Below are positions 1 through 64,000 of a DNA stretch of 64,000 bases, one piece after another. The stretch lies in assembly GCA_965197965.1 (NCBI GenBank), contig OZ240235.1, positions 549,820 through 613,819 on the forward strand, in the 5' to 3' direction. The notes beneath the pieces are model-generated. The model was not told where the DNA came from. It did not search any database and saw only the letters and a program-made list of their open reading frames with translations. How positions within the stretch are numbered: position 1 is the first letter of the stretch; each line of letters begins with the position of its first letter. Made by a program: the position numbers and the translations under genes. Origin of the DNA: Dehalococcoidia bacterium (GTDB lineage: Bacteria; Chloroflexota; Dehalococcoidia; Lucifugimonadales; QGNO01).

Positions 1-1226
1 TCCAGCTTGTATATCTTCCAGAACTCCTCCGCCTCCGTGGCGGCTGTTCCGGTCATGCCGGCCAGCTTGGAGTACATGCGGAAGTAGTTTTGCAGAGTGA
101 CGGTAGCGTAGGTCAGGCTCTCCTGCCTAACTTGGATGTTCTCCTTGGCCTCTATGGCCTGATGAAGGCCTTCCGAATAACGCCGACCCGGCATGAGGCG
201 TCCGGTGAACTCATCGACGATTATCACCTCTCCGTTCTGCACCACGTAATCAGTATCGCGCTGGTAAGCTACCTGGGCTCTGAGCGCATTCTCTACATAG
301 TGGGTCAGGGCGTAGTTTTCCGGGTCGTAGAGATTGTTCAGATTCAAAAGCTTCTCTACTTTGGATATACCATCTTCCGTGAGAACCACGGTGCGTTCCT
401 TCTCTTCAAAGACGTAGTCCTCTTCTCGGATGAGCCGCGGCACCATCTTGGCCATCGTGTTATACAGCTTGGTGGACTGGCGTGCAGGGCCGCTGATGAT
501 CAGCGGCGTTCTGGCCTCATCTATGAGGATGTTGTCCACTTCGTCAACTATGGCGTATTGCAATTCGCGGTGCACCATCATGTCCGCGCTGACCACTATG
601 TTGTCTCTCAAATAATCGAAGCCAAACTCGTTGTTGGTGCCGTAGGTGATGTCCGCGTGGTAGGCCTCTCGGCGGCTGATGGGACGCAAATGCTTCAGGG
701 CAGGGCCGTCGCCTTCGTAAGCCGGATCGAACAGGTAGGATGCGTCATGCTGCAGAGAGGCCACACTCAGCCCCAGAGAATGGAATATAGGCCCCATCCA
801 CTGGGCGTCGCGTTTCGCTAGGTAGTCGTTGACCGTGACCAGGTGCGCGCCCTTGCCTTCCAAAGCGTTGAGGTAGAGAGGCAGTGTGGCCACCAGCGTC
901 TTCCCCTCACCAGTTTTCATCTCGGCTATCTTGCCTTGATGCAGAACAATGCCACCCAAGAGCTGCACGTCGTAGTGCCTCATGCCTATGATCCGTTTAG
1001 AAGCTTCTCTAACGGCGGCAAATGCATCGGGCAGTAGATCGTCCAGAGACTTGCCCTCTGAGATGAGGTCTTTGAGTTCAGCCGTGGTCTGCTCAAGCTC
1101 CCCGGAGGAAAGCTTCTCAAACTCAGGCTCCAAACCGTTTACGTCCTCAACAAGCGATCTGAGCTTGTTGACCTCGTCCTCGTTAGAGCCTGTTATCTTC
1201 TTGAACGCGCTGGTTAAGATGCTCAT
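1..1226 (-). CDS. secA: Preprotein translocase ATPase SecA, N-terminal ~408 codons (gene continues beyond the left edge)
   Basis: My reverse translation from ATG (1226-1224) reads [22 protein letters not shown]...[67 protein letters not shown]. At the window edge it reads [37 protein letters not shown] and MTGTA are SecA hallmarks. The gene is absent from the ORF track because it is open at the edge. Track ORFs 90..821(+), 843..1037(+) and 982..1476(+) are antisense shadows. Confidence 0.9.
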
Positions 1227-1280
1227 GATTATTGCTAACAGCATGCAATGGAAGGCTATACCAAACTGCCTCCAAACCTT

Positions 1281-2228
1281 CTATTGGAACATTGCTCCCA
1301 CCGACAGCCCCCCATGGATCCTGTGTATGGCCTCTCCAAGCAAAGGAGCCACAGACAAGACGGTTATCTTTTCGTGCCTTCTGCCGTCCGTCATCTGCAT
1401 GGTGTCGGTGACAATGAGCTCCTTAAGGCGGCTGCCGCCTATCCTCTCCACGGCATTGCCGGACAGTACGGCATGAGTGCAGCAGGCGTAGACCTCGCGG
1501 ACGCCCCGCTGCTCCAGAGCTTCCACCGCAGATAGCAAGGAGCCGCCCGTATCTATTTCGTCATCCACGATGATGGCTATCTTGCCTTCCACCTCACCTA
1601 TAACGTTCAAGGTCTCCGCTCTATCTTCATTGCCGATTCGTCTCTTTTCAACTATGGCCAGCGGAGCGCCAACGCGTTGAGCCAAATCTCTGGCCCGCTT
1701 GATGGCTCCCAGGTCTACTCCTATGACCACGGCGTCGGGCAGTTCCTTTCCTTGGATATAGCGCGCCAGTATGGGCAGCGCAGTTAGCTCATCCACCGGT
1801 ATGTTGAAGAAACCCTGTATCTGGCCCGCATGCAGGTCTACGGTAAGCACCCTATCGGCTCCCGCCGTGGAGACCATGTCCGCTATCAACCGGGCGGAGA
1901 TGGGAACCCTGGGCTGGTCCTTCTTGTCCGTTCTGCCGTATGCAAAGTATGGGATTACGGCGGTCACTCTACCCGCGGAAGCCCTCTTGGCGGCGTCTAT
2001 CATTATCAGAAGCTCTACGATCTTATCGTTCACCGGGTAGGAAAATGGCTGCACAATGAAGACGTCCCGCTGGCGTATGTTCTCCTTGAACTGCACAAAC
2101 GTGTTGTCATTGGTGAACTTGAATACGTCCGCCCGTCCCACGGAAATGTCCAAATACTGGCAAATCGCTTCTGTAAGATCGGGGTGTGCCGTGCCGGAGA
2201 ATACCCGCAATTCGTCAAAGTTAGGCAT
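1281..2228 (-). CDS. prs: Ribose-phosphate pyrophosphokinase (PRPP synthetase)
   Basis: 315-aa ORF beginning MPNFDELRVFSGTAHPDLTEAICQYL. It has the PRPP-binding loop KIAIIVDDEIDTGGS and the length typical of Prs. Confidence 0.95.
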   Translation of the reverse strand: MPNFDELRVFSGTAHPDLTEAICQYLDISVGRADVFKFTNDNTFVQFKENIRQRDVFIVQPFSYPVNDKIVELLIMIDAAKRASAGRVTAVIPYFAYGRTDKKDQPRVPISARLIADMVSTAGADRVLTVDLHAGQIQGFFNIPVDELTALPILARYIQGKELPDAVVIGVDLGAIKRARDLAQRVGAPLAIVEKRRIGNEDRAETLNVIGEVEGKIAIIVDDEIDTGGSLLSAVEALEQRGVREVYACCTHAVLSGNAVERIGGSRLKELIVTDTMQMTDGRRHEKITVLSVAPLLGEAIHRIHGGLSVGAMFQ

Positions 2229-2385
2229 TACGTTCCCTTATGGCGTGTCAAGATTAAACTCCGATGCCTCTAACTGCGAATTCTTACATATCATAACACA
2301 GCCAGTCAGCCCACCAAGTGAATCGGCGGGAGTTTGACACTCCGTATTCAAGGGCAGAAAATGTGGCTTTACAAAGGAGCAGGTT

Positions 2386-3570
2386 ATGCAACAAGCGGTC
2401 ATAGTTAGTGGAGCACGCACCCCCATAGGCAGGTTTGGCGGCGCATTCAAATCGTTCGGTGCCCCGGACTTGGGCGCGGTCGCTATCAAAGCGGCCTTGG
2501 AAAGAACAGGCATAGACCCCGAGGAAGTAGACGAGGTAATACTAGGCAACGTCCTTCAGGCAGCCGACGCAGGATATGCTCCCCGTCTGGCTTCACTGAG
2601 AGCGGGCATCCCGGAGGAAGTCCCCGTTATAGCCATAAACCGTCAGTGCTCTTCAGGGCTGGAGGCAATAAATCTAGCCGCTCAGCTAATTCGCACGGGT
2701 GATGCCGACGTTGTGGTTGCGGGCGGTACGGAGAATATGAGCATGTCCCCTTATCTAATGCGCAACGTACGCTGGGATGGACTGCGCATGGGCAAGGCCA
2801 ACATGGACGATTCTTTGATAGAGGGGCTTAGCTGCCCGGTCAATAACTACCACATGGGCGTCACTGCTGAGAACGTGGCTTCGCGTTTTGAAGTGACCAG
2901 AGAGGACCAAGACCAGATGGCCGTCCTCAGCCATCAGCGTGCGGCGCACGCGGTGGATGCGGGCCTCTTCAAAGAGCAGATAGTGCCGGTCAGCGTACCG
3001 CAGCAACGCGGCGACCCCGTTTCTATCGACCGAGATGAAGGGCCCCGCGGCGATGCCACTCTGGAGAAGCTGGCCGAGCTGAGGCCCATCTTCAAAGACG
3101 GCGGCACAGTCACCGCGGGCAATGCATCCCAGGTCAACGACGGCGCCGCTGCCGTGGTGATGGTATCTATGGAAAAGGCCAAGTCCCTGGGACTGACACC
3201 CAGGCTGGAATGGGTGTCTCGTGCCGTAGCAGGAGTTGACCCGGCTTATATGGGCACCGGCCCGGTTCCCGCCGTGCGCAAGGTGTTGCAGAAAGCGGAG
3301 ATGTCCCTTGGCGATATAGACCTCATAGAGCTGAACGAGGCTTTCGCGGCTCAGGCTCTCTACTGCATACGGGAGCTTGATCTGGATATGGACAGGACCA
3401 ACGTGAACGGCAGCGGCATATCTCTGGGCCATCCCATAGGCGCTACCGGCGCCGTAATGACCGTGAAGTTGATGGAGGAGCTATCCTTGCGAGATGAGGA
3501 GACGGGCCTGGTCACAATGTGCGTGGGCGGAGGACAGGGCTGCGCCACAATTCTGAGGCGGGTGAGCTAG
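2386..3570 (+). CDS. Acetyl-CoA C-acetyltransferase (thiolase II family)
   Basis: 394 aa. It carries the active-site Cys region INRQCSSGLEAI and the C-terminal motifs NGSGISLGHPIGATGA and MCVGGGQG. Confidence 0.9.
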   Translation: MQQAVIVSGARTPIGRFGGAFKSFGAPDLGAVAIKAALERTGIDPEEVDEVILGNVLQAADAGYAPRLASLRAGIPEEVPVIAINRQCSSGLEAINLAAQLIRTGDADVVVAGGTENMSMSPYLMRNVRWDGLRMGKANMDDSLIEGLSCPVNNYHMGVTAENVASRFEVTREDQDQMAVLSHQRAAHAVDAGLFKEQIVPVSVPQQRGDPVSIDRDEGPRGDATLEKLAELRPIFKDGGTVTAGNASQVNDGAAAVVMVSMEKAKSLGLTPRLEWVSRAVAGVDPAYMGTGPVPAVRKVLQKAEMSLGDIDLIELNEAFAAQALYCIRELDLDMDRTNVNGSGISLGHPIGATGAVMTVKLMEELSLRDEETGLVTMCVGGGQGCATILRRVS

Positions 3571-3608
3571 CAGGAGCAATGCGCCTGTAAAGCCAGCCCA
3601 CTCACGCT

Positions 3609-3661
3609 TTCCAACTCCCCCTCTGCGCTGTTATAATCTCCAACTGCCCCGAGTTCGGGGC
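3609..3661 (+). promoter_or_regulatory. Candidate sigma70-type promoter plus leader hairpin upstream of purA
   Basis: TTCCAA (3609-3614), a 17-nt spacer, then TATAAT (3632-3637). This is followed by the hairpin GCCCCG-AGTT-CGGGGC (3646-3661) and TATCTTT. The hairpin could equally be the thiolase terminator. This is a sequence-pattern call only. Confidence 0.3.
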
Positions 3662-3675
3662 TATCTTTAGGTTAG

Positions 3676-4986
<1,311 letters not shown>

Positions 4987-5027
4987 AGGGCATCATACCG
5001 ATGCTCCATAGCCGGTAGGGAGGGAAT

Positions 5028-5927
5028 ATGAAGCTGGCCTACTTTGACGACTTTAGACTAGGTGTAGTCAGAGGCGAACACGTATTTGACGTAACTAACG
5101 TTGTGCAGGACATCCCGCACGTGGGCCCTCACGATCTGGTCAACTACCTCATAGAAGCGTTCGATACATACAGAGAGCGCTTAGAAGAGGCGTCCACCGG
5201 TTCTGAAGGGATCCCCATCAGCCAGGTCGCGTTCCGCCCGCCGTTGCCCAGGCCCGGCAAGATCCTTTGTATGGCTATCAACTACCTGGAGCACGGGCCG
5301 GAATCGGACATGCCTCCTATAAACGGCTTCCTCAAATCTCCCAACTCGGTGGCCGGAGACGGCGACACCGTGGAGTTACCCCCGGATCAGGCCTCCATAT
5401 TTGAACACGAGGCCGAATTGGGGGTTGTCATCGGCAAACGGGCCAGCAGAGTGAGTCAAGCCGATGCCTACAACTACGTCTTTGGCTACGTCAACCTGGT
5501 AGATGTATCGGCCCGCGACCTGGGCAATCCGCCGTACGACAGCTATTTCCCCATCAAGTCATGGCACAACTTCGCTCCCATAGGCCCTTACCTGGTCTCC
5601 GGCGACGAAATCAGCCAGCCCCAGAATACCCGCGTACGGCTCTGGGTCAGCGGCAAGCTGAACCAGGACTTCTATACCAGCGCCATGGCTCACAAGATAC
5701 CGGAATGCATCGAATGGGCATCCACCATCACCACTCTTGACCCCGGCGATATCATAGCCACGGGGACTCACCATCTTGACCTGGGACCGCTGCAAGACGG
5801 CGATGCGGTGGAGATGGAAGCGGATGGCTTGGGCAGGCTTCACTTCAAGGTAGTGGATCCTCTTAAACGTGAATGGCCCCGTGAAACACGCGCCGAAAAA
5901 GCCGCACGGGAAGCAGCAGGGAGATAG
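5028..5927 (+). CDS. Fumarylacetoacetate hydrolase (FAH) family protein
   Basis: 299 aa. The FAH-type core motifs are FEHEAELGVVIGK, FGYVNLVDVSARD and LDPGDIIATGT. Confidence 0.85.
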   Translation: MKLAYFDDFRLGVVRGEHVFDVTNVVQDIPHVGPHDLVNYLIEAFDTYRERLEEASTGSEGIPISQVAFRPPLPRPGKILCMAINYLEHGPESDMPPINGFLKSPNSVAGDGDTVELPPDQASIFEHEAELGVVIGKRASRVSQADAYNYVFGYVNLVDVSARDLGNPPYDSYFPIKSWHNFAPIGPYLVSGDEISQPQNTRVRLWVSGKLNQDFYTSAMAHKIPECIEWASTITTLDPGDIIATGTHHLDLGPLQDGDAVEMEADGLGRLHFKVVDPLKREWPRETRAEKAAREAAGR

Positions 5928-5930
5928 ACA

Positions 5931-6821
5931 GTGAAACTCGTTCTTTTCAACAGCACAAGACTAGGCGTGGTCAGCAACGGAAACGTTGTTGATATCACAG
6001 ACGCCGTTCAGGATATTCCTCACGTCACAACACAAGACCTGGTCAACGGAGTCATAGCCGGGTTCGACTCGCTTAAAAGCAAGCTGGAGGATGCGGCATC
6101 GTCCTCATCGGGGGTACCTCTGGAAAGCGTAACGCTGTCGCCTCCCCTGCCCAGGCCGGGCAAGCTCATCGCTATGGCGGTGAACTACATGGAGAACGGC
6201 GCTCTTAAAGAGAAGCCGCCCATCCATGCTTTTCTCAAATCACGCAACGCCGTCATTGGCCCGGGAGACACCATCGTTCTGCCAGAAGCTGAGGCTAACG
6301 TATTCCATCACGAGGCGGAACTGGGCGTAGTCATTGGCAAAGAGGCCACCAATGTAAAAGCCGAACAGGCTTTCGATTACGTGTTCGGCTATCTCAACTT
6401 CATCGACGTCTCGGCGAGGGGGCTCGGGGGCGGCAACTTCTTCTGGGTCAAGAGCTGGGACACCTTTGCCCCTATAGGTCCCTACCTTGTCAGCAAAGAC
6501 GAAATCGAGGACCCGCAAGACCTACCCATAAAGCTATGGGTGAACAATGAAATCCGGCAAGACTTGTCCACCAGCGATATGGCCCATGGCGTGGCCCGGT
6601 GTGTGGAATGGGTTTCGTCTATAACCACCCTTAACCCCGGCGACATCATTGCTACAGGAACCAACCATCAGGGTCTCGGCGCCATTCAGGACGGAGATGT
6701 CATCGATATGGAGATACAGGGTCTGGGCAGGCTAACCGTAAACGTACGGGATGACCGGAAGCGCGAGTGGCCCCGCAACGTAGACCAGCGTTTCGCAGAT
6801 AGAATGGCGGGACGGGCCTAG
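5931..6821 (+). CDS. FAH family protein, tandem paralog of the preceding gene
   Basis: 296 aa with a GTG start 3 nt after the upstream stop. It is collinear with the 5028..5927 product throughout (MKL..F....LGVV, PPLPRPGK, HHEAELGVVIGK, LNPGDIIATGT). Confidence 0.85.
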   Translation: MKLVLFNSTRLGVVSNGNVVDITDAVQDIPHVTTQDLVNGVIAGFDSLKSKLEDAASSSSGVPLESVTLSPPLPRPGKLIAMAVNYMENGALKEKPPIHAFLKSRNAVIGPGDTIVLPEAEANVFHHEAELGVVIGKEATNVKAEQAFDYVFGYLNFIDVSARGLGGGNFFWVKSWDTFAPIGPYLVSKDEIEDPQDLPIKLWVNNEIRQDLSTSDMAHGVARCVEWVSSITTLNPGDIIATGTNHQGLGAIQDGDVIDMEIQGLGRLTVNVRDDRKREWPRNVDQRFADRMAGRA

Positions 6822-6822
6822 C

Positions 6823-7521
6823 TTGCGCCTCAGCACGGTCCTGTTTGACTTCGACGATACTCTCGTTGACTCACTACAGGCGCGTGTGAATGCTCTTGGC
6901 TTGGTTTTCAATCGTGCGGGCATAGATGTCGATGCCGAAGCGTTCATGCTCGGGCTGAAGGGCCGCCAGCTGAAAAATGTGTTGGATGACCTGGAGGCGC
7001 GCGACGGGCGCAATTTAGGGCTTTTTGAAGCGTACAGAAGCACCTACTGGGGCAAACCGCCGGGCACCATCAAGCTGCTTCCAGGTGTGGCAGAGATGCT
7101 TCAGGAGCTGCACCATAGAGGCTTCAAACTGGGGATAGTGACCCAGAAGGGGCGCGACGTTGAGATAGACGGCCGGCGGGTCGGCGCTTGGCACGAGCTG
7201 GCAGAGCTCGGCATGGCGCATATGTTCCCCGTCATGGTGGGCTTTGAGGACGTGAGTCGTTACAAACCCGACCCTGAAGGAATACACATGGCGCTGGACC
7301 AGATCCAAGCGGATGCAGCAGCAACGATGTTCGTGGGTGACGGCGCCGCCGATATAGAAGCGGCACAGGCGGCAGGATGCTGGAGCTGTCACGCTGTATG
7401 GGGTATTCCACAAGAACAGCGCGTTCTGGACGGCGTGAGGCCGCACGCGGTGGCGGAGTCGCCCCAGGCGCTGCTTGATTTCGTTCTAACATTTAGTCAG
7501 GAGGTCGTGAGGCATGGCTGA
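6823..7521 (+). CDS. HAD-superfamily hydrolase (phosphatase-like)
   Basis: 232 aa with a non-ATG (TTG) start. HAD motif I is LFDFDDTLVDS and the late motif is FVGDGAADIEAA. The stop is TGA at 7519-7521, a genuine TGA stop. Confidence 0.8.
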   Translation: MRLSTVLFDFDDTLVDSLQARVNALGLVFNRAGIDVDAEAFMLGLKGRQLKNVLDDLEARDGRNLGLFEAYRSTYWGKPPGTIKLLPGVAEMLQELHHRGFKLGIVTQKGRDVEIDGRRVGAWHELAELGMAHMFPVMVGFEDVSRYKPDPEGIHMALDQIQADAAATMFVGDGAADIEAAQAAGCWSCHAVWGIPQEQRVLDGVRPHAVAESPQALLDFVLTFSQEVVRHG

Positions 7522-8227
7522 AGAGTCCAAAGAGCAGCCCTACAAACGAGGCATGGTGGTTGTAGCCCATCCGGATGACGCCGAGTTCGGTTGCTCTGCT
7601 TCCGTGGCCAGGTGGGTCAGAGAAGGCATCGAATTCGTCTACGTCCTTTGCACCGATGGCAGCAAAGGCACCTCCGACCGAAACATCACGTCAGAACAAC
7701 TGGTTGAAATACGCAAGCAGGAGCAGATAAGCGCGGGCAAAGTCCTAGGCCTCAAAGACGTGGTCTTTCTGGGCTATCCCGACGGTTATCTACAGCCCAC
7801 CCTAGACCTGCGCCGCGATATCGCCCGTGAGATACGCCGGTTCCGTCCCGATATCCTCATCACAACCAGTCCCACGCGTACGCTGACTGGCACCGGCTAC
7901 CTGGGCCATCCCGACCATTTCGCGGCGGGCGAAGCCGCGCTATCCGCCGTCTACCCGGCCGCACGGGACCACCTGACCTTTCCCGAACTGCTGGAACAGG
8001 GTTTGGAGCCTCACAAAGTACGGGAGGTCCTGATCATAGGGCACGACATATCCAATAAGTGGGTAGACGTTACTTCCGGCATAGACATCGCAATTCAGGC
8101 CCTGCTGGAGCACAAGAGCCAGGTTGGCGGCACCGCCGGGGAGCGCATGAAAGAGTGGAAGAGCCAGGCTGGCAAAGAGCACGGAATGGAATACGCCGAG
8201 GGATTCAAGAGCTTTACGTTGTCCTAG
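7514..8227 (+). CDS. PIG-L/LmbE family N-acetylglucosaminyl deacetylase
   Basis: 237 aa. It has VVAHPDDAEFG and GHPDH, the zinc-site motifs characteristic of PIG-L deacetylases. It overlaps the upstream gene by 8 nt. Confidence 0.8.
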   Translation: MAEESKEQPYKRGMVVVAHPDDAEFGCSASVARWVREGIEFVYVLCTDGSKGTSDRNITSEQLVEIRKQEQISAGKVLGLKDVVFLGYPDGYLQPTLDLRRDIAREIRRFRPDILITTSPTRTLTGTGYLGHPDHFAAGEAALSAVYPAARDHLTFPELLEQGLEPHKVREVLIIGHDISNKWVDVTSGIDIAIQALLEHKSQVGGTAGERMKEWKSQAGKEHGMEYAEGFKSFTLS

Positions 8228-8241
8228 CTCAGCTGCCTAAT

Positions 8242-9225
8242 CTATTTGTTGGCAGCGCGCTCCGCCCGTATCCGCTTGTAGTCCTCACGTCTCCAGCGAT
8301 AGGGCAAGCTGACGACCGTCCCCGCTTCTGTGGCCGTTTCCAGAACGTTCAGCGCGTCTTCCAGTATCACACGATGCTGGTCCGCATTGTTCGGCTCACC
8401 CATGGGCCGGCCAAATGGGAAGCGGACGTGGGCAACGCGAGGGGGATGAATCTTCTCCGCCATCTCCTTGTACATCATGACGAGCACCGTGGAGATGCCC
8501 TCCCCTTCTATTGCCCTTGCTATCAGTCCGCCGGACCGGTTGCACACCGGTCAGGTGGACGTGAGCACCACAGCCTGAACGCCGTCGGCCTTCAGACGTT
8601 TCGCCACTTCGGGAGCGGTCTCAGTGCTGAGCAGGTCGGGACGTTGTATGTACCCCATGAACGAGTAGTTGGTGCTCGCGAGACTCCCTATAACCCCTTC
8701 CTGTTCCAGTTCTACCATTCTGTCCAACGGGAAGACGCAGTTGATGTCTTCACGAGGCCCGGAGAGGTCGTAATGCAGGTGGGCCAGGCGAAGCTCATCG
8801 CGTGGAACATCCTTGGGAATCGCCCGCCACGACCAGTCGCCCAGGCCTTCCGGCCCATCCGTCTGGTAGGGTTCCTGACCCTCCACGTAAACGCCGCCTG
8901 TGGTAATCAAGGCGAATTTGGCCTGGTTCAGCGGCGCCGCAACAGGCGACCACGGTATTCCTTCCACATCCACGCCGCGGGCCCGTGCTCCGGCCAGAGC
9001 TCTGCCCCGTTCTTCCCATACCTCCAGGTAGTCCCATAGCGCCGCGGCGTCTCCAGCTTCCCTACTCTCAACCGCCTTTTGCAGCAGTCCGTTGAGAAAC
9101 TCCGCCTGCTCCTCCTCGCTCATGTGCGTGCCCACGTAGCGAATGAAGGAAAAAGCCGCCGTATTTGCGGGTGTCCTCAGTATCCGCCCCATGAGCGCTT
9201 TAACGTCTGTTGATTGCTCCGTCAT
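8242..9225 (-). CDS. Glycine/sarcosine/betaine/D-proline reductase selenoprotein-B (GRDB) family protein, with in-frame UGA read as selenocysteine
   Basis: Track ORFs 8551..9225 (224 aa) and 8242..8547 (101 aa) are in the same frame, separated only by TGA (8553-8551) plus CCG. The joined ~327-aa product reads ...ADGVQAVVLTST-U-PVCNRSGGLIARAIEGEGISTVLV, which contains a UxxC motif. ALITTGGV, NCVFPLDRMVELEQEGVIGSLA and FPFGRPMGEP fit the GRDB family as I remember it. Confidence 0.75.
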
Positions 9226-9339
9226 ATCACCAGCCCAGGTCAGGATGCCTTGATTTTAGCAGAAGGCCTAACGGCGTTGAAATCATGCTCCCTACCCAAG
9301 TAGAGTGTAGCCGTCTGTCCGCCCGCTGTCATACCGGAG

Positions 9340-10845
9340 TTGACGCCAATGACCCACGAGACGCCGCCTCAACTGTCCAAATCCAGGTTCGTAGCCGGGC
9401 TTCAGTGCCTGAAACGACTCTATCTGGACTGCTATCACCGCGAGCTTGCCGACCCCGTGGAAGCGGGCCAGCAAGCTGTCTTTGATACCGGAACCACCGT
9501 CGGCGAGCTGGCAAGACAGCGATTCCCCAAAGGGGTCCTCGTTGCGGAGCAGTACCATGAGCACTCCCAAGCAGTGCAATCAACGCAGGTTCTACTGTCT
9601 GACGTCTCCGTCCCCGTCATGTACGAGCCGGCCTTCGCCTTCCAGAGCATCAGGACGCGGGTCGACGTCCTCGTCCGGGCCGACGGGCAGGAGTTCGACC
9701 TAATCGAGGTCAAGTCGACCGCCAGCCCCAAGGAGCAGCACGTCCCTGACGTTGCAATTCAAATGTACGTTGTAGATGGCTGCGGCGTCCCCGTCAGAAG
9801 GGCGTATCTCATGCATATCAATACCGGATACGTTTACCAGGGCGGAGCCTATGACCTGGAACGGCTCTTCTCCCTAGAAGACGTTACGGACAAGGCCAGG
9901 ACGTACATAGCGGAACAAGTGCCCGGGGCCCTGTCGCAGATGTGGGAGTCGCTGCAGCTTGCCGAGACCCCGGACATCGAAACTGGCCCCCACTGCACGA
10001 CCCCCTATCGGTGTCCCTTCTTTGGACACTGCCATGCAGGTGAGCCGGAGCACCCAATTAGAGACTTGCCCCGGTTGAGGCATACAGACCGCAAACGCCT
10101 GAAGGAATCCGGAATACGGGACGTAGGCAGCATACCGCTGGACTTCCCGGGCCTCTTGCAGATACAGCGTCGAGTGCGGGACAGCGTGACCATGTGCCGA
10201 CCTTTCGTAGGTCCCAACTTGGCGTCGAGGCTGGCGGAGATAGACTTCCCGGCTGCCTTCCTGGACTTTGAGACGCTGGGCCCTGCCGTTCCCATATTCG
10301 CGGGCACAAGGCCCTACCAGACAATTCCGTTCCAGTGGTCGCTGCACGTGATGAACCGGGACGGCGGGCTGAGGCACAGCGCCTTCCTGGACAACGGCCT
10401 AGACGACCCTAGGGAGCGTCTGATAGTCGCTCTGCTTGAAGCAACGCCCTCCGAAGGCTCGATAGTTGTGTACTCGGGCTACGAGGCAACGGTTCTCAGA
10501 GAACTGGCGCAGGCGTTCCCCCAGTACGAAGGCCACCTGCTGGCCCTGTGCGACAGAATGGTCGATCTCCTGAGGATTATAAGGGAGAGCTACTATCACC
10601 CGGAGTTGCACGGCAGCTTCTCCATCAAATCGGTTGCGCCGGTCCTGGCTCCGGGACTGGCTTACGACGACCTAGAGGTGCCGGAGGGCATGGCGGCCGC
10701 GGCGGCCTACGCCCGCCTACTTACCGACGACCCGCTGGAGAGCGAGAGGGCCGCGACCAGGGAAGCGCTGCTGGCCTACTGCGAGCGTGACACGCTGGCT
10801 ATGGTCCGGGTATACGAAGCGCTGCTGGCGAAGGCGCGCCAGTAA
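9340..10845 (+). CDS. DUF2779 domain protein (Cas4/RecB-like PD-(D/E)xK nuclease superfamily with a Cys cluster)
   Basis: 501 aa. The N-terminus LSKSRFVAGLQCLKRLYL is typical of DUF2779. It has DLIEVKS (ExK-like) and the Cys cluster HCTTPYRCPFFGHCH. The start is TTG 9340 or ATG 9349. Confidence 0.7.
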   Translation: MTPMTHETPPQLSKSRFVAGLQCLKRLYLDCYHRELADPVEAGQQAVFDTGTTVGELARQRFPKGVLVAEQYHEHSQAVQSTQVLLSDVSVPVMYEPAFAFQSIRTRVDVLVRADGQEFDLIEVKSTASPKEQHVPDVAIQMYVVDGCGVPVRRAYLMHINTGYVYQGGAYDLERLFSLEDVTDKARTYIAEQVPGALSQMWESLQLAETPDIETGPHCTTPYRCPFFGHCHAGEPEHPIRDLPRLRHTDRKRLKESGIRDVGSIPLDFPGLLQIQRRVRDSVTMCRPFVGPNLASRLAEIDFPAAFLDFETLGPAVPIFAGTRPYQTIPFQWSLHVMNRDGGLRHSAFLDNGLDDPRERLIVALLEATPSEGSIVVYSGYEATVLRELAQAFPQYEGHLLALCDRMVDLLRIIRESYYHPELHGSFSIKSVAPVLAPGLAYDDLEVPEGMAAAAAYARLLTDDPLESERAATREALLAYCERDTLAMVRVYEALLAKARQ

Positions 10846-10863
10846 CGCTGAAAGGAGGCTTTG

Positions 10864-11595
10864 ATGAAGATTCTGGGCGACAAAGTAATTAACAGAACCG
10901 AAAACTGGAAGACGGTCAAGCATTTCTATGGACTAAAAGGAGAGGCCAAGGCCCGTCTCACTGGGAGCTTACTGGCGCATCACCTTGGAACCGATTCCGG
11001 GCAAATACCCGTTGATTCCGACGATGTAGAGATTGGACTTTTCTGGTATGGAATGCGCGATTACGTGCATCAGGACGACAGACAGACTAAAAAATTGAAG
11101 GCAGTTTTCGCGAACATCTATAATCTCTTATTCTCTAATTTGCGGAATGATTTGAAGGTATTTCGCCAAAAACTCCCCTACAGATTCCCGGAAATGAGAC
11201 CCTATCACTATGCTCTGCCTGACCCGACATACGAGTCTAAGTTTTACAACAACCTTACAAGTACTGAAGTAGATGTTGTCTTGGAAACTTCTGATTACCT
11301 CTTGATTGGAGAATGTAAACACGAAAGCGATCTTGGTGTGAATCCTGACTACATACTCGTGCATCAGGTTATTCGCCAGTATGTCATGGCAAGAATTCTC
11401 GTTAATCATATTTCAGCATCATCTAATGTTAAGGAAAAGAAGGTTGTTCCGTTTATTGTTGGAGATAAAGATAAGCTTCCGAGCATTAGAAACAGCACGC
11501 AAATCAAATTCATGACGGAAAGCGAGATGCCCTCGATGAGCAAGAAAAACGTGCTCACATGGAACTGCATAGAGAAACTAGCTGGCGGACCTTAA
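10864..11595 (+). CDS. Hypothetical protein with a PD-(D/E)xK-like motif, in a low-GC insertion
   Basis: The ATG at 10864 is preceded by AGGAGG 5 nt upstream. The ~243-aa product contains EVDVVLETSDYLLIGECKHESD (a D...ExK arrangement). The stretch is visibly AT-rich compared with both flanks. I recognise no family. Confidence 0.5.
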   Translation: MKILGDKVINRTENWKTVKHFYGLKGEAKARLTGSLLAHHLGTDSGQIPVDSDDVEIGLFWYGMRDYVHQDDRQTKKLKAVFANIYNLLFSNLRNDLKVFRQKLPYRFPEMRPYHYALPDPTYESKFYNNLTSTEVDVVLETSDYLLIGECKHESDLGVNPDYILVHQVIRQYVMARILVNHISASSNVKEKKVVPFIVGDKDKLPSIRNSTQIKFMTESEMPSMSKKNVLTWNCIEKLAGGP

Positions 11596-11721
11596 CCGGC
11601 AGTGGGGTCTCACCCCACCGTCCAGATACTCATGGATAACATGCTGACCCACGGATTCAGCCACCTAGGCGAGATGTGGCTCCTCCGTGGGATGCAGGGA
11701 ATGACTGGGACGCCCGTGTAA
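11596..11721 (+). pseudogene. C-terminal remnant of a DinB/YfiT-like protein
   Basis: The frame opening directly at the TAA of the preceding ORF reads PAVGSHPTVQILMDNMLTHGFSHLGEMWLLRGMQGMTGTPV*. The H..H.GE...LRG pattern resembles DinB-family C-termini. No N-terminal part is present. Confidence 0.35.
11602..11618 (+). terminator. GC-rich hairpin just after the low-GC ORF
   Basis: GTGGGGT-ctc-ACCCCAC forms a 7-bp stem 7 nt after the TAA. There is no T-tract, so terminator function is uncertain. Confidence 0.25.
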
Positions 11722-11766
11722 CCCAGCAGTCGCGCACCCGTGCTGAGTTGCTGGTCCGGGTCGCCA

Positions 11767-12165
11767 TCACTCCCTGGCATCCAGCCGGTTGAGGCTGCCG
11801 CTCCATCCCAGGATGCGGTCATCCGCAGTCAGCAACCGGTGTCCGCCCAAGGCCGTCGCCACTATGATGCGGTCGGCGGGGTCTGCGTGTAAGTCGGGCA
11901 AAGCGCTGGCTCGGATTGCAATATCGCCATCGACTGGGATCTCCGCTACTCCTTGGCCGAGCAATTCTCGACGCCACAGCCCTACGTCCTCCGGGAAGTC
12001 CAAGCGGCTCTTGGCCCTAAGCATGGCAACCTCCCAGAACGTCATAGCAGACACGGCGAGTTCCCGGTCGCGGAGAGCATCATCAAGCGTCCGTCTTGCG
12101 CCTGTTCCCAAGCGAGATTCACCGGTCCACAGCCAGACAAGCGTATGGGTGTCCGCTAGAATCAC
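11767..12165 (-). CDS. vapC: Type II toxin, PIN-domain VapC family
   Basis: 132 aa. MILADTHTLVWLWTG...MTFWEVAMLRAK...DPADRIIVATAL...LLTADDRIL carries the conserved PIN acidic residues. A 4-nt ATGA-type overlap links it to the upstream antitoxin gene. Confidence 0.85.
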   Translation of the reverse strand: MILADTHTLVWLWTGESRLGTGARRTLDDALRDRELAVSAMTFWEVAMLRAKSRLDFPEDVGLWRRELLGQGVAEIPVDGDIAIRASALPDLHADPADRIIVATALGGHRLLTADDRILGWSGSLNRLDARE

Positions 12166-12446
12166 GGATTCAACACCCGGTCAGGGTCGACCTCCGCTTC
12201 CCACTCGACGTCAATGGGACTGATGATATCGCCGACTATCTTCATCCGGCTGCGACCCGCGCCAAAGAGAGACTTGGGCCGTTCTCGGTAAGGCACCAGG
12301 CGGGAGACCGGCTTCCCGTTCTTGGTGATGACAATCTCGCCCCCGCCTTTGGCCACCTCGTCCATAAGCTGAAGGCACTTGGACTTGAACTCCGACGCCT
12401 TCATAGTCCGCGTGCCGATGGGTGTGTCGTTGTTTGCATCCGCCAC
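12162..12446 (-). CDS. Type II antitoxin, Phd/YefM family
   Basis: 94 aa. MKASEFKSKCLQLMDEVAKGGGEIVITKNGKPVSRLVPY is a typical Phd/YefM N-domain. The GTG start at 12446 has GGAGGA 6 nt upstream. Confidence 0.8.
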   Translation of the reverse strand: MADANNDTPIGTRTMKASEFKSKCLQLMDEVAKGGGEIVITKNGKPVSRLVPYRERPKSLFGAGRSRMKIVGDIISPIDVEWEAEVDPDRVLNP

Positions 12447-12527
12447 GCCGTTCCTCCAGACCTAGTCTGCTTCTATAATACCATAGTCACGACCATGGTC
12501 ACATGCACCCAGCCCGGCGCAGCTAAA

Positions 12528-14264
12528 TCAACGGCGCCACTCGGCAATGTTCCACAGCTCGCTGTCCCAGCCATTGATTCGAACGCCCCTCAGGGTGTCC
12601 AGGTGGGCCGAAACGATGCCCCGGTTAACCAGAGGAATCTCGTAGTAGCCCTGTACCAGCATGTCGTTCATGCTCTTGACAAGCTCGGTGCGGTCGGGGC
12701 CGATGGGGGTATGGGAAAGCTCCTCGACCAGCCCATCGAAATCAGGATCGCAGGACCGTGCGACGTTGCTTCCGCCCCAGTTGCTGTCCGCGTCCGGTAT
12801 CTCGTCGCAGGTCAAGCCAACAAGATACTGCTGAGGGTCGATGTCCGGACCGGTGGCGTACATCTGAATATCGGCGAAAAAGCGGACGTAAACCTGCTCC
12901 TTGTCGTCCACAGGGTCGCCGCCGAAGAAAACCGCAGCGTCGTGGTGGATGATCTCGGTCCCGATGCCGATTTGCGCCCACCAGTCTTTGACGAGGGCCT
13001 GTGTCTCCTGCCGAATATCGTTCGTGGATGTTTGGTAAGTGAGTCGGAGAGGGACACCGTTGTATTCGCGGACGCTGTCTCCGTCGGTGTCGATCACACC
13101 GTTATTGTCGAGCAGCTTGTTGGCGCCGTCGATGTCCTGGGTGAGACAGCCATCGTTGGCAGTGGAGACGTAAGCCGGGGGCCCAACGATGAGATTACAC
13201 GTGGGCTCACCGGCAAACCCGTATAGACGCTCCGAAATCAGGCCGCGGTCGATGGACATGGACATGGCCTGGGCTATGGGTGTGAAGGCGAGAAGCGGGT
13301 GGGGATTTGTACCGCCCAGGTACTCTGAGCGGTCATCTCCAAGACCAGGGTCGGGGTTGGTCTGGTTCAAGACTATACGTTCCACCAAGCTGGAGAACGC
13401 GGCTATCACCTTTCCTTTGCCCATCGCTTCCATGTTGGCCAAGTCCGTGGGGTCTATCTGGAGATTCCAGGCGTAGTCGGTGTTGCCGTGCTCCAAGACC
13501 GTCTGGGCTGCGGACAAGGCTTCGCCGCCACCCTGGAGGACAACGCGCCTGAAGTAGGGTATCTCGCCGTAATAGTGAGGATTGCGCTTGTAGACGGCCT
13601 TCTCATCGGGCACGAACTCCACTATTCGGTACGGCCCCGGCCCAAGGGGAGCATGGTTCTCTTCCTCGCAACCTGCAGCAGCCGCGCCGATGCAATCGCC
13701 GAACTGGGCCTGGCTGAGAATGGGGACTCCCGTGCCAACGAAGGCGCTGTAGGGGTAGGGTGTGGGGGCGTGAAAGGTGACTTTCACGGTCAGGTCATCC
13801 AAAGCCTCTACAGCTGTTACGTCAGCGAACGCACTGCTGGCGGTGCATCCTGTGGCTTCATCTACGCAGTATTGCCAGGTGAACACAACGTCATCGGCGG
13901 TGAGGCCGCTGCCGTCAGACCACTTGAGATTGTCCCTGAGCCTCCACGTGATGGAAGTCAGATCAGAGGAGATGCCCTCATTCTGCAGAGTGGGAATTTC
14001 GGCGGCAAGCGCCGGGACCAGAGCGCCGTCTGGATCGTACTTGGCCAACGGTTCCAGGGTGATGGCTCCCGCGTCTCGATCTTTGAATCCACCGGAAAGA
14101 TAGGGATTGGGAATGGAGGGAGCTTGCCAGTAGACCAGGGTTAGCGTCCTATCGTCGTCGGACGCAGGGTTGGAGAGAACGGCAACTACTAAGGTGACTA
14201 CGACAGCGGCGGTCAGGAAAAAGGCGAGTCCGCCAAGGATTACGGTGCGATTCATTGTTTGCAT
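12528..14264 (-). CDS. ABC transporter substrate-binding protein, family 5 (peptide/nickel/opine type)
   Basis: 578 aa with an N-terminal membrane/signal segment. LKWSDGSGLTADDVVFTW and the overall length fit SBP_bac_5. No cognate permease genes are adjacent. Confidence 0.8.
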   Translation of the reverse strand: MQTMNRTVILGGLAFFLTAAVVVTLVVAVLSNPASDDDRTLTLVYWQAPSIPNPYLSGGFKDRDAGAITLEPLAKYDPDGALVPALAAEIPTLQNEGISSDLTSITWRLRDNLKWSDGSGLTADDVVFTWQYCVDEATGCTASSAFADVTAVEALDDLTVKVTFHAPTPYPYSAFVGTGVPILSQAQFGDCIGAAAAGCEEENHAPLGPGPYRIVEFVPDEKAVYKRNPHYYGEIPYFRRVVLQGGGEALSAAQTVLEHGNTDYAWNLQIDPTDLANMEAMGKGKVIAAFSSLVERIVLNQTNPDPGLGDDRSEYLGGTNPHPLLAFTPIAQAMSMSIDRGLISERLYGFAGEPTCNLIVGPPAYVSTANDGCLTQDIDGANKLLDNNGVIDTDGDSVREYNGVPLRLTYQTSTNDIRQETQALVKDWWAQIGIGTEIIHHDAAVFFGGDPVDDKEQVYVRFFADIQMYATGPDIDPQQYLVGLTCDEIPDADSNWGGSNVARSCDPDFDGLVEELSHTPIGPDRTELVKSMNDMLVQGYYEIPLVNRGIVSAHLDTLRGVRINGWDSELWNIAEWRR

Positions 14265-14537
14265 ACGGTGTCCTTTTCCAAGCTAGAGTTATCTCACCTA
14301 TGACCGGCAAGGACGGCTTGCGGTCAGGTCTACGTGTACCATTATACCTGCCTTCTGCAATTCCATTCGTGGTGCCTCCAGCGCCGTGGAATAGACTACG
14401 GCCTGAGACACCCATTACCGTGCCCACGGCTTTGTGCTAAACTTAATATGTAGGCTTCCAGCCGTAGGCCCGGGGCCAGAAATCGCTTACAACAACCTAT
14501 AGAAGCTCTCTTTTTCCGCCTCAGGAGGGTACGACGC

Positions 14538-15707
14538 TTGCTCCGCAGTCTGGCGCGCCGGAAGCTACGAACCTCGCTTACCGTCCTCGGCATTGCTGTA
14601 GGCATTTGGACGCTCATAGTCATGAGCGCCATGGCCAACAAACTCACCGCCATAGTGGATGTTGGCTCCACCTATTTCGACAACAAGATCATGGTAAGTG
14701 ATGTGACGAATCCCGCTTTTGGTTTCGGCCTGACCCCCATGTCCGCCAGTGTGGTTGACCAAATTGCCCAAATCCAGGGAGTGGCGGTCGCAGCGCCGCG
14801 GGCACAGTTCCTCCTTGACCCTGATGACAGTGGTTCCGGCTTTGTCTCACCGGATTTTGTCGTCGCTTACAGGGCTGGCTTTGACCAAGGTTACGAGACA
14901 TTTCGGACAGAGATCTCCCAGGGGCGGCAGACCACGCTGGAGGATGAGGGGCAGCGAGTAGTTGTTCTGGGCGCGGACATAGCCAGAAAGTTTGACGTCA
15001 ACCCCAGCGACACCTTTGACATAAGAGGCGTCCCATTTGAAGTCATCGGGGTGATGGAGCCGACGTTGACGTTCTTTGACACGACCGCAATCATTCCTTG
15101 GACCGCCGGGCAGGAGATGCTGACCCGTGACAGAGCTGTTCCATCGGACGTGGACCCAACCGACCAAGAGCTGACGTCGATGGTGCTCGTGTACCCAGAA
15201 GCAGGAGCTGACACAGACTCCCTGATTCAGGCCATTGAAACGAGCTTCCCCGGATTGCGAGCAGCTTCCGGTGAAGACTTTGATGAGCAATTTGGGTCTA
15301 CCATCGCCATCTTCAACGCTATCATCCTGAGTGTGGCGCTGATCAGCGTAGTGGTTGGAGGTCTTTCCGTGATCAACACCATGACGATAAGCGTTGCGGA
15401 GCGCACCCGGGAGATCGGCATCAAGCGGGCGATCGGAGCGACGCGGCAAAGGATCATGCGAGAACTGGTTTGGGAATCCGGAGTCATGGGCTTTGTTGGT
15501 GGATTGGCCGGGCTGGGCCTTGCCGGCCTTGTAATCTACTTCTCCAACGACGCTGGTCAGGTCTCCGGTATCATACTGTTCCGGTTGACTCCATGGATTG
15601 CGGGCCTGGGCGTGACTTTCTCGACAATCCTGGGAGCGCTAGCCGGTGTGCTTCCCGCCTGGAAGGCAGCCCGAATGGACCCCGTGGAAGCGCTGAGGTA
15701 CAGCTAG
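14538..15707 (+). CDS. ABC transporter permease, FtsX/MacB-like
   Basis: 389 aa. It has an N-terminal TM segment, a large periplasmic loop and a C-terminal FtsX-type 3-TM bundle (ERTREIGIKRAIGATRQRI). Confidence 0.85.
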   Translation: MLRSLARRKLRTSLTVLGIAVGIWTLIVMSAMANKLTAIVDVGSTYFDNKIMVSDVTNPAFGFGLTPMSASVVDQIAQIQGVAVAAPRAQFLLDPDDSGSGFVSPDFVVAYRAGFDQGYETFRTEISQGRQTTLEDEGQRVVVLGADIARKFDVNPSDTFDIRGVPFEVIGVMEPTLTFFDTTAIIPWTAGQEMLTRDRAVPSDVDPTDQELTSMVLVYPEAGADTDSLIQAIETSFPGLRAASGEDFDEQFGSTIAIFNAIILSVALISVVVGGLSVINTMTISVAERTREIGIKRAIGATRQRIMRELVWESGVMGFVGGLAGLGLAGLVIYFSNDAGQVSGIILFRLTPWIAGLGVTFSTILGALAGVLPAWKAARMDPVEALRYS

Positions 15708-15714
15708 GAACGCT

Positions 15715-16410
15715 ATGGCCTTTTTGGAAGCGCACAACCTCCACAAGACCTACCGGCTAAACCGCAACAATGTCGTGCGCGCTCTTCGCGGCGTTGACAT
15801 CTCAGTGGAGGTCGGCGAGATGGTGGGTATCATGGGACCATCCGGCTGTGGCAAGAGCACGCTGATGCACATCCTGGGTCTGCTGCATTCGGCTGACCTG
15901 AGAACGAGTCCGCCGCCGACCCTGGTCATCGGCGACAACGACGTCACAGGGCTGAGTGACCGCGAGCGCACTCAAATGCGCGCGAAACAGATGGGCTTTG
16001 TGTTTCAAACGTTCAACCTGGTGCCAACCCTGACGGCACTGGAAAACGTCGCGCTTCCCGCCGAGTACGCGGGCTGGCGCCGGCGTGAGGCCAGGGCCAC
16101 AGCGGCGGAATCTCTGAAGTTAGTGGGCTTAGAGGAACGCTCGGCGCACAAGCCTACGGAGCTATCCGGTGGACAACAGCAGCGAGTCGCCATAGCGCGG
16201 GCTCTGGTCACGGAGCCAGCCCTACTGCTGGCGGACGAACCTACCGGGAACCTCGATTCGGAAAACACGGAAGAGGTCATGGCTCTCCTCCAACGGTTCA
16301 ACCGGGAGCTTGGGCAGACGATTGTCCTGGTGACACACGACACGAGAGTGAGCGAGGTGTGCAGTCGCGTGCTGACCATGTCCGACGGCGTGATTACGAA
16401 CGTGAGCTAA
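15715..16410 (+). CDS. ABC transporter ATP-binding protein (MacB/LolD-like)
   Basis: 231 aa. Walker A is GPSGCGKST, the signature is LSGGQQQRVAIARAL and Walker B is LLLADEPT. Confidence 0.9.
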   Translation: MAFLEAHNLHKTYRLNRNNVVRALRGVDISVEVGEMVGIMGPSGCGKSTLMHILGLLHSADLRTSPPPTLVIGDNDVTGLSDRERTQMRAKQMGFVFQTFNLVPTLTALENVALPAEYAGWRRREARATAAESLKLVGLEERSAHKPTELSGGQQQRVAIARALVTEPALLLADEPTGNLDSENTEEVMALLQRFNRELGQTIVLVTHDTRVSEVCSRVLTMSDGVITNVS

Positions 16411-16430
16411 CAACCACTTGGAGCCTCGGG

Positions 16431-17978
16431 TCAGGGTTCCGTGTACAACTCAGTATCCGGATGGAACTGGAACCACGCGAACCAGAACGACATGTGCGTG
16501 GGTATCCGCGCCAGCTTCTCCGACCCGTCTGTCGTGTTGACTAGAAACTCCTCGGTCACCTCCCATGTCCCGCCCGCGTCGTCCACTATCACGGACGGTA
16601 TGCCGGAGCCGCCGCCGTCCGGCGCCAGCCTGAACGACCTGCCTCCGCGGTAGTACGCCCTCGCGCCCTCGCTTCCAGCCGACCCCAGCACCAATATCTC
16701 CTCTCCTCCCACCACGTCGTTGACTATGCGGCTCCTCCGCAGCGCATCGGAGGAGTAAGCCTTGTAGCTCTCGTTCAGCTGTACCCCTAGCACTATGTCC
16801 TTTGTTTCAAGCCGTTCATCCCGTTGTGGGACTGGAAACATCGTCTCAGGCGAATTGAAGTATCTGTAGTAGATCGCCTGGGGATTCTCCTCGGGCACGT
16901 AGAATTCGGCGGGATACAGTCCCGTCTCCTGAGCCAGCACCGTAGTATCGGGATGAAGCTCCAGCCACTCCTGCCACGTCGTGAGCATAACAGGGAAGAA
17001 GTCCAGCTTTATCCCAGAGTCCCATAATGGCCCTATGATCGGCTCCATGGTGAGATGGTTCCACAGCGAGTTGGTCAGCCGGTCGTACATGACCTTGTTG
17101 CTGCGATACAGCATCCCCGACGTGCCGAAAGTGGTTGGCTCTCCGTTGATCCTGGCGGAATACACTATTCCGCTGCCGCAGAGCGTTCAGTAAGCCAGGG
17201 CAATCGGTTCGCCCCCCAACACGTCATTGGCCATTTCGTGGGCGTTCACAATGCGCAGCGGGTACGCCCTGTGCTCTCCGTTGATGGACACGCCAAAGAC
17301 CCGATCGGTAGGCAGCAAATAGTCCTGCTCCCCCGCCGAAACGACCGGGGCGTTTTGAAGATCCGGGATCCCGTCTGGCCGGACTCCTCCCCACGCGATT
17401 TCAAATACGTTTATTCGCGAGCCTTGCGCTGCCGGCTCCAGAAACTCGGCGAACCTGGGGTCAATCAGGCTCATGATCTCGCTCTTCCACCGCACGTACC
17501 CATCGGGCGGATGGTACTCGTCGGCGTTGTTGCCTAACCACTCCATCCACTCATTCCAGGCGCGGTAGCCACCCCTCAACTCCTGCCCCGTTATCGCCGA
17601 GATGCCACCGTTGAGCTCCTCTATTATGTCATCGTCCCCAAAGAAGAAGCGGAGCGTCTCTATCATTACTGGGACCATCGACTTATCTTTATGGAAGATG
17701 GCGAGTGCGATGGCCTCGTGCGTATCAAAGAGATCGTAGTCCCGGTCCGAGAAGAGCCGGAACATGTTCTCGGTGGAGTCGTAGCCCGCCGCAGGAGTCG
17801 GCGCAGCCGTCGTCGGGGTCTGGGTAGGTGAAGCCGTCGATGTCTCCTCGGCCGGCACGGTGGGCTCTTCCGTACCGGAGCAGGCAACAGCAGCAGCCGC
17901 CATAAACCCGGCCAACAGCAGTCCGAAATAAGGCAAGAGCCTGCTCAAAGTTTTCTTTCCTGGGACGTTTCGATTCAA
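16431..17978 (-). CDS. DUF3179 domain protein with in-frame UGA (candidate selenocysteine) at the first Cys of the family CxxC motif
   Basis: Track ORFs 17187..18128 and 16431..17165 are in frame. The junction reads ...NDVLGGEPIALAY-U(TGA 17189-17187)-TLCGSGIVYSARINGEPTTFGTSGMLYRSNKVMYDRLTNSLW, and the C-terminus reads FWFAWFQFHPDT. DUF3179 proteins have YCPLC(N/G)SG at this place. The open frame extends to 18128 but overlaps the divergent methyltransferase. A TTG at 17978 precedes a signal/lipoprotein-like segment (LLLAGFMAAAAVAC), so the true start is uncertain. Confidence 0.7.
17155..17173 (-). promoter_or_regulatory. Candidate bacterial SECIS hairpin for the DUF3179 UGA
   Basis: The mRNA reads UGA-ACGCUCUGCGGCA-GCGGAAUA-GUG-UAUUCCGC. 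This is a perfect 8-bp stem with a GUG apical loop, starting 13 nt 3' of the UGA. Confidence 0.55.
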
Positions 17979-18064
17979 CCTAGTAGTTGTAACTCTAATT
18001 ATATTGCATGCGACCCTATTATCCACCTCTACCGGTTCCGCTTTCGTAGTATCATGGATTGGAC

Positions 18065-18688
18065 ATGCCGAAGAACCCCAAGACGCTAGTCGAGGAAGGC
18101 TACGACCAAGTAGCCGAGGCCTACTCACGCCTTGAAGGCGACAATGAGTGGCCCAGGATGAAATGGCTGGGTAAGGTCCTAGCCAGACTGGACCCTGGGA
18201 GCGCCGTTCTTGACCTGGGCTGTGGATCCGGCGACCCGGCGGACATTGAGATCGCCAGGCTTCACCGGATTACCGGTGTGGACATATCCAACGTTCAAGT
18301 AGAACTGGCGCGTCGGAATGTTCCCCAAGGGAACTTCATCCACAGAGACCTCGGGGCGCTGGATTTCCCCGAAAGGTCTTTCGATGCCGTGGTCTCCTTC
18401 TATACGCTGGAGCACCTTCCCCGGGAGCAGCATGGCGAAATACTCAAGCGCATCCACGGCTGGCTGCAACCGGGGGGACTGCTGCTGTTTAGCCACGAAG
18501 CTGGCGACATGAACGATGTAACCGGTCAGTGGCTTGGCGTTCCCATGTTCCTCAGCGTATTTGATCCCGAGACGATGCGAAAACTTGTCCAGGACTCCGG
18601 TTTCCAGCTTGTTGAGACGGGGATCGAAAGCCAGTTGGAGCAAGGTCGAGAAGTACCCTACCTTTGGATATTAGCCCAGAGACGGTGA
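18065..18688 (+). CDS. Class I SAM-dependent methyltransferase
   Basis: About 207 aa. Motif I is VLDLGCGSGDP and the post-I acidic residue is in GVDIS. The track ORF starts at TTG 18059; ATG 18065 is more likely. Confidence 0.85.
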   Translation: MPKNPKTLVEEGYDQVAEAYSRLEGDNEWPRMKWLGKVLARLDPGSAVLDLGCGSGDPADIEIARLHRITGVDISNVQVELARRNVPQGNFIHRDLGALDFPERSFDAVVSFYTLEHLPREQHGEILKRIHGWLQPGGLLLFSHEAGDMNDVTGQWLGVPMFLSVFDPETMRKLVQDSGFQLVETGIESQLEQGREVPYLWILAQRR

Positions 18689-18709
18689 CATCGATCGAGA
18701 GGAATAACT

Positions 18710-19270
18710 TTGCGATACATTAGCAGGAATGAGTGGTTCTTCTACGGATTCATTGCCGCCGCCGTGCTGGCGTTATCGCTGCCCCTGTTCCCCTACCGGT
18801 GGCACACCTTCCTGCATATCGCTGGCGCGGTGGTTTTCCTTGGAAACATCATAGTCACCGCTGCATGGATGTTCATGGCGGAGCGAACGCATAGCGCCAA
18901 TGTCATACACTTCTCCGCCAAGGCAGTTATCCGTGCCGACCTCCTCTTCACCCTACCTGGTGTGCTCCTGGTACTGTTGAACGGGCTTGTCATGGTGTTT
19001 GACCGCTGGGGTGGCTGGAGCGCGCTTCACCAGTTGTCCTGGATCAGTGTCGCTCTGGCCCTGTTCACTGCATCCGGCGTGATATGGGTGGGAATACTTA
19101 TCCCTGTCCAGCATCGCATGGCTGTCTTCTCAAACCCGGCGGACTACCCCAACTCTCTGCCTCAGCAATTCTCCTCGGCCCTCCGCAGGTGGTACTTCTG
19201 GGGTGCGATTGCAATTGCCTTGCCCATCTGCTCGCTCTACCTGATGGTCAACAAACCAGCCTTAGGCTAG
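18710..19270 (+). CDS. Integral membrane protein (DUF2269-like)
   Basis: 186 aa with four to five hydrophobic helices, including FLHIAGAVVFLGNIIVTAAW. The family assignment is from memory only. Confidence 0.5.
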   Translation: MRYISRNEWFFYGFIAAAVLALSLPLFPYRWHTFLHIAGAVVFLGNIIVTAAWMFMAERTHSANVIHFSAKAVIRADLLFTLPGVLLVLLNGLVMVFDRWGGWSALHQLSWISVALALFTASGVIWVGILIPVQHRMAVFSNPADYPNSLPQQFSSALRRWYFWGAIAIALPICSLYLMVNKPALG

Positions 19271-19628
19271 GGTTGGGGGAACGCCGTACTCTCGGATCGA
19301 ACGTCCAACGTTCCGCGCCCGTCTCGGCGTCGAGCGCCGCTACCCGCGTGTACATCGTGGAGAGGTAGAGGATACCATCGACCATGATGGGAGTCGACTG
19401 GAATGGACCCGGCTGCGTGCCGTACTCTTCGAGAGGCGTCTCGTTCGGCTCCCACTTCCAGACAATCTCCAGTTCGCCGACGTTGGCGGCCGTGATTTCC
19501 TCGGCCTCCGAGTACTTGCTATGTGCCTGGTCGGAACCGACGGACGGCCAGCCGGTTGTTGGGTCAGGCTCTGGGCCGCATGCGACTGCGGCCGATATCA
19601 GGACTGTTGTGACAACAAGGCTCTTCAT
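19248..19628 (-). pseudogene. N-terminal fragment of a PQQ-dependent (quinoprotein) dehydrogenase
   Basis: 126 aa with a lipoprotein-like signal (ISAAVACG). ANVGELEIVWKWEP...PFQSTPIMVDGILYLSTMYTRVAALDAETGAERWTFDP matches the first propeller blades of quinoprotein dehydrogenases. These are normally 550 aa or more, and the rest is missing. The 3' end overlaps the convergent membrane-protein gene. Confidence 0.6.
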
Positions 19629-19768
19629 GAACTGGACTCCGATTGGGAATGACCGACCGCGAGCAGGTCATACTGGCTTGCCGGCGTGCGATCGACGGGG
19701 AAAGCTTGGTGCAGTTCCGCGCGGCTTCTGGGTCTTCGCCTTCGTCCCCAACAGCTACAGAAAGGCGC

Positions 19769-19843
19769 TGGTGGGCCCGGCTGGATTCGAACCAACGACC
19801 AATCGGTTATGAGCCGACCGCTCTGCCACTGAGCTACGGGCCC
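19769..19843 (-). tRNA. tRNA with CAU anticodon (Met, or lysidine-dependent Ile2)
   Basis: GGGCCCG-TA-GCTC-AGTGGCA-GAGC-G-GTCGG-CTCATAA-CCGAT-TGGTC-GTTGG-TTCGAAT-CCAGC-CGGGCCC-A-CCA folds into a full cloverleaf with encoded CCA. It is not initiator-like: 1-72 is paired and there is no GGG/CCC anticodon stem. The acceptor C4-G69/C5-G68 and the variable/T arm resemble E. coli ileX. Confidence 0.9.
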
Positions 19844-19861
19844 GTAATGACGCTGGCTTTC

Positions 19862-19891
19862 ATGATTGCTCAACCAGACGGGGCTTGTCAA
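19862..19891 (-). promoter_or_regulatory. Candidate promoter for the tRNA(CAU) gene
   Basis: On the minus strand there is a perfect TTGACA (19891-19886), an 18-nt spacer, then AATCAT (19867-19862), ending ~18 nt upstream of the tRNA 5' end. A second TTGACA and a 7-bp inverted repeat (AACGCTG/CAGCGTT) lie just upstream. Confidence 0.35.
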
Positions 19892-19979
19892 CGCTGAATC
19901 GCAGCGTTTGTCAAACGCATCTCGCCCGCATATCCCATGCTTTTCGACGAGACCTGAAGCAGACCACGAGACAGACGGG

Positions 19980-20438
19980 TCAGGATGCGCTGAACTTCTT
20001 TATCGCTTCCAACGACTCTTCGGCGTGTTGCTCCATGCTCTGAGCATCCTGGACAATGTGCCTGACCACTCCCTCTTTGTCTATGACGAACGTGACTCGG
20101 CTATCGCCAATGGTCTCCTCATTGAAGACCCCAAAAGCTCTGGAGGCTTCAAACTTGGGGAAGTCGGATACCAAAGGGAACTCCAGTCCACAGTGGCCGG
20201 CGAAGGCCCCCTGAGACGGTGCGGCGTCTGTGCTTGCACCCAGAACCTGGGTGTCCAGCTGCTGGAAGTCCGAGAGCAGGCTCTGGAACTTCCGCAGCTC
20301 CCGCTCTCAGCCGCCGGTGAAAGCCCTGGCGTAGAAGGCGATGACGAGGTTCTGCTTGCCTTTGAAATCCGCCAGCCTGATTTCCTGACGGTCGCCGGTA
20401 GTGAACCCAACGTCTGGGGTATGGTCACCTATGTTCAT
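19980..20438 (-). CDS. Peroxiredoxin (AhpC/TSA-Bcp type) with UGA/selenocysteine at the peroxidatic position
   Basis: My reverse translation from ATG 20438 reads MNIGDHTPDVGFTTGDRQEIRLADFKGKQNLVIAFYARAFTGG-U(TGA 20309-20307)-ERELRKFQSLLSDFQQLDTQVLGASTDAAPSQGAFAGHCGLEFPLVSDFPKFEASRAFGVFNEE.... Peroxiredoxins have FYPxAFTxxC(T/S)xE here. Only the last 64 aa appears in the ORF track (19980..20174). Confidence 0.8.
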
Positions 20439-20473
20439 ACTGCACCTCTTGAGCTTTGATGTGAGCGCTCAGG

Positions 20474-21826
20474 CTATAGGCCGAGCGTTTTCCTGTATTC
20501 CGGATCCCAGTAGGCGTATACGCCCTTGGACACCATATCGTCAAGGCTGCTTGTTGGGATTGGACGCTTATCAGCCGGGCTATCGGCGGTCACGCCCCCT
20601 TCTATCAGCTTCTGGTACTCCTCCTCGGAATGGCCAAGCTCTTCTACTATGTAGCGGTGGTTGCCCTCGCCGAGCTTGGGGCCAGGGCCCTTTATGGAGA
20701 CCGGCGTGTTGCTCAGCTTCCAAGGCCGGCCCATGAGCACCCGCGTACCCAGTGTGGGATCGTCCGAGGGTACTTTCTCCAGGAATCCGCGCTTCCAGTA
20801 ATGTACGTTGGTGTTCATATCGCGGGAGTCCATAACGGGCCCCGCCGGTACACCTGCGTCCTGCAACTTTTCCATCACGTCCCACTTGCTATGCTTCTCA
20901 GTCCACTCTTTGATGATACCGTCAAGCTCATCGTGGTGCTTCCAGCGGTTCAAGTGGCCAATGTACTTGGGGTCGTCCACCAAGTCTTCCCTGTCGATGG
21001 TGCGGCAAAGCGCTTCCCACTCGTGGTCGTCGCGCACAGAGAGCACGGCCCAGCCGTCTTCATCGGCGCAGGGGTAGCAGCCCTGCGGAGCGAACCAAGG
21101 ATGGCGGTTCCCTATGCGCTTGGAGTTGTCCTTGCCGTTGGCTATCCAGTCCATGAGGAACTCACTGATGTGGAACACGCCCAGCTGATACATGCCAATG
21201 TCCACCCACATACCCTTTCCCGTCTTCTTTCGGTGCCTGAGCGCCATGGAGAGGGCGAACAGACACGTCCACGAGGCCACAAAGTCCACGTAGGACTGCC
21301 CCACCTTGGATGGAATGTCTCCGTTGTATCCGGTGAGGTGGGTCAGGCCATGGGTGGCCTCCTGAGACGTGGCCACCGCGGGATAATCCGAGTAGGGGCC
21401 CTTGCCGTGACCGTATCCGGTGTTGGACATCATGATGATGTCAGGCTTCATCTCCTTCAGCTTGGGCCAGTCCATGCCCCAGTTGCGGGTGACCCTGGGA
21501 GTGAAATTCTCCATGAACACGTCCGCCGAGAGCACAAGCTCCTTCAGAACCTTGAGTCCTTCAGGGTTGCGCAGATCAAGTACCAGGGACTTCTTACCGC
21601 GGTTCACCACGTGGAAAGTAGGCGTGCGATTCCAGGGGTCGGCGCCGGGGTCGTTCTCGGGATAGGCTCCGGAAAGCATGCCGGTGCGTATAGGCTCAAC
21701 GCGAGTGGGGCCCTCTATCTTGATGACCTCAGCGCCAAGATCGGCCATTACCCCTGCCGCATAGGGGAACGCGAAGATAGCGGAGGTGTCTACTACTCTG
21801 ATTCCTTCCAATGGCAGTCTACCCAT
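20474..21826 (-). CDS. CoA-transferase family III (CaiB/BaiF-like)
   Basis: 450 aa. LEGIRVVDTSAIFAFPYAAGVMADLGAEVIKIEGP is the family III N-terminal signature region. Confidence 0.9.
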   Translation of the reverse strand: MGRLPLEGIRVVDTSAIFAFPYAAGVMADLGAEVIKIEGPTRVEPIRTGMLSGAYPENDPGADPWNRTPTFHVVNRGKKSLVLDLRNPEGLKVLKELVLSADVFMENFTPRVTRNWGMDWPKLKEMKPDIIMMSNTGYGHGKGPYSDYPAVATSQEATHGLTHLTGYNGDIPSKVGQSYVDFVASWTCLFALSMALRHRKKTGKGMWVDIGMYQLGVFHISEFLMDWIANGKDNSKRIGNRHPWFAPQGCYPCADEDGWAVLSVRDDHEWEALCRTIDREDLVDDPKYIGHLNRWKHHDELDGIIKEWTEKHSKWDVMEKLQDAGVPAGPVMDSRDMNTNVHYWKRGFLEKVPSDDPTLGTRVLMGRPWKLSNTPVSIKGPGPKLGEGNHRYIVEELGHSEEEYQKLIEGGVTADSPADKRPIPTSSLDDMVSKGVYAYWDPEYRKTLGL

Positions 21827-21861
21827 TCTTAGCTCCTTGGTTCTACGTGTTTGAGTGCGTC

Positions 21862-23058
21862 TTAGATGATGTTCAACTCACGGAGTCTTATCAGGTCCTC
21901 CTTGGAGTAGCCCATTGTCTCCGTATAGACCTCTTCATTGTGCTGGCCCAGTAGAGGCGCGGGCATCCTCTGCTGGAACGGGCTCTCCGATATATGGAAA
22001 AGCCTGAACGGAATCTTGGTCTTGCCTATGACGGGGTGCTCTATATCCTGGTAGAACTCCCTGTCGGCGAGCTGCGGGCAGTCCATCAGGTCCTCCGGAG
22101 TCTGCGATATGCCGAACAGCATGCCGAATTCCTCTGATGCCGTCTTGAACATCTCTTTCATGGTGCGGTCTTTGACGGCATCCACAAGGATGGAGTCGAA
22201 CTCTTCACCATGGTCCAGACGCTGGACCGGGTTGGCGAACCGATCCTCCGCCAGCTCAGGCTTGCCGTAGAACCGCACCTGATCGTCCCAGGTGGCCCTG
22301 GCGCCAGTCTGGCTCACAAAGTAGCCATCTTTACAGGGCATAACTTGGGTGTACATGGTACCCTTGGGGTTACGACGCCCCTGAACCGCTCCGCTGAAGG
22401 AGAACAGGGGCTGGTTCACCACCAGGGACGCGTTCACGGACTCTTGTGCGGAGACATCTATATGCTGGCTTTCGCCATCGAAGTCCCTGGCAAAAAGAGC
22501 GAACCCGGTGGCTATGGCTCCATTGAGCCCGGCCTCGTATTGCGACTGGAAGCCGCCGTGTTTCAGCGGCTCCTTGTCCTTGGTACCGCTGAAGGCCATG
22601 ATGCCGCCCATGGCGTACGCCACTATATCCTCGCTCTTGTAGTCGCGGTACGGACCGGACTGCCCGAATCCAGTTATAGAAGTCATGATGACTTTGGGGT
22701 TCGCCTTCTCCAGTTCCTGGAAACCCAGTCCCAGAGAATCCAAATAGCCGGGCTGGTAGTTTTCGATTACTACGTCCACCCCTGCCACCAGTCTCTTGAG
22801 CAACCTAGCCCCGGATGATGTTTCCAGATTAAGGGTGATGCCCTTCTTATTGTTGTTGAGCACAATGTGTATGAGACTCTTTTCCGGATGGGGGTCATCG
22901 GTGAAAAACGGGCCTATTGACCTCAGCAACTCGCCTCCCGGGGGCTCGACCTTTATCACGTCGGCGCCAAAGTCGGCCAGCAGCTTGGCGCAATAAGCCC
23001 CTGAGATTCCCTGGCTGATATCCAGAATCTTGATGTCGTCCAGAGCTGCAGGTAACAT
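21862..23058 (-). CDS. CoA-transferase family III (CaiB/BaiF-like), second copy
   Basis: The open frame runs to 23283, but MLPAALDDIKILDISQGISGAYCAKLLADFGADVIKVEPP starts at ATG 23058. That start gives the usual ~398 aa. Confidence 0.85.
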   Translation of the reverse strand: MLPAALDDIKILDISQGISGAYCAKLLADFGADVIKVEPPGGELLRSIGPFFTDDPHPEKSLIHIVLNNNKKGITLNLETSSGARLLKRLVAGVDVVIENYQPGYLDSLGLGFQELEKANPKVIMTSITGFGQSGPYRDYKSEDIVAYAMGGIMAFSGTKDKEPLKHGGFQSQYEAGLNGAIATGFALFARDFDGESQHIDVSAQESVNASLVVNQPLFSFSGAVQGRRNPKGTMYTQVMPCKDGYFVSQTGARATWDDQVRFYGKPELAEDRFANPVQRLDHGEEFDSILVDAVKDRTMKEMFKTASEEFGMLFGISQTPEDLMDCPQLADREFYQDIEHPVIGKTKIPFRLFHISESPFQQRMPAPLLGQHNEEVYTETMGYSKEDLIRLRELNII

Positions 23059-23266
23059 AAACAGGTACCCCCTGTCATGGATTGATGCGTCGCCGGTGCC
23101 ATCAGGCCCACTGGTTGAAGATACGGCCAACCAGTCCAACCAGTCGTGCTTCGCTGGGCTACTATATCCAACGGCCAGTGAATTGACAAGCATGGTCATT
23201 GACCGCACTGGCCGATAGTCGTAATGTGCAGCCAACACAACTTCCCTACCAAGGAGCAGGTCCAAC

Positions 23267-24766
23267 TTGGCCGACGACCCCATCGATACACCAGGAACCC
23301 CTGAGTGTCCTCCGGCAACACAGGGCAGGGAGGAGACCGCTCCACAAAGCTACCAGCGTCGGCCGGCGCGCTACGGGAAAGATCTGACAAAGGGAAGCAT
23401 ACCCCGCAACCTCTGGTGGCTGGCCTGGCCCCAAATGGTGGAAAACGTCCTCAACGTTGTGGACCAACTGGCGGATCTGGTGTGGGCGGGGTTCATCGGC
23501 GCCAGCACCATTGCCGGGGTGGGCATAGGACAAAGTTACAAACAGCTTGTAATGACAGGACGCTTGGGGCTGGACACCGCTATGCGAGCCACGGTGTCCA
23601 GGGCCATTGGCGCGGTGAACCCGGCGCTAGCCAACCACTATGCTCTACAGGGATTCACTCTCAGCGCAGGTTACTCTCTAATCATGGTGCTGATTGGGGT
23701 ATTTCTCACCGTTCCCCTGATGCGCGTGCTGGGCCTCAGCGAAGATATCATTGATTCCGGGTCGCTCTATCTCAGGATCCAGTTCATCGGCACCGGCGCC
23801 ATGGCGTTCCGGCAGACCAGCGGTTCCGCCCTGGTGGCCTCAGGGGATGCCATAACGCCAATGAAGGCGACTCTGCTGACCAGGGCCACCCACATAGCCC
23901 TGACTCCCTTCCTCATCTTTGGATGGCTTGGGCTTCCCGAAATGGGAATCGCCGGAGCGGCCATGGCCGACTTGCTGGCACAAAGCCTGGGCACAACCTG
24001 GAACCTTCGAGTGCTGTTCCGCGGCTCGTCCCGCCTTCACCTTTCGCTGAGAGGCTACCGGGTCGACTTTCCCACCATGGGCCGGCTGATCAGGATAGGA
24101 GCGCCAGCCTCTGTAACGGGCATGGAGAGGTCGATAGCTCAGTTGGTGGTGGTAGGTCTGGCTGCTCAGTTCGGCACATTTGCCGTGGCCGCATTTTCAT
24201 TGGGACGGCGCACCGAGAACCTGGCGCACCTGGGCAGCGGAGGCCTGGGCCGGGCTTCCGGCGTTCTTGTGGGCCAGAACCTGGGAGCGGGCAAGCCGGA
24301 AAGGGCCAGGATGACAGTGAAGTGGGCGTTGCTCTTTGTCTTCACCATTGGTCTGGTCTTGACACTCCTGCTTTTTGCTCTGGCGCCGCTCCTAGTCAAG
24401 CTTTTCACCCGCGAAGCTGAGCTTGTAGCTCTAGCAACCACCTGGCTGCGCATCCAGGCATTGAGCCTGGTTTTCCTTGGCGCCGGACAGGTCTTGGGAC
24501 AGTCGTTCAACACGGCCGGGGATACTATGGCTCCAATGCTGGTAACTCTGCTCAGCATGTGGTTTTTGGAGATCCCCTTGGCCCTGATGTTGACCGGCAC
24601 GACCCATACCTTTGGCCTGTTCGGAGGGTCCTTTACCCTACCGGTGCTGGCGCATCTCAACGAGTTCGGCATAGCGTGGGCGGTTGTAGTCGCTATGGTG
24701 GCCCGGTTTGGCTTGTACATGCCGTATTTCATGGCGGGCCGCTGGCTGCGAGTCAAAGTAATGTAG
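23267..24766 (+). CDS. MATE family efflux transporter
   Basis: 499 aa and about 12 hydrophobic segments. The N-terminal region LTKGSIPRNLWWLAWPQMVENVLNVVDQLADLVWAGFIG is typical of MatE. The start codon is uncertain (TTG at 23267). Confidence 0.8.
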   Translation: MADDPIDTPGTPECPPATQGREETAPQSYQRRPARYGKDLTKGSIPRNLWWLAWPQMVENVLNVVDQLADLVWAGFIGASTIAGVGIGQSYKQLVMTGRLGLDTAMRATVSRAIGAVNPALANHYALQGFTLSAGYSLIMVLIGVFLTVPLMRVLGLSEDIIDSGSLYLRIQFIGTGAMAFRQTSGSALVASGDAITPMKATLLTRATHIALTPFLIFGWLGLPEMGIAGAAMADLLAQSLGTTWNLRVLFRGSSRLHLSLRGYRVDFPTMGRLIRIGAPASVTGMERSIAQLVVVGLAAQFGTFAVAAFSLGRRTENLAHLGSGGLGRASGVLVGQNLGAGKPERARMTVKWALLFVFTIGLVLTLLLFALAPLLVKLFTREAELVALATTWLRIQALSLVFLGAGQVLGQSFNTAGDTMAPMLVTLLSMWFLEIPLALMLTGTTHTFGLFGGSFTLPVLAHLNEFGIAWAVVVAMVARFGLYMPYFMAGRWLRVKVM

Positions 24767-24813
24767 CGTCCTAGCCAACCGCGGGGCAATGCTATAAACT
24801 AGGGTGTACCCCA

Positions 24814-24888
24814 GCGGGGGTAGCTCAGTGGTAGAGCCCCTGCCTTCCAAGCAGGCTGTCGCGGGTTCGAGTCCCGTCCCCCGCTCCA
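24814..24888 (+). tRNA. tRNA-Gly (UCC)
   Basis: GCGGGGG-TA-GCTC-AGTGGTA-GAGC-C-CCTGC-CTTCCAA-GCAGG-CTGTC-GCGGG-TTCGAGT-CCCGT-CCCCCGC-T-CCA folds into a cloverleaf. The discriminator is U and CCA is encoded. Confidence 0.9.
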
Positions 24889-25103
24889 CGGCTATCTGTA
24901 TTTATGCCTATATATCGCAAATATTTCCATTAGTTATCACTTCCTGTATCATCTTGTGCTTCTCGTGTCTGACAATCCTTGGCTCCGGACATGGGGATTC
25001 GACCGGGGAGTCGAAACCGAGGGACTGAAGGCGTTGGCAATGTCATGCAGAACTGCTCGGACCACCCTGCAGGGTTAGCATCCCTGCAAATCGATAGCCC
25101 GTA

Positions 25104-25140
25104 GAGCCGCCCATTTAATCGGGGCGGCTCCTCTTGTTTG
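25104..25140 (+). terminator. Intrinsic-terminator-like hairpin
   Basis: GAGCCGCCC (25104-25112), a 9-nt loop, GGGCGGCTC (25122-25130), then CTCTTGTTTG. A second hairpin, TGCAGGG/CCCTGCA, lies at 25068-25088. Confidence 0.35.
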
Positions 25141-25362
25141 CCATTAATTCCGACAGATCCCCCTTTTACCGACGAGATTGCATGTGGTACGATTAAGATA
25201 CGTAGTTGCCCCACGAGAACAAATATAAGACTGAGACGCCTGCTAAACAGCTGCTTCAGTCTTAACGCAAACTCTTCCGGTAACCGTGCGGGTCCACCGA
25301 GAAGACGGCTTAATTCTTAGATCTCTTTCCGCTGGGTTGTTTGGCTGGGGTCAAGAGAACTA

Positions 25363-25587
25363 ATGAGTACACGTGTCCTAAGACTGCCGGAAATCCAGCA
25401 GTTGCTGGGTGGCGTTTCAAGAAGCACGATCTATAGATGGATCGCGGCTGGAATCTTCCCACAACCCCTCCACTTAGGCCCCCGGTCTGTGGGCTGGCCT
25501 TCGACCGATATTGAAGCTTGGATAAAGAGCCGCCGAAGGCGTGGCGGGTCTGATGGCGGAGGCATAGGGAACCAACCCTCTGCCTGA
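25363..25587 (+). CDS. AlpA-family phage/ICE transcriptional regulator (excisionase-like HTH)
   Basis: 74 aa. LRLPEIQQLLGGVSRSTIYRWIAAGIFPQPLHLGPRSVGWPSTDIEAWI matches the Phage_AlpA pattern. Confidence 0.75.
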   Translation: MSTRVLRLPEIQQLLGGVSRSTIYRWIAAGIFPQPLHLGPRSVGWPSTDIEAWIKSRRRRGGSDGGGIGNQPSA

Positions 25588-25599
25588 CTCGGGTATCTT

Positions 25600-26147
25600 G
25601 AACTACTTGGGGTAAGGCGGCGGTGTTCCTGCCTTCACGCGCCGGTGGGTCCGGCGCTTGCCAATCAGGCTAACTGTTTGGCGTGTCACTCCATAGCCCG
25701 CGGCGATCTCCTGGACGGGGTACTAGGTCATATCGGCGGCGTATTTCCAAGACTACATCACGATCAAGCATGGTCCTGGCTCCGGCGGCGGTTTGCCTTG
25801 ATGCGGCGCGCTATGGCTGTTGCACGTTCTTGCACAGCAGCTCTATCCCGTGCCGCCCTACCAGGCGAGCCGTCCGGTAAGTGGGGCAACTGCTCCGGCA
25901 TCTCGATCGGTACGAGGGACTTGAGGCGGCCGTCCGCGCGAACTCGCTTGTGGGTGTGCCCGTTGACTATGCGGGAGATAGTAGAGCGGGAGATAGGCTT
26001 GAACGTCGCCGTTATCTCCCCTACCTGATAGCCCTGGTTGTGGTACTGTAGTTGGGCCACGTCTTCTGTCACGAGACTCGTCTTTCCGATATGAAGTTCA
26101 GAACCACTAGACTTTGTGACTACCAAGTCGCCAACTGGCCGCCTCAA
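25600..26147 (-). pseudogene. Frameshifted HTH-domain gene remnants
   Basis: Two HTH-like segments lie on the minus strand in different frames: VAQLQYHNQGYQVGEITATFKPISRSTISRIVNGHTHKRV and VLEIRRRYD...QEIAAGYGVTRQTVSLIGKRRTHRRV. There is no intact long ORF. Confidence 0.3.
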
Positions 26148-26542
26148 GTTTCACAAGGCCATGCCGACATATGCTGGTAGTGATGCCGGGGAATGTTGAA
26201 GGCTACGCGGCACGCAGGGCGCAGGCTGTTTGCGTAGGGCTACGCCGGAACACAGGACGGTGGGGATTAGCTGGTGGCCATGCCCAGGCTACACACTCAC
26301 GACTAAATATAAAACCCCTCACGCCCTATATACGAGGTTTTGGAAGGTCTACTTTAACTCTCCTAAAATATGTATATATAAGTGACTGGAACACACCAGC
26401 GGTTCCGGCGCTGGCCCCGGGGCGGGGGTGAAACGGAGGGTGTCAACTTCGTTTCTCTAAAATATTATATAGGTGCCCCGCATGTCGCTCTCCCCAAACC
26501 CCGCCTTTGTGCCTGTAACGCCTTACTATAGGGGTGTTTGCG

Positions 26543-27054
26543 TTATGGAAACGACGCATAACGCCATGAAAGAGTCATGCTATCGACCGATAAGTGGGTG
26601 GAATTCGCCTGACTTTCTGCTTCGGCGAACAGCCCAGGCCACCTGCGCTTCGTCTCCACCCATCTCTGGCGGGACTGGAAGGGGCAGGCGACGCAGGCTG
26701 AGCGTTCTAGGGGCCTGTCGTAGCGGGCGTCCCACCAGTCGGCGCAGTCCCTCCTGGACATGCCAACCTCGATAAGCGGGTAGCGGTTCGTCATCCACGG
26801 GTCCCGGGAGTCCTTCATGCGGATGGCCTCGTCGGTGGAGATGCCGAGCTACGGTTCGACGTTCTTGCCGGCGGGTACGCGTTGCCGAGGCTTCGGCCCC
26901 AGCAACTCCCGTATCCTACGGCGGATGGGCCTGACCTTGTAGTTGGTGGTGCATTGGCGCATGCCCTCTGGGGCCTGGAATCCGCCAACGAGCTGTCCTA
27001 CCATGATGGTCATGCTGGCGTTGGTCCGGCAGTCCCCTTCTACCCCTCGTATTC
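26543..27054 (-). pseudogene. PAPS-reductase-family (phage-type) gene remnant with an internal stop
   Basis: The minus-strand reading is ...CTTNYKVRPIRRRIRELLGPKPRQRVPAGKNVEP*LGISTDEAIRMKDSRDPWMTNRYPLIEVGMSRRDCADWWDARYDRPLERSACVACPFQS. It resembles the C-terminal half of phage PAPS-reductase-like proteins. It is interrupted by TAG and lacks the N-terminal half. Confidence 0.45.
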
Positions 27055-27507
27055 CTCAATGCGCTGAGCGTCGACTACAACATCTACCTAATGTCACGCA
27101 TCCGCGAGGATGCAAGAGGAGCCCCGCTTACGGAGGCGACCCGCTATGCACTCGCGCGCACCGGACCCGTCATCACCTCGGCTGGGATTATCCTAGCTGG
27201 TACGTTCTCCGCTCTGATGACCCTTCCTCCCCAGGACCTGTTGCAGTTCGGATTCGGGGTTGCCGCTGGCGTTCTTATCGACACTTTCGTCACGCGCACA
27301 TTGATTGTTCCGTCGGTGGTTTCCATGGTAGGTCGATGGAACTGGTGGGCCTTCCCGCATCGGATACTGACTTGCTTTGTTCCGCATATGTCGCAACTGG
27401 TTGGATCAGCAATGGAACTTAATCCTTGCGGATCGCTTAGTCAAATGAAGTTATGGCGACCTAGCGACAGCCCGCTCCCTACGGCACACGGCGACAGCCC
27501 CTTGTAG
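27055..27507 (+). pseudogene. C-terminal fragment of an MMPL/RND-type transporter
   Basis: LNALSVDYNIYLMSRIREDARGAPLTEATRYALARTGPVITSAGIILAGTFSALM...GVLIDTFVTRTLIVPSVVSMVGRWNWW is the last TM bundle of MMPL proteins. The upstream ~700 aa is absent. Confidence 0.6.
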
Positions 27508-27787
27508 GCGTCCAAAGCCTCCCGGATGGACCGAGACCCAGGTCGTCTGCCAGGTCCTGAAGCGCCTTCAAATGCCGATAGCTGGGCCGTACTCCTCGCT
27601 GCCACCAACGCCTTACGGTGACGGGATCGACGCCGAGACGACAGGCGATCTCCACCCATGACAGGCCGGACGCGTGCTTGAACCACACCAGCCGTTGCGG
27701 AAAGTCGTCTGGGTAGGCGGGGGGCTTTCTCCCGTACTGTTCGCGCTGTCGAGTCATAGCGCCAATCCTTGTCACGGACGACCGCAA
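27479..27787 (-). CDS. HTH-domain protein (IS/phage type), function unknown
   Basis: 102 aa. SGLSWVEIACRLGVDPVTVRRWWQRG is a clear HTH. There is no transposase catalytic domain following. Confidence 0.4.
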   Translation of the reverse strand: MRSSVTRIGAMTRQREQYGRKPPAYPDDFPQRLVWFKHASGLSWVEIACRLGVDPVTVRRWWQRGVRPSYRHLKALQDLADDLGLGPSGRLWTPTRGCRRVP

Positions 27788-27842
27788 TCCAATCCGCAGT
27801 GGCTTTCCTGTTGCCAGGAAGCCCGAGCGATTGACCTCCCAC

Positions 27843-28913
27843 TCAATTCCCCGACGCGTCGTGGCGCCAGCCCGAGCCGAACGTCATCCCACCGTCGCTG
27901 ACTACCCAAACGCGCACGTCCTCCGTGGTCACCCAGTTGCCCTCTGCGGTGGCCTTGAACATATCCGTGCCGAGCAAGTCTTTGAGGTCCCTTCCCACCA
28001 TGCCTTTGTCGTAGTGGTCTACGATCGTACCGCTATCGTCCGCTATGAACGCGAACCAATCCCCTTCAACGTTCTCGGCACTGTTGTAGTACTCGATGGC
28101 CGCTGTCAGTCCGGCAAAATCGCTCTGCGGGCTGTTGAAGTATGCGATGGTCCCTTCCAGTCCTACCGAGCGGAACACGAGGACGGCGGCTGCCACAAAG
28201 GACTTGGTGAACTCGTCGGCGATGATGTACCAGCCGGAGGCGAACAGCAGCCCGTCGTGCCTCACCACCCAAGCGTTCTTGAGCTGCAACGTGCCGGTGT
28301 GGTCGTCCCCGATGCCGCCGCTCTCCGGGTTCCTGAACACGTAGGACACCCACTTGCCGTCCTCGGTGGCCGACAGCATGTCCGGCCCGAAGTTGTACCC
28401 GTTGGCGTCGGTCCCGACCCAGCCATTCACGTCCAGCCCCAGGCGCTGGGATTCGGGATGCCCGATGACCGCATCGTTCTCGTCTATGATGAACACGTAC
28501 CACTGGCCGTCGATGCTCTCTGGGCGGTTGTAGTAGGCGAGGGTGGCGTCGAGTCCCTGGGTCTCATACCTGCTGATGGCCTTCTCTACGAAGAACTTGG
28601 TGTACTCGGCAGGAGCGGACTTGGGCGGTACGGAGGCGACGACGCTGCGGGCGATGCGCTCGGCTTCGGCGGCGGTGACTCCGGGTTGCGCCGTGGGGAC
28701 CAAGGCGATGGCCGATTCGACTATCCGTTCGACCTCGGCGCGGGTGAGCCCGCGTTCCGACTGGGGCGTCGCAGGCGCTTCGGCCATCTCCGTGCGCACT
28801 ATCTCCTCGACCTCGGCCCGGGACAGCCCCGCGTCCTCGCCGCAGCCAACCAGGAGGAGGGTGATCAGCACGGCTGGCGCCGCCCATGAAAATGCTACCC
28901 TGGTGTTCTTCAT
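27843..28913 (-). CDS. Lipoprotein with tandem Cache-like sensory domains
   Basis: 356 aa with the lipobox LLLVGC. It has three short LxRAEVExIV repeats. Two segments have the Cache-type pattern (QWYVFIIDENDAVIGHPE... and DWFAFIADDSGTIVDHYD...). The stop is TGA. Confidence 0.65.
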   Translation of the reverse strand: MKNTRVAFSWAAPAVLITLLLVGCGEDAGLSRAEVEEIVRTEMAEAPATPQSERGLTRAEVERIVESAIALVPTAQPGVTAAEAERIARSVVASVPPKSAPAEYTKFFVEKAISRYETQGLDATLAYYNRPESIDGQWYVFIIDENDAVIGHPESQRLGLDVNGWVGTDANGYNFGPDMLSATEDGKWVSYVFRNPESGGIGDDHTGTLQLKNAWVVRHDGLLFASGWYIIADEFTKSFVAAAVLVFRSVGLEGTIAYFNSPQSDFAGLTAAIEYYNSAENVEGDWFAFIADDSGTIVDHYDKGMVGRDLKDLLGTDMFKATAEGNWVTTEDVRVWVVSDGGMTFGSGWRHDASGN

Positions 28914-28937
28914 GTCAATTGCTGGCTCCCTTGAACA

Positions 28938-29891
28938 TTAGAGACCTCCGATGTCGGCACTCCCATCGACCACGAAGTTGGAGTCTTCGGCAACTGCGTC
29001 GTGAGTTAGAACGGCGTCGTTTCCAGCGGCGTCCTTGATGACGCCGCCGTTCAAGCTCACTGCGTTCGCGCCGACGGCAACCCCATCACTGTCCGAGTCG
29101 TCGCTCAGTACCGTATAGCCAAACACCAGCCGGACTCCTCGGACTCCGGGGTTGAAGGCGCAGAAAGCAATCCCGAATTGGTTTGGCTCACATTTGGGCA
29201 CGGCGTAGTCGAAGTCAGCCAATTTGGCCGTACCCTCAAAGTCCAGTTCCAGATGGGGTGTGCCAGTGGCGACTACGTCTTCGCTGAACACCGCGTCAGT
29301 AACGAGCTTTTCTCCGGCGGTGTAGACGCCATCTCTTCCTCCGGTACTTGAGACGAAGGAGACGGACGATATGGTGGGGCGAACCCCGTCCACCTTGTGG
29401 CCCGTCTGGACGGCCAGTGCACCATGGGACAGGTCGGCTGCGTTGTCGGCGGCGTCCTTGATGGTGCCCCCGTTCAGCGTCAGCTTGTTGGCGCCTATGG
29501 CGATTCCGTCGTCGTCCGAGACGCCCTCTGCCACCGTGTAGCTGAAGACCACATTGGTAGTTGTGACGCTCTCGTAGGCAGCAGCTTTGCCGCTCCCGCC
29601 GATTTCCAGTTCGAGCTGGGGCGAGCCTGTAACGGTAATGTTCTCGCTGAACGTCACCGTTACCTTGATACTGTCGCCGATCCCGTAGACGCCATCATCA
29701 TCGAAGGATGAGTCGTCATCACCAGTGTCGCTGGTGATGGCAACGGACGAGATGGTTGGAGCCGTCGTGTCGGTCTGAGCCGACACCGAGGGTAGACCGT
29801 CGAATGCGAACAGTCCGATGATTCCCATGAGCGCTCCAACCACAAGCGCCCATGCCAGTTTCCCTCTAACCGTTCCAATCTCTATGGCCAT
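28938..29891 (-). CDS. Membrane-anchored/secreted protein with two ~115-aa Ig-like surface repeats
   Basis: 317 aa with an N-terminal hydrophobic anchor. The repeats run (A/R)PTISSV...P(Q/H)LEL...(F)(S/G)YTV...DSDG(I/V)A(I/V)GAN...LNGG(T/V)IKDAA(D/G)N. It ends ...ADIGGL. By my count the stop triplet sits 1 nt left of the track coordinate; I kept the track coordinates. Confidence 0.6.
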   Translation of the reverse strand: MAIEIGTVRGKLAWALVVGALMGIIGLFAFDGLPSVSAQTDTTAPTISSVAITSDTGDDDSSFDDDGVYGIGDSIKVTVTFSENITVTGSPQLELEIGGSGKAAAYESVTTTNVVFSYTVAEGVSDDDGIAIGANKLTLNGGTIKDAADNAADLSHGALAVQTGHKVDGVRPTISSVSFVSSTGGRDGVYTAGEKLVTDAVFSEDVVATGTPHLELDFEGTAKLADFDYAVPKCEPNQFGIAFCAFNPGVRGVRLVFGYTVLSDDSDSDGVAVGANAVSLNGGVIKDAAGNDAVLTHDAVAEDSNFVVDGSADIGGL

Positions 29892-29952
29892 CTTGTTCCT
29901 CTCTCTGGAGATTTGGGAGCCTTCCCTTGGGTTCGCTCCGAGGGTTTAGTCG

Positions 29953-31905
29953 TCATAGCCCTCCCATCACCACTGCCGTCGTACTCTCGCTGGTCAGCAA
30001 CTCAAAATTGCCGGCGTCGTCTGAGAACCGGACCCGCACCTTCATGACCTTGCCGTTGTCGGAAGCCTGGAGCGTGTATGTGGAACTCGTCGCCCCGTCG
30101 ATTTCCGTGTCGTCAGCCAGCCACTGGTATCTGTAGGACACGTTGTCCAGGCCGTCGGCGTCGGAGATTCCATCCGTGCTTGCCGTCAGGGTTTGTCCCA
30201 CCTGCGGCGTTCCACTGATGGTGGGGGCACCCGTGGCGGGGGAGTTGGAGACCTGCTGCTGTTCCACCACGCGGGCAGGTGTTGCCGTGACTTCAGTAGA
30301 TGGGTCACCATCGCCAACACCGTTCGCCGCGATGACCCGCACAGTATAAGAGACGCCGTTGGTCAAACCTGTGATGATATGTGAAGTTGCGGTGACCGTT
30401 TCCTCAGAGACGTCGTCCGGAGTTTCCCAGCTGTCCGAATCTTCCTTCCACTGCACTTTGTACCCGGTGATTGCCGTGCCGCCGTTGGAACGAGGCATTT
30501 CCCAGGACAGGGCAAGTTGAGCGTCACCAGGAGTGGCCGTCAGGTCATACGGGAACCGCGGCGAGTTAAAGACTAAGCCGAACCAGCGGTACCGCCTCGT
30601 CTCCATACCAAACCGTATCCCACCGGCGGCGTCACTGTCCTGGACCGCGGCGGACAGCAAGCCGACCTTGCCGTTGAACTGTATTTCACCGGCGAAGATT
30701 GGGGTCGCCGTAATCACTCCACTCGAAGTGTCTCCGGCGTTGAGGGTGACCGTCGTGCTGGACAGCGTAACTCTCTCGCCCCAAAGGGTGACTTCCAGGT
30801 TGGATGGAGCGGGTTTACTGAGGGTGACCTCCCAGGCAAAGGTATAGAACTCCTCGGCATCGCGCGATTCCAAACTTACCTCGATAGCGGTTACCGCCAT
30901 CTCTGTGACTTCAGCCGACGCTGCGTTGTCACCGTTCTGGTTGAATGCCAGCACTCGCACCGTGTAGGCGACGCCATCGGTCAAATCTGTGATGGTGTGC
31001 GACATTCCGGTCACTGTAGCCTCGGACACGTCGTCCGGAGTTACCCAGCTGCCCGAATCCTCCTTCCACTGCGCTTTGTATCCTTGTATCGGAGAACCGC
31101 CGTCGCTGGCAGGCGCTTCCCAGGACACGGCAAGTTCCTGGCTTTCACCCGAAGAGACCTTCAGGTTCCGAGGCGCGTCCTCCGCTGTGGTCGCCACTAC
31201 CGCAGTCGCAGCGCTCGTGAGCGTTTCGTTGTTGTCGGCGTCGTCGGTGAAGTTCACCTGCACCTTGATGGTCTTTCCCATGTCTTCGTCGGACAGCGTG
31301 TATGTGGCCTCCAACATGCCCCAAATGTCTATGTCCCCGACCCCCCGCGCGCCCGGAATGTCTGTGTCTTCAACCCCGTCGTTGGATATCCACTGATAGA
31401 TAAGGAAGAATCGGCTGTACCCCTCTTCGTCCTCGATGTCCGACATGGAGACTGTGAGTGTCTGCCCTGCCTGTGCTACTCCAATGATGACAGGCGCGCC
31501 CGTCGCGGGCGTGTTCGCAGCGCGGGTCACCGTCACGGTGTACGTCTGTGTGGTGTTCCCGTCTTCGGCGGTTACTTCTACTGTGATGACGTTGCTACCT
31601 ACACTCAGTGAAACGGTGCCATCCGTGTCTTCAACTCCGCCGAGCTTTGTGACGTAGCTGGCCCCTGAGTGGCTCACGGTGGGAGTGACGGTGGTCTGTT
31701 TCACGCCATTGGCGACGCTGGCAGTGTAAGAAGTGGTGCCTGATGCGAATGTGGCCAAGTCCACGTCACTCAGCGTCAGGTCACTGAGCGTGGCGTCGCT
31801 GCTCTGGCCCTCGGCCAGGACCGTATGGGTGAGGAAGACCAACCCCACCGCGAGGGCAATGAGCAAGATTCGAACAGTTAGGCTGATTCGCTTTGTTGTG
31901 CCCAT
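29953..31905 (-). CDS. Secreted protein: cadherin-like beta-sandwich + 2 FN3 + 2 'YQW' modules
   Basis: 650 aa with a signal peptide. ATLSDLTLSDVDL...TTQTYTVTVTR is a cadherin-like beta-sandwich pattern. Two FN3-like units are present (SWE(A/M)P...GG..I.GYK.QWKEDS.SW...YTVRV.A.N). Two ~88-aa YQW modules are present. It ends AVVMGGL-TGA. Confidence 0.75.
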   Translation of the reverse strand: MGTTKRISLTVRILLIALAVGLVFLTHTVLAEGQSSDATLSDLTLSDVDLATFASGTTSYTASVANGVKQTTVTPTVSHSGASYVTKLGGVEDTDGTVSLSVGSNVITVEVTAEDGNTTQTYTVTVTRAANTPATGAPVIIGVAQAGQTLTVSMSDIEDEEGYSRFFLIYQWISNDGVEDTDIPGARGVGDIDIWGMLEATYTLSDEDMGKTIKVQVNFTDDADNNETLTSAATAVVATTAEDAPRNLKVSSGESQELAVSWEAPASDGGSPIQGYKAQWKEDSGSWVTPDDVSEATVTGMSHTITDLTDGVAYTVRVLAFNQNGDNAASAEVTEMAVTAIEVSLESRDAEEFYTFAWEVTLSKPAPSNLEVTLWGERVTLSSTTVTLNAGDTSSGVITATPIFAGEIQFNGKVGLLSAAVQDSDAAGGIRFGMETRRYRWFGLVFNSPRFPYDLTATPGDAQLALSWEMPRSNGGTAITGYKVQWKEDSDSWETPDDVSEETVTATSHIITGLTNGVSYTVRVIAANGVGDGDPSTEVTATPARVVEQQQVSNSPATGAPTISGTPQVGQTLTASTDGISDADGLDNVSYRYQWLADDTEIDGATSSTYTLQASDNGKVMKVRVRFSDDAGNFELLTSESTTAVVMGGL

Positions 31906-31918
31906 ATCTAGTCTCCTT

Positions 31919-33232
31919 CTACAGGCCTCCCACGAGCGTCAGGTCACTGCCGGCGACTATCTCAAGACCTATGAGCCTGGTCCCACTCTTAGCAACCGAA
32001 TCGACGCTGACCGTGACCGTGCCGGAGGCCGTCACGGTGATGGTCTCGCTCTCCAAGGCGCCGCGAGCGATTGTGACAGTCTCGGCGGAAAGCGTGCCTC
32101 CTATGGCCGAAAGGGTTACCGACAACGAAGACGGCGCTCCCTGGTCGATACTGACGACCACACCGGCGCCTTTCTTTTCCAACTCCGCGGTGATGGTGAA
32201 CGGCGCCCCGGGGTTTTGGTCGAATTCCACGCTATCCAGATTTCCGAGGCCTTCGAACACGCCTGCGGGCAATGTTGATATCTGGTTATGACTCATGACT
32301 AAGGAATTCAAATCGCCCAGACCCTCGAACGCGCCTGAGGGCAACGCCGTGATTTTGTTGTTGAATAGGGTCAGTTGCTGCAGTTCGCCAAGGTCGCCGA
32401 ATACGCCCGAGGGCAACGCCGTGAGCTCGTTCCTGCTCAGGTACAACCACGTCAAATTGCCGAGGCCGTCGAACACCCCCTCGGGCAACGCGGTGATCTT
32501 GTTCTGGTGCAGGTTCAGGGCCATCAGGTTGGTGAGCCCGTCGAACACCTCCTCCGGCAATGCAGCGACCGAATTCCTGGGGAGCTCCAGTGAGTTGAGG
32601 CTAGTTAGCCCATCGAACACTTCCTCCGGGAGCGCGCTGACCTTGTTGGCGGTGAATGTGAGATCCTTCAGGTTGGTCAGGCCATCGAATATTTCCTCAG
32701 GCAGCGCCGTAAGACCGTTCTGGTACAGCTTCAGGTTCTGTAGGTTGGTCAGGCCGTCGAACAGGTTCTCCGGGAGCGAGCTCACCTCGGTGAAGGTCAG
32801 GTTCAGGCGTTTGAGTTCGGTGAGTCCGGAGAAGATGTCCTCGGGCAGCGAGGTGATCTGGTTGTCGTCCAGTTTCAGTTCCTGCAACCCGCTGAGACCG
32901 GCGAAGTCCCCGGACTTGAGGGAGGTCACCCCCATATTGGACAGAGCAAGCGTCCCGCTTATCCCTGACAGGTTGGCGTCGGTGACGTCCCCGCAGGCGG
33001 TAACGTCTGACAGCTTGGCAAGGATGGCGTCCTGGACCTTCTGGGTGCGGCCGCAGATACCCGGCGTGGGAGTGGGAGAGGGTGTGGGGGTAACGGCTTG
33101 CGCCAGGGCCATGCCGTGATTCGTGGGGAGGGCGAGACCTGCCGCCAGTGCGGCAGCGACCGCAAGAGCCGCGAGCAGGATAGCTGCACGCTTCAAGCTG
33201 ACCCAGCTCGTCAATACGGTCAATCTGCTCAT
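31919..33232 (-). CDS. Secreted leucine-rich-repeat (LRR) protein
   Basis: 437 aa with a signal peptide. It has the Cys-containing cap GICGRTQKVQDAILAKLSDVTACGDVTDANLSGIS and about 11 LRRs (L..L.L..N.(I/L)(T/S)(S/A)LPE..F.GL). The C-terminal beta-rich cap is NPGAPFTITAELEKKG.... It ends LTLVGGL-TAG. Confidence 0.8.
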   Translation of the reverse strand: MSRLTVLTSWVSLKRAAILLAALAVAAALAAGLALPTNHGMALAQAVTPTPSPTPTPGICGRTQKVQDAILAKLSDVTACGDVTDANLSGISGTLALSNMGVTSLKSGDFAGLSGLQELKLDDNQITSLPEDIFSGLTELKRLNLTFTEVSSLPENLFDGLTNLQNLKLYQNGLTALPEEIFDGLTNLKDLTFTANKVSALPEEVFDGLTSLNSLELPRNSVAALPEEVFDGLTNLMALNLHQNKITALPEGVFDGLGNLTWLYLSRNELTALPSGVFGDLGELQQLTLFNNKITALPSGAFEGLGDLNSLVMSHNQISTLPAGVFEGLGNLDSVEFDQNPGAPFTITAELEKKGAGVVVSIDQGAPSSLSVTLSAIGGTLSAETVTIARGALESETITVTASGTVTVSVDSVAKSGTRLIGLEIVAGSDLTLVGGL

Positions 33233-33272
33233 CGATTCTCCTGAATGTCAGGCCGATGCAATTGGCAGCTCC

Positions 33273-34415
33273 CTACAACCCGCCCATAACCACCGCCGTG
33301 GTTCCCTCGCTTGTCAGCGATTCTTCGTAGCCCGCGTCGTCCGTGAAGCTCACTCGCACCTTGATGACCTTGCCGTTGTCCGATGACTGGAGCGTGTAGG
33401 TGGAGCTCGTAGCCCCATCGATTTCGGTGTCCCTGCTCGACAGCCACTGGTAGCTGTAGGACACGTTGTCCAAGCCGTCAGCGTCAGAGATTTCAGACGT
33501 GTCTGCTGTCAAAGTCTGTCCCACCTGCGCCGTTCCGCTGATTGTCGGCGCACCAGTGGCGGAGGAGTTCTGAACGGTAACCGTCAGGTAGTACAGGTGG
33601 CCTGCGCCGTTGTTTACGTTTCCTGTATTGATGCCGATGCCAAGCCGGTTTTCGCCCCGGCCCAGATTAATCTGAAAGCCATTTGTGTCGTCGTCGGCAT
33701 CGTTGAGGACGATACCGGTAGTGGTCCCGTTCCCGTAGGAGTAGTTGCAGGTTCCTTGCAACGGTCCACCCCAGCAACCTGAGATTACTCCCCAGATCGG
33801 GTTCTTGACGAAGACGGTAAAGTAGCCGGTCAAGACGGTGGATTCCAAGGTGATGGATTCAGTATCGGTGGGGACTTCAGCGTCATATCGATTTATTCCC
33901 CTATCAAAGGAAGGGTTCAGAGTTCCAGAACTGATGGTCAGCGCCGTCAGTGGCGCCGACGAGTAAGTGCCTTCCCTGAGATTGAACGCCCCCATGGCAA
34001 TTTGAGTTGAGGAAACGAGGTTGTTCGCTTCGTTTTCGCCGCAGTACAGTTCCACTTCGACTTTCGGAAGTCTGGTAACGCCGCTCGGACTAAGGGGGAT
34101 TTCATGGGAGATTGCCTTGGTTGCCTCATTGCTGCCGGAGGCCACTGAGCCGAGGTGGGTGCGGGACGTCTCCGCGTCGTTGCTAGGGGGTCTGACCGCC
34201 AGGTAGAGGTTGTAATCGGATGAGCAGTTGTCCGGATCTGACCAGGAGACGGTGTCATCGGCGTCAGTTATCACAACCGTGATGTACGCTTCGGGGTCAG
34301 ACCCGCTCTGAGCGGCAACGTGAGAGGGACTACCCGACACCACAAGAGTCAGCCCTAACACGGCCCCAATGAGGGCCACCACTATCGGAATGCCTGCTCG
34401 ATTCACTATGTTCAT
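33273..34415 (-). CDS. Secreted protein: unknown N-domain + cadherin-like beta-sandwich + C-terminal YQW module
   Basis: 380 aa with a signal peptide. LTALTISSGTLNPSFDRGINRYDAEVPTDTESITLE is present. The C-terminus ATGAPTISGTAQVGQTLTADTSEISDADGLDNVSYSYQW...KVIKVRVSFTDDAGYEESLTSEGTTAVVMGGL is followed by TAG. Confidence 0.65.
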   Translation of the reverse strand: MNIVNRAGIPIVVALIGAVLGLTLVVSGSPSHVAAQSGSDPEAYITVVITDADDTVSWSDPDNCSSDYNLYLAVRPPSNDAETSRTHLGSVASGSNEATKAISHEIPLSPSGVTRLPKVEVELYCGENEANNLVSSTQIAMGAFNLREGTYSSAPLTALTISSGTLNPSFDRGINRYDAEVPTDTESITLESTVLTGYFTVFVKNPIWGVISGCWGGPLQGTCNYSYGNGTTTGIVLNDADDDTNGFQINLGRGENRLGIGINTGNVNNGAGHLYYLTVTVQNSSATGAPTISGTAQVGQTLTADTSEISDADGLDNVSYSYQWLSSRDTEIDGATSSTYTLQSSDNGKVIKVRVSFTDDAGYEESLTSEGTTAVVMGGL

Positions 34416-34474
34416 CTCGCCTCTCTCCTATCTCAGGTTTGATCTTCGGACAGACGTCTGCCTGGTTCCGATTC

Positions 34475-36442
34475 CTACAGCCCACCCATCACCACTGCTG
34501 CCGTTCCTATGCTTGTCAGGGACTCCTCGTTGCCCGCGTCGTCGGTGAAGGTGACCCTGACCTTTATGACCTTGCCGTTGTCGGTTGACTGGACGGTGTA
34601 GATGGAGTTCGTCGCGTCGTTGATTTCGGTATCGTCAGCCAGCCACTGGTAGCTATAGCTCACGTTGGTCAGACCGTCGGCGTCGGAGATCCCGGACGTG
34701 CTTGCCGTCAGGGTCTGGCCAACTTGTGCGGTTCCACTAATGGTGGGAGCGCCTGTTGCCGGAGTGTTGGCCTGCGACGCAGACGAGAGGGTGAGGCTAT
34801 CGCCAAGGCCGGTCTGGATGCCCTGGTATGAACCCTCCAGGAAGGCGGAGGCAACCACGGAGACCGTCACGCCGTCGTCATCGCTTATCGGGGAGGTGAT
34901 GACACCGCTCTCCAGATCGCCGCCGTTTACGGAGACGATCAGGTTGGAAGAAAGCACCCCGGCTTTGAAGTTCAGGGTGACCGACATGTTGAAGGGAGCG
35001 CCCTCGGCGATCTTGACCACCACGCCGTTGTCGCCCCGCTGCTCCAACTCCGCCGTGAACGTGAAGGGTGTTCCGGGGTTGTTGCCCATGTAGAGGGTTT
35101 CCAGGTCGCCAAGGTCCTGAAAAATCCCATCGGGCAATGCATTCAGTTTGTTGTTGGTGAATATCAACCTGTCGAGGTTGGTGAGGCCGTCGAACAGGTC
35201 CTCGGGCAATGCAGTAATCGGGTTGGTGGAGAGCACTAAGTTTTCCAGGCTGCTGAGGCCGTCGAACACGTCCTCCGGCAGTGCAGTCAGCTGGTTGTTG
35301 TGCAGACGCAGGTCCGTCAGGCTGGTGAGCCCGTCGAATACCTCCTTGTGCAGCTCCCTTATCTGGTTAGTTCCCCCCAAGGCCAGGATTTGCAGGCTGG
35401 TCAGTCCGTCGAATACGTCCTCGGGCAGTGCCGTCAGGTCGAGGAACAGGTACAGCCGTTGCAGATTGCCGAGTCCCTCGAATACGTCCTTGGGCACCGA
35501 CCTGATGTAGGAGGAGCCGGTCGGTTGAAGCCACGTCATGGAGCTGAGTCCAGCGAAGTCCCCGGACTTGATGGACGTGGCGCTTGTGAAGCTGACGACC
35601 AACTTGGTTATGCCGGCCAGGTGCGCGTCCGTGACGTCGGCGCAGTCGCTGACGTCGGACAGCAGGGCCAGAATGGCGTCCTGCACCTCCTGGGTCCGGC
35701 CGCAGATGCCCAGAGGAGCGGCCAGCGTGAGTTCAAGATCGTCGGCCTCTTCCCACGTGAGGCCAAAGTAGCTTGAATAGTCGGTGGCGCTGAAGTCGGA
35801 CGACTCCACGCTCACGGTCACCTGCACGTCGGCGGTCTGTACCCGGCTCTGGTCGCTGGGGGAGAGGCTCACAGCATCGCTCTTGATGCTGCCTCCCTCA
35901 ACTGTGACCGCCGTCGAGGACAGTGTTCCGCCCTCGGCGGACAGCGTGATTTCCATGTCGAAGGGCGCGCCCTCGGCGACCTTGACCACCACCGAGTTCG
36001 AGCCCTCCTGCTCCAGCGTCATCGTGAGGCTGAAGGGAGACCCCGTATTGAAGTTCAGCCACAGGGTGTCGAGGCTCTCGAGGCCCTCGAAGATGCCGTC
36101 CGGTAGATCGCTCAGGTCGTTGGTGTCGAGATAGAGCTGCTCCAGGCCGGACAACCCCTTGAAGTCTCCGGTCTTGAGCGCAGAAATGCTCTTGTCCGAA
36201 AGGGTCAGGGCGCCCGTTATGCCTGCCAGGTGTGAGTCGGTGACATTGGCGCATTCGCTAACGTCGGACAGCTTGGCGAGAATGGCATCTCGCACTTCCT
36301 GGGTGCGCTCGCAGATGCCGGAAGACTGGGCGAGGACCGTGCTGCTCGGCGGGATGGACACTGAGGCGGCGACGACGGCCATCACCAGCAGCGCCATGGC
36401 TACCGCAGTCTTGGTTCGCATTTTAGGTCTTCGAATTGTCAT
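34475..36442 (-). CDS. Secreted double-LRR protein with C-terminal YQW module
   Basis: 655 aa with a signal peptide. It has two GIC(E/G)RTQEV(R/Q)DAILA.LSDVS.CA.VTD.HLAGIT caps, each followed by LRRs and an NPG(T/S)PF(T/S)... cap, then a YQW module. It ends AAVVMGGL-TAG. Confidence 0.8.
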   Translation of the reverse strand: MTIRRPKMRTKTAVAMALLVMAVVAASVSIPPSSTVLAQSSGICERTQEVRDAILAKLSDVSECANVTDSHLAGITGALTLSDKSISALKTGDFKGLSGLEQLYLDTNDLSDLPDGIFEGLESLDTLWLNFNTGSPFSLTMTLEQEGSNSVVVKVAEGAPFDMEITLSAEGGTLSSTAVTVEGGSIKSDAVSLSPSDQSRVQTADVQVTVSVESSDFSATDYSSYFGLTWEEADDLELTLAAPLGICGRTQEVQDAILALLSDVSDCADVTDAHLAGITKLVVSFTSATSIKSGDFAGLSSMTWLQPTGSSYIRSVPKDVFEGLGNLQRLYLFLDLTALPEDVFDGLTSLQILALGGTNQIRELHKEVFDGLTSLTDLRLHNNQLTALPEDVFDGLSSLENLVLSTNPITALPEDLFDGLTNLDRLIFTNNKLNALPDGIFQDLGDLETLYMGNNPGTPFTFTAELEQRGDNGVVVKIAEGAPFNMSVTLNFKAGVLSSNLIVSVNGGDLESGVITSPISDDDGVTVSVVASAFLEGSYQGIQTGLGDSLTLSSASQANTPATGAPTISGTAQVGQTLTASTSGISDADGLTNVSYSYQWLADDTEINDATNSIYTVQSTDNGKVIKVRVTFTDDAGNEESLTSIGTAAVVMGGL

Positions 36443-36536
36443 AGCTCGGCCTTTGCGTCGGGAACAGGTCCTCCGGTAGAACTACGCTTACCTTGAGTGC
36501 CAGCCTTAAGCTCCGCCTGTCATCTGATCGGTATTG

Positions 36537-36660
36537 CCCATATAAACACTAGAGCCCCTTCATCGTTTTGGTAAGTGCTTAATCACACTCTTAGGACGGC
36601 AAAAGTGTTAGCTCTGAGAGAGAGTGTTTCTGCAACTTTTCGCTCTTGCTGACATAGACG
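36537..36660. repeat. Conserved intergenic cassette, copy A (short form)
   Basis: CCCATATAAACACTAGAGCCCCTTCATCG(T/A)TTTGGTAAGTGCTTAATCACACT...GTTAGCT...AGAGAGTGT(G)TTTCTGCAACTTTT(T/C)GCTCTTGCTGACATAGACG is shared with copies at 46304, 51098 and 62260. It lies ~95 nt upstream of the 34475..36442 start. The minus-strand promoter candidate is TTACCA (36574-36569), 17 nt, then TAGTGT (36551-36546). Confidence 0.8.
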
Positions 36661-36790
36661 CGACCGGGAGATGCCGCTGCCCTCTCCCCCGGCCATCCGC
36701 ATACGCGGGCATTTCTTGTTGCCCGGAAAGACAAGCGCTATGCACCGCCCGATCTATCTTTTAGGCCCGGAACCCTCTATAGCGACGGGA

Positions 36791-39700
36791 CTACTGCCCC
36801 GGCCCGGAAACAGTGAACACCAGACTATTGGACAGCTTTCTGCCGTCCTCCGTGCAGACGGCTCCCTGAGCCTCGCAGTCCGTCGTGACGGGCAGAACGA
36901 TGGTCACATCCTCGCTGGAGTCTGGCCTCACCATTATTCGCCACTTGATGTTGCTTGGCTTGTCCATGCGTTGAGCCTTTAGAATGGACCCACCGGTCAC
37001 AGTAAAGGCATGGAACTTTAGGGTCTTGTAGCTGAGCGGAATTTCCTCGCTGAACCGGATGTCGAATGTGAAGACATTCGAGGCGCCGTGGTGGCCGGCC
37101 ACGGGGAACACCAGGCGGACGGTCAGCGGCGTGGGCTTCGCCGCCACCGCCGCCGTCGCATCGCTGGTCAGCGTCTCATCGTTGTCGGCATCGTCGCGGA
37201 AGGAGACCCGCACTTGGATTGTCTGCCCTTTCTGCATGTCCTTGAGGGTGTAGCTGGAGCCGGTGGCCCCCGAGATGTCCGACCCTCCGGCGGTCCACTG
37301 GTAGCTGTACGAGACGTTGGTCAGCCCGTCCTGGTCGGCGATGTTAGACGTGTCAGCGGTCAGCGTCTGGTCCACCTGGGGCGTCCCGCCGATGGTGGGC
37401 AGTCCGGTGGCCGGAGAGTTGGGCTTGGCCGCAACCACCCCTGTCGCCGCGCTGGTCAGCGATTCGATGTTGTCCCGGTCGTCGGCGAATCTCACCCTTA
37501 CCGTGACGGTCTTGCCCTGCTCGTTGGCGGTGAGGGTGTAGGTCGAGCGGGTGGCCCCGATGGTCAGGCCCCCGGCCCTCCACTGGTAGAAGAAGGTGGC
37601 GTTCGTTATCCCGTCGAGGTCGGAGATGTTCGAGGTGTCCGCCGTCAGCGTCTGGCCCACGCGGGCCGTACCGTCGATGGTGGGCTTGCCGGTGGCCTGA
37701 CGGTTGGGTGCCGCAACCACCGCGCCCGTCGCATCGCTGGTCCGGGCCTCTGCGTTGTTCCGGTCGTCGATGAAGAACACCCTGACCTGGATGGTCTGCC
37801 CCTGCTCGCTGGAGGTGAGCAGGTAGCTGGGTCCGGTGGCTCCGTCGATGTCCGTACCGCCGGAAATCCACTGGTAGCCGTAGGACACGTTGGTCAGCCC
37901 GTCCTGGTCGTCTATGGGCGAGGTGTCCGCAGTCAACGTCTGGTCCACCTGGGGGGTCCCGCCGATGGTGGGCTTGCCCGTGGCCGGGGTGTTCTCGGCT
38001 GGCTCAATCACTCTGACGGCAACCTCATCCCCCTCGGACAAGTCCAGTCCCGGGTCGTTCCACTGGAACTGGATGATGGAGATGGAGTCCCTCTCCAGGG
38101 TCGATGCGTCGGTAGAGGCGAATTCGTCCGTCCCAACCACTAGGACAAAGTCGGCAGCCAATTTTGGCATCACTGAGAGAATCAGCTTGCCGTTCAGAAC
38201 CCCCAAGGCCCTGACGGTGTAGCTGGCATCGTCCAACGTGATGGTGTCGGACGAGAGAGCACCCAGGGTGTTGGTTTCCGGCAAAGACAGGAATGTCGTA
38301 TAGCCGGCAAAATTCTCTCCGCCCCCTACCGTCAAGGTCGCGGACCATATCGGTTCTTCCTGTGGTGTTCCAGAGGCTTCGGCCGACGTGGGAACGCCAA
38401 ACACCCAGGGGCGGGCCTGTTTGATGGACAGAACATCGTCGCTGGTGATCTTGAACTCGATTTCCATTGCGAAGGGTTCGTCGGGTCCGGGGTTGTACAG
38501 ACCCTCGAAATGGTCATGGATATCCTGGAGATGCCGGCGCAACTGGTCAATTTGAGCATCGCTCATGAGGAGTTGTCCTCGCGGCACCTGGTTGGAGGTT
38601 ACCAGGGTGGTGTATGAACCGGACAGGTCCAACAGGATTTCCTCGGGCACCGAGTGTGCGTCGGGATTGGTGACCAGGTCCTCACCCAGTTGCGTGTTGA
38701 CGTAGTAGCTCCCGTCCGTTTCGTAGATAGGGTCGAAGCTGACGGCCACGCCGTTGGCCAGCTCGTCCGAGTAGTTGGGATGGACCAGCACCCCCATCGC
38801 CGTCGCCAGGTGGTCGATGCGGTGGAACTCGCGTTCAGTGAATGCCCGGAAGTTCCACAGGCTGGCCCACACCCCTTTGATGGACTTGTCGATGCCGTCC
38901 TCCTCCGTCTCCTCCGGGTCCTGGGTCTTGGAGTCGTACAGCCCGGCGCCGCTGAAGCCCGGCAGGTCTTCGTTGTTGGTGCTGGACCGGTATCGCAGCG
39001 ATTGCCCTTCAGGGTAGGTGGCGTGCATCTCCTCCAGCGCGTCGATGATCCAGTCGGGCGTCTCCCCCTTCTTTATCTTCTTGCGGAGTTTCTTGAGTTC
39101 TTTCTCTTGAGTGTCATAGTCCGACTGGAAGTCCGGGTCTTCCAGCATCTCTTCGATATCGTCATAGAACCCGTTGTGCTTCATGAACTCGTCGTAGAAG
39201 TAGAAGGGCACCACGAACCCGTCGGGGACGGTTCCGTCGGGAAAACCCAGCGTCCGCAGCACGGCCACGTTGGCCGCCTTGACTCCAAACGCATTCCAGT
39301 CGTCGAAGCCAATGTCGTCCAGGTCGGTGATCTGGGTGACTGTGAGGTCCCGTTCCGGCGTCTGGGTTCCGGGAGGGCGCGAAGCGGCGAAGTAGGCCTC
39401 GACTTCGGCGGGAGTGGCGGCGCGGATGGAGTAGCCGTCCGCCGTGACGCTGTAGTGGACGTATCTGCCGATGAGATCATCGATGTCGCCGTCGTCTAGG
39501 GCGTCGCGAATGAAGGCGTTGGGGACACCGTCCTGGACGGCCCGCAGGTTGACGTGGGAAAGCGGTGTCTGGGGTACGGTGGTGATGAGGCCGGCGACCC
39601 GGGAAAGCTCGTTGGGGATAGTCTCGTAGATCACCACGTCGCGCGGGTCGGGGCGTTCCTCCAGCGACATGAGCCTGAGGAAACCGTACCCTTCCCCAAC

Positions 39701-42700
39701 GTTGAGGGGGAGGAATGGAACATCTGGCAGGATGTCCTCTCTCAACACCACATTGATCCGGGAATCATCGTAGAGGGCCCGTTCTCTGTGATAGAGCGGC
39801 AGGGCTCTCCTCGGCATGGGGTAATAGGCAAGGTTGTCATCAAGCAGCGCCATACTGGCCGCCAAAACCTCATACGAACGGGCCACATGGCCGAAGGGGT
39901 ATGCATCCATAGGCTGGAACTGGTAAAGGTAGACGCCCAGGGAACCATCAGGAGCAACCACATTGGGGTGGTATATGATCTCGCCGCCCATGTACCCCTG
40001 TCCCCAGAGTGGGTCGTCCCAGAGACCGATTGCATCCCCGAAATCGGGATGTATTCGGTGGGTCTCGGTGTTCATGAAATAGATGCCCATGTTGCCGGTA
40101 GACACGCCGATAATGTAGAACTTGACAAACTCCAGGTCCTGGAGATGGCGGTGATAGGGAACGTCTCTGCCCTTGTAGGAAAGCGCCTCAAATGTCTCAC
40201 GGTCTGGAATGGCAACAGCGCCATCAGGAAAAGGGACCGCCCTAGCGGGGTTCAGCGGGTTCATCGTCACCGGGTCCCCCAATTCGGTGATGTCGTCGAT
40301 GCAGTCGTTGTCGATGTCGGCCGGGTCGGCAATGAGGAACTTTTCCACCCGGTAATGTTCCTTGGGGAGCGGGGACAACTGCTCAGTCAGCGTTGTTGTG
40401 CCGTCTTCGCCCAGGGTCACCGAGACCGGGAACTCTCGTTCGGAGTCCAGGGCGGGCCGCACGTAGAGCACAAAGTATTCCTCGGTGGTGGACTCGACGA
40501 TAGCGGGAACGGCTTGAACCTCTACCGCCGTTGCCGCCGTGGCATGCTCGCCGACCGTGCACGCCACGACTGATACCTTGACCGTCCTATCACTGGTCAG
40601 CGCCTCCAGGCTGCCTGCGTCGTCATAGAACGACACCCGCACGCTAATGGTCTTGCCAAGGTCAGCCATAACCAGGGTGTAGGTCGAAGCCGTCGCTCCT
40701 TCGATGTCGGAGGAATTGCTCCCGAAGGGGCTGCGGACCCACTGGAAACTGAACGCGTCATCGTCGAGCCCGTCGGGGTCGGCGACCCCTGACACGTCCG
40801 CCGTCAGCGATTCGCCGACTTGGACGGCGCCGCTAATGACGGGCGCTCCCGTCGCGGCACGGTTGGCGGCCACCCTGAGAATCCTGTCGACGCCGGGTCT
40901 GTTGGAGGTGGCGATGTACAGAGCCCCGTCGGGGCCGAGCACCGGGGTCCGCAGTCGGCCGTGGCTGCCGTCGAGCTCCGGAACGACGATCTGACCCGCG
41001 AAATCGCCCTGTTCGGTGAACTCGAAGACCCGCAGCGACTTCGTCTTGAGCGTGGCCACCGCGAGTCGCCCTTCCCACTCCCCCCATTGGGGGCCCTGCA
41101 GGAAGACGGCCCCGCTGGTCGCCAGGGTGGGGAATCCCGAGGACCATCTGGCCTGGCGGGCAGATGGGAACTTCGCCAGGTCAGTCATGGGGACGCCGGC
41201 CTCGTCGGAATAGTCGTAGAAGACCAACGTGCCGTCGTCCGGGATCGGGTCCCAGCCGTAGTTGCCCCCTGGTGCGAGCAGATTGATCTCGTCGTCGTGT
41301 TTCGGGCCGTGCTCCACCAGCCACATCTGATCCGTGCCCGGGCGCAGAGCCAGGCCCTGGGGGTTGCGGAATCCGTAGGCGTACACCGGCGAGGAGGCGT
41401 CGAATGGATTGCCGGGCGCCCCGGCGCCCGTCCGTGGGTCTACGCGGAGGACCTTGCCGCCCAAGGACGTCAGGTCCTGCGCGCCCGTTACCACCCGCCC
41501 GTCGCCGGTCGCGATCCATAGATATCCCTCCGGACCGAAAAGCAGCCGGCCTCCCGAGTGCCAGGGGCCCGGACCGATCGGCATGCCCTTTACCAGGGGA
41601 TCGACGACGCGTGTGGCTTCGTCGTAGTCCGCGTCGATCGTCCAGGCGATCACCTGCATCTCGCGTCCGGCGTGCCCCTGGAGCGTGTAGAACCGCCGGT
41701 TGGTCGTAAAGTCCGGGTCCACGGCCAGCGCCTGCAGACCGGCGAACCCGTCGACCAACAGATCTCCGAGATCCGCGGCGACCCGCTTGACGGTGCCGTC
41801 GGTCAGCCTCGCGTTCAGCACGCCGGCGCGCTGGGTGAACAGCATCGTCCCGTCTGGGGTGAAATCAATGCCCCAGGGGTAGGACAGGCCCGTGACTATT
41901 TCCGTCACCGTCAGTTCCGGACCCGGCTCGCGGGCGCCCACGACGGCGGGCGAAACAGCTTCCGCGGACTTGCCGGGGCCCTGCCCGTCGGTGTACGACG
42001 CCTCGGCCTTGAGCAGCATCCCTTCGTCTTCTTCAGTTGGAACGTAGCTGTCTCCGTCGTCGTAGGCCTCGACGCCGGTCCAGGCGGTTCCGTCGGAGGA
42101 CCTGGCCCAGCTCCAAGAAACCGCGCCCGAAGACGCCGCAGGGCCCGAGCCGCCGCCCTCGAGGCCGTCGGGATCGCTCAGCGCGGCGCTGACCACCGTC
42201 CCGACCCTCGGCCTCGCCGGAAAGAGCGAAACGGTTCCGGGCCAATCCGCCGCCTTGATAGCCTCGGTGGCCTCGCTGGTCAGCGTTTCATAATTGCCAC
42301 GGTCGTCGACGAACGCCACCCGCACTTTGATCCGCTTGCCCATATCCTCGGCGACGAGCGTGTAGGTGGGCGAGCCGGTCCCGATGTTCGTCTCGGTCGC
42401 GCCGTCGACCCGCATCCACTGGTACGAGTAGGCCGCCCGGGTCAGCCCGTCGTCGTCCGACACGTCGGAGACCGCCGAGGCGAGCGTCCCCTTCACCTGC
42501 GGCGTGCCCGTGACCGTCGCCTCGCCGGCAGCCGGGTTGTTGATGAAGGAGCCTCTCGCCTCGATCTTGTAGGAAAACGCGTCGGAGGCCCATCCCTGAG
42601 CAGCGGCCTGAGGAGAATATGTCGCGCTTCCGTCCGCGATGGACCACCCCTCCGCGGCTCCCGTGTCTTCGGAGCCTCTCGCCGTTCCACTGATGGCGAT

Positions 42701-45700
42701 GGCGCCGGAACCGGTGACGCGGACCCTTTCGACGACCACGAAGTAGGTCCTCTCTTTCACGAGAGCCGGGCAGGTCGTCCCAGAGGCCGGAGCGGCGAAG
42801 GTGTTCACGCTCCGCTCGGACAGGCTCGCCAGGGCGATCAGCGTGCAGAGAGCGTCGCCCGGGACGCCGCCGCCGTCCGCGTTGAGCGTCACCTCGAGGT
42901 CGGACGACGTGTCCGAAACTTCGCCGAACTCGATCCCTACGGACGCCAGCGCGTACCCGGCTTTGCTGGTCCCGGTGGTGAACGCCTGGGCCCTCTTCGC
43001 GCCGGCCGAGCCCAGGTCATGGCCGACATCGCCGGACTGCCCCGTGTTGCCGACCAGCGCGGCGGCGGTCTCCGCGTCTTCGACGAACGGCCGAACGACA
43101 CCGCCGACGCCATGATAGGTGTAGATCATGGCATCGTCGGCGTCGACGACGTAGAAGGTCTCCCCGTCCGACCAGATGCCGGAGGCGTGGTCGTTGTCCT
43201 CGTGGAGCGGAAAGTCGTACCCCGCCTCGGTTCCGTCGGACAGTTTCACGCTCCGCACCGAGGCGTCGTTCGAGGCGAACCTGACGCCCCACATCGTCCG
43301 TCCGTCGGTGAAGAGGCCCCTCAGCTGGCCCCTGCCGGGGATCGTCAGCTTCCGGGACGTGTCCAGCCTCCCGTATTCGTCATCCCGCGTCTCGGGGTCG
43401 TCGAACAGACGGAAGGCGTGCGCGTGCGACGTGGTGTTGGTGATCCACAGGTGACGGCCGTCCGTCGCCATGCCGCGCACTATGAACACTCCCCCCGCGA
43501 CGTTCAAGCCCCCGTAGACGAAGTCCCGATCTTCCGCGCGCGTGAAACTCGTCAGGTCGTAGCCGAAGACGTCCCGGCTGGCGCCGTCAAGGGACTCTTC
43601 GGCCACGTACAGGCGGGGGCCGTGACCGGTGACGTAATGGTCCTCCTGGCCGAGGCTCGGAACGTCCCAGCCGGGGTCCCGGGTCCCGTACTCGCTGACC
43701 GCTGTGCCGGGGTTGTCCCACAGCTTGTAGGCGAAGACCTGCCGGGCGCTGCTGTCGCCGACCCACAGCGTTTCGCCGTCCGACCAGATGCTCTTCGGGC
43801 TCGCGTTCTCCGGATGCAGAGCAAAATCTTCGTCCTGGATCCATTCCCTTTGAACCAATGGTCTGCCGATCCACAAATGCATGTCACTGCCGCGGTCGGT
43901 GCGGATCCCCGACGTGGAACCTCCTGCAGGCAACAGAAAAGCAGCGGAGTCGATCTCTATCGTGACGGGATGGTGCCCGTGCGCACGAACATCGACAACG
44001 TCCGAATTTGAACTGCCCGAGGCGATGGTGACGGTCTCGGCGGACAGCTCTCCGTTACGGGCCGACAGTTCGACCTTCAGGTCGAGCGGCGTCGCGCCTT
44101 CGGCCAATCGGACCACGACCGTATCGTCTCCCCGCCGCTCCAGCTCCGCGGTGAACGTGAAAGGTGCGCCAGGATTGTCGCCCGCGTCGAGATCCGTCAG
44201 CCCCGAAAGACCTTCGAAGAGGCCGGTCGGCAGATCCTTGAGCTCGTTTCCCGAAAGGTCCAGCTCAGCGAGACTTCCGGTCTCGGCGAACACGTCCTCC
44301 GGCAAGCTCTTCAGGTCGTTCCCCGCGAGCGACAGTCTCTGCAGGTTGCCGAGACCGCCAAACACCCCGGCCGGCAGCTCGTCTATCGAGTTGGCGGACA
44401 GGTCCAGCTCCTCGATTTCGACCAGGTCGTCGAAAAGGCCGGCCGGTAGGTCCGAGAGCCCGTTGCCCGTGAGCGACAGCGAGACGAGTGCGTCCAAGTT
44501 TCCTAGCACGCCGTCCGGCAGCCACTCCAGGCGGTTCGCCGACAGGTCCAGAACGTTCAGATTCGCGGTTTGGCCGGCGAACGTCCCGTCAGGCAGTTCG
44601 TTCAGAAGGTTTCCCGACAGATAGATCTCCTCCACCGTCCGAAGGTCTTCGAAGAGGCCCTCCGAAACCGTCTCGAGGAAGTTTCTGTTCAGGTCCAGGG
44701 CGCGCAGCGCGTGCAGGTCCTGGAAATCCCCGGCCTGCAGGGCCGACAGTCCTCTCCCCTGAAGGTACAGCCCGGGCGTGACGTCGGGGCCGAAGTGCTG
44801 GGAGCCGGTCCAAGTCCTGAGCCTCGTCTCGGAAACCTCCGAGCAGTCGCCGACGCCGGGCATCCCGGCGACGATGGCCGCCATCACCGCAGGCGTCCGG
44901 TCGCAGATGCCGGGGGCGCCGACCCGGCCCGTCGGCTCGCTGGTAAGCGACTCTTCGTTGCCGGCGCCGTCGGTGAAGGACACCCTGACCTTGACGGCCC
45001 TGTCCCGGTCGCCGGGGACGATGGTGTAGGTTGAATCGGTCGCGCCCGCGATGTCCGTCTCGGCGTTCCCGTCGTTCGAAACCCATTGATATTCGAAGAT
45101 GGCGGCGTCCAGCCCGTCCGCGTCGGCGATGGAGCGGGTGCCCGCCGCCAGCGTCTCGTCCACTCGGACCGCGCCGGTTATCGTCGGCGCGCCCGCGGCA
45201 GGATTGTTCCAGTCGTATGCGTAGAGCTTAGCGTCATCGCGGGACGCCACCCACATCGTGGACCCGGCCGACCAGATGCCCTCGTAAGATTCATCGTCGG
45301 CGTCCAGCGCGAAGTCCTTGCTGCCGTCCCAGCTCCGGTCCGACATCCGGTAGGCGTACAGCTTGGAGTCCCGCCAGTCCGAAACCCACATCGTGGATCC
45401 GTTCGACCAGATGCCCATCGGAGAGTCGTGGCCGGGGCCCAGCGTGATGTCCTTCTCGAAGTCCCAGGCCCTGGTCGACAGGTCGTAGGCGAAGACCGTG
45501 TCGTTGCCGGTGTCCGCCACCCACATGGTGGTCCCGTCCGACCAGATGCCCTCGGGAAATCTGTTGCCGGCGGCGAACAACGTGTTGAAGTCCTTGCCCG
45601 AGTCCCGGCTCCGGTCCGACATCCGGTAGGCGTACAGCTTGGCGTCGGTGAAGTCCGACGCCCACATGGTGATCCCGTCCGACCAGATGCCCACCGGAGA

Positions 45701-45976
45701 GCCGTTGGCGGCGTCCAGGGTGAAATCCTTGCCCGAGTCCCGGCTCCGGTCCGACATCCGGTAGGCGTACAGCTTGTGATCCTCGAAGTCCGCGACCCAC
45801 ATGGTGGTCCCGTCCGACCAGACTCCGGTCGGATAGCCGTTGGCGGCGGCCAGAGTGAAATCGCTGCCGGAGTCCCGGCTCTGGGCGTGGGCATCAGGAG
45901 TGAGAAGCAGGGCGGCGATGACCGTCAGTCCGATGAGCAGCAGTGGGAGTGGAGCAAGACGCCGGGAGGCGGTCAT
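36791..45976 (-). CDS. Giant secreted mosaic protein (3061 aa): propeller repeats, YQW modules, LRR, PQQ-type sugar dehydrogenase propeller, PEP-utilising/PPDK_N-like domains
   Basis: The signal peptide is MTASRRLAPLPLLLIGLTVIAALLLTPDAHAQ.
- Five ~46-aa repeats (GIWSDG.TMWV.D....KLYAY) at ~45210-45890.
- LRR block at ~44000-44915.
- GSDH-like propeller at ~40870-41910 (GLSYPWGIDFTPDG...HSGGRLLFGPEGYLW...GFRNPQGLA...GGNYGWD).
- PEP-utilising His-domain-like plus PPDK_N-like region at ~38600-39700.
- Three tandem YQW modules at ~37130-38000.
- A unique C-terminal domain. Confidence 0.85.
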   Translation of the reverse strand: MTASRRLAPLPLLLIGLTVIAALLLTPDAHAQSRDSGSDFTLAAANGYPTGVWSDGTTMWVADFEDHKLYAYRMSDRSRDSGKDFTLDAANGSPVGIWSDGITMWASDFTDAKLYAYRMSDRSRDSGKDFNTLFAAGNRFPEGIWSDGTTMWVADTGNDTVFAYDLSTRAWDFEKDITLGPGHDSPMGIWSNGSTMWVSDWRDSKLYAYRMSDRSWDGSKDFALDADDESYEGIWSAGSTMWVASRDDAKLYAYDWNNPAAGAPTITGAVRVDETLAAGTRSIADADGLDAAIFEYQWVSNDGNAETDIAGATDSTYTIVPGDRDRAVKVRVSFTDGAGNEESLTSEPTGRVGAPGICDRTPAVMAAIVAGMPGVGDCSEVSETRLRTWTGSQHFGPDVTPGLYLQGRGLSALQAGDFQDLHALRALDLNRNFLETVSEGLFEDLRTVEEIYLSGNLLNELPDGTFAGQTANLNVLDLSANRLEWLPDGVLGNLDALVSLSLTGNGLSDLPAGLFDDLVEIEELDLSANSIDELPAGVFGGLGNLQRLSLAGNDLKSLPEDVFAETGSLAELDLSGNELKDLPTGLFEGLSGLTDLDAGDNPGAPFTFTAELERRGDDTVVVRLAEGATPLDLKVELSARNGELSAETVTIASGSSNSDVVDVRAHGHHPVTIEIDSAAFLLPAGGSTSGIRTDRGSDMHLWIGRPLVQREWIQDEDFALHPENASPKSIWSDGETLWVGDSSARQVFAYKLWDNPGTAVSEYGTRDPGWDVPSLGQEDHYVTGHGPRLYVAEESLDGASRDVFGYDLTSFTRAEDRDFVYGGLNVAGGVFIVRGMATDGRHLWITNTTSHAHAFRLFDDPETRDDEYGRLDTSRKLTIPGRGQLRGLFTDGRTMWGVRFASNDASVRSVKLSDGTEAGYDFPLHEDNDHASGIWSDGETFYVVDADDAMIYTYHGVGGVVRPFVEDAETAAALVGNTGQSGDVGHDLGSAGAKRAQAFTTGTSKAGYALASVGIEFGEVSDTSSDLEVTLNADGGGVPGDALCTLIALASLSERSVNTFAAPASGTTCPALVKERTYFVVVERVRVTGSGAIAISGTARGSEDTGAAEGWSIADGSATYSPQAAAQGWASDAFSYKIEARGSFINNPAAGEATVTGTPQVKGTLASAVSDVSDDDGLTRAAYSYQWMRVDGATETNIGTGSPTYTLVAEDMGKRIKVRVAFVDDRGNYETLTSEATEAIKAADWPGTVSLFPARPRVGTVVSAALSDPDGLEGGGSGPAASSGAVSWSWARSSDGTAWTGVEAYDDGDSYVPTEEDEGMLLKAEASYTDGQGPGKSAEAVSPAVVGAREPGPELTVTEIVTGLSYPWGIDFTPDGTMLFTQRAGVLNARLTDGTVKRVAADLGDLLVDGFAGLQALAVDPDFTTNRRFYTLQGHAGREMQVIAWTIDADYDEATRVVDPLVKGMPIGPGPWHSGGRLLFGPEGYLWIATGDGRVVTGAQDLTSLGGKVLRVDPRTGAGAPGNPFDASSPVYAYGFRNPQGLALRPGTDQMWLVEHGPKHDDEINLLAPGGNYGWDPIPDDGTLVFYDYSDEAGVPMTDLAKFPSARQARWSSGFPTLATSGAVFLQGPQWGEWEGRLAVATLKTKSLRVFEFTEQGDFAGQIVVPELDGSHGRLRTPVLGPDGALYIATSNRPGVDRILRVAANRAATGAPVISGAVQVGESLTADVSGVADPDGLDDDAFSFQWVRSPFGSNSSDIEGATASTYTLVMADLGKTISVRVSFYDDAGSLEALTSDRTVKVSVVACTVGEHATAATAVEVQAVPAIVESTTEEYFVLYVRPALDSEREFPVSVTLGEDGTTTLTEQLSPLPKEHYRVEKFLIADPADIDNDCIDDITELGDPVTMNPLNPARAVPFPDGAVAIPDRETFEALSYKGRDVPYHRHLQDLEFVKFYIIGVSTGNMGIYFMNTETHRIHPDFGDAIGLWDDPLWGQGYMGGEIIYHPNVVAPDGSLGVYLYQFQPMDAYPFGHVARSYEVLAASMALLDDNLAYYPMPRRALPLYHRERALYDDSRINVVLREDILPDVPFLPLNVGEGYGFLRLMSLEERPDPRDVVIYETIPNELSRVAGLITTVPQTPLSHVNLRAVQDGVPNAFIRDALDDGDIDDLIGRYVHYSVTADGYSIRAATPAEVEAYFAASRPPGTQTPERDLTVTQITDLDDIGFDDWNAFGVKAANVAVLRTLGFPDGTVPDGFVVPFYFYDEFMKHNGFYDDIEEMLEDPDFQSDYDTQEKELKKLRKKIKKGETPDWIIDALEEMHATYPEGQSLRYRSSTNNEDLPGFSGAGLYDSKTQDPEETEEDGIDKSIKGVWASLWNFRAFTEREFHRIDHLATAMGVLVHPNYSDELANGVAVSFDPIYETDGSYYVNTQLGEDLVTNPDAHSVPEEILLDLSGSYTTLVTSNQVPRGQLLMSDAQIDQLRRHLQDIHDHFEGLYNPGPDEPFAMEIEFKITSDDVLSIKQARPWVFGVPTSAEASGTPQEEPIWSATLTVGGGENFAGYTTFLSLPETNTLGALSSDTITLDDASYTVRALGVLNGKLILSVMPKLAADFVLVVGTDEFASTDASTLERDSISIIQFQWNDPGLDLSEGDEVAVRVIEPAENTPATGKPTIGGTPQVDQTLTADTSPIDDQDGLTNVSYGYQWISGGTDIDGATGPSYLLTSSEQGQTIQVRVFFIDDRNNAEARTSDATGAVVAAPNRQATGKPTIDGTARVGQTLTADTSNISDLDGITNATFFYQWRAGGLTIGATRSTYTLTANEQGKTVTVRVRFADDRDNIESLTSAATGVVAAKPNSPATGLPTIGGTPQVDQTLTADTSNIADQDGLTNVSYSYQWTAGGSDISGATGSSYTLKDMQKGQTIQVRVSFRDDADNDETLTSDATAAVAAKPTPLTVRLVFPVAGHHGASNVFTFDIRFSEEIPLSYKTLKFHAFTVTGGSILKAQRMDKPSNIKWRIMVRPDSSEDVTIVLPVTTDCEAQGAVCTEDGRKLSNSLVFTVSGPGQ

Positions 45977-45991
45977 GAATCACCCCTAACC

Positions 45992-46253
45992 GGCCCGGAA
46001 ACAGTGAACACCAGACTATTGGACAGCTTTCTGCCGTCTCCGGTGCAGACGGCCCCGTCAGCGTCGCAGTCCGTCGTGGCGGGCAGAACGATGGTCACAT
46101 CCTCGTTGGAGTCTGGCCTCACCATTATTCGCCACTTGATGTTGCTTGGCTTGTCCATGCGTTGAGCCTTTAGTATGGATCCACCGGTCACAGTAAAGGC
46201 GTGGAACTTTAGCGTCTTGTAGCTGAGGGGAATATCCTCGCTGAACCGGATGT
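45992..46253 (-). pseudogene. Remnant copy of the 3' end of the giant gene (C-terminal domain only)
   Basis: About 260 bp is nearly identical by eye to 36801-37062. Track ORF 45973..46191 reads (M)TGGSILKAQRMDKPSNIKWRIMVRPDSNEDVTIVLPATTDCDADGAVCTGDGRKLSNSLVFTVSGP, against the genuine C-terminus ...VTGGSILKAQRMDKPSNIKWRIMVRPDSSEDVTIVLPVTTDCEAQGAVCTEDGRKLSNSLVFTVSGPGQ. Its TGA overlaps the ATG of the 3061-aa gene (ATGA). Confidence 0.75.
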
Positions 46254-46303
46254 GGAACTTACGACCTCCTCCGCTGTCCCCACGTAGAGCGGCGGCCTGT
46301 GAT

Positions 46304-46957
46304 TCCGCTTATCGTATGGTTCTTCTTACGCATCTACCCATAAGAACACTAGAGCCCCTTCATCGATTTGGTAAGTGCCTAATCACACTGTCGCGGCAGC
46401 AATTTTGTTAGCTTTTAGAGAGTGTGTTTCTGCAACTTTTTGCTCTTGCTAACATAGACGGAAGTGGCTAGATTGGTAGTCATCTACAGACCGCCGTGAC
46501 CGCCAAACACTCCATGGTCTCACGCGCATACCGGAGAGCAGATGTCTCAGCCCGCCTGCGTCTGGCGGAACTGGCGCACCGGCCTTCGGGTTGCCCGGAG
46601 CGATATGTCGTGTATGCGCCGCTATTCCTGCCGCAAAGGCCGGGGGCAGGCCGGCGCGAGGTCGCTGCGCCAGTTCCGCCGGCGGTCCAGTGTCATCTGA
46701 CCGGGCTCCGGCGTCGCTTCGCACCAGGGTTGGGTTGGATATTGGAATAGGGGCCTGACTTGATGAAGGCAGCGTTCGGCGCAATACAGACGCGGGTTCT
46801 TCAGATGCTCTGGCTCGACCCGGGCGAGGCATCGTACGCCGCCAAGGTCACGGTGTGGCTACGCTGGCTATTCTGGGTCGGCGCCGTGATCGAACTCGCC
46901 TATCGCCCGACGTTCACGCAAGCGAAGTACATTCCGTTCATGCTCATGCATGTGCCG
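46304..46957. repeat. Conserved intergenic cassette, copy B (long form, includes duplicated kinase 5' end)
   Basis: It is collinear with 62260-62876, with high identity in the core and in the kinase N-terminal coding part, and a patchy middle. The rightward promoter candidate is TTGCTA (46446-46451), 17 nt, then TAGATT (46469-46474). The leftward candidate is TTACCA (46374-46369), 17 nt, then TAGTGT (46351-46346). Confidence 0.8.
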
Positions 46958-47056
46958 GTGGGCGGACGAGAGACCACGACTCAGGGTCACCAGTCCGGGA
47001 CCGAACCCCTGCTGGACGGGCTAGATGCGGTTCAAGTTATTCAATCACCACTGTAG
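46760..47056 (+). pseudogene. Truncated duplicate of the sensor-kinase N-terminus
   Basis: MKAAFGAIQTRVLQMLWLDPGEASYAAKVTVWLRWLFWVGAVIELAYRPTFTQAKYIPFMLMHVP matches the first ~65 aa of the 62681..63892 kinase. It then diverges and stops. No HisKA or ATPase part is present. Confidence 0.75.
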
Positions 47057-47130
47057 GGACAAGTAGTACCGGGGAGAGACGGGAGGCAGGCATCGCAATC
47101 AGGGAGTTCATACGTGGCCCAGGCCTGACC

Positions 47131-48267
47131 ATGAAGGCGGCCAGGTTGTCGTTGTCGTTGTTGGCAGTAGTCGGAGTACTTCTAACGCTGCTCATCCTTC
47201 TTACTCCACAGGGACGGACCGCGTTCCATACCGCGTTGTTCGTCATGCAGGTGTTGGAGATGCCGGTGCAGGCCCAGTCCTGGTTTACGGACGAACCGTT
47301 GCGGCATAGAGTGCACTTCCCCACCTCCAGCGGCGCGTCTGAGGCTGAAGTGTACCGTCTGCCCGACGGGAATCTCCAGCCTGCGGTGGTGCTCTCTCTA
47401 GGAGTTGCCAATGAAGGGTTTAGCGATCCCCGCGTGGTCAACCTTGGCAACGCACTTTCGCGGGCTGGCGTAGTCGTGATGATCTACTGGTCACCGGAGA
47501 TGGCCCTGCGCCATCAACTCGACCCCGACGAACCTGATAAACTGGTGTCGGCATACCTCTATCTGGCGGAGCAGGACTACGTGGACCCGGAATGGGTCGG
47601 CATAGGTGGGTTCTCCGCCGGGGCAGCCTTCGCCTTGATGGCTGCTGCCGACCGCCGAATCAGAGACCAGATTTACCTGGTCAATGTCTTTGGCCCCTAC
47701 TTCGATGCGGAGACACTGCTACTCCAGGCGACTTCCCGGTCCGTAGTCTACGAAGGAGAGCAGCGTCCGTGGGAGCCTGACTGGCTCGTCATGCAGGTTC
47801 TTGCCACCGAGCTGATTGAGGTCCTGAATAATCCCGAAGAAGCGGCCCTGCTGACTCGCCGCTACGTGGACGGCTATACTATCTCATCCGAAAAGTTGGG
47901 CGGGCTGTCTTCTCAGGGCAAAGTGATAGTCCGCCTACTGGACGGCGTATCTCTTGAGGAGGCGAAGACCCTTTATGGACTGCTGCCATCCAGCAAGCGA
48001 CGGGAACTGGCACAAATCTCCCCGGCCACCTATATCAGTGATGTTCGCGCCAGAGTGCTGGTGCTTCATGACTACAACGACAATATGGTGCCGTCCTCCG
48101 AATCCAGGCGCTTGATGGAGGCGTTAAAGAGCCGGGGGAATATTCGCTACACCGAGGTTCGATCCTTCGACCACGCCACCGTGGGTCGCAGCAACGTGCT
48201 GGCTTATCTTGGGGATGCGGCCCGTCTTTACTGGCACATGTACGAGATATTGCGAGTCGCTTCCTGA
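47131..48267 (+). CDS. Alpha/beta hydrolase (membrane-anchored; S9/dienelactone-hydrolase-like)
   Basis: The track ORF is open from 46855, but MKAARLSLSLLAVVGVLLTLLILL (ATG 47131) is a plausible signal anchor. The nucleophile elbow is GIGGFSAGAA (GxSxG). Late D and H candidates are VLHDYNDNMV and FDHAT. Confidence 0.7.
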   Translation: MKAARLSLSLLAVVGVLLTLLILLTPQGRTAFHTALFVMQVLEMPVQAQSWFTDEPLRHRVHFPTSSGASEAEVYRLPDGNLQPAVVLSLGVANEGFSDPRVVNLGNALSRAGVVVMIYWSPEMALRHQLDPDEPDKLVSAYLYLAEQDYVDPEWVGIGGFSAGAAFALMAAADRRIRDQIYLVNVFGPYFDAETLLLQATSRSVVYEGEQRPWEPDWLVMQVLATELIEVLNNPEEAALLTRRYVDGYTISSEKLGGLSSQGKVIVRLLDGVSLEEAKTLYGLLPSSKRRELAQISPATYISDVRARVLVLHDYNDNMVPSSESRRLMEALKSRGNIRYTEVRSFDHATVGRSNVLAYLGDAARLYWHMYEILRVAS

Positions 48268-48422
48268 CCGTCTCGGATTGACCGATGGCCCCTGCAGGAA
48301 CGACGAGCCGCCAAGCCAACCCTGACGTGACAGAAACCTTGTCCTGTGAGTGAGTGTATCTCGACCTACGGACTAGACCGGCATTGGAGAGTCAGACCTG
48401 AAGTGAAGTCAACCGTACAGCT

Positions 48423-51041
48423 ATGAAAGATGCAGCTTCGCAGAGATTCAGTACCTTTCTGGAGAGGCGCTCCGGCTGGATAGTATTCGGGGTTCTCGTA
48501 GTAACCCTGCTGCTTGTCATACCTCTCATAGCCCTCGCGCCGGACGAGCAGGCTTCAACAGAGCCCGGCGGGCCCGTTTTCGACCTGCGCGATCAGGTAG
48601 ACGAGCGCTTTCCCCCTGCACTCTACGTCCCGACCTACATGCTGGAATCTCTCGACGGTCCGGATGGCGACGTCTTGATCCAAGCTGCCCTGTGGGAGCT
48701 GTACCAGAATGAGAATACCCTCCGCCGGGCCGACGAACGCGGGGAGCTGCGCCCCCCCAAGCTGGAGGCCCAGCCTCATTTGTACCGGGGCAACAACCCC
48801 AGCACCCAGCACCCCATGCACGGAATCTTCACCGTCGCCGACGCGGTTCAGGCCGTCCTCGCCGAAATGGGCACTGACCTTGAACGCGCCAGCGACGATG
48901 AAGTCAAGCTCGCCCTCCACTACGTGCTTCTCGAGGACTCGCCCACATCTAGTCTGCTGAGGTCCTTATCGGAGATGGCCTCGTTCACTCTGGAGGAATC
49001 GGAGGACATCGGGCAGTACAGGCGCTGGCGCTCTCCAGCCATCATTATCTTTGTAATGGCCGAAAACAGCCGGCTGGGCGGGGGACCGCTGACCATAAAC
49101 ATCGGAGGGGACGACACCGCCATACAGAAGGAGCACTTTGGCCGAAATGTACAGAGAATCCTAAGAGGCGAAGAGCGGAACTATCGACTTTGGGGCGTCG
49201 CCATAGACCCAAACCTGGAATCTCAGGATCAGGGACGAATTGCCATCCCCTTCATCTTCGCAACCGTGGTGGCCGTTCTGGTGGTAATCGGGATAAGCCT
49301 GCGCTCCTGGCGGGTGGTGCTCCTTACAGCCGTCGGCCTGACAATGCTCATCCTGTGGCTCAAGGGAATATCGAACCTCCTTGGCCTCAAGGGCGGCTTA
49401 GTCGTGGAACTGATCGTGCCCATCGCCATGATCTCCCTGGGAGTCGACTTCGCCATTCACGCCCTGCACCGCTATCGAGAGGAGAGGAGCAGAGGACTTG
49501 GACCGCGCATGGCATTGAGAGCGGGATTCGCAGGCGTAATGGGTGCGCTGGTGCTTGCTATGCTCACAGACGGAATGGCCTTCTTCTCCAACACTGTTTC
49601 AGGCATAGAATCAATAGTTGGGTTTGGAATCGCCGCTGGTATAGCCGTAATGTCCTCCTTCATTATCATGGGTATATTCGTGCCCCTGGTGTTCATGCGG
49701 ATGGACGCGCGAAGTGAAACCGGGCAGGCCAACTCTGAGCCGGTATCCGATCCAGGTCCTTCTGCGAATAGCAGCCAATCCAGCAGGGCTCTGAGCGCCG
49801 AGTGGGTTGTGGCGAGACTAGCTCGGAGTTGCTTCATTGTGCTCCCTGTGGTGGCGGTATTGACCGGGGTAGCCCTGCTTTTCGCCAGCAGGCTAGAGGC
49901 GCAGCTGGACGTCAAGGACTTCTTCGATAGCGACTCGGACTTCGTGGTTGGACTGGACAAGCTTGACCAGCACGCTGGGGCCACCCAAGGCGAGCCGGGG
50001 ATCATCTACATAGAGGGCGACCTGTCGGCCAGCGAGTCTCTTGAGGCACTCAGAGAGCTTCAATCAAAGTTGAAGGCCAACCCCTACGTGGCCAAGGGCG
50101 TCGATGGAGAGCCCACTCTATACAGCACGACGGTCTTTGAGTTGATGGAGCGTCTCATCGGCAGCGAGTACGCCCTTTACCAGGTGGAGCTTGTAACGGA
50201 GCAGGCCATCACGGACACGGACGGCGACAAAATGCCGGACACCCAGGCCCAGATCAGGGCTGCCTTCGACTACATTGTAGACCGAGGCGTTCCACTGGAC
50301 GAGTCGACTTTGGCTTTCACGCCGTCCCAGGTTCAGGGGAGCCTATTCCACGATCCCTCCGGACATGACCCCGATGCTCTCCAAATTCGCGTTGGCCTGC
50401 CCGGCACCAGGGAGCAATCTTTGGTATCCGGGGCGCGGCAGGCCGTCGAGGCTAACCTGGAGTTTCTTGAGGACGTGCCCTCTATCTCCGCGGCTGGTCT
50501 CACCGGCTCAGCCTTAACCAGGGCTGCCTCCCTGGATGCGGCTGTGCGCTCCCTGCTCATCTCGCTGCCCATTGCCGTGGCGTCCTGCTTCCTGGTGGTG
50601 GCGGTGTTCATGCGCTCAGTGCGTTATGCCATCGTGACCATCATCCCCATAGGCCTGGTGGTGACCTGGCTGTACGCCATGATGCACCTGATGGGATTTC
50701 ACCTCAACTTCGTGACGGCCACCATCGGGGCGGTCTCCATCGGAGTCGGCGTGGACTTCTCCATCCACATGACCCAGCGGTTCCGGGAAGAGATGGGAAG
50801 GGTCGGCGATGGAATGCGCGCGATGGAGCGGACCGCGAGAGGCACGGGGACAGCCCTCATGGCGTCGGCAGGGTCAAGCATCTGCGGATTCGCGATCATG
50901 GCCCTTGCTCCCATGCCCATGTTCTCCGCCTACGGCATTCTCACCGCCGTCATGGTCTTCATGGCGGCCGCAGCAGCCCTGCTGGTCCTGCCGTCCCTGC
51001 TGTTGCTGGTGACCCCCGAACCCCGACAGGTGGATGGTTAA
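48423..51041 (+). CDS. MMPL/RND-superfamily transporter
   Basis: 872 aa. It has two 6-TM bundles, each preceded by a large soluble domain. GVDFAIHALHRYREE and GVDFSIHMTQRFREE are the duplicated MMPL-type motifs. Confidence 0.85.
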   Translation: MKDAASQRFSTFLERRSGWIVFGVLVVTLLLVIPLIALAPDEQASTEPGGPVFDLRDQVDERFPPALYVPTYMLESLDGPDGDVLIQAALWELYQNENTLRRADERGELRPPKLEAQPHLYRGNNPSTQHPMHGIFTVADAVQAVLAEMGTDLERASDDEVKLALHYVLLEDSPTSSLLRSLSEMASFTLEESEDIGQYRRWRSPAIIIFVMAENSRLGGGPLTINIGGDDTAIQKEHFGRNVQRILRGEERNYRLWGVAIDPNLESQDQGRIAIPFIFATVVAVLVVIGISLRSWRVVLLTAVGLTMLILWLKGISNLLGLKGGLVVELIVPIAMISLGVDFAIHALHRYREERSRGLGPRMALRAGFAGVMGALVLAMLTDGMAFFSNTVSGIESIVGFGIAAGIAVMSSFIIMGIFVPLVFMRMDARSETGQANSEPVSDPGPSANSSQSSRALSAEWVVARLARSCFIVLPVVAVLTGVALLFASRLEAQLDVKDFFDSDSDFVVGLDKLDQHAGATQGEPGIIYIEGDLSASESLEALRELQSKLKANPYVAKGVDGEPTLYSTTVFELMERLIGSEYALYQVELVTEQAITDTDGDKMPDTQAQIRAAFDYIVDRGVPLDESTLAFTPSQVQGSLFHDPSGHDPDALQIRVGLPGTREQSLVSGARQAVEANLEFLEDVPSISAAGLTGSALTRAASLDAAVRSLLISLPIAVASCFLVVAVFMRSVRYAIVTIIPIGLVVTWLYAMMHLMGFHLNFVTATIGAVSIGVGVDFSIHMTQRFREEMGRVGDGMRAMERTARGTGTALMASAGSSICGFAIMALAPMPMFSAYGILTAVMVFMAAAAALLVLPSLLLLVTPEPRQVDG

Positions 51042-51097
51042 AGCAAGGCAGGACTGCCCCACGAGAAATAACCGCCGGACATCCCTGGCAGCAGCCT

Positions 51098-51191
51098 TAT
51101 CACACTGTCGCGGCAGCAATTTTGTTAGCTTTTAGAGAGTGTGTTTCTGCAACTTTTCGCTCTTGCTGACATAAACGGAAGTGGCTAGATT
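51098..51191. repeat. Conserved intergenic cassette, copy C (right half only)
   Basis: ATCACACTGTCGCGGCAGCAATTTTGTTAGCTTTTAGAGAGTGTGTTTCTGCAACTTTTCGCTCTTGCTGACATAAACGGAAGTGGCTAGATT is near-identical to copies B and D. It retains the rightward promoter candidate TTGCTG (51163-51168), 17 nt, then TAGATT (51186-51191). It lacks the leftward half. Confidence 0.8.
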
Positions 51192-51329
51192 ATCGTTCAG
51201 GCCCTGGCCGACGTCCCTCGCCCATGCTAAGACAGGCTCTGTTAGCCGCAGTTTCTCAGCTCCGCTCGCTGCCCAGGCACGGTAATCGTCAAGCTTTGCC
51301 CGGGGCGTTCTCAAGTCGCTCGGTGATGA

Positions 51330-51407
51330 ACTTGCGCTGAATACGTCGAAGGGCGATTCGGCCCCGGTTCGGGACAATGGTACGAAGCCCAACTCGTCTA
51401 TGATCAA
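51330..51407 (-). pseudogene. Short IS21-family IstB (helper ATPase) fragment
   Basis: The minus-strand sequence MIIDELGFVPLSRTGAESPFDVFS resembles the Walker-B region of IstB (..IIDE(L/W)GY.P......LF.(V/L)...). The remainder of track ORF 51132..51407 does not look like IstB. Confidence 0.35.
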
Positions 51408-51491
51408 CAGCTTGAGCCGGGACAGTTGTCTTTGCAGAACTGGCGTCTCCGCATTGCTATACCTGATTGTTCCCCTACCGCGGACTGCGGT

Positions 51492-52322
51492 CTACCGCCG
51501 CCGTCTACGGACATACGCCACGACGACGCCTACCACGAGGACTATCCCGGCAACCACCAGGACGATCAACCATGCCGGCGCGCCGCCGCTCGACTCCTGT
51601 GCTGGAGGGGTCGGGGGAGCGGCCGTCGCCGGGGCGGCCGTCGGTTCGGGCTCAGGCGTGACCGTCGGTTCGGGTTCGGGCGTGGCCGTCGGTTCGGGCT
51701 CAGGAGTGGCCGTAGGCTCAGGCTCAGGCGTGACCGTTGGTTCGGGCTCAGGAGTGGCCGTTGGTTCGGGCTCAGGAGTGGCCGTAGGCTCAGGCTCAGG
51801 AGTGGCCGTAGGCTCAGGCTCGGGCGTGGCCGTCGGTTCGGGCTCGGGCGTGGCCGTCGGCTCGGGCTCAGGCGGTGGCGGTGGCGGCGGTGGTGGCCCC
51901 ACCCGCAGCATCGTGTCGCCCGAAATAGTCCGCTCCTCGCGGTCTTCATTCTTGACGACGCCCGAGAAGGTGTACTCCCCTTCGGCGCTTGGGACGGTTA
52001 GGACATAGGTGAAGGCTGGGTTGCCAAGCAGGTTGAACGAAACAGTCTGCCCGTTGACCTCAACTTGGAAGTCGTCAAGGCTCGTGCGGACGTAGGTGAA
52101 TCCCGCCGGCAGTTCTTCGACCACCTGGCCGATGGGACCGTAGTTGCTGGCGGTGATTGTGACCCGGAATTCGCTGCCGGGCGCCGCCCAGTCCTGCTGA
52201 AAGGTCCTGGTGGCGTTGTGGGATTGCGCCTCCACGCCGTCGGGCTGCGCCAACAGCACGACGGCGCCCACCATGGCGGCGATTGCCAGGGCCGCAATTG
52301 CTCCAATGGGAGTTCGGATCAA
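51492..52322 (-). CDS. Membrane-anchored surface protein: beta-sandwich domain + Pro9 + (PEPEPTAT)x~10 linker + C-terminal TM/Arg5 anchor
   Basis: 276 aa. It has a signal peptide, a ~110-aa domain (EFRVTITASNYGPIGQVVEELPAGFTYV...YTFSGVV), PPPPPPPPP, then PEPEPT(A/V)T repeats. It ends SSGGAPAWLIVLVVAGIVLVVGVVVAYVRRRRR. It lies 39 nt downstream of the 3236-aa gene on the same strand. Confidence 0.7.
   Translation of the reverse strand: MIRTPIGAIAALAIAAMVGAVVLLAQPDGVEAQSHNATRTFQQDWAAPGSEFRVTITASNYGPIGQVVEELPAGFTYVRTSLDDFQVEVNGQTVSFNLLGNPAFTYVLTVPSAEGEYTFSGVVKNEDREERTISGDTMLRVGPPPPPPPPPEPEPTATPEPEPTATPEPEPTATPEPEPTATPEPEPTATPEPEPTVTPEPEPTATPEPEPTATPEPEPTVTPEPEPTAAPATAAPPTPPAQESSGGAPAWLIVLVVAGIVLVVGVVVAYVRRRRR
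51636..51872. repeat. 24-bp tandem repeat array (~10 units) encoding PEPEPTAT
   Basis: The units are GGTTCGGGCTCAGG(C/A)GTG(A/G)CCGT(C/T/A), imperfect and contiguous without spacers. The array lies inside CDS 51492..52322. Confidence 0.9.
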
Positions 52323-52361
52323 TTTGTCCTCCTTTTTGCCTGCGTTACGCCTCTGCCCCCA

Positions 52362-55300
52362 CTACACAGCAAAATAGCGCGCGACGAGCGCCAGAACGTC
52401 GTTCTTCTCTATGAGGCCGGCGAAGTAATCGGAAACCGCCGCTAGAACCTCGTCTTTCTCAATTGTTCCGTTGCGATTGAAGTCGTAGCGAATGGCCGGC
52501 GGCTCAGGCTCGGTGACCCGTATGGACACCCCGATTTCCACGGTGATGGTGGACCCTCCGACCCGGGCGACCGAGGCGCGCAGCGTGACATCGTAGGTAT
52601 CCCCCTCCTCCAGCGACACTTCCTGACCGACGCGAATCTGACCCGTACTCTCGTCGACAGTGAACTTGGTGGAGTCGGTCCCGCTCAGCAAATATGTGAA
52701 GCCAGAGTAGGTGGGGTGCGTTGCGACCAAAGGCTTGCCCACGGCGTCGCCGGGCCGCGCGCTCGCCGGCAGCAGGCGTGTCGTACTGGAGCCTTCGGCA
52801 AAGCTCGGCGGATCGACCTCCGGGACGGTTACGCCACCACCTCCTCCTCCGCCACCACCTCCTCCGCCGCCACCCTGCGGCGGCCTTGCGGAAGAGGCAG
52901 CGGTCACCGTTATGGTCACCTCGATGGTGGCGTCCGAGGCGCTGGACTCGTTGTAGCCCCCGTCGAAGCCGTCGTGGACGGACACCATCACTTCGTAGGT
53001 GTTGTCACCGTCCGGGTCCGGGTCGTGCTCGAGGACATCTTTCGTCCGGATCTGGCCGGTGGCCGCATCGATGTCGAAGGCATCACCGTCTGTCCCGCTC
53101 AGCGAGTAGGTCAGGACATCGCCCTGGTCGGCATCGGTGGCTCTGACACGCGAGCCGACGTTCCGGCCTGACGCCGTGCCCGCAGAAACTTTGCGAGTTA
53201 CCGGCGCCGTCTCTGTGAACTCGGGCGCCGTGTTCGCTGCGGGCCGTGTATCGCCGACCGGCGACGACAGCACGGCAGAAGCCGTCTTGTTGCTACCCCG
53301 GCGGTCCTCGTAGGAGGCGCTTGCCCGAAGGTACTGGTTGGCGTCGTCGGCAGTGACCGTGTAGCTGCTCGACGTTTCGCCGGCGATGTCCGTCCAACTG
53401 CTCCTGCCGTTGGGCGACCGCGCCCACTGCCACGTCTCGCCGGTGACGCCGCCATCGTCGTCGGTCAGGACGGCCATGAACTCTGTCAGAACGTTCACCC
53501 AGCCTCGCGGCGGGGTGATGACTACCGCTCCCTCTTCCTCCGCGTCCGTCACCGTGACGGTCACGTCGAGCGTCCCTGACAGGGGTGTTGTCACGTCGTC
53601 GTCGGTGGCGGTGACCGTCACCTGGTACGACGTCTGAGTCTCGTAGCTGGGCGGCGTGCGGAAGTACAGCTGGCCGCGCTGCGAGATCCAGAAGTCGTCG
53701 CTGCTCACCGACCACGTGAGCGTGTCGCGCTCCGGGTCCGTGCCGGTGTAGGTCGCGATAGCCCGGTTGGCGTCCTCCTGGTAAGACACCGTCGCGTCGC
53801 CCGTGACCTCCGGCGCCTCGTTGACGTTGGTCACAGTGATGGTCACGTTTTGACTGTCGTCGATCGCGTCCATGTCGTCGTCGCCGTTCTGGTCCCTGCC
53901 GTCGGTGACTTCCACGGTGACGCGGTACGTCCGCTTGTCCTCGTAGTCCAGTTGCGCACCCGCCGCCAAGCTGATCTGCCCCGTGCTGGAGTCGATGGTG
54001 AACGACGCCACGTCCGTGCCGCTCAATGAGTAGGCAAGCGGGTCATTGACCGCCGAGTCGCCGGCGTTCAGATCTGTCGCCGCCACCGGGGTTCCGACAG
54101 CCGAGTCCTCCGCGGAGTTCTCCTCCACTTCGCGCCGGCCGTCCTCCGTCGAAGGGAAGACAGGCTCCGAGTTCACCGGCGGCGGGTCTCCCACGCGCGC
54201 CGATACGGCGTTGGCCGTCTTGTTCGGGCCGTGCCCGTCCGTGTACGACGCCGTGGCGCGGATGTAGTTGCCCCGGTCCTCCTCCAGCGTTGGCGTGTAC
54301 GCGGCAAGCGTGGCGCCCTGGATGTTGACCCAGTCCGTCCGCCCGTTCGGGGAGCGCGACCACTGCCAGGTGACGCCGGAGGGAATGTCGTCGTCCTCGA
54401 GCGCCGCCGTCACTTCCACGCGGGCCTGGATCGACTGGGTGTCGGTGGTGAGCGTTATCGTCCCGGGCTCTTCCACGTTCTCCACCGTGATCGTGACCGC
54501 CTGCGTATCGTCGATGGTGGTGGACGTGGCGCCGGAGCCGTCCCGCCCGTCGTGCACCTCGATGGTGAAGCTGTAGCTGGGCTTTGTCTCGTAGTCCAGG
54601 TCGTCCTTCACCCGGATCTGGCCCGTCGTCTCCACGATGGTGAAGGCGGCGGCGTCCGAGCCAGTCAGTGTGTACGTCAGACTGTCATTCTCCGAGTCGT
54701 CGGCGGCCACGGGAGCGCCGATGTTCGCGCCCGCCCTGCTGTTCTCGGGCACGGTGCGCTGGCCGGTTTCGGTGGACGGGAAACGAGGGCGCCGGTTCTC
54801 GCTCGGAACGGGGTCGTCCGTGACCGCCTCCGCGCTCTTTCCGGCGCCGCGCCGGTCCGTGTACGTGACGGTGGCCCGCAGGAAGAAGTCCTCATCGGCC
54901 ACGGTTGGCGTGTAGCTGCTTGACGTGGCCCCCGAGATGTTGGTCCAGCCGGTGCGCCCGTTCTCGGACCGCGCCCACTGCCATATCTCGCCGGTGACGA
55001 CGCCGTCGCCGTCCTCGAGGGTTGCGGTCAACGGCATCCCCGTCTCCGGCTCATCGGTCGAGAGGGTGACGACCCCGTCCTCCTCCACGTCCACGACACT
55101 GATGGTCGCCGACCTGGTGGCGTCGATCGAGGAGTCGTCGATCTCGGCGTTGTTTGCGTCAACGCCCTTGCCGTCGTGCAGCGTCAGGTAAAAGAACAGG
55201 GGTCCCGGCGTCGTTTCGAAGTCCAACGCCTGGGCGAGCCGGACCTGCCCGGTGGACGGGTCGATCTCGAAGTATGCGGAGTCTCCTCCTGACTGGATGC

Positions 55301-58300
55301 CGTACGTCAGGGTGTCGTTGTCGCGGTCAGTCGCGTGGGTGGGGGCGCCGACGGCCCCGCCTGCGGGGCCCTCCTCGACAGACCATGAGCTGTCCCCCCG
55401 GAACCGTGGCGGCGCGTTGACAATGGGATCAGCCGTTACCTCAGCGGTCTCCCGGCTCAGGGCTGTCTTCCCCGACCCTCTCCGGTCGGTGTAGGTAACC
55501 ATGGCGCGGATCGCCTTCCCCGTGACGTCCTCGTCAACGACCCACGGGAAGGTCGTCGAGGCGGGGGTGAGTACGCCGGAGACCCTCGCCCATGATCCCC
55601 CGGTCGCCTTTGATTGGATAGCCCAGGTCATGCTGGAGGTGTCGATGCTGCCGTCCGGGTCGGTCAGCCTGAATGTCACGGTCTCTCCCGCCGCCGGACT
55701 CAGGTTCTCCACCTCGAGGGTCCCGTCTTCTTCCACGTCCCCGACGGTCACCGTGACGGCGACACTGACGTTCCGGCGGCTGGAGCCGCTCCGGACGTCG
55801 GTGGCGACCACATTGAACTCGTAGACGTTGTCGCCGCCGGAGTCCTCCGGCGCCTCGTAGTTGGGCGTTTTGACGAAGGTGAGCACGCCGTCGGCGCTGA
55901 TGGCAAAATCGCGCCTGTCCGTGCCCGTCCGCGACCAGGTCACGCCGACCTCCTCGTCTTCCGCGTCGTAGTCCGCAAGGTCCATCACAACGTAGTTGGT
56001 GTTCGCATCATGCTCATCGAGGGTTATCGCCGTTTCGGGAGTCCCGGTAAACTCCGGGACCTCGTTCACGTCAGTCACCGTGATGACGACGGCGTAGTCC
56101 GTGGTCTTCTTGTCGGTGGCGTCGTCAAAAGCCCGCACGGTGATGGAGTAGGTGTTGCTGCTGCCGTCACCGACGTCGTCGTCGCGGGGATGCTCGAAGT
56201 TGGGCAGCGGGCCCTGGCCGAAGCCGCTGTCCTGCGTGAAGGTCAGGACGCCCGTTGTGGGGTCGATTTCCAGGTAGGCCGCGTCCGTGCCGACAAGCGC
56301 CCACCCGATGGTGTCCCCAACGTCATAGTCTTCGGCGGTGAAGGTGTGGACGTTGTCCGGCGTCCCCGTGAAGTCGTACTCGATCTCCATGTAGTTCTGC
56401 GGCGCGTTGAAATTCTCGTCGATGTCCGGCCGCTCGTTCACGTCCGTGACCGTGACGACAACCTCGAGCTCCCTGGTGTTCGAGGCGGTGTCCCTGGCCC
56501 TCACGGTGACGTTGTACACGTTGTCTGTGCCGGCATCCGCCGGCATCTCGAAGTTGGGGAAGTTGGGCCGCTGGGCAAACGACAGGACTCCGGTACTGCT
56601 GTCGATGGTGAAGTCGGCGGCGTCCGTGCCCGTCCGCGACCAGGTGATGGTCTGGCCCTCCTCGTCGCGCCCGTCGTAGTCGGCGATGGTGAGGACCGCG
56701 GTCATGGCGTCGTACTCGATCTCCATGAACGAAGGAGCGGTATGGCTCGCGTCCGTGGTCGTGATCTCCGGCGTCTCATCAACGTTGGTGACGGTCACGG
56801 TCACCGTAAATGTCCCGACGCTGTTGCTCTCACCCTGACCGTCATCCGCCTCCACGACGATCTCGTAGGTGTTGCTGGAGCCCATATCGACGGCGTTTTC
56901 GAAGTCCGGACGGATGCTGAAGGAGAGGACGCCGGACGAGCTGTCGATGGTGAAGTGCGCCGCGTCGTCGCCGCTCACGTCCCATGTGATGGTCTGTAGG
57001 TTGGCGTTGTCGCTGTTGTCATCGTCGGTGGCCGAGTAGGTGGCGATAATGTAGTTCGCGGCGGTGAGGTCCGCGTCGAGGACGTCGTACTCGATCTCCG
57101 CGAAGTCCGGGGAGTTGTCGCCGCTGACCACCGGCGTCTCGTTCACGTCCGTCACCGTGACTTGGACCATGAGCGTGGTACCTAGACCGCCGGCGTCCCT
57201 GACCCTTACCGTCACGTCGTACGCGTTGTCGGTGTCGTCGTCGACCGGCATCTCAAAGTTGGGTACGTTCCTGAACTCGAGCTCCCCGTGACCATCGGCG
57301 TTCTTCGTGATGGTGAAGTCGCCCGCGTCATCGCCATGCAGGTCCCACGTCAGCACGCTGTTCGCGTCCGGGTCTGCCGCTTCGTAGGTCTTGATGACCA
57401 CCGAGGTTGCCGTGTTCTCAGCGACGTCGAAGCTCGTGTCGGTCACTTCAAGGGTCGTGATCTTCGGCGGCTCATTGACGTTGGTCACCGTGACCGTGAC
57501 CTCGTGCGTGTCGGGCAGGCCGCCGGCGTCTGTGACCTTCACCGTCACGACGTAGGTGTTGTTCATGGCGGTGCTGCCGACATCGGTCGGCGTCTCGAAG
57601 TCGGGGGCGTTCTTGAAGGTGAGCGCGCCGGTCGTGGAGTCGATGTCGAACTTGCCCCCGTCATCGGCGGTCTCCACGGACCACGTGAGCGTGTCCGACG
57701 CGTCCACGTCAGTCGCCGCAAACGTATGGACGGCGGTCGAGTTCTCGGGCACGGACCTTGTGGCCGGGGGAGACGTGATCACCGGCTCCTCGTTGACGTC
57801 GGTCACGTGGACGTTGACCCCAATGGTGTCTTCCTTCCTTGGAGAACCGTTGTCCCTGACCCTCACGACCAGGACGTATATGTTCCCGTCGACCGAGCCT
57901 TTCGGGTCCTCGAAGTCAGGCACGTTCCTGAACTTGAGCTCCCCTTGCCCCTGGGGGTTGGTCGTGATTCTGAAGTCGCCCGCGTCAGCGCCTTCCAGGC
58001 TCCACGTCAACGTGGTGCTCGCGTCTACGTCGGTCGCTTCGAATGTCTCGATGACCACCGATGTCGCCGTGTTCTCAGCTTCGCTAAGGATGTGGGCTGC
58101 ACCGGAATTAGTCGTGATCTCCGGCGCCTCGTTCACGTTGGTCACCGTGACCGTGAACGTGAGCGTGTCACTCAGGCCGCCGCTGTCGGTGAGCTTCACC
58201 TTCACGACGTAGGTGTTGTTCATGGCAGTGTCGCCAACGTCGGTCGGCGTCTCGAAGTCCGGCTGGTCCTTGAAGGAGAGCATCGTGAGAAAGTCGCTCG

Positions 58301-61300
58301 CGACCTGAAACTTGTCCCCGTCGTCGGTGGACTCCACGGACCAAGTCTGCGTATCCGGCACGTCGACGTCCAACGCCATAAGGAGGATAGTTCCGCTGGA
58401 GTTCTCGGGCACGTTGGGTGCATCCAAAAGGTTCGTGATCTCCGGCGCCTCGTTGACGTTGGTCAGGTTGATGGTCACCGCGATGGTGTCGTCGGTGGCG
58501 GTGTTGGCGTTGCCGGCGGCGTCCTTGCTGTCGCGCACGCTCACGGTCACGCTGTAGCTCTTCTTCGAGGACTCGAAGTTGAAGGTGTGCGTGGACCCGG
58601 TCTTGACCTTGATCTGGCCGTCCGAGTCGATCTCGAAGCGAGCTGCGTCCGCGCCGGTCAGCGAGTAGGTCAGCGTGTCCGAGTCGCCGTCCGTGGCCGT
58701 GATCACGCCCCCGACGACGTCCACCCCGGCGCCGCTGTTCTCCGGCAGGGTGCGCGTGGCCGTCTCCGCGCTGAACTCCGGCTCGGCGTTGCCGGCGCCC
58801 ACCGCGCTGCTCGACACCGCGCTGGCAGTCTTGCCCGAACCCTGGGGATCTGTGTAGGTCACCGTGGCCCGCAGGTACTTGCCCACGTCCGCGGCGACCG
58901 GCGTGTAGCCGGCGGTGATGGCCCCGCTGATATCGTTGAACGACCCGGTGGCCGTGCTCCCCCTCGCCCATCGCCACGAAGCGCCGGAGACGGTCCCGTC
59001 AAGGTCGCTCACCGATGCCGTGGCCGCCGTACCCCCGGTGAACGTGGCCGGCAGCGTCACCGTCCCGGCCTCGTCCAGGTTGTTGACGGAGATGGTGACG
59101 GCAATCGTGGCGTCGACGGTGGTGTCGGCCACGCCGACGGCGTTCTTGCCGTCGTGCACGGTCACGTTCACCGAGTAGCTGCTATCGGTCTCAAAGTCCA
59201 GGGAGGCGCTCGTCTTCAGCTGGCCGCTGGCCGTGTCGATGGTGAAGGATGACGCGTCCGTGCCGGTCAGCCCGTAGACCAGCGTATCGCTTTCGGGGTC
59301 GGTGGCCGCGACGGCAGCGCCGATGTCGGCGGCCGAGGCTGTGTTCTCGTCCACGCTGCGCGTCGTGGGCGCGGTGTCGGTGAACTCCGGCGGGTTGTTG
59401 ACCACCTCCAGCAGGTAGACGACGGTCTCCTCGCCTACGGTCCACTCGACGTCCTCGGCGACGGCCGGCCAGAGCAAGAACATTTGGCCCCCAGCCTTGT
59501 TTATTGAGATGTCGTCGTCCGACACAAGCCACTCGCGGCCCGTGTCGACGATCCACGCCTCCTCTTCGTTAGCGCCCGGAATCGGGCTCATGGTGATAGC
59601 GAGTCCGGTGCTCGGGACAGGGCCGAAATCTATTTGGTCGAACGCGTAGGTGTCCGAACCGTAGGTGAACGACGAGGGGCTGAGGGAACCGTCAGTGCCG
59701 GCGGTGTTTACGCCGATCGCGCCGAAGCCGCGGTCCGCGGGCGTGAGCGTTCCCACCCAGAGCAGCTTCCGCGTGGCGCCGGAGGCGACCACCTCGTGGG
59801 TCTCGGCGCTGGTCAGCGACTCCGAGTAGCCCTCGACGTCGGTAAACGTCACCGTGAGGCTGATGGCGTCTCTCACCTCGGATGCCGTGAGCGTGTAGGT
59901 CGATGAGGTCGCGCCGGATATGGCCGTGCCGTCGGCGAGCCACTGGTAGGAGAGCGTGCCCAGGCCGTCGGCGTCGGCGATGCCCGCGGTGTCCGCCGTC
60001 AGGACCTCGTCCTGCTGAAGCACGCCGCTGATGGAGGGCGCGCCGGTGGCGAAGTTGTTGTCGGCGTCAGTGCCCTTGACCTCAATGAGGAGGGGACGCA
60101 TGTTGCTGAACCACCGACCTGGATTGGAAGACACAGGACCCTGACGCTGCGTGTGGCCATCTCCGATGGACCAGCCCGCCGCGCCGCCGGGGTCCTCTGC
60201 GTCGTTGTCGGTTGCGGACAGGTAAGTGAATGTCCTCGAGTCGTTCTTGAGGAGAACCCAATAGGTGGTGCCCGCATGAAGCGTGGGGCAGGTTGTGCCC
60301 ATGGTTGGGGCGGCAAATGCGTGCAGCCCGGAGCCGCCGAAGGTCGCCGGGTTGGCCAGGCTACACAGCTCGGCACTGTCGCCGTCCGCGTTCAGCGTCG
60401 CGCTGATACGGTTGGCGGCTGGCGAGAGGTTGTTCGCGGTGCTGAAGAAGTGAACGCCGATCGAGTCCAGGGTATAGCCGCCGGTGTTCGCGCCGGTTGT
60501 GAATCCCTGGGCAATTAGGTCAGGGCTTTGCGAATCAAAATCCTCGCCGGAACTCCTGCGGGTCTGCCTCGTGTTCCTGACCAGGACGTCGGCCGGGACA
60601 ATGGTGTCGGACAGTGCGCTGGAGAGCGGCCCCTCGGCGTTGGTGAGGTCGTCGGTGAAGGTGACGTCCACCCTGATCCGCCTCTCCGCGTCGTCGTCCA
60701 TGAGGGTGTAGGTGGAGGAGTCCGTGCCGATGTTGGTGGTGCTGCCGCCGACGACGCGGACCCACTGGTAGGTGAATGTCGCGGAGGTCGTCCCGTCGTC
60801 GTCCATGATGGCCGAGGTGTCCGCGGTGAGCTCCTCGCCCACGCGCGGAGTGCCGGTGATTGTCGGCGCGCCGGTGGCCGGGTTGTTGATTGCGTAGCCC
60901 CTGACGGCCAGCTGGTGGTTAAAATTGGCGTTTGCTACCCACGCGGCCCCGGGGTTCACAACCACATAGCTGCTATCCCCGATTGTCCAGCCCGTCGCGC
61001 CGCCGGTGTCCTCGCCGTCCGCGGCAGTAACGTCCAAAGACATCGTGGATGTTGCGGTGTTCGCCACCCGCTGAACCACCGCAAAGTAGGTCTTGTTCGC
61101 CTCCAGCGTTGGGCACGAGTCCGTGGTCGACGCGTCGAAGGTCTGCACGCCCGAGCCGGAGAAGGTCCCCGGGTCGATCAGCGTGCACAGCGCAGCGTCC
61201 GGATTGGTGCTGCTGTCCACCCCGTTCAGCGTCACAGCCAGGTCGCCGCCGGCTGTCGAGGTGCTGGCGATGCCGCCGAAGCTGAAGCCGATGGAGCCCA

Positions 61301-62072
61301 GCGTGTATCCGGCGGGGTTGGCGCCGGTGGTGAACGCCTGGGCACGCTTGGAGTTGCCACCGACGCCCAGACCGTAGTCACCGCTGTCGGTTTGCCCCGT
61401 GTTCTTGATCAGGACGGGTGGGACTATCACGGAGCCCTTGACCTCGATCAGGAGGGCCGCTGCCTCTTCTGACCATTCCATGCCATCATAGGTGAAGGCC
61501 AAGCCGTCCACTTCCCAGCCCGCCGCAGCGCCGGAGTCCTCGGCAGCGCTAATGGTTTGGTCGACAGCGATTGCGCCTGTATTGGTGTTCGCCCGCTCGA
61601 TGACAGCGAAGTAGAGCGTTTCCGGCAGAAGCGTGGGGCACGGGTCCGTGGTTGGCACATCGAAGGTTTGCACGCCTGAGCCGGAGAAGGTCCCCGGGTC
61701 GGTGAGCGTGCACAGCGGACTGTTTGGCGCGTCGACGGAGTAAGTCTCATCAAAGGTCGCGTCGTAAAGCTTGACCGTCAGCTCGGCCCCTGCCGTCGTG
61801 GTGTCGCCGATGGTCCGGAATCTGATGCCGATGGAGCTCAGCGTGTAGCCGGAGGCGTGGGCGCCGGTGGTGAATCCCTGGGCTTGGCCGGGGAACGAGG
61901 CGTTAATCAAACCACTTGTACCAGTGGCGGCCTGCCCCGTGTTCTTGACCAGGACGGTGGCCGTCTGCGCCTGGACCGTCGATGACCAGAGGAGCACGCC
62001 GCCCAGGGCCAGCAGGGCGAGCAGTGCGATGAGCACCCGGGGGAGCGGCGCAAAGCGCCGGGAGGTGGTCAT
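52362..62072 (-). CDS. Giant secreted cadherin-repeat protein (3236 aa)
   Basis: The signal peptide is MTTSRRFAPLPRVLIALLALLALGGVLLWSSTVQAQ.
- Four ~190-aa N-terminal repeats (NTGQ...AQ(G/A)FTTG...GYTL.SIG..F...LCTL.DPGTFSGSGVQTFD) at ~59600-61960.
- Two YQW modules.
- About 16 cadherin-type repeats with (T)V(T)(N/D)VNE.P linkers, interleaved with 5 'W(Q/R)WARS' ~95-aa modules, at ~52900-59400.
- A Gly14 run (52833-52874).
- A C-terminal EF-hand/dockerin-like segment YDFNRNGTIEKDEVLAAVSDYFAG. Confidence 0.85.
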   Translation of the reverse strand: MTTSRRFAPLPRVLIALLALLALGGVLLWSSTVQAQTATVLVKNTGQAATGTSGLINASFPGQAQGFTTGAHASGYTLSSIGIRFRTIGDTTTAGAELTVKLYDATFDETYSVDAPNSPLCTLTDPGTFSGSGVQTFDVPTTDPCPTLLPETLYFAVIERANTNTGAIAVDQTISAAEDSGAAAGWEVDGLAFTYDGMEWSEEAAALLIEVKGSVIVPPVLIKNTGQTDSGDYGLGVGGNSKRAQAFTTGANPAGYTLGSIGFSFGGIASTSTAGGDLAVTLNGVDSSTNPDAALCTLIDPGTFSGSGVQTFDASTTDSCPTLEANKTYFAVVQRVANTATSTMSLDVTAADGEDTGGATGWTIGDSSYVVVNPGAAWVANANFNHQLAVRGYAINNPATGAPTITGTPRVGEELTADTSAIMDDDGTTSATFTYQWVRVVGGSTTNIGTDSSTYTLMDDDAERRIRVDVTFTDDLTNAEGPLSSALSDTIVPADVLVRNTRQTRRSSGEDFDSQSPDLIAQGFTTGANTGGYTLDSIGVHFFSTANNLSPAANRISATLNADGDSAELCSLANPATFGGSGLHAFAAPTMGTTCPTLHAGTTYWVLLKNDSRTFTYLSATDNDAEDPGGAAGWSIGDGHTQRQGPVSSNPGRWFSNMRPLLIEVKGTDADNNFATGAPSISGVLQQDEVLTADTAGIADADGLGTLSYQWLADGTAISGATSSTYTLTASEVRDAISLTVTFTDVEGYSESLTSAETHEVVASGATRKLLWVGTLTPADRGFGAIGVNTAGTDGSLSPSSFTYGSDTYAFDQIDFGPVPSTGLAITMSPIPGANEEEAWIVDTGREWLVSDDDISINKAGGQMFLLWPAVAEDVEWTVGEETVVYLLEVVNNPPEFTDTAPTTRSVDENTASAADIGAAVAATDPESDTLVYGLTGTDASSFTIDTASGQLKTSASLDFETDSSYSVNVTVHDGKNAVGVADTTVDATIAVTISVNNLDEAGTVTLPATFTGGTAATASVSDLDGTVSGASWRWARGSTATGSFNDISGAITAGYTPVAADVGKYLRATVTYTDPQGSGKTASAVSSSAVGAGNAEPEFSAETATRTLPENSGAGVDVVGGVITATDGDSDTLTYSLTGADAARFEIDSDGQIKVKTGSTHTFNFESSKKSYSVTVSVRDSKDAAGNANTATDDTIAVTINLTNVNEAPEITNLLDAPNVPENSSGTILLMALDVDVPDTQTWSVESTDDGDKFQVASDFLTMLSFKDQPDFETPTDVGDTAMNNTYVVKVKLTDSGGLSDTLTFTVTVTNVNEAPEITTNSGAAHILSEAENTATSVVIETFEATDVDASTTLTWSLEGADAGDFRITTNPQGQGELKFRNVPDFEDPKGSVDGNIYVLVVRVRDNGSPRKEDTIGVNVHVTDVNEEPVITSPPATRSVPENSTAVHTFAATDVDASDTLTWSVETADDGGKFDIDSTTGALTFKNAPDFETPTDVGSTAMNNTYVVTVKVTDAGGLPDTHEVTVTVTNVNEPPKITTLEVTDTSFDVAENTATSVVIKTYEAADPDANSVLTWDLHGDDAGDFTITKNADGHGELEFRNVPNFEMPVDDDTDNAYDVTVRVRDAGGLGTTLMVQVTVTDVNETPVVSGDNSPDFAEIEYDVLDADLTAANYIIATYSATDDDNSDNANLQTITWDVSGDDAAHFTIDSSSGVLSFSIRPDFENAVDMGSSNTYEIVVEADDGQGESNSVGTFTVTVTVTNVDETPEITTTDASHTAPSFMEIEYDAMTAVLTIADYDGRDEEGQTITWSRTGTDAADFTIDSSTGVLSFAQRPNFPNFEMPADAGTDNVYNVTVRARDTASNTRELEVVVTVTDVNERPDIDENFNAPQNYMEIEYDFTGTPDNVHTFTAEDYDVGDTIGWALVGTDAAYLEIDPTTGVLTFTQDSGFGQGPLPNFEHPRDDDVGDGSSNTYSITVRAFDDATDKKTTDYAVVITVTDVNEVPEFTGTPETAITLDEHDANTNYVVMDLADYDAEDEEVGVTWSRTGTDRRDFAISADGVLTFVKTPNYEAPEDSGGDNVYEFNVVATDVRSGSSRRNVSVAVTVTVGDVEEDGTLEVENLSPAAGETVTFRLTDPDGSIDTSSMTWAIQSKATGGSWARVSGVLTPASTTFPWVVDEDVTGKAIRAMVTYTDRRGSGKTALSRETAEVTADPIVNAPPRFRGDSSWSVEEGPAGGAVGAPTHATDRDNDTLTYGIQSGGDSAYFEIDPSTGQVRLAQALDFETTPGPLFFYLTLHDGKGVDANNAEIDDSSIDATRSATISVVDVEEDGVVTLSTDEPETGMPLTATLEDGDGVVTGEIWQWARSENGRTGWTNISGATSSSYTPTVADEDFFLRATVTYTDRRGAGKSAEAVTDDPVPSENRRPRFPSTETGQRTVPENSRAGANIGAPVAADDSENDSLTYTLTGSDAAAFTIVETTGQIRVKDDLDYETKPSYSFTIEVHDGRDGSGATSTTIDDTQAVTITVENVEEPGTITLTTDTQSIQARVEVTAALEDDDIPSGVTWQWSRSPNGRTDWVNIQGATLAAYTPTLEEDRGNYIRATASYTDGHGPNKTANAVSARVGDPPPVNSEPVFPSTEDGRREVEENSAEDSAVGTPVAATDLNAGDSAVNDPLAYSLSGTDVASFTIDSSTGQISLAAGAQLDYEDKRTYRVTVEVTDGRDQNGDDDMDAIDDSQNVTITVTNVNEAPEVTGDATVSYQEDANRAIATYTGTDPERDTLTWSVSSDDFWISQRGQLYFRTPPSYETQTSYQVTVTATDDDVTTPLSGTLDVTVTVTDAEEEGAVVITPPRGWVNVLTEFMAVLTDDDGGVTGETWQWARSPNGRSSWTDIAGETSSSYTVTADDANQYLRASASYEDRRGSNKTASAVLSSPVGDTRPAANTAPEFTETAPVTRKVSAGTASGRNVGSRVRATDADQGDVLTYSLSGTDGDAFDIDAATGQIRTKDVLEHDPDPDGDNTYEVMVSVHDGFDGGYNESSASDATIEVTITVTAASSARPPQGGGGGGGGGGGGGGVTVPEVDPPSFAEGSSTTRLLPASARPGDAVGKPLVATHPTYSGFTYLLSGTDSTKFTVDESTGQIRVGQEVSLEEGDTYDVTLRASVARVGGSTITVEIGVSIRVTEPEPPAIRYDFNRNGTIEKDEVLAAVSDYFAGLIEKNDVLALVARYFAV

Positions 62073-62300
62073 GACCTACCCCCGGCTAGCCGAGTCCAAA
62101 AATCGGGGGCTGACAGGGGTATTGCCGTCACCGTTAAAGCGTCTCTTACGTTTCCGTTCGGCATCTTTACGTCGTCAGGTGAAACCTTGGGCTAACCACT
62201 CGCCAGCTTGAGACCCCCGTATGCAATCACTGTCCTATCGCAGAGTGGCAGCCTGAGGGTCCGCTTATCGTATGGTCTTCTTACGCATCCACCCATATAA

Positions 62301-62329
62301 ACAGTAGAGCCCCTTCATCGATTTGGTAA
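62301..62329 (-). promoter_or_regulatory. Candidate leftward promoter for the 3236-aa gene
   Basis: On the minus strand: TTACCA (62329-62324), a 17-nt spacer, then TACTGT (62306-62301). The same geometry is conserved in copies A and B (-10 TAGTGT). It would give a ~230-nt 5' UTR. Confidence 0.3.
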
Positions 62330-62400
62330 GTGCTTAATCACACTGTCGCGGCAGCAATTTTGTTAGCTTTTAGAGAGTGTGTTTCTGCAACTTTTTGCTC

Positions 62401-62429
62401 TTGTGGACACAAACAAAAGTGGCTAGATT
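62401..62429 (+). promoter_or_regulatory. Candidate rightward promoter for the kinase/regulator operon
   Basis: TTGTGG (62401-62406), a 17-nt spacer, then TAGATT (62424-62429). The -10 and spacing are conserved in copies B and C (-35 TTGCTA / TTGCTG). About 250 nt of leader precede ATG 62681. Confidence 0.35.
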
Positions 62430-62680
62430 AGTAGCATCTTCACACCGTCGTGACCGCCAAACACTCCTTGGTCTCACGCGCAAACCGGAGAGGAGATGTC
62501 TCAGCCACATTGCCTAAGCCGGGGCCTGCGTCCAATCAGAGCAGCCGCCAGCGTCTTTGGCATGAGCGTCGAGCCGCTCATCCGCCTCAGACTCGGACTG
62601 GCTGGGATGCACCGCTATTCCCGCTGGGGGCAGGTCGGCGCCAGGGTTAGGTTGGGTGTTGGAAGAGGGGCCTGTACTTT

Positions 62681-63892
62681 ATGAAGACATCGATGGGCGC
62701 AATACAGACGCGGCTTCTCCAGATGCTCTGGCTCGACCCGGACGAGGCATCGTACGCCGCCAATATCACGGTGTGGCTACGCTGGCTCTTCTGGGTCGGC
62801 GCCGTGATCGAGCTTGCCTATCGACCGGCGTTCACGCATGCCAAGTACATTCCGTTCATGCTCATGCACGTGCCGCTGGTCGCGCTCAACGGCTATGTGC
62901 ACTACCGTCTGCTCTCCCGGCGCAGGGTGACGTGGCGTCACCTGCTCCTCCTCAGCGCCATGGACATAGCCCTGATCACGGCCAGCGTCGTCGTCGATGG
63001 TGGTTTCGACACCTTCCTCTACATCCCCTACTATCCCGCCCTTGCCGCCTTTGCCGCCATCTTCACCTCCGCTCTGCTGAATCTCACCTGGACTACGATC
63101 ACAGCCTCCACATACGTCGGCGTGAGCTTGATCATGGGCATGGGCTTCGATGGGATCAATGAGAAGATGCTGTTCTCCAGGGTGCTCGCGATGTTTGGGG
63201 TTGTCCTGGCTGTCAACTTCATCACCCGGTTTCAACGGCGCAGGGCGAGAGCGGCGATGGAACGGGAGCGGGAGCTGCAACGGGAACGGATCGAGCTCTC
63301 TCAGACGATTCACGATACGGTCGCCCAGACCGCCTTCATGATCGGCCTGGGGATAGACGCGGCCAAGCAGGTTGCCGGAGACTCGAACGAGGAGCTCACC
63401 GCCAGGCTCGATGCGACCTCACGGCTTTCCAAGATCTCCGTCTGGCAGTTGAGACACTCGATAGACATGGGCCGCATCTTCGAGGGTAGTGAGCTGGGCT
63501 GGACCCTGGACTCGCACGTTGCGACGTTCAGGACCATCACGTCGGTGTCGGCGGAGCTGACTCAGAACGGGGCGGAGCCGCCACTTTCGATGGAGGCTAA
63601 GAGTCTCCTGTTCTCCATAGCCCACAACGCCCTCGCCAACGCCTTTCGCCATGCCTGGGCGAGCCGGGTGCTGGTCGAGCTCGACTTCGGACGGGATGAG
63701 CTCAGGTTGTCGGTGTCGGACGACGGGGCGGGGCTTCCCGACGACTACGAGGAGCGCGGCCACGGCTTCGCAAATATGCGGGCGTACGCCGAACGTCTGG
63801 GCGGACGGCTTATCGTCGAGCCCAGGGGACCGGACGGGGGCGCGAGCGTGACCTGCCTGATGCCATTGTCTCGCGATAGAAAGGAGGGATAG
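62681..63892 (+). CDS. Sensor histidine kinase, HisKA_3 (NarX/LiaS-like) type, polytopic N-terminal domain
   Basis: 403 aa with ~5-6 hydrophobic segments. The H-box is LSQTIHDTVAQTAF. The ATPase motifs are HNALANAFRHA, SVSDDGAGLP and GHGFANMRAYAERLGGRL. Confidence 0.85.
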   Translation: MKTSMGAIQTRLLQMLWLDPDEASYAANITVWLRWLFWVGAVIELAYRPAFTHAKYIPFMLMHVPLVALNGYVHYRLLSRRRVTWRHLLLLSAMDIALITASVVVDGGFDTFLYIPYYPALAAFAAIFTSALLNLTWTTITASTYVGVSLIMGMGFDGINEKMLFSRVLAMFGVVLAVNFITRFQRRRARAAMERERELQRERIELSQTIHDTVAQTAFMIGLGIDAAKQVAGDSNEELTARLDATSRLSKISVWQLRHSIDMGRIFEGSELGWTLDSHVATFRTITSVSAELTQNGAEPPLSMEAKSLLFSIAHNALANAFRHAWASRVLVELDFGRDELRLSVSDDGAGLPDDYEERGHGFANMRAYAERLGGRLIVEPRGPDGGASVTCLMPLSRDRKEG

Positions 63893-63893
63893 G

Positions 63894-64000
63894 TTGCCAA
63901 CGGAATCTCGTCGCATAAGGGTGCTGCTGGCCGACGACCATGCGGTCACGCGGGAAGGTCTTCAGGTGATGCTGGAGCGGTCTGGGGAGTTCGAGGTGGT
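63894..64000 (+). CDS. Response regulator, NarL/LuxR-type receiver domain (5' part; runs off the right edge)
   Basis: The TTG at 63894 is preceded by AAGGAGGG. It reads (M)PTESRRIRVLLADDHAVTREGLQVMLERSGEFEVV, a typical REC N-terminus paired with HisKA_3 kinases. Confidence 0.75.
   Translation, partial: MPTESRRIRVLLADDHAVTREGLQVMLERSGEFEV

Follow-up and report, generated by a model that had tools for sequence, protein, structure and literature searches.

Three predicted selenoprotein genes within 12 kb of a Dehalococcoidia genome, two of them with a selected RNA hairpin after the UGA codon

The 64,000-nucleotide stretch of DNA analysed here, hereafter the window (Dehalococcoidia bacterium, GCA_965197965.1 OZ240235.1:549820-613819), very probably contains three genuine selenoprotein genes within 12 kb, in which UGA would be decoded as selenocysteine (Sec) through the standard bacterial SECIS/SelB route. 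The predicted products are a PrdB/GrdB-like protein, a DUF3179 protein and an AhpE-type peroxiredoxin (Table 1). Downstream of two of the three TGAs lies an RNA hairpin under selection, as shown here by covariation in the PrdB-like gene and by a freeze of synonymous sites in the DUF3179 gene. All three families are long known and catalogued as selenoproteins with these motifs (PMC9312934; PMC1088965), and the discovery value of the finding is low.

Table 1. Predicted selenoprotein genes of the window, with their putative Sec codons and candidate hairpins
Feature	Position	Strand	Details
PrdB/GrdB-like gene, predicted selenoprotein	8242..9225	minus	327 residues including Sec225; ATG 9225; TAG 8244-8242
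Putative Sec codon (UGA), PrdB-like	8553-8551	minus	
Candidate SECIS, PrdB-like	8522..8540	minus	core stem CGGUCC/GGACUG, loop GGC; loop begins 18 nt after UGA
DUF3179 gene, predicted selenoprotein	16431..17966	minus	motif U-T-L-C; TGA stop 16433-16431
Putative Sec codon (UGA), DUF3179	17189-17187	minus	
Candidate SECIS, DUF3179	17155..17173	minus	GCGGAAUA-GUG-UAUUCCGC; loop begins 21 nt after UGA
AhpE-type peroxiredoxin gene, predicted selenoprotein	19980..20438	minus	152 residues, Sec44; TGA stop 19982-19980
Putative Sec codon (UGA), peroxiredoxin	20309-20307	minus	
Long stem-loop after the UGA, preferred candidate hairpin, peroxiredoxin	20257..20299	minus	-25.8 kcal/mol

Each gene carries one in-frame TGA, and its translation is otherwise continuous across that codon. 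A preliminary description of the window had placed three in-frame TGAs at redox positions of the cysteine type, two in UxxC motifs and one at a peroxidatic site; its coordinates proved exact and all three placements were borne out. The comparison of Sec with Cys forms that it proposed sets every TGA opposite a cysteine of full-length homologues (CPxC, CTLC and the peroxidatic Cys). In the PrdB-like protein, the residue lies in the context ...VVLTST-U-PVC..., a UxxC motif (U-P-V-C) whose U stands opposite the first Cys of CPxC in Cys homologues, and the TIGR04483 PrdB profile spans it (residues 92-313, Sec at 225, 190 bits). The DUF3179 protein reads ...IALAY-U-TLCGSG..., again a UxxC motif, with U opposite the first Cys of CTLCG in full-length (540-residue) Cys homologues and within the span of the PF11376 DUF3179 profile (residues 252-559, Sec at 314, 263 bits against a cut-off of 27). 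The peroxiredoxin has ...AFTGG-U-ERE..., a TxxU motif (T-G-G-U) at the peroxidatic position, where Cys homologues show AFTGGCERE; the PF00578 AhpC-TSA profile crosses the TGA here too (residues 3-128, Sec at 44, 105.5 bits). Its best solved relative is AhpE of M. tuberculosis (1xxu), in which U falls opposite chain residue 45, the Cys of AFTGIC, which we take to be the peroxidatic Cys.

Conservation of the codon is extensive. TGA is present in 90 of 90 DUF3179 orthologues, with identity down to 58%, a set that includes 80 loci of species-representative Dehalococcoidia and Chloroflexota genomes together with the loci L001 and L002 and the window; eight neighbouring DUF3179 paralogues have TGC instead. 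Among 65 loci homologous to the PrdB-like gene, 62 keep TGA, down to about 35% protein identity, and the remaining three have lost the motif (GGC or GAC); its close relatives comprise 62 Sec forms and none with Cys. For the peroxiredoxin, TGA occurs in all 19 loci that cover the site and is retained down to 36% identity. An error of sequencing or assembly, turning TGC or TGT into TGA, has next to no probability and is already refuted, the same codon being found in dozens of assemblies made independently from short or long reads.

Past the TGA, all three genes diverge mainly at third codon positions, like coding sequence. The differences per codon position (1/2/3) downstream and upstream, respectively, are 0.20/0.12/0.55 and 0.21/0.19/0.61 for the PrdB-like gene, 0.12/0.09/0.36 and 0.07/0.04/0.39 for DUF3179, and 0.20/0.13/0.48 and 0.21/0.16/0.50 for the peroxiredoxin, and the 70-100 codons compared downstream contain no further stop. 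These results bear on the reading that the TGAs are true stops of pseudogenes or naturally truncated genes, with the downstream frames as relics. It matches the annotation produced by gene callers: close database homologues are nearly all fragments that begin or end at the TGA, peroxiredoxin relatives are split into 46 and about 99 residues, and the syntenic public contig L001 has the three genes called as 43+97, 237+245 and 224+84 residues, in keeping with the earlier expectation that automated calling would fragment them. Yet the TGA persists in 90, 62 and 19 independent sequences, the downstream codons stay open under third-position-dominated divergence, and the Pfam domains run on beyond it. 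Judged from these alignments, the conservation data already refute the true-stop reading, which we regard as extremely improbable.

Elsewhere in the window TGA is an ordinary stop. It terminates 12 of the 36 predicted genes, and the genetic code is therefore not reassigned; the four examples listed beforehand, a HAD hydrolase (7519-7521), a lipoprotein (27843-27845), the gene ending at 29953-29955, which encodes a fn3/cadherin-like protein, and the peroxiredoxin itself (19980-19982), are all correct. No other predicted gene of the window has an internal in-frame TGA. A genome-wide reassignment of TGA to Trp or Gly (code 4 or 25) is accordingly about as improbable as a sequencing error and is already refuted within the window, where the genes stopping at TGA have lengths that match standard-code calls in a relative. 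The preliminary description had named TGA at many non-Cys positions as the sign of such a code; the search for it returned only three internal TGAs, each at a Cys position rather than at a Trp or Gly position. Its own interpretation, context-dependent Sec decoding, has held up on the Cys-aligned and conserved TGAs, the coding divergence downstream and the twelve TGA terminators. Blind scoring by codon usage, applied to every TGA in the window flanked on either side by 40 or more open codons, ranked these three TGAs first to third; the next candidates are antisense to known genes, and no fourth recoded TGA was found in the window.

Bacterial SECIS elements have been described as having a loop of 3-9 nt with G within its first two positions, a stem of 4-16 bp, a loop start 16-37 nt after the UGA and an energy of -7.5 kcal/mol or lower (PMC13188914). 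The DUF3179 hairpin (-8.9 kcal/mol) lies within all four of these published constraints. Synonymous codon entropy across 89 sequences is 0.14 bit in the hairpin codons compared with 1.03 bit in the rest of the gene, and 17 hairpin nucleotides hardly vary; with so little change in the stem, no covariation signal can arise. The PrdB-like hairpin agrees with the consensus in loop, stem and distance, with a borderline energy in the window's own sequence (-6.0 kcal/mol for the core and -7.5 for a 19-nt piece), where in the same scan a hairpin of -5 or better follows about 16% of all window TGAs. Its support comes from comparison: in 46 sequences, 95.9% of cells pair, versus 11-48% when the partner is slid, compensatory changes occur at three pairs (27 cells), and none of 500 shuffles reaches the observed covariation.

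The peroxiredoxin differs from this pattern. No hairpin after its UGA passes a strict scan for the SECIS consensus, and the preferred candidate has a much longer helix than that consensus and a loop without a leading G. In 11 sequences, 92.9% of its cells pair and two pairs show compensatory change, with a covariation score that is attained in 5 of 500 shuffles. Another fold pairs just as well and shows no covariation, and 11 sequences do not separate the two. A SECIS outside the published consensus is a possibility for this gene. None of the three hairpins has an Rfam match.

In the proposed mechanism, a stem-loop directly after the UGA would recruit SelB with Sec-tRNA(Sec) to the ribosome, so that one UGA per mRNA would be decoded as selenocysteine, and UGAs outside a SECIS context, including the stops of two of these same genes, would terminate translation. 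We infer that the genome carries SelA, SelB, SelD and tRNA-Sec. The statement that the window holds no sel genes or tRNA-Sec was confirmed, with no tRNA-Sec detected and no sel gene in Pfam scans of the predicted genes, and selA, selB, selD and tRNA-Sec were likewise absent from about 2 Mb of related loci that were fetched. A SelD-like match in one of these loci (L081) was rejected as a generic relative of AIR synthase (74 bits, where the cut-off is 125). Other Dehalococcoidia genomes have 46 and 49 selenoproteins in BSepDB, which searched only genomes carrying two or more genes of the Sec pathway (PMC13326102). This supports the machinery at the level of the class only, and the earlier suggestion that this genome probably encodes many more selenoproteins would fit such numbers.

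Readthrough of UGA without a Sec system, with near-cognate insertion of Cys or Trp, or synthesis of two separate polypeptides that assemble later, would accommodate both the missing machinery in these sequences and the off-consensus hairpin of the peroxiredoxin. We nevertheless consider it very improbable: the UGA always occupies the catalytic Cys position, a selected hairpin stands at the canonical distance past it in two genes, and all three families are established selenoproteins. A split into two polypeptides would also halve the UxxC pair, and no conserved start exists for the downstream pieces.

That three such genes fall within 12 kb is a matter of local chance and not a functional cluster. 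The three-gene synteny is limited to the 9 nearest of the fetched loci, which represent 8 genomes. Unrelated genes stand between the three, and they form no operon. The host is an uncultured Dehalococcoidia bacterium and probably lives as a sponge symbiont, a reading based on the isolate names of its relatives and on the eukaryote-like repeat proteins that the window encodes.

Under Sec decoding, the chemistry given here for each protein is inferred. The first product would be a PrdB/GrdB-like orphan whose redox pair is U-P-x-C. It scores above the cut-offs of the GrdB/PrdB superfamily (PF07355, 57.5 against 22; TIGR01918, 73.9 against 65.45), and assignment to the D-proline reductase PrdB equivalog was rejected, as its TIGR04483 score falls below the cut-off of 300 bits. 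No prdA-like partner (pyruvoyl proprotein) adjoins the gene, whose neighbours are PIG-L, HAD and DUF2779 genes, and no partner gene recurs among the 62 PrdB-like loci compared. PrdB of Clostridium sticklandii and the Sargasso Sea "PrdB" share the GRDB superfamily and the UxxC motif with the window protein, which differs in having about 90 extra N-terminal residues. In the Sargasso Sea PrdB (42 Sec forms and 1 Cys form; PMC1088965), as among the close relatives of the window gene, Sec forms outnumber Cys forms. Given these Sec-only close relatives, the N-terminal domain of its own and the lack of a PrdA partner, we tentatively suggest a distinct selenoenzyme of marine and sponge-associated Chloroflexota, maybe not a subunit of D-proline reductase, although this reading is rather unlikely.

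The second product would be a DUF3179 protein whose motif is U-T-L-C; it is probably a lipoprotein (...LLLAGFMAAAAVA-C) located outside the membrane. Its lipobox and start were deduced from the sequence and from the N-termini of homologues; the start is uncertain, GTG 17966 having been chosen in an open frame that extends to 18128. The family is listed among selenoproteins (PMC9312934), and the earliest predicted form (UxxC/T), that of the Olavius algarvensis delta-1 symbiont, has PF11376 and the Sec motif in common with the window protein. In contrast to that form, the window gene belongs to a Dehalococcoidia branch in which all 80 species genomes have the Sec form, and its product has an additional helical domain as well as a lipoprotein signal at the N-terminus.

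In the third product, an AhpE-type peroxiredoxin, Sec would attack the peroxide. The AhpC/TSA fold family is shared with the Sec-peroxiredoxin of marine metagenomes (TxxU) and with AhpE (1xxu, a Cys form), and Sec at the peroxidatic position of T-x-x-U is common to the metagenomic and window proteins. The window protein is nearest to the AhpE subfamily, with 42-45% identity to actinobacterial AhpE; clostridial PrxU (NF040737 equivalog) was rejected on a score of 50 bits, the cut-off being 270. Finally, the PrdB-like and DUF3179 stem-loops resemble the bacterial SECIS of the E. coli fdhF type, generalised by Zhang and Gladyshev, in lying within the coding sequence, and their small loops open with G and then G or U, 18 and 21 nt after the UGA, as in the bacterial consensus.

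Three minus-strand genes in the window, encoding a PrdB/GrdB-like protein, a DUF3179 putative lipoprotein and an AhpE-type peroxiredoxin, each carry a single in-frame TGA, and minus-strand translation places all three TGAs where they were first reported. When Cys was substituted at the TGA, family profiles crossed the site in every protein: PF07355 GRDB and TIGR04483 PrdB in the PrdB-like protein (PrdB match at residues 92-313, Sec 225), PF11376 DUF3179 in the lipoprotein (263 bits, residues 252-559, Sec position 314) and PF00578 AhpC-TSA in the peroxiredoxin (residues 3-128, Sec position 44). A blind scan, in which all window TGAs with at least 40 open codons on each side were scored by codon usage, ranked these TGAs 1, 2 and 3, and its lower-ranked matches were antisense shadows of known genes. 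No fourth selenoprotein gene emerged in the window from the codon-usage scan, or from less strict screening of short extensions past gene ends for a Sec near a protein terminus.

Positions of the selenoprotein reading frames and of neighboring features in the window
Feature	Position	Strand	Detail
PrdB-like frame	9225-8242	-	...VVLTST(TGA)PVCNRSGG..., single TGA at 8553-8551
ORF, no Pfam match	10861-11595	+	244 residues
PIN/Phd toxin-antitoxin pair	11767-12446	-	
Family-5 solute-binding protein	12528-14264	-	578 residues
DUF3179 open frame	18128-16431	-	...EPIALAY(TGA)TLCGSGIVY..., single TGA at 17189-17187
DUF2269 gene	18710-19270		
Truncated PQQ-dependent dehydrogenase	19248-19628	-	profile positions 1-91 of 595 only
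Peroxiredoxin frame	20438-19980	-	...FYARAFTGG(TGA)ERELRKF..., single TGA at 20309-20307
tRNA-Gly	24814-24888		
AlpA-type excisionase	25363-25587		
Fibronectin-III and cadherin-like protein	29953-31905	-	
Leucine-rich-repeat protein	31919-33232	-	
Leucine-rich-repeat protein	34475-36442	-	
Giant ORF	36791-45976	-	3061 residues
Giant ORF	52362-62072	-	3236 residues

The TGA sites pair with Cys in related proteins. The closest database proteins to the DUF3179 protein (76-93% identity) are all fragments of ~245 residues that start just 3′ of the TGA, and at ~60% identity there are full-length homologues (~540 residues), which have CTLCG in place of the window's U-TLCG. Taking one genome per species gave 80 DUF3179 loci, 79 of them titled Dehalococcoidia or Chloroflexota and one (L016) labelled Actinomycetes. 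TGA occupies the orthologous position in 90 of 90 cases, with identities as low as 58%, and eight adjacent paralogues carry TGC. A second Sec-DUF3179 paralogue, ~60% identical and with the same hairpin, lies ~4.5-6.5 kb downstream in seven related loci (L046, L049, L053, L062, L064, L065 and L067). Every PrdB-like homologue at 43-94% identity stops at ...LTST, the TGA site, and remoter full-length proteins have CPxC at this position. Of 65 metagenome loci, 62 have TGA at this codon, and the motif is lost altogether in the other three. A distant GrdB-like selenoprotein gene is also present in related locus L081 (6419, minus strand), with an 8-bp hairpin, a GGC loop and the same 18-nt distance. 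Full-length Chloroflexota homologues of the peroxiredoxin read AFTGGCERE, and against its best solved relative, M. tuberculosis AhpE, the U falls opposite the Cys of AFTGIC (chain residue 45), the peroxidatic Cys. The peroxiredoxin codon is TGA in all 19 loci covering the site; a second Sec-peroxiredoxin, 36% identical, was seen in L058 (154, plus strand).

In all three genes, third codon positions dominate divergence 3′ of the TGA as they do 5′ of it, and the 70-100 codons compared 3′ of the TGA are free of stops; in-frame translation therefore continues. Pseudogenes are excluded by this coding-type divergence together with conservation of the TGA. Sequencing or assembly errors are likewise excluded, as the three TGAs recur across many independent assemblies. 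A reassigned code, in which TGA would be translated generally, is ruled out within the window since TGA terminates 12 of the 36 predicted window genes and is internal only in these three. The four TGAs that the preliminary description had listed as genuine stops are indeed terminators, and the neighboring HAD and PIG-L genes have the same lengths under standard-code calls in a syntenic relative. TGA is the terminator of the DUF3179 gene too (16431-16433, minus strand); both this gene and the peroxiredoxin gene (terminator at 19980-19982, minus strand) have two TGAs per mRNA, one for Sec and one to end translation. The presence of the three TGAs is confirmed, and context-dependent Sec decoding, as originally proposed, is supported by the Sec/Cys pairs, the TGA conservation and the TGA stops elsewhere, making these three predicted selenoprotein genes.

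The expectation that automated calling would fragment such genes holds in the public record. In L001, a syntenic 3.9-Mb contig, gene calls break the three genes into 43 + 97, 237 + 245 and 224 + 84 residues, and peroxiredoxin relatives are called as 46- and ~99-residue pieces in every fetched locus. Some fragments carry the NCBI names “hypothetical protein” or “redoxin domain-containing protein”. Standard callers split the three genes and every close public relative, and therefore gene catalogues of these Dehalococcoidia genomes under-count and mislabel redox enzymes.

Bacterial SECIS elements have a consensus stem of 4-16 bp and a 3-9-nt loop with G in its two initial positions, a loop start 16-37 nt past the UGA, and an energy of -7.5 kcal/mol or lower (PMC13188914). 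The strict scan applied to the candidates assigns a hairpin at or below -7.5 kcal/mol to 6% of the window's TGAs, and one at or below -5 to 16%; the weight given to the candidate hairpins rests on comparative signal, not on a single-sequence fold. The PrdB-like hairpin, CGGUCC-GGC-GGACUG, has its loop start 18 nt after the UGA and a borderline energy in the window's own sequence (-6.0 to -7.5 kcal/mol). Pairing holds in 95.9% of cells over 46 distinct sequences, compared to 11-48% with a slid partner. Compensatory changes occur in three pairs, in one of which U-A becomes A-U through a Ser-to-Thr change matched by a synonymous Gly change, and none of 500 shuffles reached the observed covariation.

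The DUF3179 hairpin, GCGGAAUA-GUG-UAUUCCGC, satisfies all four published SECIS constraints, with an energy of -8.9 kcal/mol and a loop start 21 nt after the UGA. Its stem is nearly invariant, making covariation uninformative. Synonymous sites are instead frozen, with a codon entropy of 0.14 bit in hairpin codons versus 1.03 bit in 85 other conserved codons, and in the TGC paralogues codon choice for these same residues varies freely. A lower helix around this hairpin was dropped, as 89% of its cells pair, no better than shuffles. In the peroxiredoxin gene the UGA is followed by a long helix (-25.8 kcal/mol). One fold shows two compensatory pairs, a score reached by 5 of 500 shuffles; a rival fold pairs equally well, without covariation, and neither is a clean fit to the SECIS consensus. 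An Rfam search returned only two tRNAs at gathering score, and a permissive search of 8000-20600 returned no SECIS family.

As first noted, the window lacks sel genes and tRNA-Sec, based on tRNA searches and Pfam scans of predicted genes. Within ~2 Mb of fetched related loci, aragorn found no tRNA-Sec and no sel genes were found. Searches by tblastn with E. coli SelD and SelB gave weak SelD-like matches only, the best of which (L081, 11033-12037) scores under the cut-off for SelD and is an AIR-synthase relative of the HypE/ThiL type. BSepDB, whose selenoprotein search was limited to genomes carrying two or more Sec pathway genes, includes two from Dehalococcoidia, with 46 and 49 selenoproteins, and one of these shares the isolate-name style of the relatives here (PMC13326102); this would indirectly favor Sec machinery being encoded outside the window.

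The three genes stay together only in the nine closest fetched loci (eight genomes, at least 88% identity) and are interrupted by unrelated genes on both strands, which makes their closeness an accident of lineage. A functional cluster or operon is excluded by these intervening genes and by the loss of synteny beyond those nine loci. As a rough estimate, ~48 selenoprotein genes per 3 Mb (BSepDB) gives ~0.2 expected per 12 kb, and one such triple per genome would therefore not be surprising.

Two window proteins had no exact entry in the public gene index. The relatives are titled Dehalococcoidia, and some isolate names (COS1, RHO3) resemble those of sponge metagenome bins. The window holds leucine-rich-repeat, fibronectin-III and cadherin repeat proteins, typical of sponge symbionts, and the run of eukaryote-like repeat proteins at 29953-36442 (minus strand) fits such a lifestyle. 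In the first giant ORF, leucine-rich repeats occur together with a beta-propeller of the glucose/sorbosone dehydrogenase type and with PPDK_N, the pyruvate phosphate dikinase AMP/ATP-binding domain, and GC content climbs to 0.65-0.67. The second, with cadherin and Ig-like repeats, is a eukaryote-like adhesin.

The tRNA-Gly and excisionase genes are followed by ~2 kb without convincing genes, and the region (24814-27842) may be what is left of an element that had inserted at tRNA-Gly. The truncated PQQ-dependent dehydrogenase runs into the end of the DUF2269 gene and probably represents a remnant produced by rearrangement. The 244-residue ORF, visibly different in composition, adjoins the toxin-antitoxin pair; in L001 the place of this stretch (10861-12446) is taken by an Exo_endo_phos gene and one for a Phd-family antitoxin, and the window's version may be a small insertion. 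The solute-binding protein has 720 residues in L001 (12975-15137), and the shorter form could reflect a deletion or a different start.

No solved relative was found by sequence for the DUF3179 or PrdB-like protein. The AlphaFold model of a DUF3179 Cys homologue is poor (mean pLDDT 61.9, low around CxxC), and a PDB fold search gave nothing below E = 0.04. No new mechanism is revealed; the comparative data on two of the insertion hairpins could be of use in training selenoprotein predictors. In the Sargasso Sea, peroxiredoxin (TxxU) and PrdB (UxxC) ranked second and third in abundance among selenoprotein families, with 42 Sec forms of PrdB versus one Cys form (PMC1088965), and DUF3179 (UxxC/T) has been catalogued since the 2007 Olavius symbiont study (PMC9312934). 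The PrdB-like protein scores under the equivalog cut-off for PrdB, lacks a prdA neighbor and is filed under the GrdB/PrdB superfamily, not as D-proline reductase, while the peroxiredoxin is AhpE-like rather than a clostridial PrxU. The evidence supports the three genes as new members of known selenoprotein families, and they give three further clean examples from a group whose richness in selenoproteins had been reported before.

Follow-up and report, generated by a model that had tools for sequence, protein, structure and literature searches.

Introduction

Proteins with the DUF3179 domain (PF11376) are tabulated as a selenoprotein family with the motif UxxC/T (PMC9312934, 2022; PMC13188914, 2026). 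Both compilations credit Zhang & Gladyshev 2007 for this family; in that study (PMC1976440) the new families carry names such as OS_HP1/OS_HP2, and the link from these names to DUF3179 is made via the reviews. The DsbA-like, DsbG-like and Prx-like selenoprotein families stand in the same published lists as DUF3179. As for the bacterial class concerned here, BSepDB records Dehalococcoidia MAGs with 46–49 selenoprotein genes.

Here we describe a DUF3179 gene in a 64-kb stretch of Dehalococcoidia DNA, analysed as a whole and referred to below as the window. A preliminary description of this DNA had put the gene forward as a representative of an undescribed selenoprotein family. Our data indicate that its in-frame UGA very probably specifies Sec, as codon 254 of one 505-residue exported DUF3179 protein, with a downstream hairpin most likely acting as the SECIS element. 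The assignment of the TGA to Sec stands, while the novelty does not: DUF3179 is already on the published selenoprotein lists, and the window gene is thus an ordinary, mis-annotated member of the family. As in the published family, the Pfam domain is present over its full profile, Sec would take the first position of a U-x-x-C motif, and Cys homologues and paralogues exist; the U-T-L-C of the window protein agrees with the published UxxC/T when the two are compared by listed domain and motif. The Dehalococcoidia clade is a form of 505–540 aa with a predicted lipoprotein signal and an additional helical domain at the N-terminus.

An in-frame TGA divides a DUF3179 gene

Two minus-strand ORFs, 17187..18128 and 16431..17165, share the same frame and are parted by a single TGA (17189-17187), as had been reported from the first inspection of the DNA. 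Translation across the junction reads ...GGEPIALAY*TLCGSGIVYSARINGEPTTFGTSG..., and the junction peptide predicted under the Sec reading is ...GGEPIALAY-U-TLCGSGIVYSAR. The features of the joined gene are the following.

16431..17948, minus strand: predicted complete DUF3179 selenoprotein coding sequence, 505 codons, with Sec as codon 254
17948-17946, minus strand: likely TTG start, yielding 505 aa
17880..17948, minus strand: predicted signal peptide containing a lipobox-like A-V-A-C whose Cys is residue 23 (Cys23, codon 17882-17880); candidate lipoprotein signal
17379..17783, minus strand: N-terminal all-helical domain, approximately residues 56–190, before the Pfam domain and conserved in the clade
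16452..17375, minus strand: DUF3179 (PF11376) domain, residues 192–499, spanning the TGA
17187..17189, minus strand: UGA in frame, the predicted Sec254 codon, aligned to the first Cys of AY-C-TLC-GSG (alignments A1 and A3)
17178..17180, minus strand: TGC codon of Cys257, the Cys of U-T-L-C; codon +3 is 100% Cys in 157 TGA orthologues
17155..17173, minus strand: SECIS-like hairpin GCGGAAUA-GUG-UAUUCCGC, a perfect 8-bp stem 13 nt after the TGA
17172-17167 / 17161-17156, minus strand: conserved hairpin core, a 6-bp stem with the loop C/A-GUGU
16433-16431, minus strand: terminal TGA stop

Upstream of the likely TTG start at 17948 lies a Shine-Dalgarno-like AGGAAAG (read from the window sequence), relatives align to residues 1–505 of the joined protein, and the 253-aa N-terminal half counted from this TTG is exactly the public gene call. 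An alternative in-frame TTG at 17978 would give 515 aa. The GTG at 18128, which opens a 313-aa ORF, was rejected as a start; the extension that it adds enters a divergent methyltransferase gene, outside the DUF3179 protein. Thus, of the proposal of a single exported protein of ~515–565 aa, the single protein and its predicted export signal are upheld and the length is revised, to a likely 505 aa. The public gene calls break the DUF3179 gene into two unnamed proteins and NCBIfam contains no model covering the family, indicating that annotation pipelines keep breaking this gene in Dehalococcoidia, including in the 80 genomes fetched for this study.

With the TGA read as Cys, the joined protein matched PF11376 over profile positions 2–292 of 292 (E = 3.6e-78, 263.4 bits, against a gathering cut-off of 27 bits), and full-length Cys homologues (~540 aa, ~50% identity) covered 93–99% of it. 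In alignments A1 and A3 (LAY-[C/TGA]-TLCGSG) the TGA occupies the position of the leading Cys in a nearly invariant C254-x-L-C257. Each of these two Cys residues is conserved in at least 90% of 33 Cys homologues; both are lost in the homologue P0100. The Pfam match spans the TGA and both alignments place it in the Cys column, bearing out the earlier suggestion that the TGA stands in for the leading Cys of a CxxC motif.

Orthologues retain the TGA and are translated past it

Codon 254 is TGA in all 80 of the related species genomes fetched (51–92% identity), which are Dehalococcoidia or Chloroflexota MAGs and one genome labelled Actinomycetes. It is likewise TGA in 93 of 93 metagenome matches, which were retrieved with a TGA-specific degenerate pattern (~2 chance matches estimated) and in which the protein is conserved on both flanks. 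The loci with TGA at codon 254 number 163, with 157 distinct sequences, and the ORF 3′ of the TGA stays open for ~250 codons wherever the contig permits. The comparison of orthologues that had been proposed as a check therefore finds the TGA retained, the downstream frame intact and no pattern of decay into two genes. A pseudogene, or a sequencing or assembly error that converted TGC or TGT into TGA, might be considered in view of the single base that separates TGA from a Cys codon and of one orthologue, L001, found in a degraded copy that contains an IS element and is internally duplicated. This explanation is refuted for practical purposes by the TGA at 163 independent loci, in varied assemblies and species, followed by an intact frame under purifying selection.

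Among the 157 orthologues, the residues T, L, C and G at codons +1 to +4 are 100% conserved, yet each is encoded by 2–5 synonymous codons, with both TGC and TGT used for the Cys at codon +3. Because these codons are fixed as protein yet synonymously variable, the stretch from the TGA to the next possible start must be translated. This signature of in-frame translation argues against a split gene, in which translation would stop at the UGA and re-initiate at the GUG of the hairpin loop (codon +8), and the resulting 253- and 244-aa polypeptides would assemble. Although the public gene calls give exactly these two products and the GUG is conserved in the hairpin loop, the segment between the UGA and the GUG includes the second Cys of the family motif, every Cys homologue is a single polypeptide, and the GUG has no upstream ribosome-binding site (read from the window sequence). 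We regard a split gene as extremely unlikely. The in-frame UGA is paired with Cys in homologues and flanked on both sides by conserved protein sequence, as expected of a bacterial selenoprotein gene.

A covarying hairpin follows the TGA

The perfect 8-bp hairpin that the preliminary description placed at 17173-17155, 13 nt 3′ of the TGA, was found as described and spans +14 to +35 relative to the UGA. It folds with an energy of −9.9 kcal/mol (z −1.97 versus shuffles), and its 60-nt context with −19.1 kcal/mol (z −1.8 versus shuffles). The 64-kb window holds 11 perfect hairpins with a stem of at least 8 bp and a loop of 3–8 nt, and the chance of such a hairpin within a 13-nt interval after a given TGA is ~0.2%. 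Taken singly, the hairpin of the window is no more than chance would supply; it is its conservation in the orthologues that raises it above chance.

Synonymous-codon entropy at codons +5 to +10 is 0.14–0.55 bits, compared with 1.3–1.9 bits elsewhere, and these codons are nearly fixed as ACC GGA AUC GUG UAU UCC, encoding (S/T)-G-I-V-Y-S. Covariation is seen at pair 18-34, which is U-A in some TGA orthologues and C-G in others, compensatory stem variants (GGGAU/AUCCC and GGCAU/AUGCC) occur, and 75.6% of cells are paired in the hairpin register as opposed to 36–52% in slid registers. RNAalifold yields the same 6-bp helix with a consensus energy of −4.7 kcal/mol; a possible lower helix, pairing columns 6–13 with 45–52, finds weak support. 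A second subfamily carries a different hairpin at a roughly equal position. The Cys paralogues of the same genomes lack the hairpin; seven Cys-form genes form only 2–4 of its 6 pairs. Synonymous-site suppression and covariation in the orthologues thus support the SECIS-like hairpin of the first account, and a conserved, covarying hairpin 3′ of the UGA that is absent from Cys forms may be considered a candidate SECIS.

Like the E. coli fdhF-type SECIS, this candidate is a conserved, covarying stem-loop within coding sequence that begins 13–15 nt past the UGA, contains G-U in its apical loop and is missing from Cys forms, but its consensus stem is shorter (6 bp, with a CGUGU loop). It also matches none of the curated bacterial SECIS models, and SelB binding is a prediction; no Rfam family matched the hairpin, either at the gathering cut-off or with E relaxed to 10. 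The hairpin alignment could be the starting point for a SECIS model specific to the lineage.

Probable Sec decoding by the host

A 12-kb part of the window holds three predicted selenoprotein genes. The two others, both TGA-interrupted and both from known selenoprotein families, are an AhpE-like peroxiredoxin gene with TGA at the peroxidatic Cys and a GrdB-like gene with TGA exactly at the end of the Pfam GRDB profile. As marked by these three genes, the source is a selenoprotein-rich member of the Dehalococcoidia, and it is probably sponge-associated. A search for the TGA peroxiredoxin gene in the flanks of the relatives' loci gave no match; synteny stops at 18694. A generic scan for TGA-joined ORFs was noisy in this window (60% GC) and informative only after inspection of context; the TGA candidates at 27845, 46756, 2335 and 25585 had no Cys-like context and were dropped. 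TGA is the ordinary stop in 7 of 26 Pfam-supported window genes, which argues against a global reassignment of the codon.

These observations bear on whether the UGA might be read through without a Sec pathway, by a near-cognate or suppressor tRNA that inserts Trp, Cys or Gly while the hairpin acts as a generic stimulator. Within the 64-kb window there is no tRNA-Sec, selA, selB or selD, which agrees with such read-through, as does the lack of fit between the hairpin and the curated SECIS models. However, the UGA falls exactly at the redox-type Cys of a CxxC in a family catalogued as UxxC/T selenoproteins, two other window genes have UGA at the canonical Sec positions of known families, selenoprotein-rich genomes exist in the class Dehalococcoidia, and UGA terminates other window genes normally. 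Read-through of this kind is accordingly very unlikely. Those refuting conditions of the preliminary description that were put to the test all favoured Sec. The comparisons establish a single frame, translation beyond the UGA, the shared Cys/Sec column, the covarying hairpin and the DUF3179 assignment; the identity of the inserted residue as Sec, a dependence on SelB, the lipoprotein location and the chemistry are inferred.

In the Sec reading, the UGA at 17189-17187 would be decoded as Sec254 with the help of the hairpin 13–15 nt downstream, which is embedded in the (S/T)-G-I-V-Y-S codons and is most likely the bacterial SECIS. The hairpin would recruit SelB-GTP and Sec-tRNA(Sec) to the ribosome, so that the UGA is read as Sec rather than as a stop, while the terminal UGA of the gene, which has no such hairpin, would end translation.

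Predicted architecture and function

The two joined ORFs encode one DUF3179 protein that is predicted to be exported, with a lipid anchor predicted at Cys23 that would hold it to the outer membrane surface facing away from the cytoplasm. The predicted signal reads MSRLLPYFGLLLAGFMAAAAVAC-SG, with Ala rather than Leu at position −3, and Cys23 is nearly invariant (at least 90% conserved in alignment A3). A Pro/Thr-rich linker, likely to be flexible, follows the signal peptide directly, and residues 1–55 have pLDDT <50 in the homologue model. This AlphaFold model, of the Cys homologue P0007 (pLDDT 86.5), was used as a stand-in for the window protein and consists of a helical N-domain (helices H68–H185) and a mostly beta domain; the latter would correspond to the DUF3179 domain that bears U254-T-L-C257. 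W134, W137, P148 and K155 are invariant in the helical N-domain (alignment A3). A sequence search found no relative of the protein in the PDB, and Foldseek of the P0007 model against the PDB returned nothing at E <0.05 and no thioredoxin fold among the top 50. With a helical and beta model and no thioredoxin match in Foldseek, membership of the thioredoxin-fold oxidoreductases was rejected.

The N-terminal Sec of a U-x-x-C pair is the usual place of the nucleophilic redox residue. The window protein resembles the extracytoplasmic CxxC/UxxC oxidoreductases (DsbA-like, DsbG-like and Prx-like) in its predicted export and in the N-terminal position of Sec in U-x-x-C, but its predicted fold is not thioredoxin-like and the likeness is confined to the motif. 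U254 and C257 would most probably act as a selenol/thiol redox couple that forms a selenenylsulfide, which we infer as the weakest step of the proposed mechanism; a pair of ligands for a soft metal is the less probable alternative. The preliminary description reasoned that Sec at this motif would argue for redox or metal chemistry there; this is reasonable and not new, and for DUF3179 function nothing becomes newly testable beyond the published Sec/Cys pairing.

It is doubtful, in our estimation, that the Dehalococcoidia clade represents an extracytoplasmic selenoenzyme with unrecognised chemistry whose CGUGU-loop hairpin is a lineage-specific SECIS class missed by the models. Such a reading draws on a Sec codon in every copy fetched, the predicted lipid anchor, the extra helical domain and the Cys-paralogue and DgaE-like neighbours; its substrates might be, for example, reduced sulfur or selenium species or a sponge-derived compound.

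The gene neighbourhood does not point to a function: the most frequent neighbour occurs at 12 of 80 loci. 'SelA' Pfam matches beside the Cys paralogues of relatives proved to be DgaE-family PLP lyases (47 bits against a selA cut-off of 268 bits). Within the Dehalococcoidia clade the Sec-form gene often adjoins a Cys paralogue, and in three genomes this Sec/Cys pair is preceded by a DgaE-like PLP enzyme, accompanied in one case by a formate/nitrite-family channel.

A single in-frame TGA within one DUF3179 gene

As the preliminary description had it, the minus strand at 16431-18128 carries two ORFs in the same frame separated by a single TGA (17189-17187), and their junction reads ...GGEPIALAY*TLCGSGIVYSARINGEPTTFGTSG.... 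The probable start is TTG 17948, which is preceded by AGGAAAG and is also used by public gene callers for the N-terminal half; an alternative TTG lies ten codons upstream, and the longer ORF from GTG 18128 overlaps a divergent methyltransferase gene. The proposal of one joined protein holds, but its length, put earlier at ~515-565 aa, becomes 505 aa from TTG 17948. Public annotation gives two products of 253 aa and 244 aa because no NCBIfam model covers the DUF3179 family.

When the TGA is translated as Cys, residues 192-499 hit Pfam PF11376 (DUF3179) with an E-value of 3.6e-78 over profile positions 2-292 of 292, an alignment that runs across the TGA. A protein-collection search returned 3495 relatives (E <= 1e-10), the best being ~540 residues long and ~50% identical, with 93-99% of the joined sequence covered. 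In alignments of the joined protein, LAY-C-TLC-GSG has the TGA in its first Cys column, and each Cys is at least 90% conserved; this confirms the assignment of the TGA to the first Cys of the CxxC motif. In P0100, a full-length homologue in protein alignment A1 (46% identity), AYDVQTGAA replaces AYCTLCGSG, such that both Cys residues are gone while the remaining domain is conserved.

The TGA is conserved among orthologues

A match starting at MYSARINGEP led to a contig, L001, with the same TGA. This copy (5563-6978) retains most of the hairpin discussed below, is 5'-truncated beside an IS (rve transposase), contains a tandem internal duplication of ~80 residues and is probably decaying or an assembly artefact. 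A degenerate DNA pattern encoding L-A-Y-TGA-[TVAI]-L-C-G-x-G-[IV], for which we estimated ~2 chance matches, retrieved 93 metagenome stretches; all 93 are DUF3179 genes, and the conservation across the TGA that the preliminary description proposed to look for is present on both sides. Scanning one genome per species with the protein as guide yielded 80 loci at 51-92% identity (79 labelled Dehalococcoidia or Chloroflexota MAGs, one Actinomycetes), with a stop at this codon in 80/80 and a Cys codon in none. Overall, 163 loci, representing 157 distinct 213-nt segments, have TGA as this codon, which excludes a sequencing error or private pseudogene.

An upstream DUF3179 paralogue occurs in 11 of the 80 genome loci. 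In three relatives, at L175 (1063-6310), L177 (1878-6436) and L181 (1000-6257), the Sec form is immediately preceded by a Cys-form paralogue, which follows a DgaE-family (SelA-related) PLP enzyme, with a formate/nitrite-transporter-family channel in between at L181. The "SelA" Pfam match beside Cys paralogues in relatives is a DgaE-family PLP lyase and not SelA.

The two public products imply that translation stops at the TGA and restarts downstream, where the next possible start is GTG at codon +8. Before that start, however, codons +1 to +4 encode an invariant T, L, C and G in the 157 segments, yet the numbers of synonymous codons used are 4, 5, 2 and 4, with entropies of 0.5-1.7 bits. This pattern indicates protein-level selection between the TGA and the GTG, making a split gene very unlikely.

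A conserved hairpin follows the UGA

The hairpin previously reported 13 nt past the TGA was found as described: GCGGAAUA-GUG-UAUUCCGC (17173-17155), with a perfect 8-bp stem. It folds at -9.9 kcal/mol (z -1.97, ~2 sd better than shuffled sequence) and its 60-nt context at -19.1 kcal/mol (z -1.8); the window holds 11 perfect stems of at least 8 bp with loops of 3-8 nt, and the chance of a given TGA having such a hairpin downstream within a 13-nt window is ~0.2%. Taken alone, the hairpin is unremarkable.

Synonymous entropy at codons +5 to +10 is 0.14-0.55 bits, whereas Gly, Ser, Val and Leu codons have values of 1.3-1.9 bits elsewhere. Codon +9 prefers TAT, whereas TAC is commoner at 4 of 5 other conserved Tyr positions.

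Codon usage in the +5 to +10 stretch
GGA, 139/157
ATC, 141/150
GTG, 147/150
TAT, 151/157
TCC, 144/147

Counted from the T of TGA, the helix formed by these codons is 18-23/29-34, and its loop is CGUGU. Pair 18-34 alternates between U-A (27) and C-G (18), and pair 21-31 occurs as A-U, G-U, G-C and C-G. In the helix register 75.6% of cells are paired, versus 36-52% with the partner slid by 1-3 columns, and the covariation score is 0.181, versus 0.142 for shuffles and at most 0.112 in slid registers; 0 of 500 shuffles reached 0.181. RNAalifold independently gave the same six pairs. In the window version, a loop C-to-A change and a G-C pair 17-35 lengthen the stem to 8 bp. Seven Cys-form genes, three of them paralogues sharing loci with Sec forms, form 2-4 of the six pairs, versus 6/6 in Sec forms. 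The 73% pairing of a possible lower helix (6-13 with 45-52) is confounded by amino-acid conservation, and this helix is not claimed.

Bacterial SECIS elements usually have their loop ~20 nt after the UGA, with G-U in the loop, and the DUF3179 hairpin resembles them in both position and loop G-U. No Rfam family matched the hairpin region.

A second Sec-containing DUF3179 subfamily, YPARFLDWHEMFND...LAY-U-TLCGAGVLY, is present at metagenome loci L004, L012, L026, L053, L085 and L089. Its hairpin, GUGCAGG-GGU-CCUGUAC, differs and lies ~14-30 nt after the TGA, ~4 nt nearer the UGA than in the main type.

Evidence for Sec decoding in the host

No tRNA-Sec was found in the 64-kb window, nor SelA, SelB or SelD among its larger ORFs. 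Two further genes contain an in-frame TGA.

Additional TGA-containing genes
19980-20438, minus strand, AhpE-like 1-Cys peroxiredoxin, TGA 20309-20307 (AFTGG-U-ERE)
8242-9225, minus strand, GrdB/PrdB-like gene, TGA 8553-8551 (...AVVLTST-U-PVCNRSGG...)

Read through, the peroxiredoxin gene matches AhpC/TSA over the full profile, and its TGA lines up with the peroxidatic Cys of M. tuberculosis AhpE, which lies in the AFTGIC motif. A good Shine-Dalgarno is present upstream and a stable stem-loop (-27 kcal/mol) downstream; this is probably a second selenoprotein gene. In the GrdB-like gene, probably a third selenoprotein gene, the match to Pfam GRDB (selenoprotein B) reaches the final position of the profile at the residue just before the TGA, and the hairpin GACCGGU-GUGCA-ACCGGUC begins within the UGA; the overlying plus-strand ORF (8059-9039) has no family match. 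TGA terminates 7 of 26 Pfam-supported genes, the DUF3179 gene included, so TGA is not globally reassigned. In BSepDB, the ten largest bacterial selenoproteomes include those of Dehalococcoidia MAGs, with 46 and 49 selenoprotein genes. Together, the two additional TGA genes, the lack of reassignment and these class-level data provide good indirect evidence that the host decodes Sec.

A member of a listed selenoprotein family

The selenoprotein interpretation of the in-frame TGA is thus strongly supported, and the DUF3179 gene very probably encodes a selenoprotein. The claim that the family was undescribed is refuted: two reviews (PMC9312934, which also summarises the general bacterial SECIS mechanism, and PMC13188914) already list DUF3179 with the motif UxxC/T, crediting Zhang & Gladyshev 2007, and the gene is a member of this listed family. 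The 2007 paper (PMC1976440) describes six new families from an Olavius symbiont metagenome, named OS_HP1, OS_HP2 and the like; the link to DUF3179 accordingly comes from the reviews. Possibly noteworthy are that Dehalococcoidia show clade-wide fixation of Sec, that the hairpin is short and lineage-typical, and that selenoprotein genes are dense in the window.

Predicted product and genomic surroundings

The N-terminus, MSRLLPYFGLLLAGFMAAAAVAC-SG, has a conserved Cys and resembles a lipoprotein signal. In the AlphaFold model of the Cys homologue P0007 (pLDDT 86.5), a disordered Pro/Thr-rich linker is followed by a helical domain (~residues 56-190) and a mostly beta DUF3179 domain. The modelled fold is unlike that of thioredoxin, and the PDB yielded neither a sequence nor a fold relative. 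By eye, residues ~224-252 (17279-17193, GEHRAYPLRIVNAHEMANDVLGGEPIALAY) repeat at ~393-421 (16772-16686, ESYKAYSSDALRRSRIVNDVVGGEEILVLG), which suggests that the domain comprises two homologous beta subdomains with U/CxxC in the first only. No conserved gene neighbours were found around DUF3179 loci. Judging from the motif alone, U254 and C257 would most likely form a selenol/thiol redox pair outside the membrane; a soft-metal site would be the second choice.

From 13449 the window is syntenic with its closest relatives at the nucleotide level (84-89% identity), but only as far as 18694; 18694-19850 may mark the site of a rearrangement or an insertion.

Features beyond the end of synteny
beyond 18694 (18694-19850 region), DUF2269 membrane protein
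19248-19628, 126-aa N-terminal fragment of PQQ dehydrogenase, overlapping the DUF2269 gene end
19769-19843, tRNA-Met

The window also encodes a cluster of eukaryote-like surface proteins (29953-36442, 36791-45976 and 52362-62072), a type typical of sponge-symbiont genomes. It includes LRR proteins, a fn3/cadherin-like protein, a 3061-aa protein with LRR, glucose/sorbosone dehydrogenase and PPDK_N domains, and a 3236-aa cadherin-repeat protein.

Follow-up and report, generated by a model that had tools for sequence, protein, structure and literature searches.

Eukaryote-like proteins are a known feature of sponge symbionts. Genes and proteins with LRR, cadherin, and FN3 domains are enriched in sponge symbionts and MAGs and are laterally exchanged (PMC8163846; PMC6306507), and eukaryote-like repeat proteins of sponge symbionts let E. 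coli escape phagocytosis, as reported via PMC8163846 (its refs 10, 73). Free-living bacteria, too, have cadherin, FN3, and Ig-like domains in their adhesins and carbohydrate-active proteins (PMC8163846, discussion), and peptidoglycan synthesis genes are missing from sponge SAR202 bins (PMC6306507).

We analyzed a stretch of DNA of 64,000 nt (the window), the closest relatives of which in a homolog scan are Dehalococcoidia (SAR202-type) MAGs, with Poribacteria, Latescibacterota, and Ca. Poriferisodalis in the same scan. Because SAR202-type MAGs appear here alongside sponge-named lineages, we infer that the window comes from a sponge symbiont (SAR202/Dehalococcoidia) and holds a “eukaryote-like protein” locus. 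An earlier note on this DNA had proposed host adhesion, a reading that is backed by these relatives and by the published enrichment of LRR, cadherin, and FN3 proteins in sponge symbionts; as a whole, its interpretation is partly supported. On balance, and with modest confidence, we favor a coregulated host-interaction surface-display regulon, in which exported proteins carry C-terminal labels that would be recognized by membrane tethers, under the control of a shared cassette, in a peptidoglycan-less, sponge-type SAR202 cell.

Locus layout and domain content

The locus covers ~34 kb and comprises nine minus-strand ORFs, the coordinates of which confirm both the gene count and the 13 to 61 nt operon spacing reported earlier; the gaps between the six operon genes are 24, 61, 13, 40, and 59 nt. 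All nine proteins have a basic start, a hydrophobic N-terminus, and an Ala-x-Ala/Ala-Gln type site, a predicted export signal that was called by reading the sequence. Pfam scans retrieve LRR_8, Cadherin-like, fn3, 11 Cadherin repeats, and a GSDH propeller among the locus proteins, an HMM of the YQW Ig module finds 15 copies in five proteins, and a Cys-capped LRR head (repeat family D20) occurs four times in the window. These searches bear out the YQW, Cys-capped LRR, cadherin/FN3, and propeller vocabulary recognized previously, but it is shared by seven of the nine proteins rather than by all; the two that differ, the Cache lipoprotein and the 276-aa anchor, are both putative membrane tethers. 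Two of the three units close with a gene for a membrane-tethered protein, and the 3061-aa unit is without one. Each unit would consist of the cassette followed by at least one Sec-exported adhesin-type protein (LRR, cadherin, FN3, Ig-like YQW, or propellers). The earlier note overlooked three features, namely the x-G-G-[LV]-stop tails, the adjacent Cache lipoprotein, and the pairing of an EF-hand-like end with an anchor, and the best account of the system's workings comes from these.

C-terminal tails and the tandem-Cache lipoprotein

The first operon gene encodes an exported protein of 655 aa (34475-36442, minus strand, as for all operon genes) with two Cys-capped LRR blocks and a terminal YQW module, ending AVVMGGL-stop; its ortholog is the first gene after the cassette in the related loci L001–L005. 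It is followed by exported proteins of 380 aa (33273-34415; a weak Cadherin-like match and a terminal YQW module, ending AVVMGGL-stop), 437 aa (31919-33232; a Cys-capped head, ~10 LRRs, and a C-terminal sandwich, as defined by repeat families D5, D8, and D20, ending LTLVGGL-stop), 650 aa (29953-31905; a Cadherin-like sandwich, YQW, two FN3, and a terminal YQW, ending AVVMGGL-stop), and 317 aa (28938-29891; two ~140-aa beta-sandwich-type repeats, ending SADIGGL-stop). Relatives of the 317-aa protein are annotated DUF4625/Big_12, and among the best 120 of its 435 homologs, 46 end in GGL and 8 in GGV.

A GGL end is thus carried by all five non-lipoprotein operon genes, and x-Gly-Gly-Leu/Val-stop ends recur in dozens of relatives. 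When C-terminal tripeptides were ranked over 1957 ORFs from 81 loci, GGL came first and GGV third, with 57 such termini observed versus 2.7 expected (P ~1e-54). The Gly, Leu/Val, and stop codons of the tail differ synonymously, with the peptide and the position of the stop fixed; the tail is under purifying selection and is found after four different terminal domains, on linkers of varying length.

The last operon gene (27843-28913) encodes a tandem-Cache lipoprotein, the sole operon product without a GGL tail, which has the lipobox LLVGC (Cys24 is invariant in 40 homologs), a helical-repeat stalk of ~20-aa repeats that varies in length (homologs of 356 to 575 aa), and two Cache/PAS-like domains. 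Pfam matches to sCache_3_2, dCache_2, and sCache_2 fall just below threshold. An AF2 model of moderate confidence (pLDDT 62.8) contains two PAS-like domains, and its best Foldseek matches are dCache/sCache ligand-binding domains (probability ~1; TM-scores to PDB of 0.2–0.5), the predicted fold resembling Cache domains that bind amino acids and carboxylates. The Cache gene lies directly after a GG[LV]-tailed gene in ~31 of the 33 loci with a Cache homolog, at gaps of 24 to 61 nt in essentially all loci, and where there is no Cache homolog the homolog is tail-less in 47 of 48 loci (Fisher 7e-19, a test that overstates independence because the loci share ancestry and are not phylogenetically independent). 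Each of three loci picked via a different Cache subfamily has ...SAPGGL-stop 61 nt upstream together with two to four further GG[LM] tails, and the tail and Cache pair also occurs in Latescibacterota at ~60% identity.

On the basis of this gene neighborhood, we propose that the tails have their membrane tether, or receptor, in the Cache lipoprotein. The short C-terminal address labels of exported proteins would match a tether encoded in their own unit, such that the x-Gly-Gly-Leu/Val-COOH of the operon proteins would be held by the tandem-Cache lipoprotein, with the small-ligand pockets of the Cache domains taking up the free terminal Leu/Val carboxylate. Since sponge SAR202 lack peptidoglycan genes, receptor-type tethering would replace wall sorting, and a tail plus a membrane lipoprotein may be the way in which a wall-less cell keeps proteins on its surface.

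Giant proteins and a candidate anchor

The 3236-aa exported giant (52362-62072, minus strand) contains 11 Pfam cadherin repeats, five YQW-type modules, and an EF-hand-like C-terminal module, YDFNRNGTIEKDEVLAAVSDYFAGLIEKNDVLALVARYFAV, which matches EF-hand Ca loops; comparison with dockerin families gave no match to this module. The gene is followed after 39 nt by that of a membrane-anchored protein, exactly as the earlier note had it. This 276-aa protein (51492-52322, minus strand) consists of a signal peptide, a beta-sandwich (aa 33–145) modeled with confidence (pLDDT > 90), a Pro/Thr linker whose (PEPEPTAT)n sequence comes from a tandem repeat of 24 nt, a TM helix, and a closing RRRRR. Fold matches of the ectodomain include cohesins, at ranks 5 and 9, and BslA, YcnI, reeler, and Ig folds match equally well. 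Homologs of the anchor are encoded 39 to 40 nt after a giant gene in three of three homolog loci; the body of the partner giant is cadherin or LRR, and its last ~40 residues keep the pattern YDLNxNGxxExxEVLxAxxDYFAGxIxK....YF. The Ca-binding, EF-hand-like helical end of the cadherin giant would dock on the beta-sandwich of the 276-aa protein, which we propose, again from gene neighborhood, to be its tether.

The 3061-aa exported giant (36791-45976, minus strand) is built from ~45-aa WxDG..MWV repeats, six YQW modules, one Cys-capped LRR, a GSDH propeller (aa 1364–1695), a PEP-synthase-type ATP-grasp domain (aa 2230–2524), and a C-terminal domain with a Cys pair that ends SGPGQ. OZ240219.1 encodes an ortholog of 3120 aa with the same set of domains, and identity to the L005 protein is 90% over aa 1–1839. 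This giant has a third kind of C-terminus, for which no partner was identified. Between its gene and cassette copy 2 lies a gene remnant (45990-46257, minus strand) of 268 nt that encodes the same Cys-pair C-terminal domain, is 94% identical in DNA to the 3′ end of the 3061-aa gene (36799-37066), and has neither a start codon nor a signal peptide of its own; its stop overlaps the start of the giant (ATGA). L005 has the same remnant layout, and in L001 and L004 the upstream gene is present at full length. The locus further encloses plus-strand genes for an alpha/beta hydrolase (46855-48267) and an MMPL/RND (HAE3-type) transporter (48423-51041), a block (46855-51041) that is missing from orthologous loci; both genes probably lie outside the system.

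The cassette and the two-component system

A control cassette of ~160 nt would head each unit. Its 35-nt core, with three positions free, has four matches in the window versus none in 100 shuffles, all on the minus strand. Copy 1 (36521-36679), upstream of the operon with its core end 79 nt before the ATG, is a chimera that joins an upstream flank of the type found “after a giant gene” (with the hairpin CCGGGGGAGAGGGCAGCGGCATCTCCCGG) to a downstream leader of the “operon” type. Copy 2 (46321-46479) precedes the remnant, which is followed by the 3061-aa gene. Copy 3 (51038-51196) is a truncated orphan with no gene after it, in which the upstream block is kept to GTGTGAT and then meets the stop codon of the plus-strand MMPL gene. 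Copy 4 (62276-62434), whose core stops 204 nt short of the start codon (ATG) of the 3236-aa gene, is divergent from the kinase gene across a conserved 246-nt spacer. Copies 2 and 4 sit within a segmental duplication (89% identity, 279 + 245 nt) that also takes in the kinase 5′ end, and the second HisKA_3 kinase gene, divergent from copy 2, is a pseudogene reduced to a 5′ fragment of ~65 codons (46763-46957, plus strand) in which similarity ends after ...MLMHVP. The shared cassette described earlier is therefore retained, but the picture of three units with one intact cassette gives way to four copies, one of them an orphan, and a segmental duplication.

In six related genomes, and over the loci L001–L006 and L083, the cassette is 72 to 88% identical, is always on the strand of the gene, and precedes every unit, be it the operon, a PPDK_N gene, the LRR/GSDH giant, or the cadherin giant; the aligned relatives reveal invariant blocks with a 12-nt indel between them. 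At least six genomes, with proteins that have diverged to 66 to 95% identity, retain it at the same place, on the same strand, and at the same distance from the start codon. The cassette is recognizable within one close clade only, and regulator binding is thus without deep-conservation support. A sigma-70 consensus scan of copies 1 and 4 found nothing (the candidate TTACCA-N17-TAGTGT agrees at 7 of 12 consensus positions), an Rfam search of the cassette returned no match, and no conserved RNA fold was found in it, results that lend no support to the earlier designation of the cassette as a promoter. The window and OZ240219.1 have their units in different orders, with breakpoints at cassettes; cassette copies and repeated modules would serve as recombination substrates that reshuffle units between genomes.

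Adjacent to copy 4, the sensor histidine kinase (62681-63892, plus strand; HisKA_3 and HATPase_c in Pfam) has a hydrophobic, multi-pass N-terminal half without a large outside domain, and the 5′ end of a NarL/LuxR-type response regulator gene (63894-64000, plus strand) starts with TTG after AAAGGAGG and runs off the window. The pairing noted earlier is confirmed by Pfam and by the regulator ortholog in L001, which has Response_reg and GerE domains. Kinase orthologs are 87 to 91% identical in L001–L005, where the pair adjoins, divergently, the multi-gene operon and not the cadherin giant; in L027 the pair follows downstream in the same orientation, in L021 it is convergent, and in L086–L088 it is adjacent; rearrangements have thus left it beside core genes in many species. 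The intramembrane-type HisKA_3 kinase and NarL-type regulator would switch on all units jointly via the cassette. For coregulation, as claimed earlier, conservation of the cassette before every unit and the persistence of the two-component system near core genes are indirect support, the cassette being a putative promoter.

Alternative interpretations

Cache domains are classic sensors, and a co-sensor role would therefore fit equally well: the lipoprotein could be an outside ligand co-sensor of the HisKA_3 kinase rather than a tether, on the model of the lipoprotein co-sensors in NlpE/CpxA and RcsF/RcsC, in which case the GG[LV] tail would serve otherwise and could be recognized by a C-terminal processing protease, mark proteins for S-layer passage, or act as a protection or quality-control signal. 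We regard this as possible but doubtful. The lipoprotein has the fold of sensor ligand-binding domains, the kinase itself lacks a large outside domain, and in 15 of 33 loci no more than 10 kb separates the kinase pair from the Cache gene (adjacent in L086–L088), an association that survives rearrangements; however, the Cache gene is tied more closely to tailed genes than to the kinase, a long, variable stalk that sets the Cache domains far from the membrane is awkward for a short-loop kinase, and it is left unexplained why tail and lipoprotein occur so strictly together. Co-sensor and tether roles are not mutually exclusive. It is unlikely, in our estimate, that the proteins are instead released as soluble effectors or matrix parts in the sponge mesohyl (e.g., as decoys for pattern-recognition or phagocytosis receptors), with the membrane proteins as unrelated passengers. 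Seven of the nine proteins do lack a membrane anchor of their own, symbiont eukaryote-like repeat proteins reportedly help E. coli evade phagocytosis (as relayed in PMC8163846), and the LRR proteins resemble secreted effectors, at the family level only; release does not explain the conservation of a gene for a membrane-tethered protein at the operon end and 39 to 40 nt after EF-hand-ended giants, or that of the C-terminal labels.

That the cassette is a repeat spread by segmental duplication, young or a recombination site, rather than a shared promoter/operator, with the units regulated separately, seems to us rather improbable. The duplication that carries copies 2 and 4 with the kinase 5′ end, the orphan copy 3, the chimeric copy 1, the breakpoints at cassettes relative to OZ240219.1, and the missing promoter consensus would all suit such a repeat, yet its placement has been retained across six or more genomes at the protein identities given above, and invariant blocks amid variable flanks are what one would expect of a functional element. 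We give little credence to a free-living organism without an animal host, in which the locus would serve attachment to nonliving particles, other bacteria (biofilm), or polymers. Cadherin, FN3, and Ig-like domains are indeed used by free-living bacteria (PMC8163846), and the homolog scan reaches into Paenibacillus, Massilia, and Leptolyngbya, where the domain of the 317-aa protein has distant homologs; these matches share the Ig-like domain alone, without tail or Cache neighbor, whereas the complete tail and Cache lipoprotein module is found only in Dehalococcoidia and Latescibacterota MAGs, with sponge-named lineages in the same scan.

Comparison with known systems

The surface-display regulon that we favor, with a host as its putative target, bears on the earlier statement that no described system has such an architecture. 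With respect to organization, the statement stands, in that the literature searched yielded no description of the present arrangement; with respect to the proteins themselves it does not, as the eukaryote-like proteins of sponge symbionts are a well-described class and a known phenomenon.

Gene map and domain content of the locus

Our ORF map reproduces the nine minus-strand genes listed in the earlier note: six packed genes (27843–36442), read as an operon, with intergenic gaps of 24, 61, 13, 40, and 59 nt; the gene of a 3061-aa protein that stands alone (36791–45976); and the gene of a 3236-aa cadherin protein (52362–62072), followed after 39 nt by that of a membrane-anchored 276-aa protein (51492–52322), here called the anchor. 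All nine products carry a predicted signal peptide, as that note had stated: by eye, a basic region is followed by a hydrophobic stretch and by a cleavage-type site rich in Ala. The proposed vocabulary of LRR, cadherin, FN3, and propeller domains is backed by Pfam (LRR_8, Cadherin-like, fn3, Cadherin, and GSDH): the window proteins match LRR_8 at E = 2e-68 and 5e-38, fn3 with two domains at E = 3e-32, and Cadherin with eleven repeats at E = 8e-102, and domains of animal type (LRR, cadherin, FN3) are therefore present. The Cys-capped LRR head occurs four times, and an HMM of the ~90-aa YQW module finds 15 copies in five proteins; this module is Ig-like, with weak matches to ZirU, AIR9, and SCAB-Ig.

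The 3061-aa protein contains a PEP-synthase/PPDK-type ATP-grasp domain (PPDK_N, E = 7e-28; aa 2230–2524, window 38405–39289) that retains the RSS..ED.P..S.AG motif and lacks the swivel His and the PEP-binding domains; such a domain is odd in a predicted exported protein, outside the cell. In L001, one of the loci retrieved from other genomes (L001–L088), PPDK_N has a gene to itself, signal peptide included (12605–17279), and a PPDK_N-type domain also occurs within 7801–13383 of L088. The same giant harbors a full-length glucose/sorbosone dehydrogenase-type propeller (GSDH, E = 4.5e-66; aa 1364–1695, window 40892–41887) flanked by LRR and Ig-like modules, and its C terminus is of a Cys-pair type, for which we identified no partner. 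The 3236-aa protein carries a run of 14 glycines, PPQGGGGGGGGGGGGGGVTVPE (aa about 3066–3079, window about 52850–52900), between the last cadherin-type repeats and the C-terminal region. The G+C content of the giant genes is 63 to 67% (40001–46000 and 52001–62000) versus 55 to 60% elsewhere in the window, which could reflect either a foreign origin or the amino acid composition of the Gly/Ala/Asp/Thr-rich repeats. The giants have in common the signal-peptide motif M-T-x-S-R-R-x-A-P-L-P (N termini at 45976 and 62072, and at 12605 of L001), and several small tailed proteins in L086–L088 share T-D-R-R-R-F-P-x-L-I-A-A; both look like twin-arginine motifs, and Tat export of 3000-aa proteins appears unlikely.

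Two stretches break the regular order of the locus. An alpha/beta-hydrolase gene and an MMPL transporter gene on the plus strand (46855–51041) interrupt it and are missing from orthologous loci. On the minus strand between cassette copy 2 and the 3061-aa gene lies the start-less remnant of an upstream gene, its last ~90 codons (45990–46257). This remnant is a 94% copy of the 3′ end of the 3061-aa gene, and its stop codon overlaps the ATG of the latter (ATGA). The remnant is kept in two genomes, those of the window and L005 (15192–15473), and a full gene occupies this place in L001 and L004; it may survive by preserving translational coupling or a leader.

A Gly-Gly-Leu/Val tail and its tandem-Cache lipoprotein

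Whatever their last domain, five of the six proteins of the operon finish in GGL-stop (three in VVMGGL, one in LTLVGGL, and one in ADIGGL). Of the best 120 homologs of one of these, a 317-aa protein (28938–29891), 46 end in GGL and 8 in GGV, and most of the others look truncated or frameshifted; an exact look-up of its sequence gave no match, and homologs are numerous. In a wider set of 1957 ORFs of at least 150 aa from 81 loci, GGL is the most frequent C-terminal tripeptide (42) and GGV the third (15), with about 2.7 such ends expected for the two together (P about 1e-54). The residue preceding Gly-Gly is variable, as is the length of the linker from the last domain.

Among the operon products, the tail is missing only from the last (27843–28913), a lipoprotein with an invariant Cys24, whose lipobox predicts a location outside the membrane. 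A stalk of ~20-aa repeats leads into two PAS/Cache-like domains, each modeled by AF2 as a helix followed by a five- to six-stranded sheet (model pLDDT 62.8). Foldseek places it with dCache/sCache domains that bind amino acids or carboxylates, with a probability of about 1 and low TM-scores, and the Pfam Cache families fall just below their cut-offs on this sequence (sCache_3_2, 26.6 versus 28.4; dCache_2, 23.4 versus 26.5; sCache_2, 22.8 versus 25); many of its homologs carry precomputed Cache matches. The family has more than 1300 matches and is better conserved than its neighbors.

Tail and lipoprotein travel together. In about 31 of 33 loci, those of Latescibacterota among them (about 60% identity), the gene directly ahead of a lipoprotein homolog is GG[LV]-tailed, and where the lipoprotein is missing, the Ig-like homolog is tail-less in 47 of 48 loci, the exception retaining a 59-residue Cache fragment; Fisher's test gives 7e-19 for loci that share ancestry and are not independent. 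A prediction test on a different, ~500-aa Cache subfamily returned the same pairing: all three upstream genes end in ...SAPGGL-stop, 61 nt before the lipoprotein gene. In these three loci (L086–L088), two to four further neighbors end in GGL (once GGM), and a HisKA_3/GerE pair adjoins the lipoprotein locus. The pair of tailed protein and Cache lipoprotein is also present on two contigs of 4.5 and 1.3 Mb from a Ca. Latescibacterota MAG (L071, L072).

An EF-hand-like end and the adjoining anchor

The C terminus of the 3236-aa protein, YDFNRNGTIEKDEVLAAVSDYFAGLIEKNDVLALVARYFAV, is made up of an EF-hand-type Ca loop and helices, and the product of the adjoining gene, the anchor, consists of a beta-sandwich ectodomain (pLDDT > 90), a (PEPEPTAT)n linker, a TM helix (250–275), and an RRRRR end. 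In all three loci with an anchor homolog, its gene is preceded by a conserved AGGAGGAC site and separated by 39 to 40 nt from a giant gene ahead of it, and the preceding giants, whether rich in cadherin or in LRR, end in the same EF-hand-like module.

A dockerin is a duplicated ~22-residue Ca-binding segment (Pfam Dockerin_1), and a cohesin is a nine-stranded beta-sandwich. The last 62 aa of the 3236-aa protein match EF-hand families only (E about 0.004; Pfam, E ≤ 10), with no match to Dockerin_1, and a profile of this end matches single EF-hand loops in the PDB; it has one loop and not the duplicated segment that defines a dockerin. Cohesins 2xdh and 6kgd_A rank fifth and ninth among the fold matches of the anchor sandwich (TM 0.46–0.49), amid BslA, YcnI, reeler, and Ig folds. 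The linker and cell surface-type anchor of the 276-aa protein are as in a cohesin–dockerin partner. Its own C terminus scores 15.7 against the LPXTG_anchor cut-off of 15.9 and 7.9 against the GlyGly_CTERM cut-off of 15.5, and has no LPXTG motif.

The (PEPEPTAT)n linker is encoded by a 24-nt tandem repeat (51583–51918; 10 overlapping 120-nt copies, about 14 units), and many database homologs of the anchor (P0261, P0265, P0267, and P0274) are frameshifted exactly in this repeat, giving Arg/Pro-rich nonsense ends; these frameshifts are probably assembly errors.

A shared cassette, probably a control region, and a two-component system

The earlier note described three units, each headed by a copy of one noncoding cassette. 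The shared element stands; the number does not, as we count four copies, all on the minus strand, with four matches to the 35-nt core in the window versus none in 100 shuffles. Copy 1 (36521–36679) is by alignment a chimera of two cassette subtypes, and copy 3 (51038–51196) is cut at the stop codon of the plus-strand MMPL gene and heads no gene. Copies 2 (46321–46479) and 4 (62276–62434) lie in a segmental duplication, 89% identical over stretches of 279 + 245 nt, that takes in the first ~65 codons of the kinase gene. The duplication thereby left a kinase pseudogene fragment on the plus strand (46763–46957; 65 codons), 89% identical at the DNA level to the 5′ end of the kinase gene that begins at 62681, which is fused to unrelated sequence and followed by the alpha/beta-hydrolase ORF.

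By blastn, the cassette recurs in L001–L006 at 72 to 88% identity, with two or three copies per 20 kb and always on the gene strand. Its alignment reveals a 12-nt indel and invariant blocks between variable flanks, namely GCCACTTTCG..TATG, CAAGAGCGAAAAGTTGCAGAAACAC, AGCTAACAAA, AAGTGTGATTAGGCACTTACCAAA, and CTCTAGTGTTTTCATGG; AAAAGTTGCAGAAACAC and GTGTGATTAGGCACTTACC likewise count among the invariant blocks. On contig OZ240219.1 (L002 and L083), a copy stands ahead of the operon, a PPDK_N gene, an LRR/GSDH giant, and a cadherin giant, in an order of units that differs from that of the window; this reordering, together with the chimeric copy 1, suggests that the cassettes also act as recombination breakpoints. 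Outside this clade the element is not recognizable: beyond L001–L006, approximate matching of four conserved blocks in 81 loci gave none above the shuffled-pattern level, and a metagenome scan with GTGTGATTADRCACTTACCAAA recovered only one contig (L082), which is unrelated and has no related genes. Downstream (3′) of the core, two leader subtypes are each conserved across genomes (36443–36520 and 62073–62275): an operon subtype with ...GCAATACCGATCAGATGACAGGCGGAGCTTAAGG... and a giant-gene subtype with ...GTAGATGCGTAAGAAGAACCA...GCGGAATCACAGG... A four-codon mini-ORF, ATG-AAG/CAG-GGN-CTC-TAG, lies inside the core.

Position and conservation suggest that the cassette is a shared control region, probably an activator-dependent promoter/operator. 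A structured RNA or riboswitch is ruled out by the absence both of an Rfam match, the sole Rfam matches in the window being two tRNAs, and of a conserved fold (alifold of 14 copies, −11.5 kcal/mol over 260 columns). A plain sigma-70 promoter finds no backing in a consensus scan for TTGACA/TATAAT-like hexamers spaced by 16 to 18 nt, which gave zero sites in 36400–36850 and in 62000–62750, and the arms of a 5-bp inverted repeat, AAGTG-N8-CACTT, are too short to exceed chance as a regulator site.

The kinase named in the earlier note is upheld by its own domains, and the NarL-type regulator is predicted from those of its ortholog. The HisKA_3 kinase (62681–63892, plus strand) matches PF07730 (E = 3e-8) and PF02518 (HATPase_c; E = 2.5e-11), both above cut-offs, and its hydrophobic N-terminal half lacks a large outside domain. 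The predicted NarL/LuxR-type regulator begins at 63894 on the same strand, its first 35 codons lying within the window; the gene in this position beside a 91% identical kinase ortholog in L001 encodes Response_reg and GerE domains. In L001–L005, the pair is divergent from, and directly adjoins, the cassette of the operon; in the window it faces the cadherin giant because the units have been reordered. Where the kinase is only ~48 to 50% identical, the lipoprotein gene is closely followed by the pair, which shares its strand in L027 and is convergent with it in L021. This neighborhood is kept through rearrangement, which argues for a functional link.

Relatives and genomic surroundings

In a genome scan, the closest loci (83–90% identity) come from Dehalococcoidia MAGs, and more distant ones from a “SAR202 cluster bacterium” bin, Caldilineaceae, Poribacteria, Latescibacterota, and Ca. 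Poriferisodalis. Such lineages are the usual company of sponge microbiomes. The lipoprotein, about 60% identical between the window and Latescibacterota, suggests lateral transfer among sponge symbionts.

The left half of the window is ordinary chromosome, with purine, thiolase, CoA-transferase, and ABC-transporter genes and two tRNAs. A tRNA-Gly(TCC) gene (24814–24888) is separated from the end of the locus by about 3 kb with no convincing gene, and this may be an island boundary. Just past the operon end is a 3′ fragment of another MMPL-type gene (27091–27507, plus strand; ...VGRWNWW), overlapped by a 102-aa ORF with a helix-turn-helix-like stretch (27479–27787, minus strand). This ORF has 47 to 48% tblastx matches in L008 and in L007, in the latter about 1.5 kb past the lipoprotein gene; DNA-level matches are found about 90 nt beyond the lipoprotein gene in L041 and also in L015, a locus lacking a Cache gene. 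In relatives, the edges of these adhesin loci hold clusters of transposase, recombinase, and restriction-type genes (L001, 243–2230; L084, 11660–17356; L085, 12403–18188; L086, 11022–13593; L087, 11043–13590), in line with frequent rearrangement.

A candidate display system

Three associations recur in these loci: the tail with the lipoprotein, the EF-hand end with the anchor, and the two-component system with the core. We propose, as a tentative reading that invites more doubt than confidence, that the tail and the tandem-Cache lipoprotein form a previously undescribed C-terminal anchoring (or processing) system that displays changeable animal-like adhesins in peptidoglycan-less SAR202 and in other sponge symbionts that took it up laterally, with the EF-hand end and anchor as a second address and the cassette and two-component system as a common switch. 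Adhesin-type proteins would be exported by Sec, and the cassette would give their units one promoter/operator in common, under the control of the NarL-type regulator. The EF-hand end would dock Ca-dependently on the sandwich of the anchor, and the recombining adhesin set would be displayed toward the matrix or the cells of the sponge. Genes for peptidoglycan synthesis are missing from sponge SAR202 bins (PMC6306507), which makes display by a membrane tether sensible in place of wall sorting.

How the tail would be used admits several readings. That it is a by-product of copied DNA is ruled out: its codons (Gly, Leu/Val, stop) vary freely and the downstream DNA differs, while the peptide end and stop position are fixed, indicating purifying selection. 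A tripartite sorting signal is likewise ruled out, the proteins stopping directly after G-G-L and the five tailed proteins matching none of the NCBIfam sorting models; in the conserved neighborhood of the tailed genes we saw no sortase-like gene, and the Cache lipoprotein instead. D-Ala-D-Ala and NGL-type ligase substrates lose their last residue by transpeptidation, and by analogy such a removal may be considered here as the less likely course. dCache/sCache domains bind amino acids or small carboxylates via the carboxylate group of the ligand, and it is possible that the lipoprotein uses its Cache pockets to grip the free terminal residue, holding the Gly-Gly-Leu/Val carboxyl end noncovalently. 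The main rival to such a tether makes the lipoprotein a ligand co-sensor of the kinase, a role that could coexist with tethering.

The earlier note knew of no described system of this kind. Our searches of the open-access literature likewise gave no such organization, and neither the tail nor the cassette nor the tether pairs were described in what they returned; the class of proteins itself is already known, since eukaryote-like adhesins are documented in sponge symbionts. New to us are the cassette-headed units, the dedicated sensor pair, and the two proposed address labels with paired tethers. The locus bears on how animal-like proteins of sponge symbionts reach the host interface, stay there, and are controlled, and it offers testable handles: predicted Sec signal peptides, two C-terminal labels with candidate tethers, and one conserved candidate control element beside a dedicated sensor pair. 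If Gly-Gly-Leu/Cache anchoring is true, it would be a new display route on a wall-less bacterial cell, and tail plus signal peptide would be a simple sequence mark for the host-facing proteome of uncultured symbionts; if not, the locus is a well-resolved example of modular, recombining adhesin units.

Comparison with known systems

The signals of LPXTG/sortase, PEP-CTERM/exosortase, PGF-CTERM/archaeosortase, and GlyGly-CTERM/rhombosortase are tripartite, with a motif, a TM helix, and a basic tail. The window resembles them in having a short conserved C-terminal motif on many exported proteins of varied domains within one lineage, but its tailed proteins simply stop at G-G-L/V with a free carboxylate. 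The lipoprotein matches the Cache fold of the ligand-binding domains of PctA/B/C, Mlp24/37, CtaA, TlpB, and PscD; unlike these chemoreceptor and kinase domains, it is not fused to a transducer, has a lipid anchor and a repeat stalk, and is encoded inside an adhesin operon.

As in the cellulosome, a C-terminal Ca-binding helical module is paired with an anchored beta-sandwich and a Pro/Thr linker, the binding here being predicted; the module is single-loop rather than duplicated, and the sandwich fits many unrelated Ig-like folds equally well. By this analogy, the EF-hand end and anchor may follow a cohesin–dockerin-like logic, with membership not established. BvgAS of Bordetella is a two-component-controlled adhesin regulon with a NarL/LuxR-type regulator. 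The window likewise has a HisKA_3-type kinase and a GerE-type regulator beside adhesin genes and a shared upstream element at several units; it differs in that the kinase is of an intramembrane type with no periplasmic domain and the regulator–cassette link is only predicted.

The closest parallel in content is with the eukaryote-like proteins of sponge symbionts (LRR, cadherin, FN3, ankyrin, TPR), which share the LRR, cadherin, and FN3 families with the window and occur, with signs of lateral exchange, in lineages (Chloroflexota/SAR202, Latescibacterota, and Poribacteria) that are also those of its relatives. For sponge symbionts, enrichment and lateral transfer of LRR, cadherin, and FN3 proteins are documented (PMC8163846), and such proteins have been noted in sponge Chloroflexi (PMC6306507). 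Few of these symbiont lineages encode secretion systems, the classical ones being mostly missing, and the route to the host was left open (PMC8163846); unlike a secretion-system route, the window proteins carry plain, predicted Sec-type signal peptides. Finally, whereas the literature on these proteins gives gene counts per genome, the window presents cassette-headed units, an adjoining two-component system, C-terminal labels, and candidate tethers.
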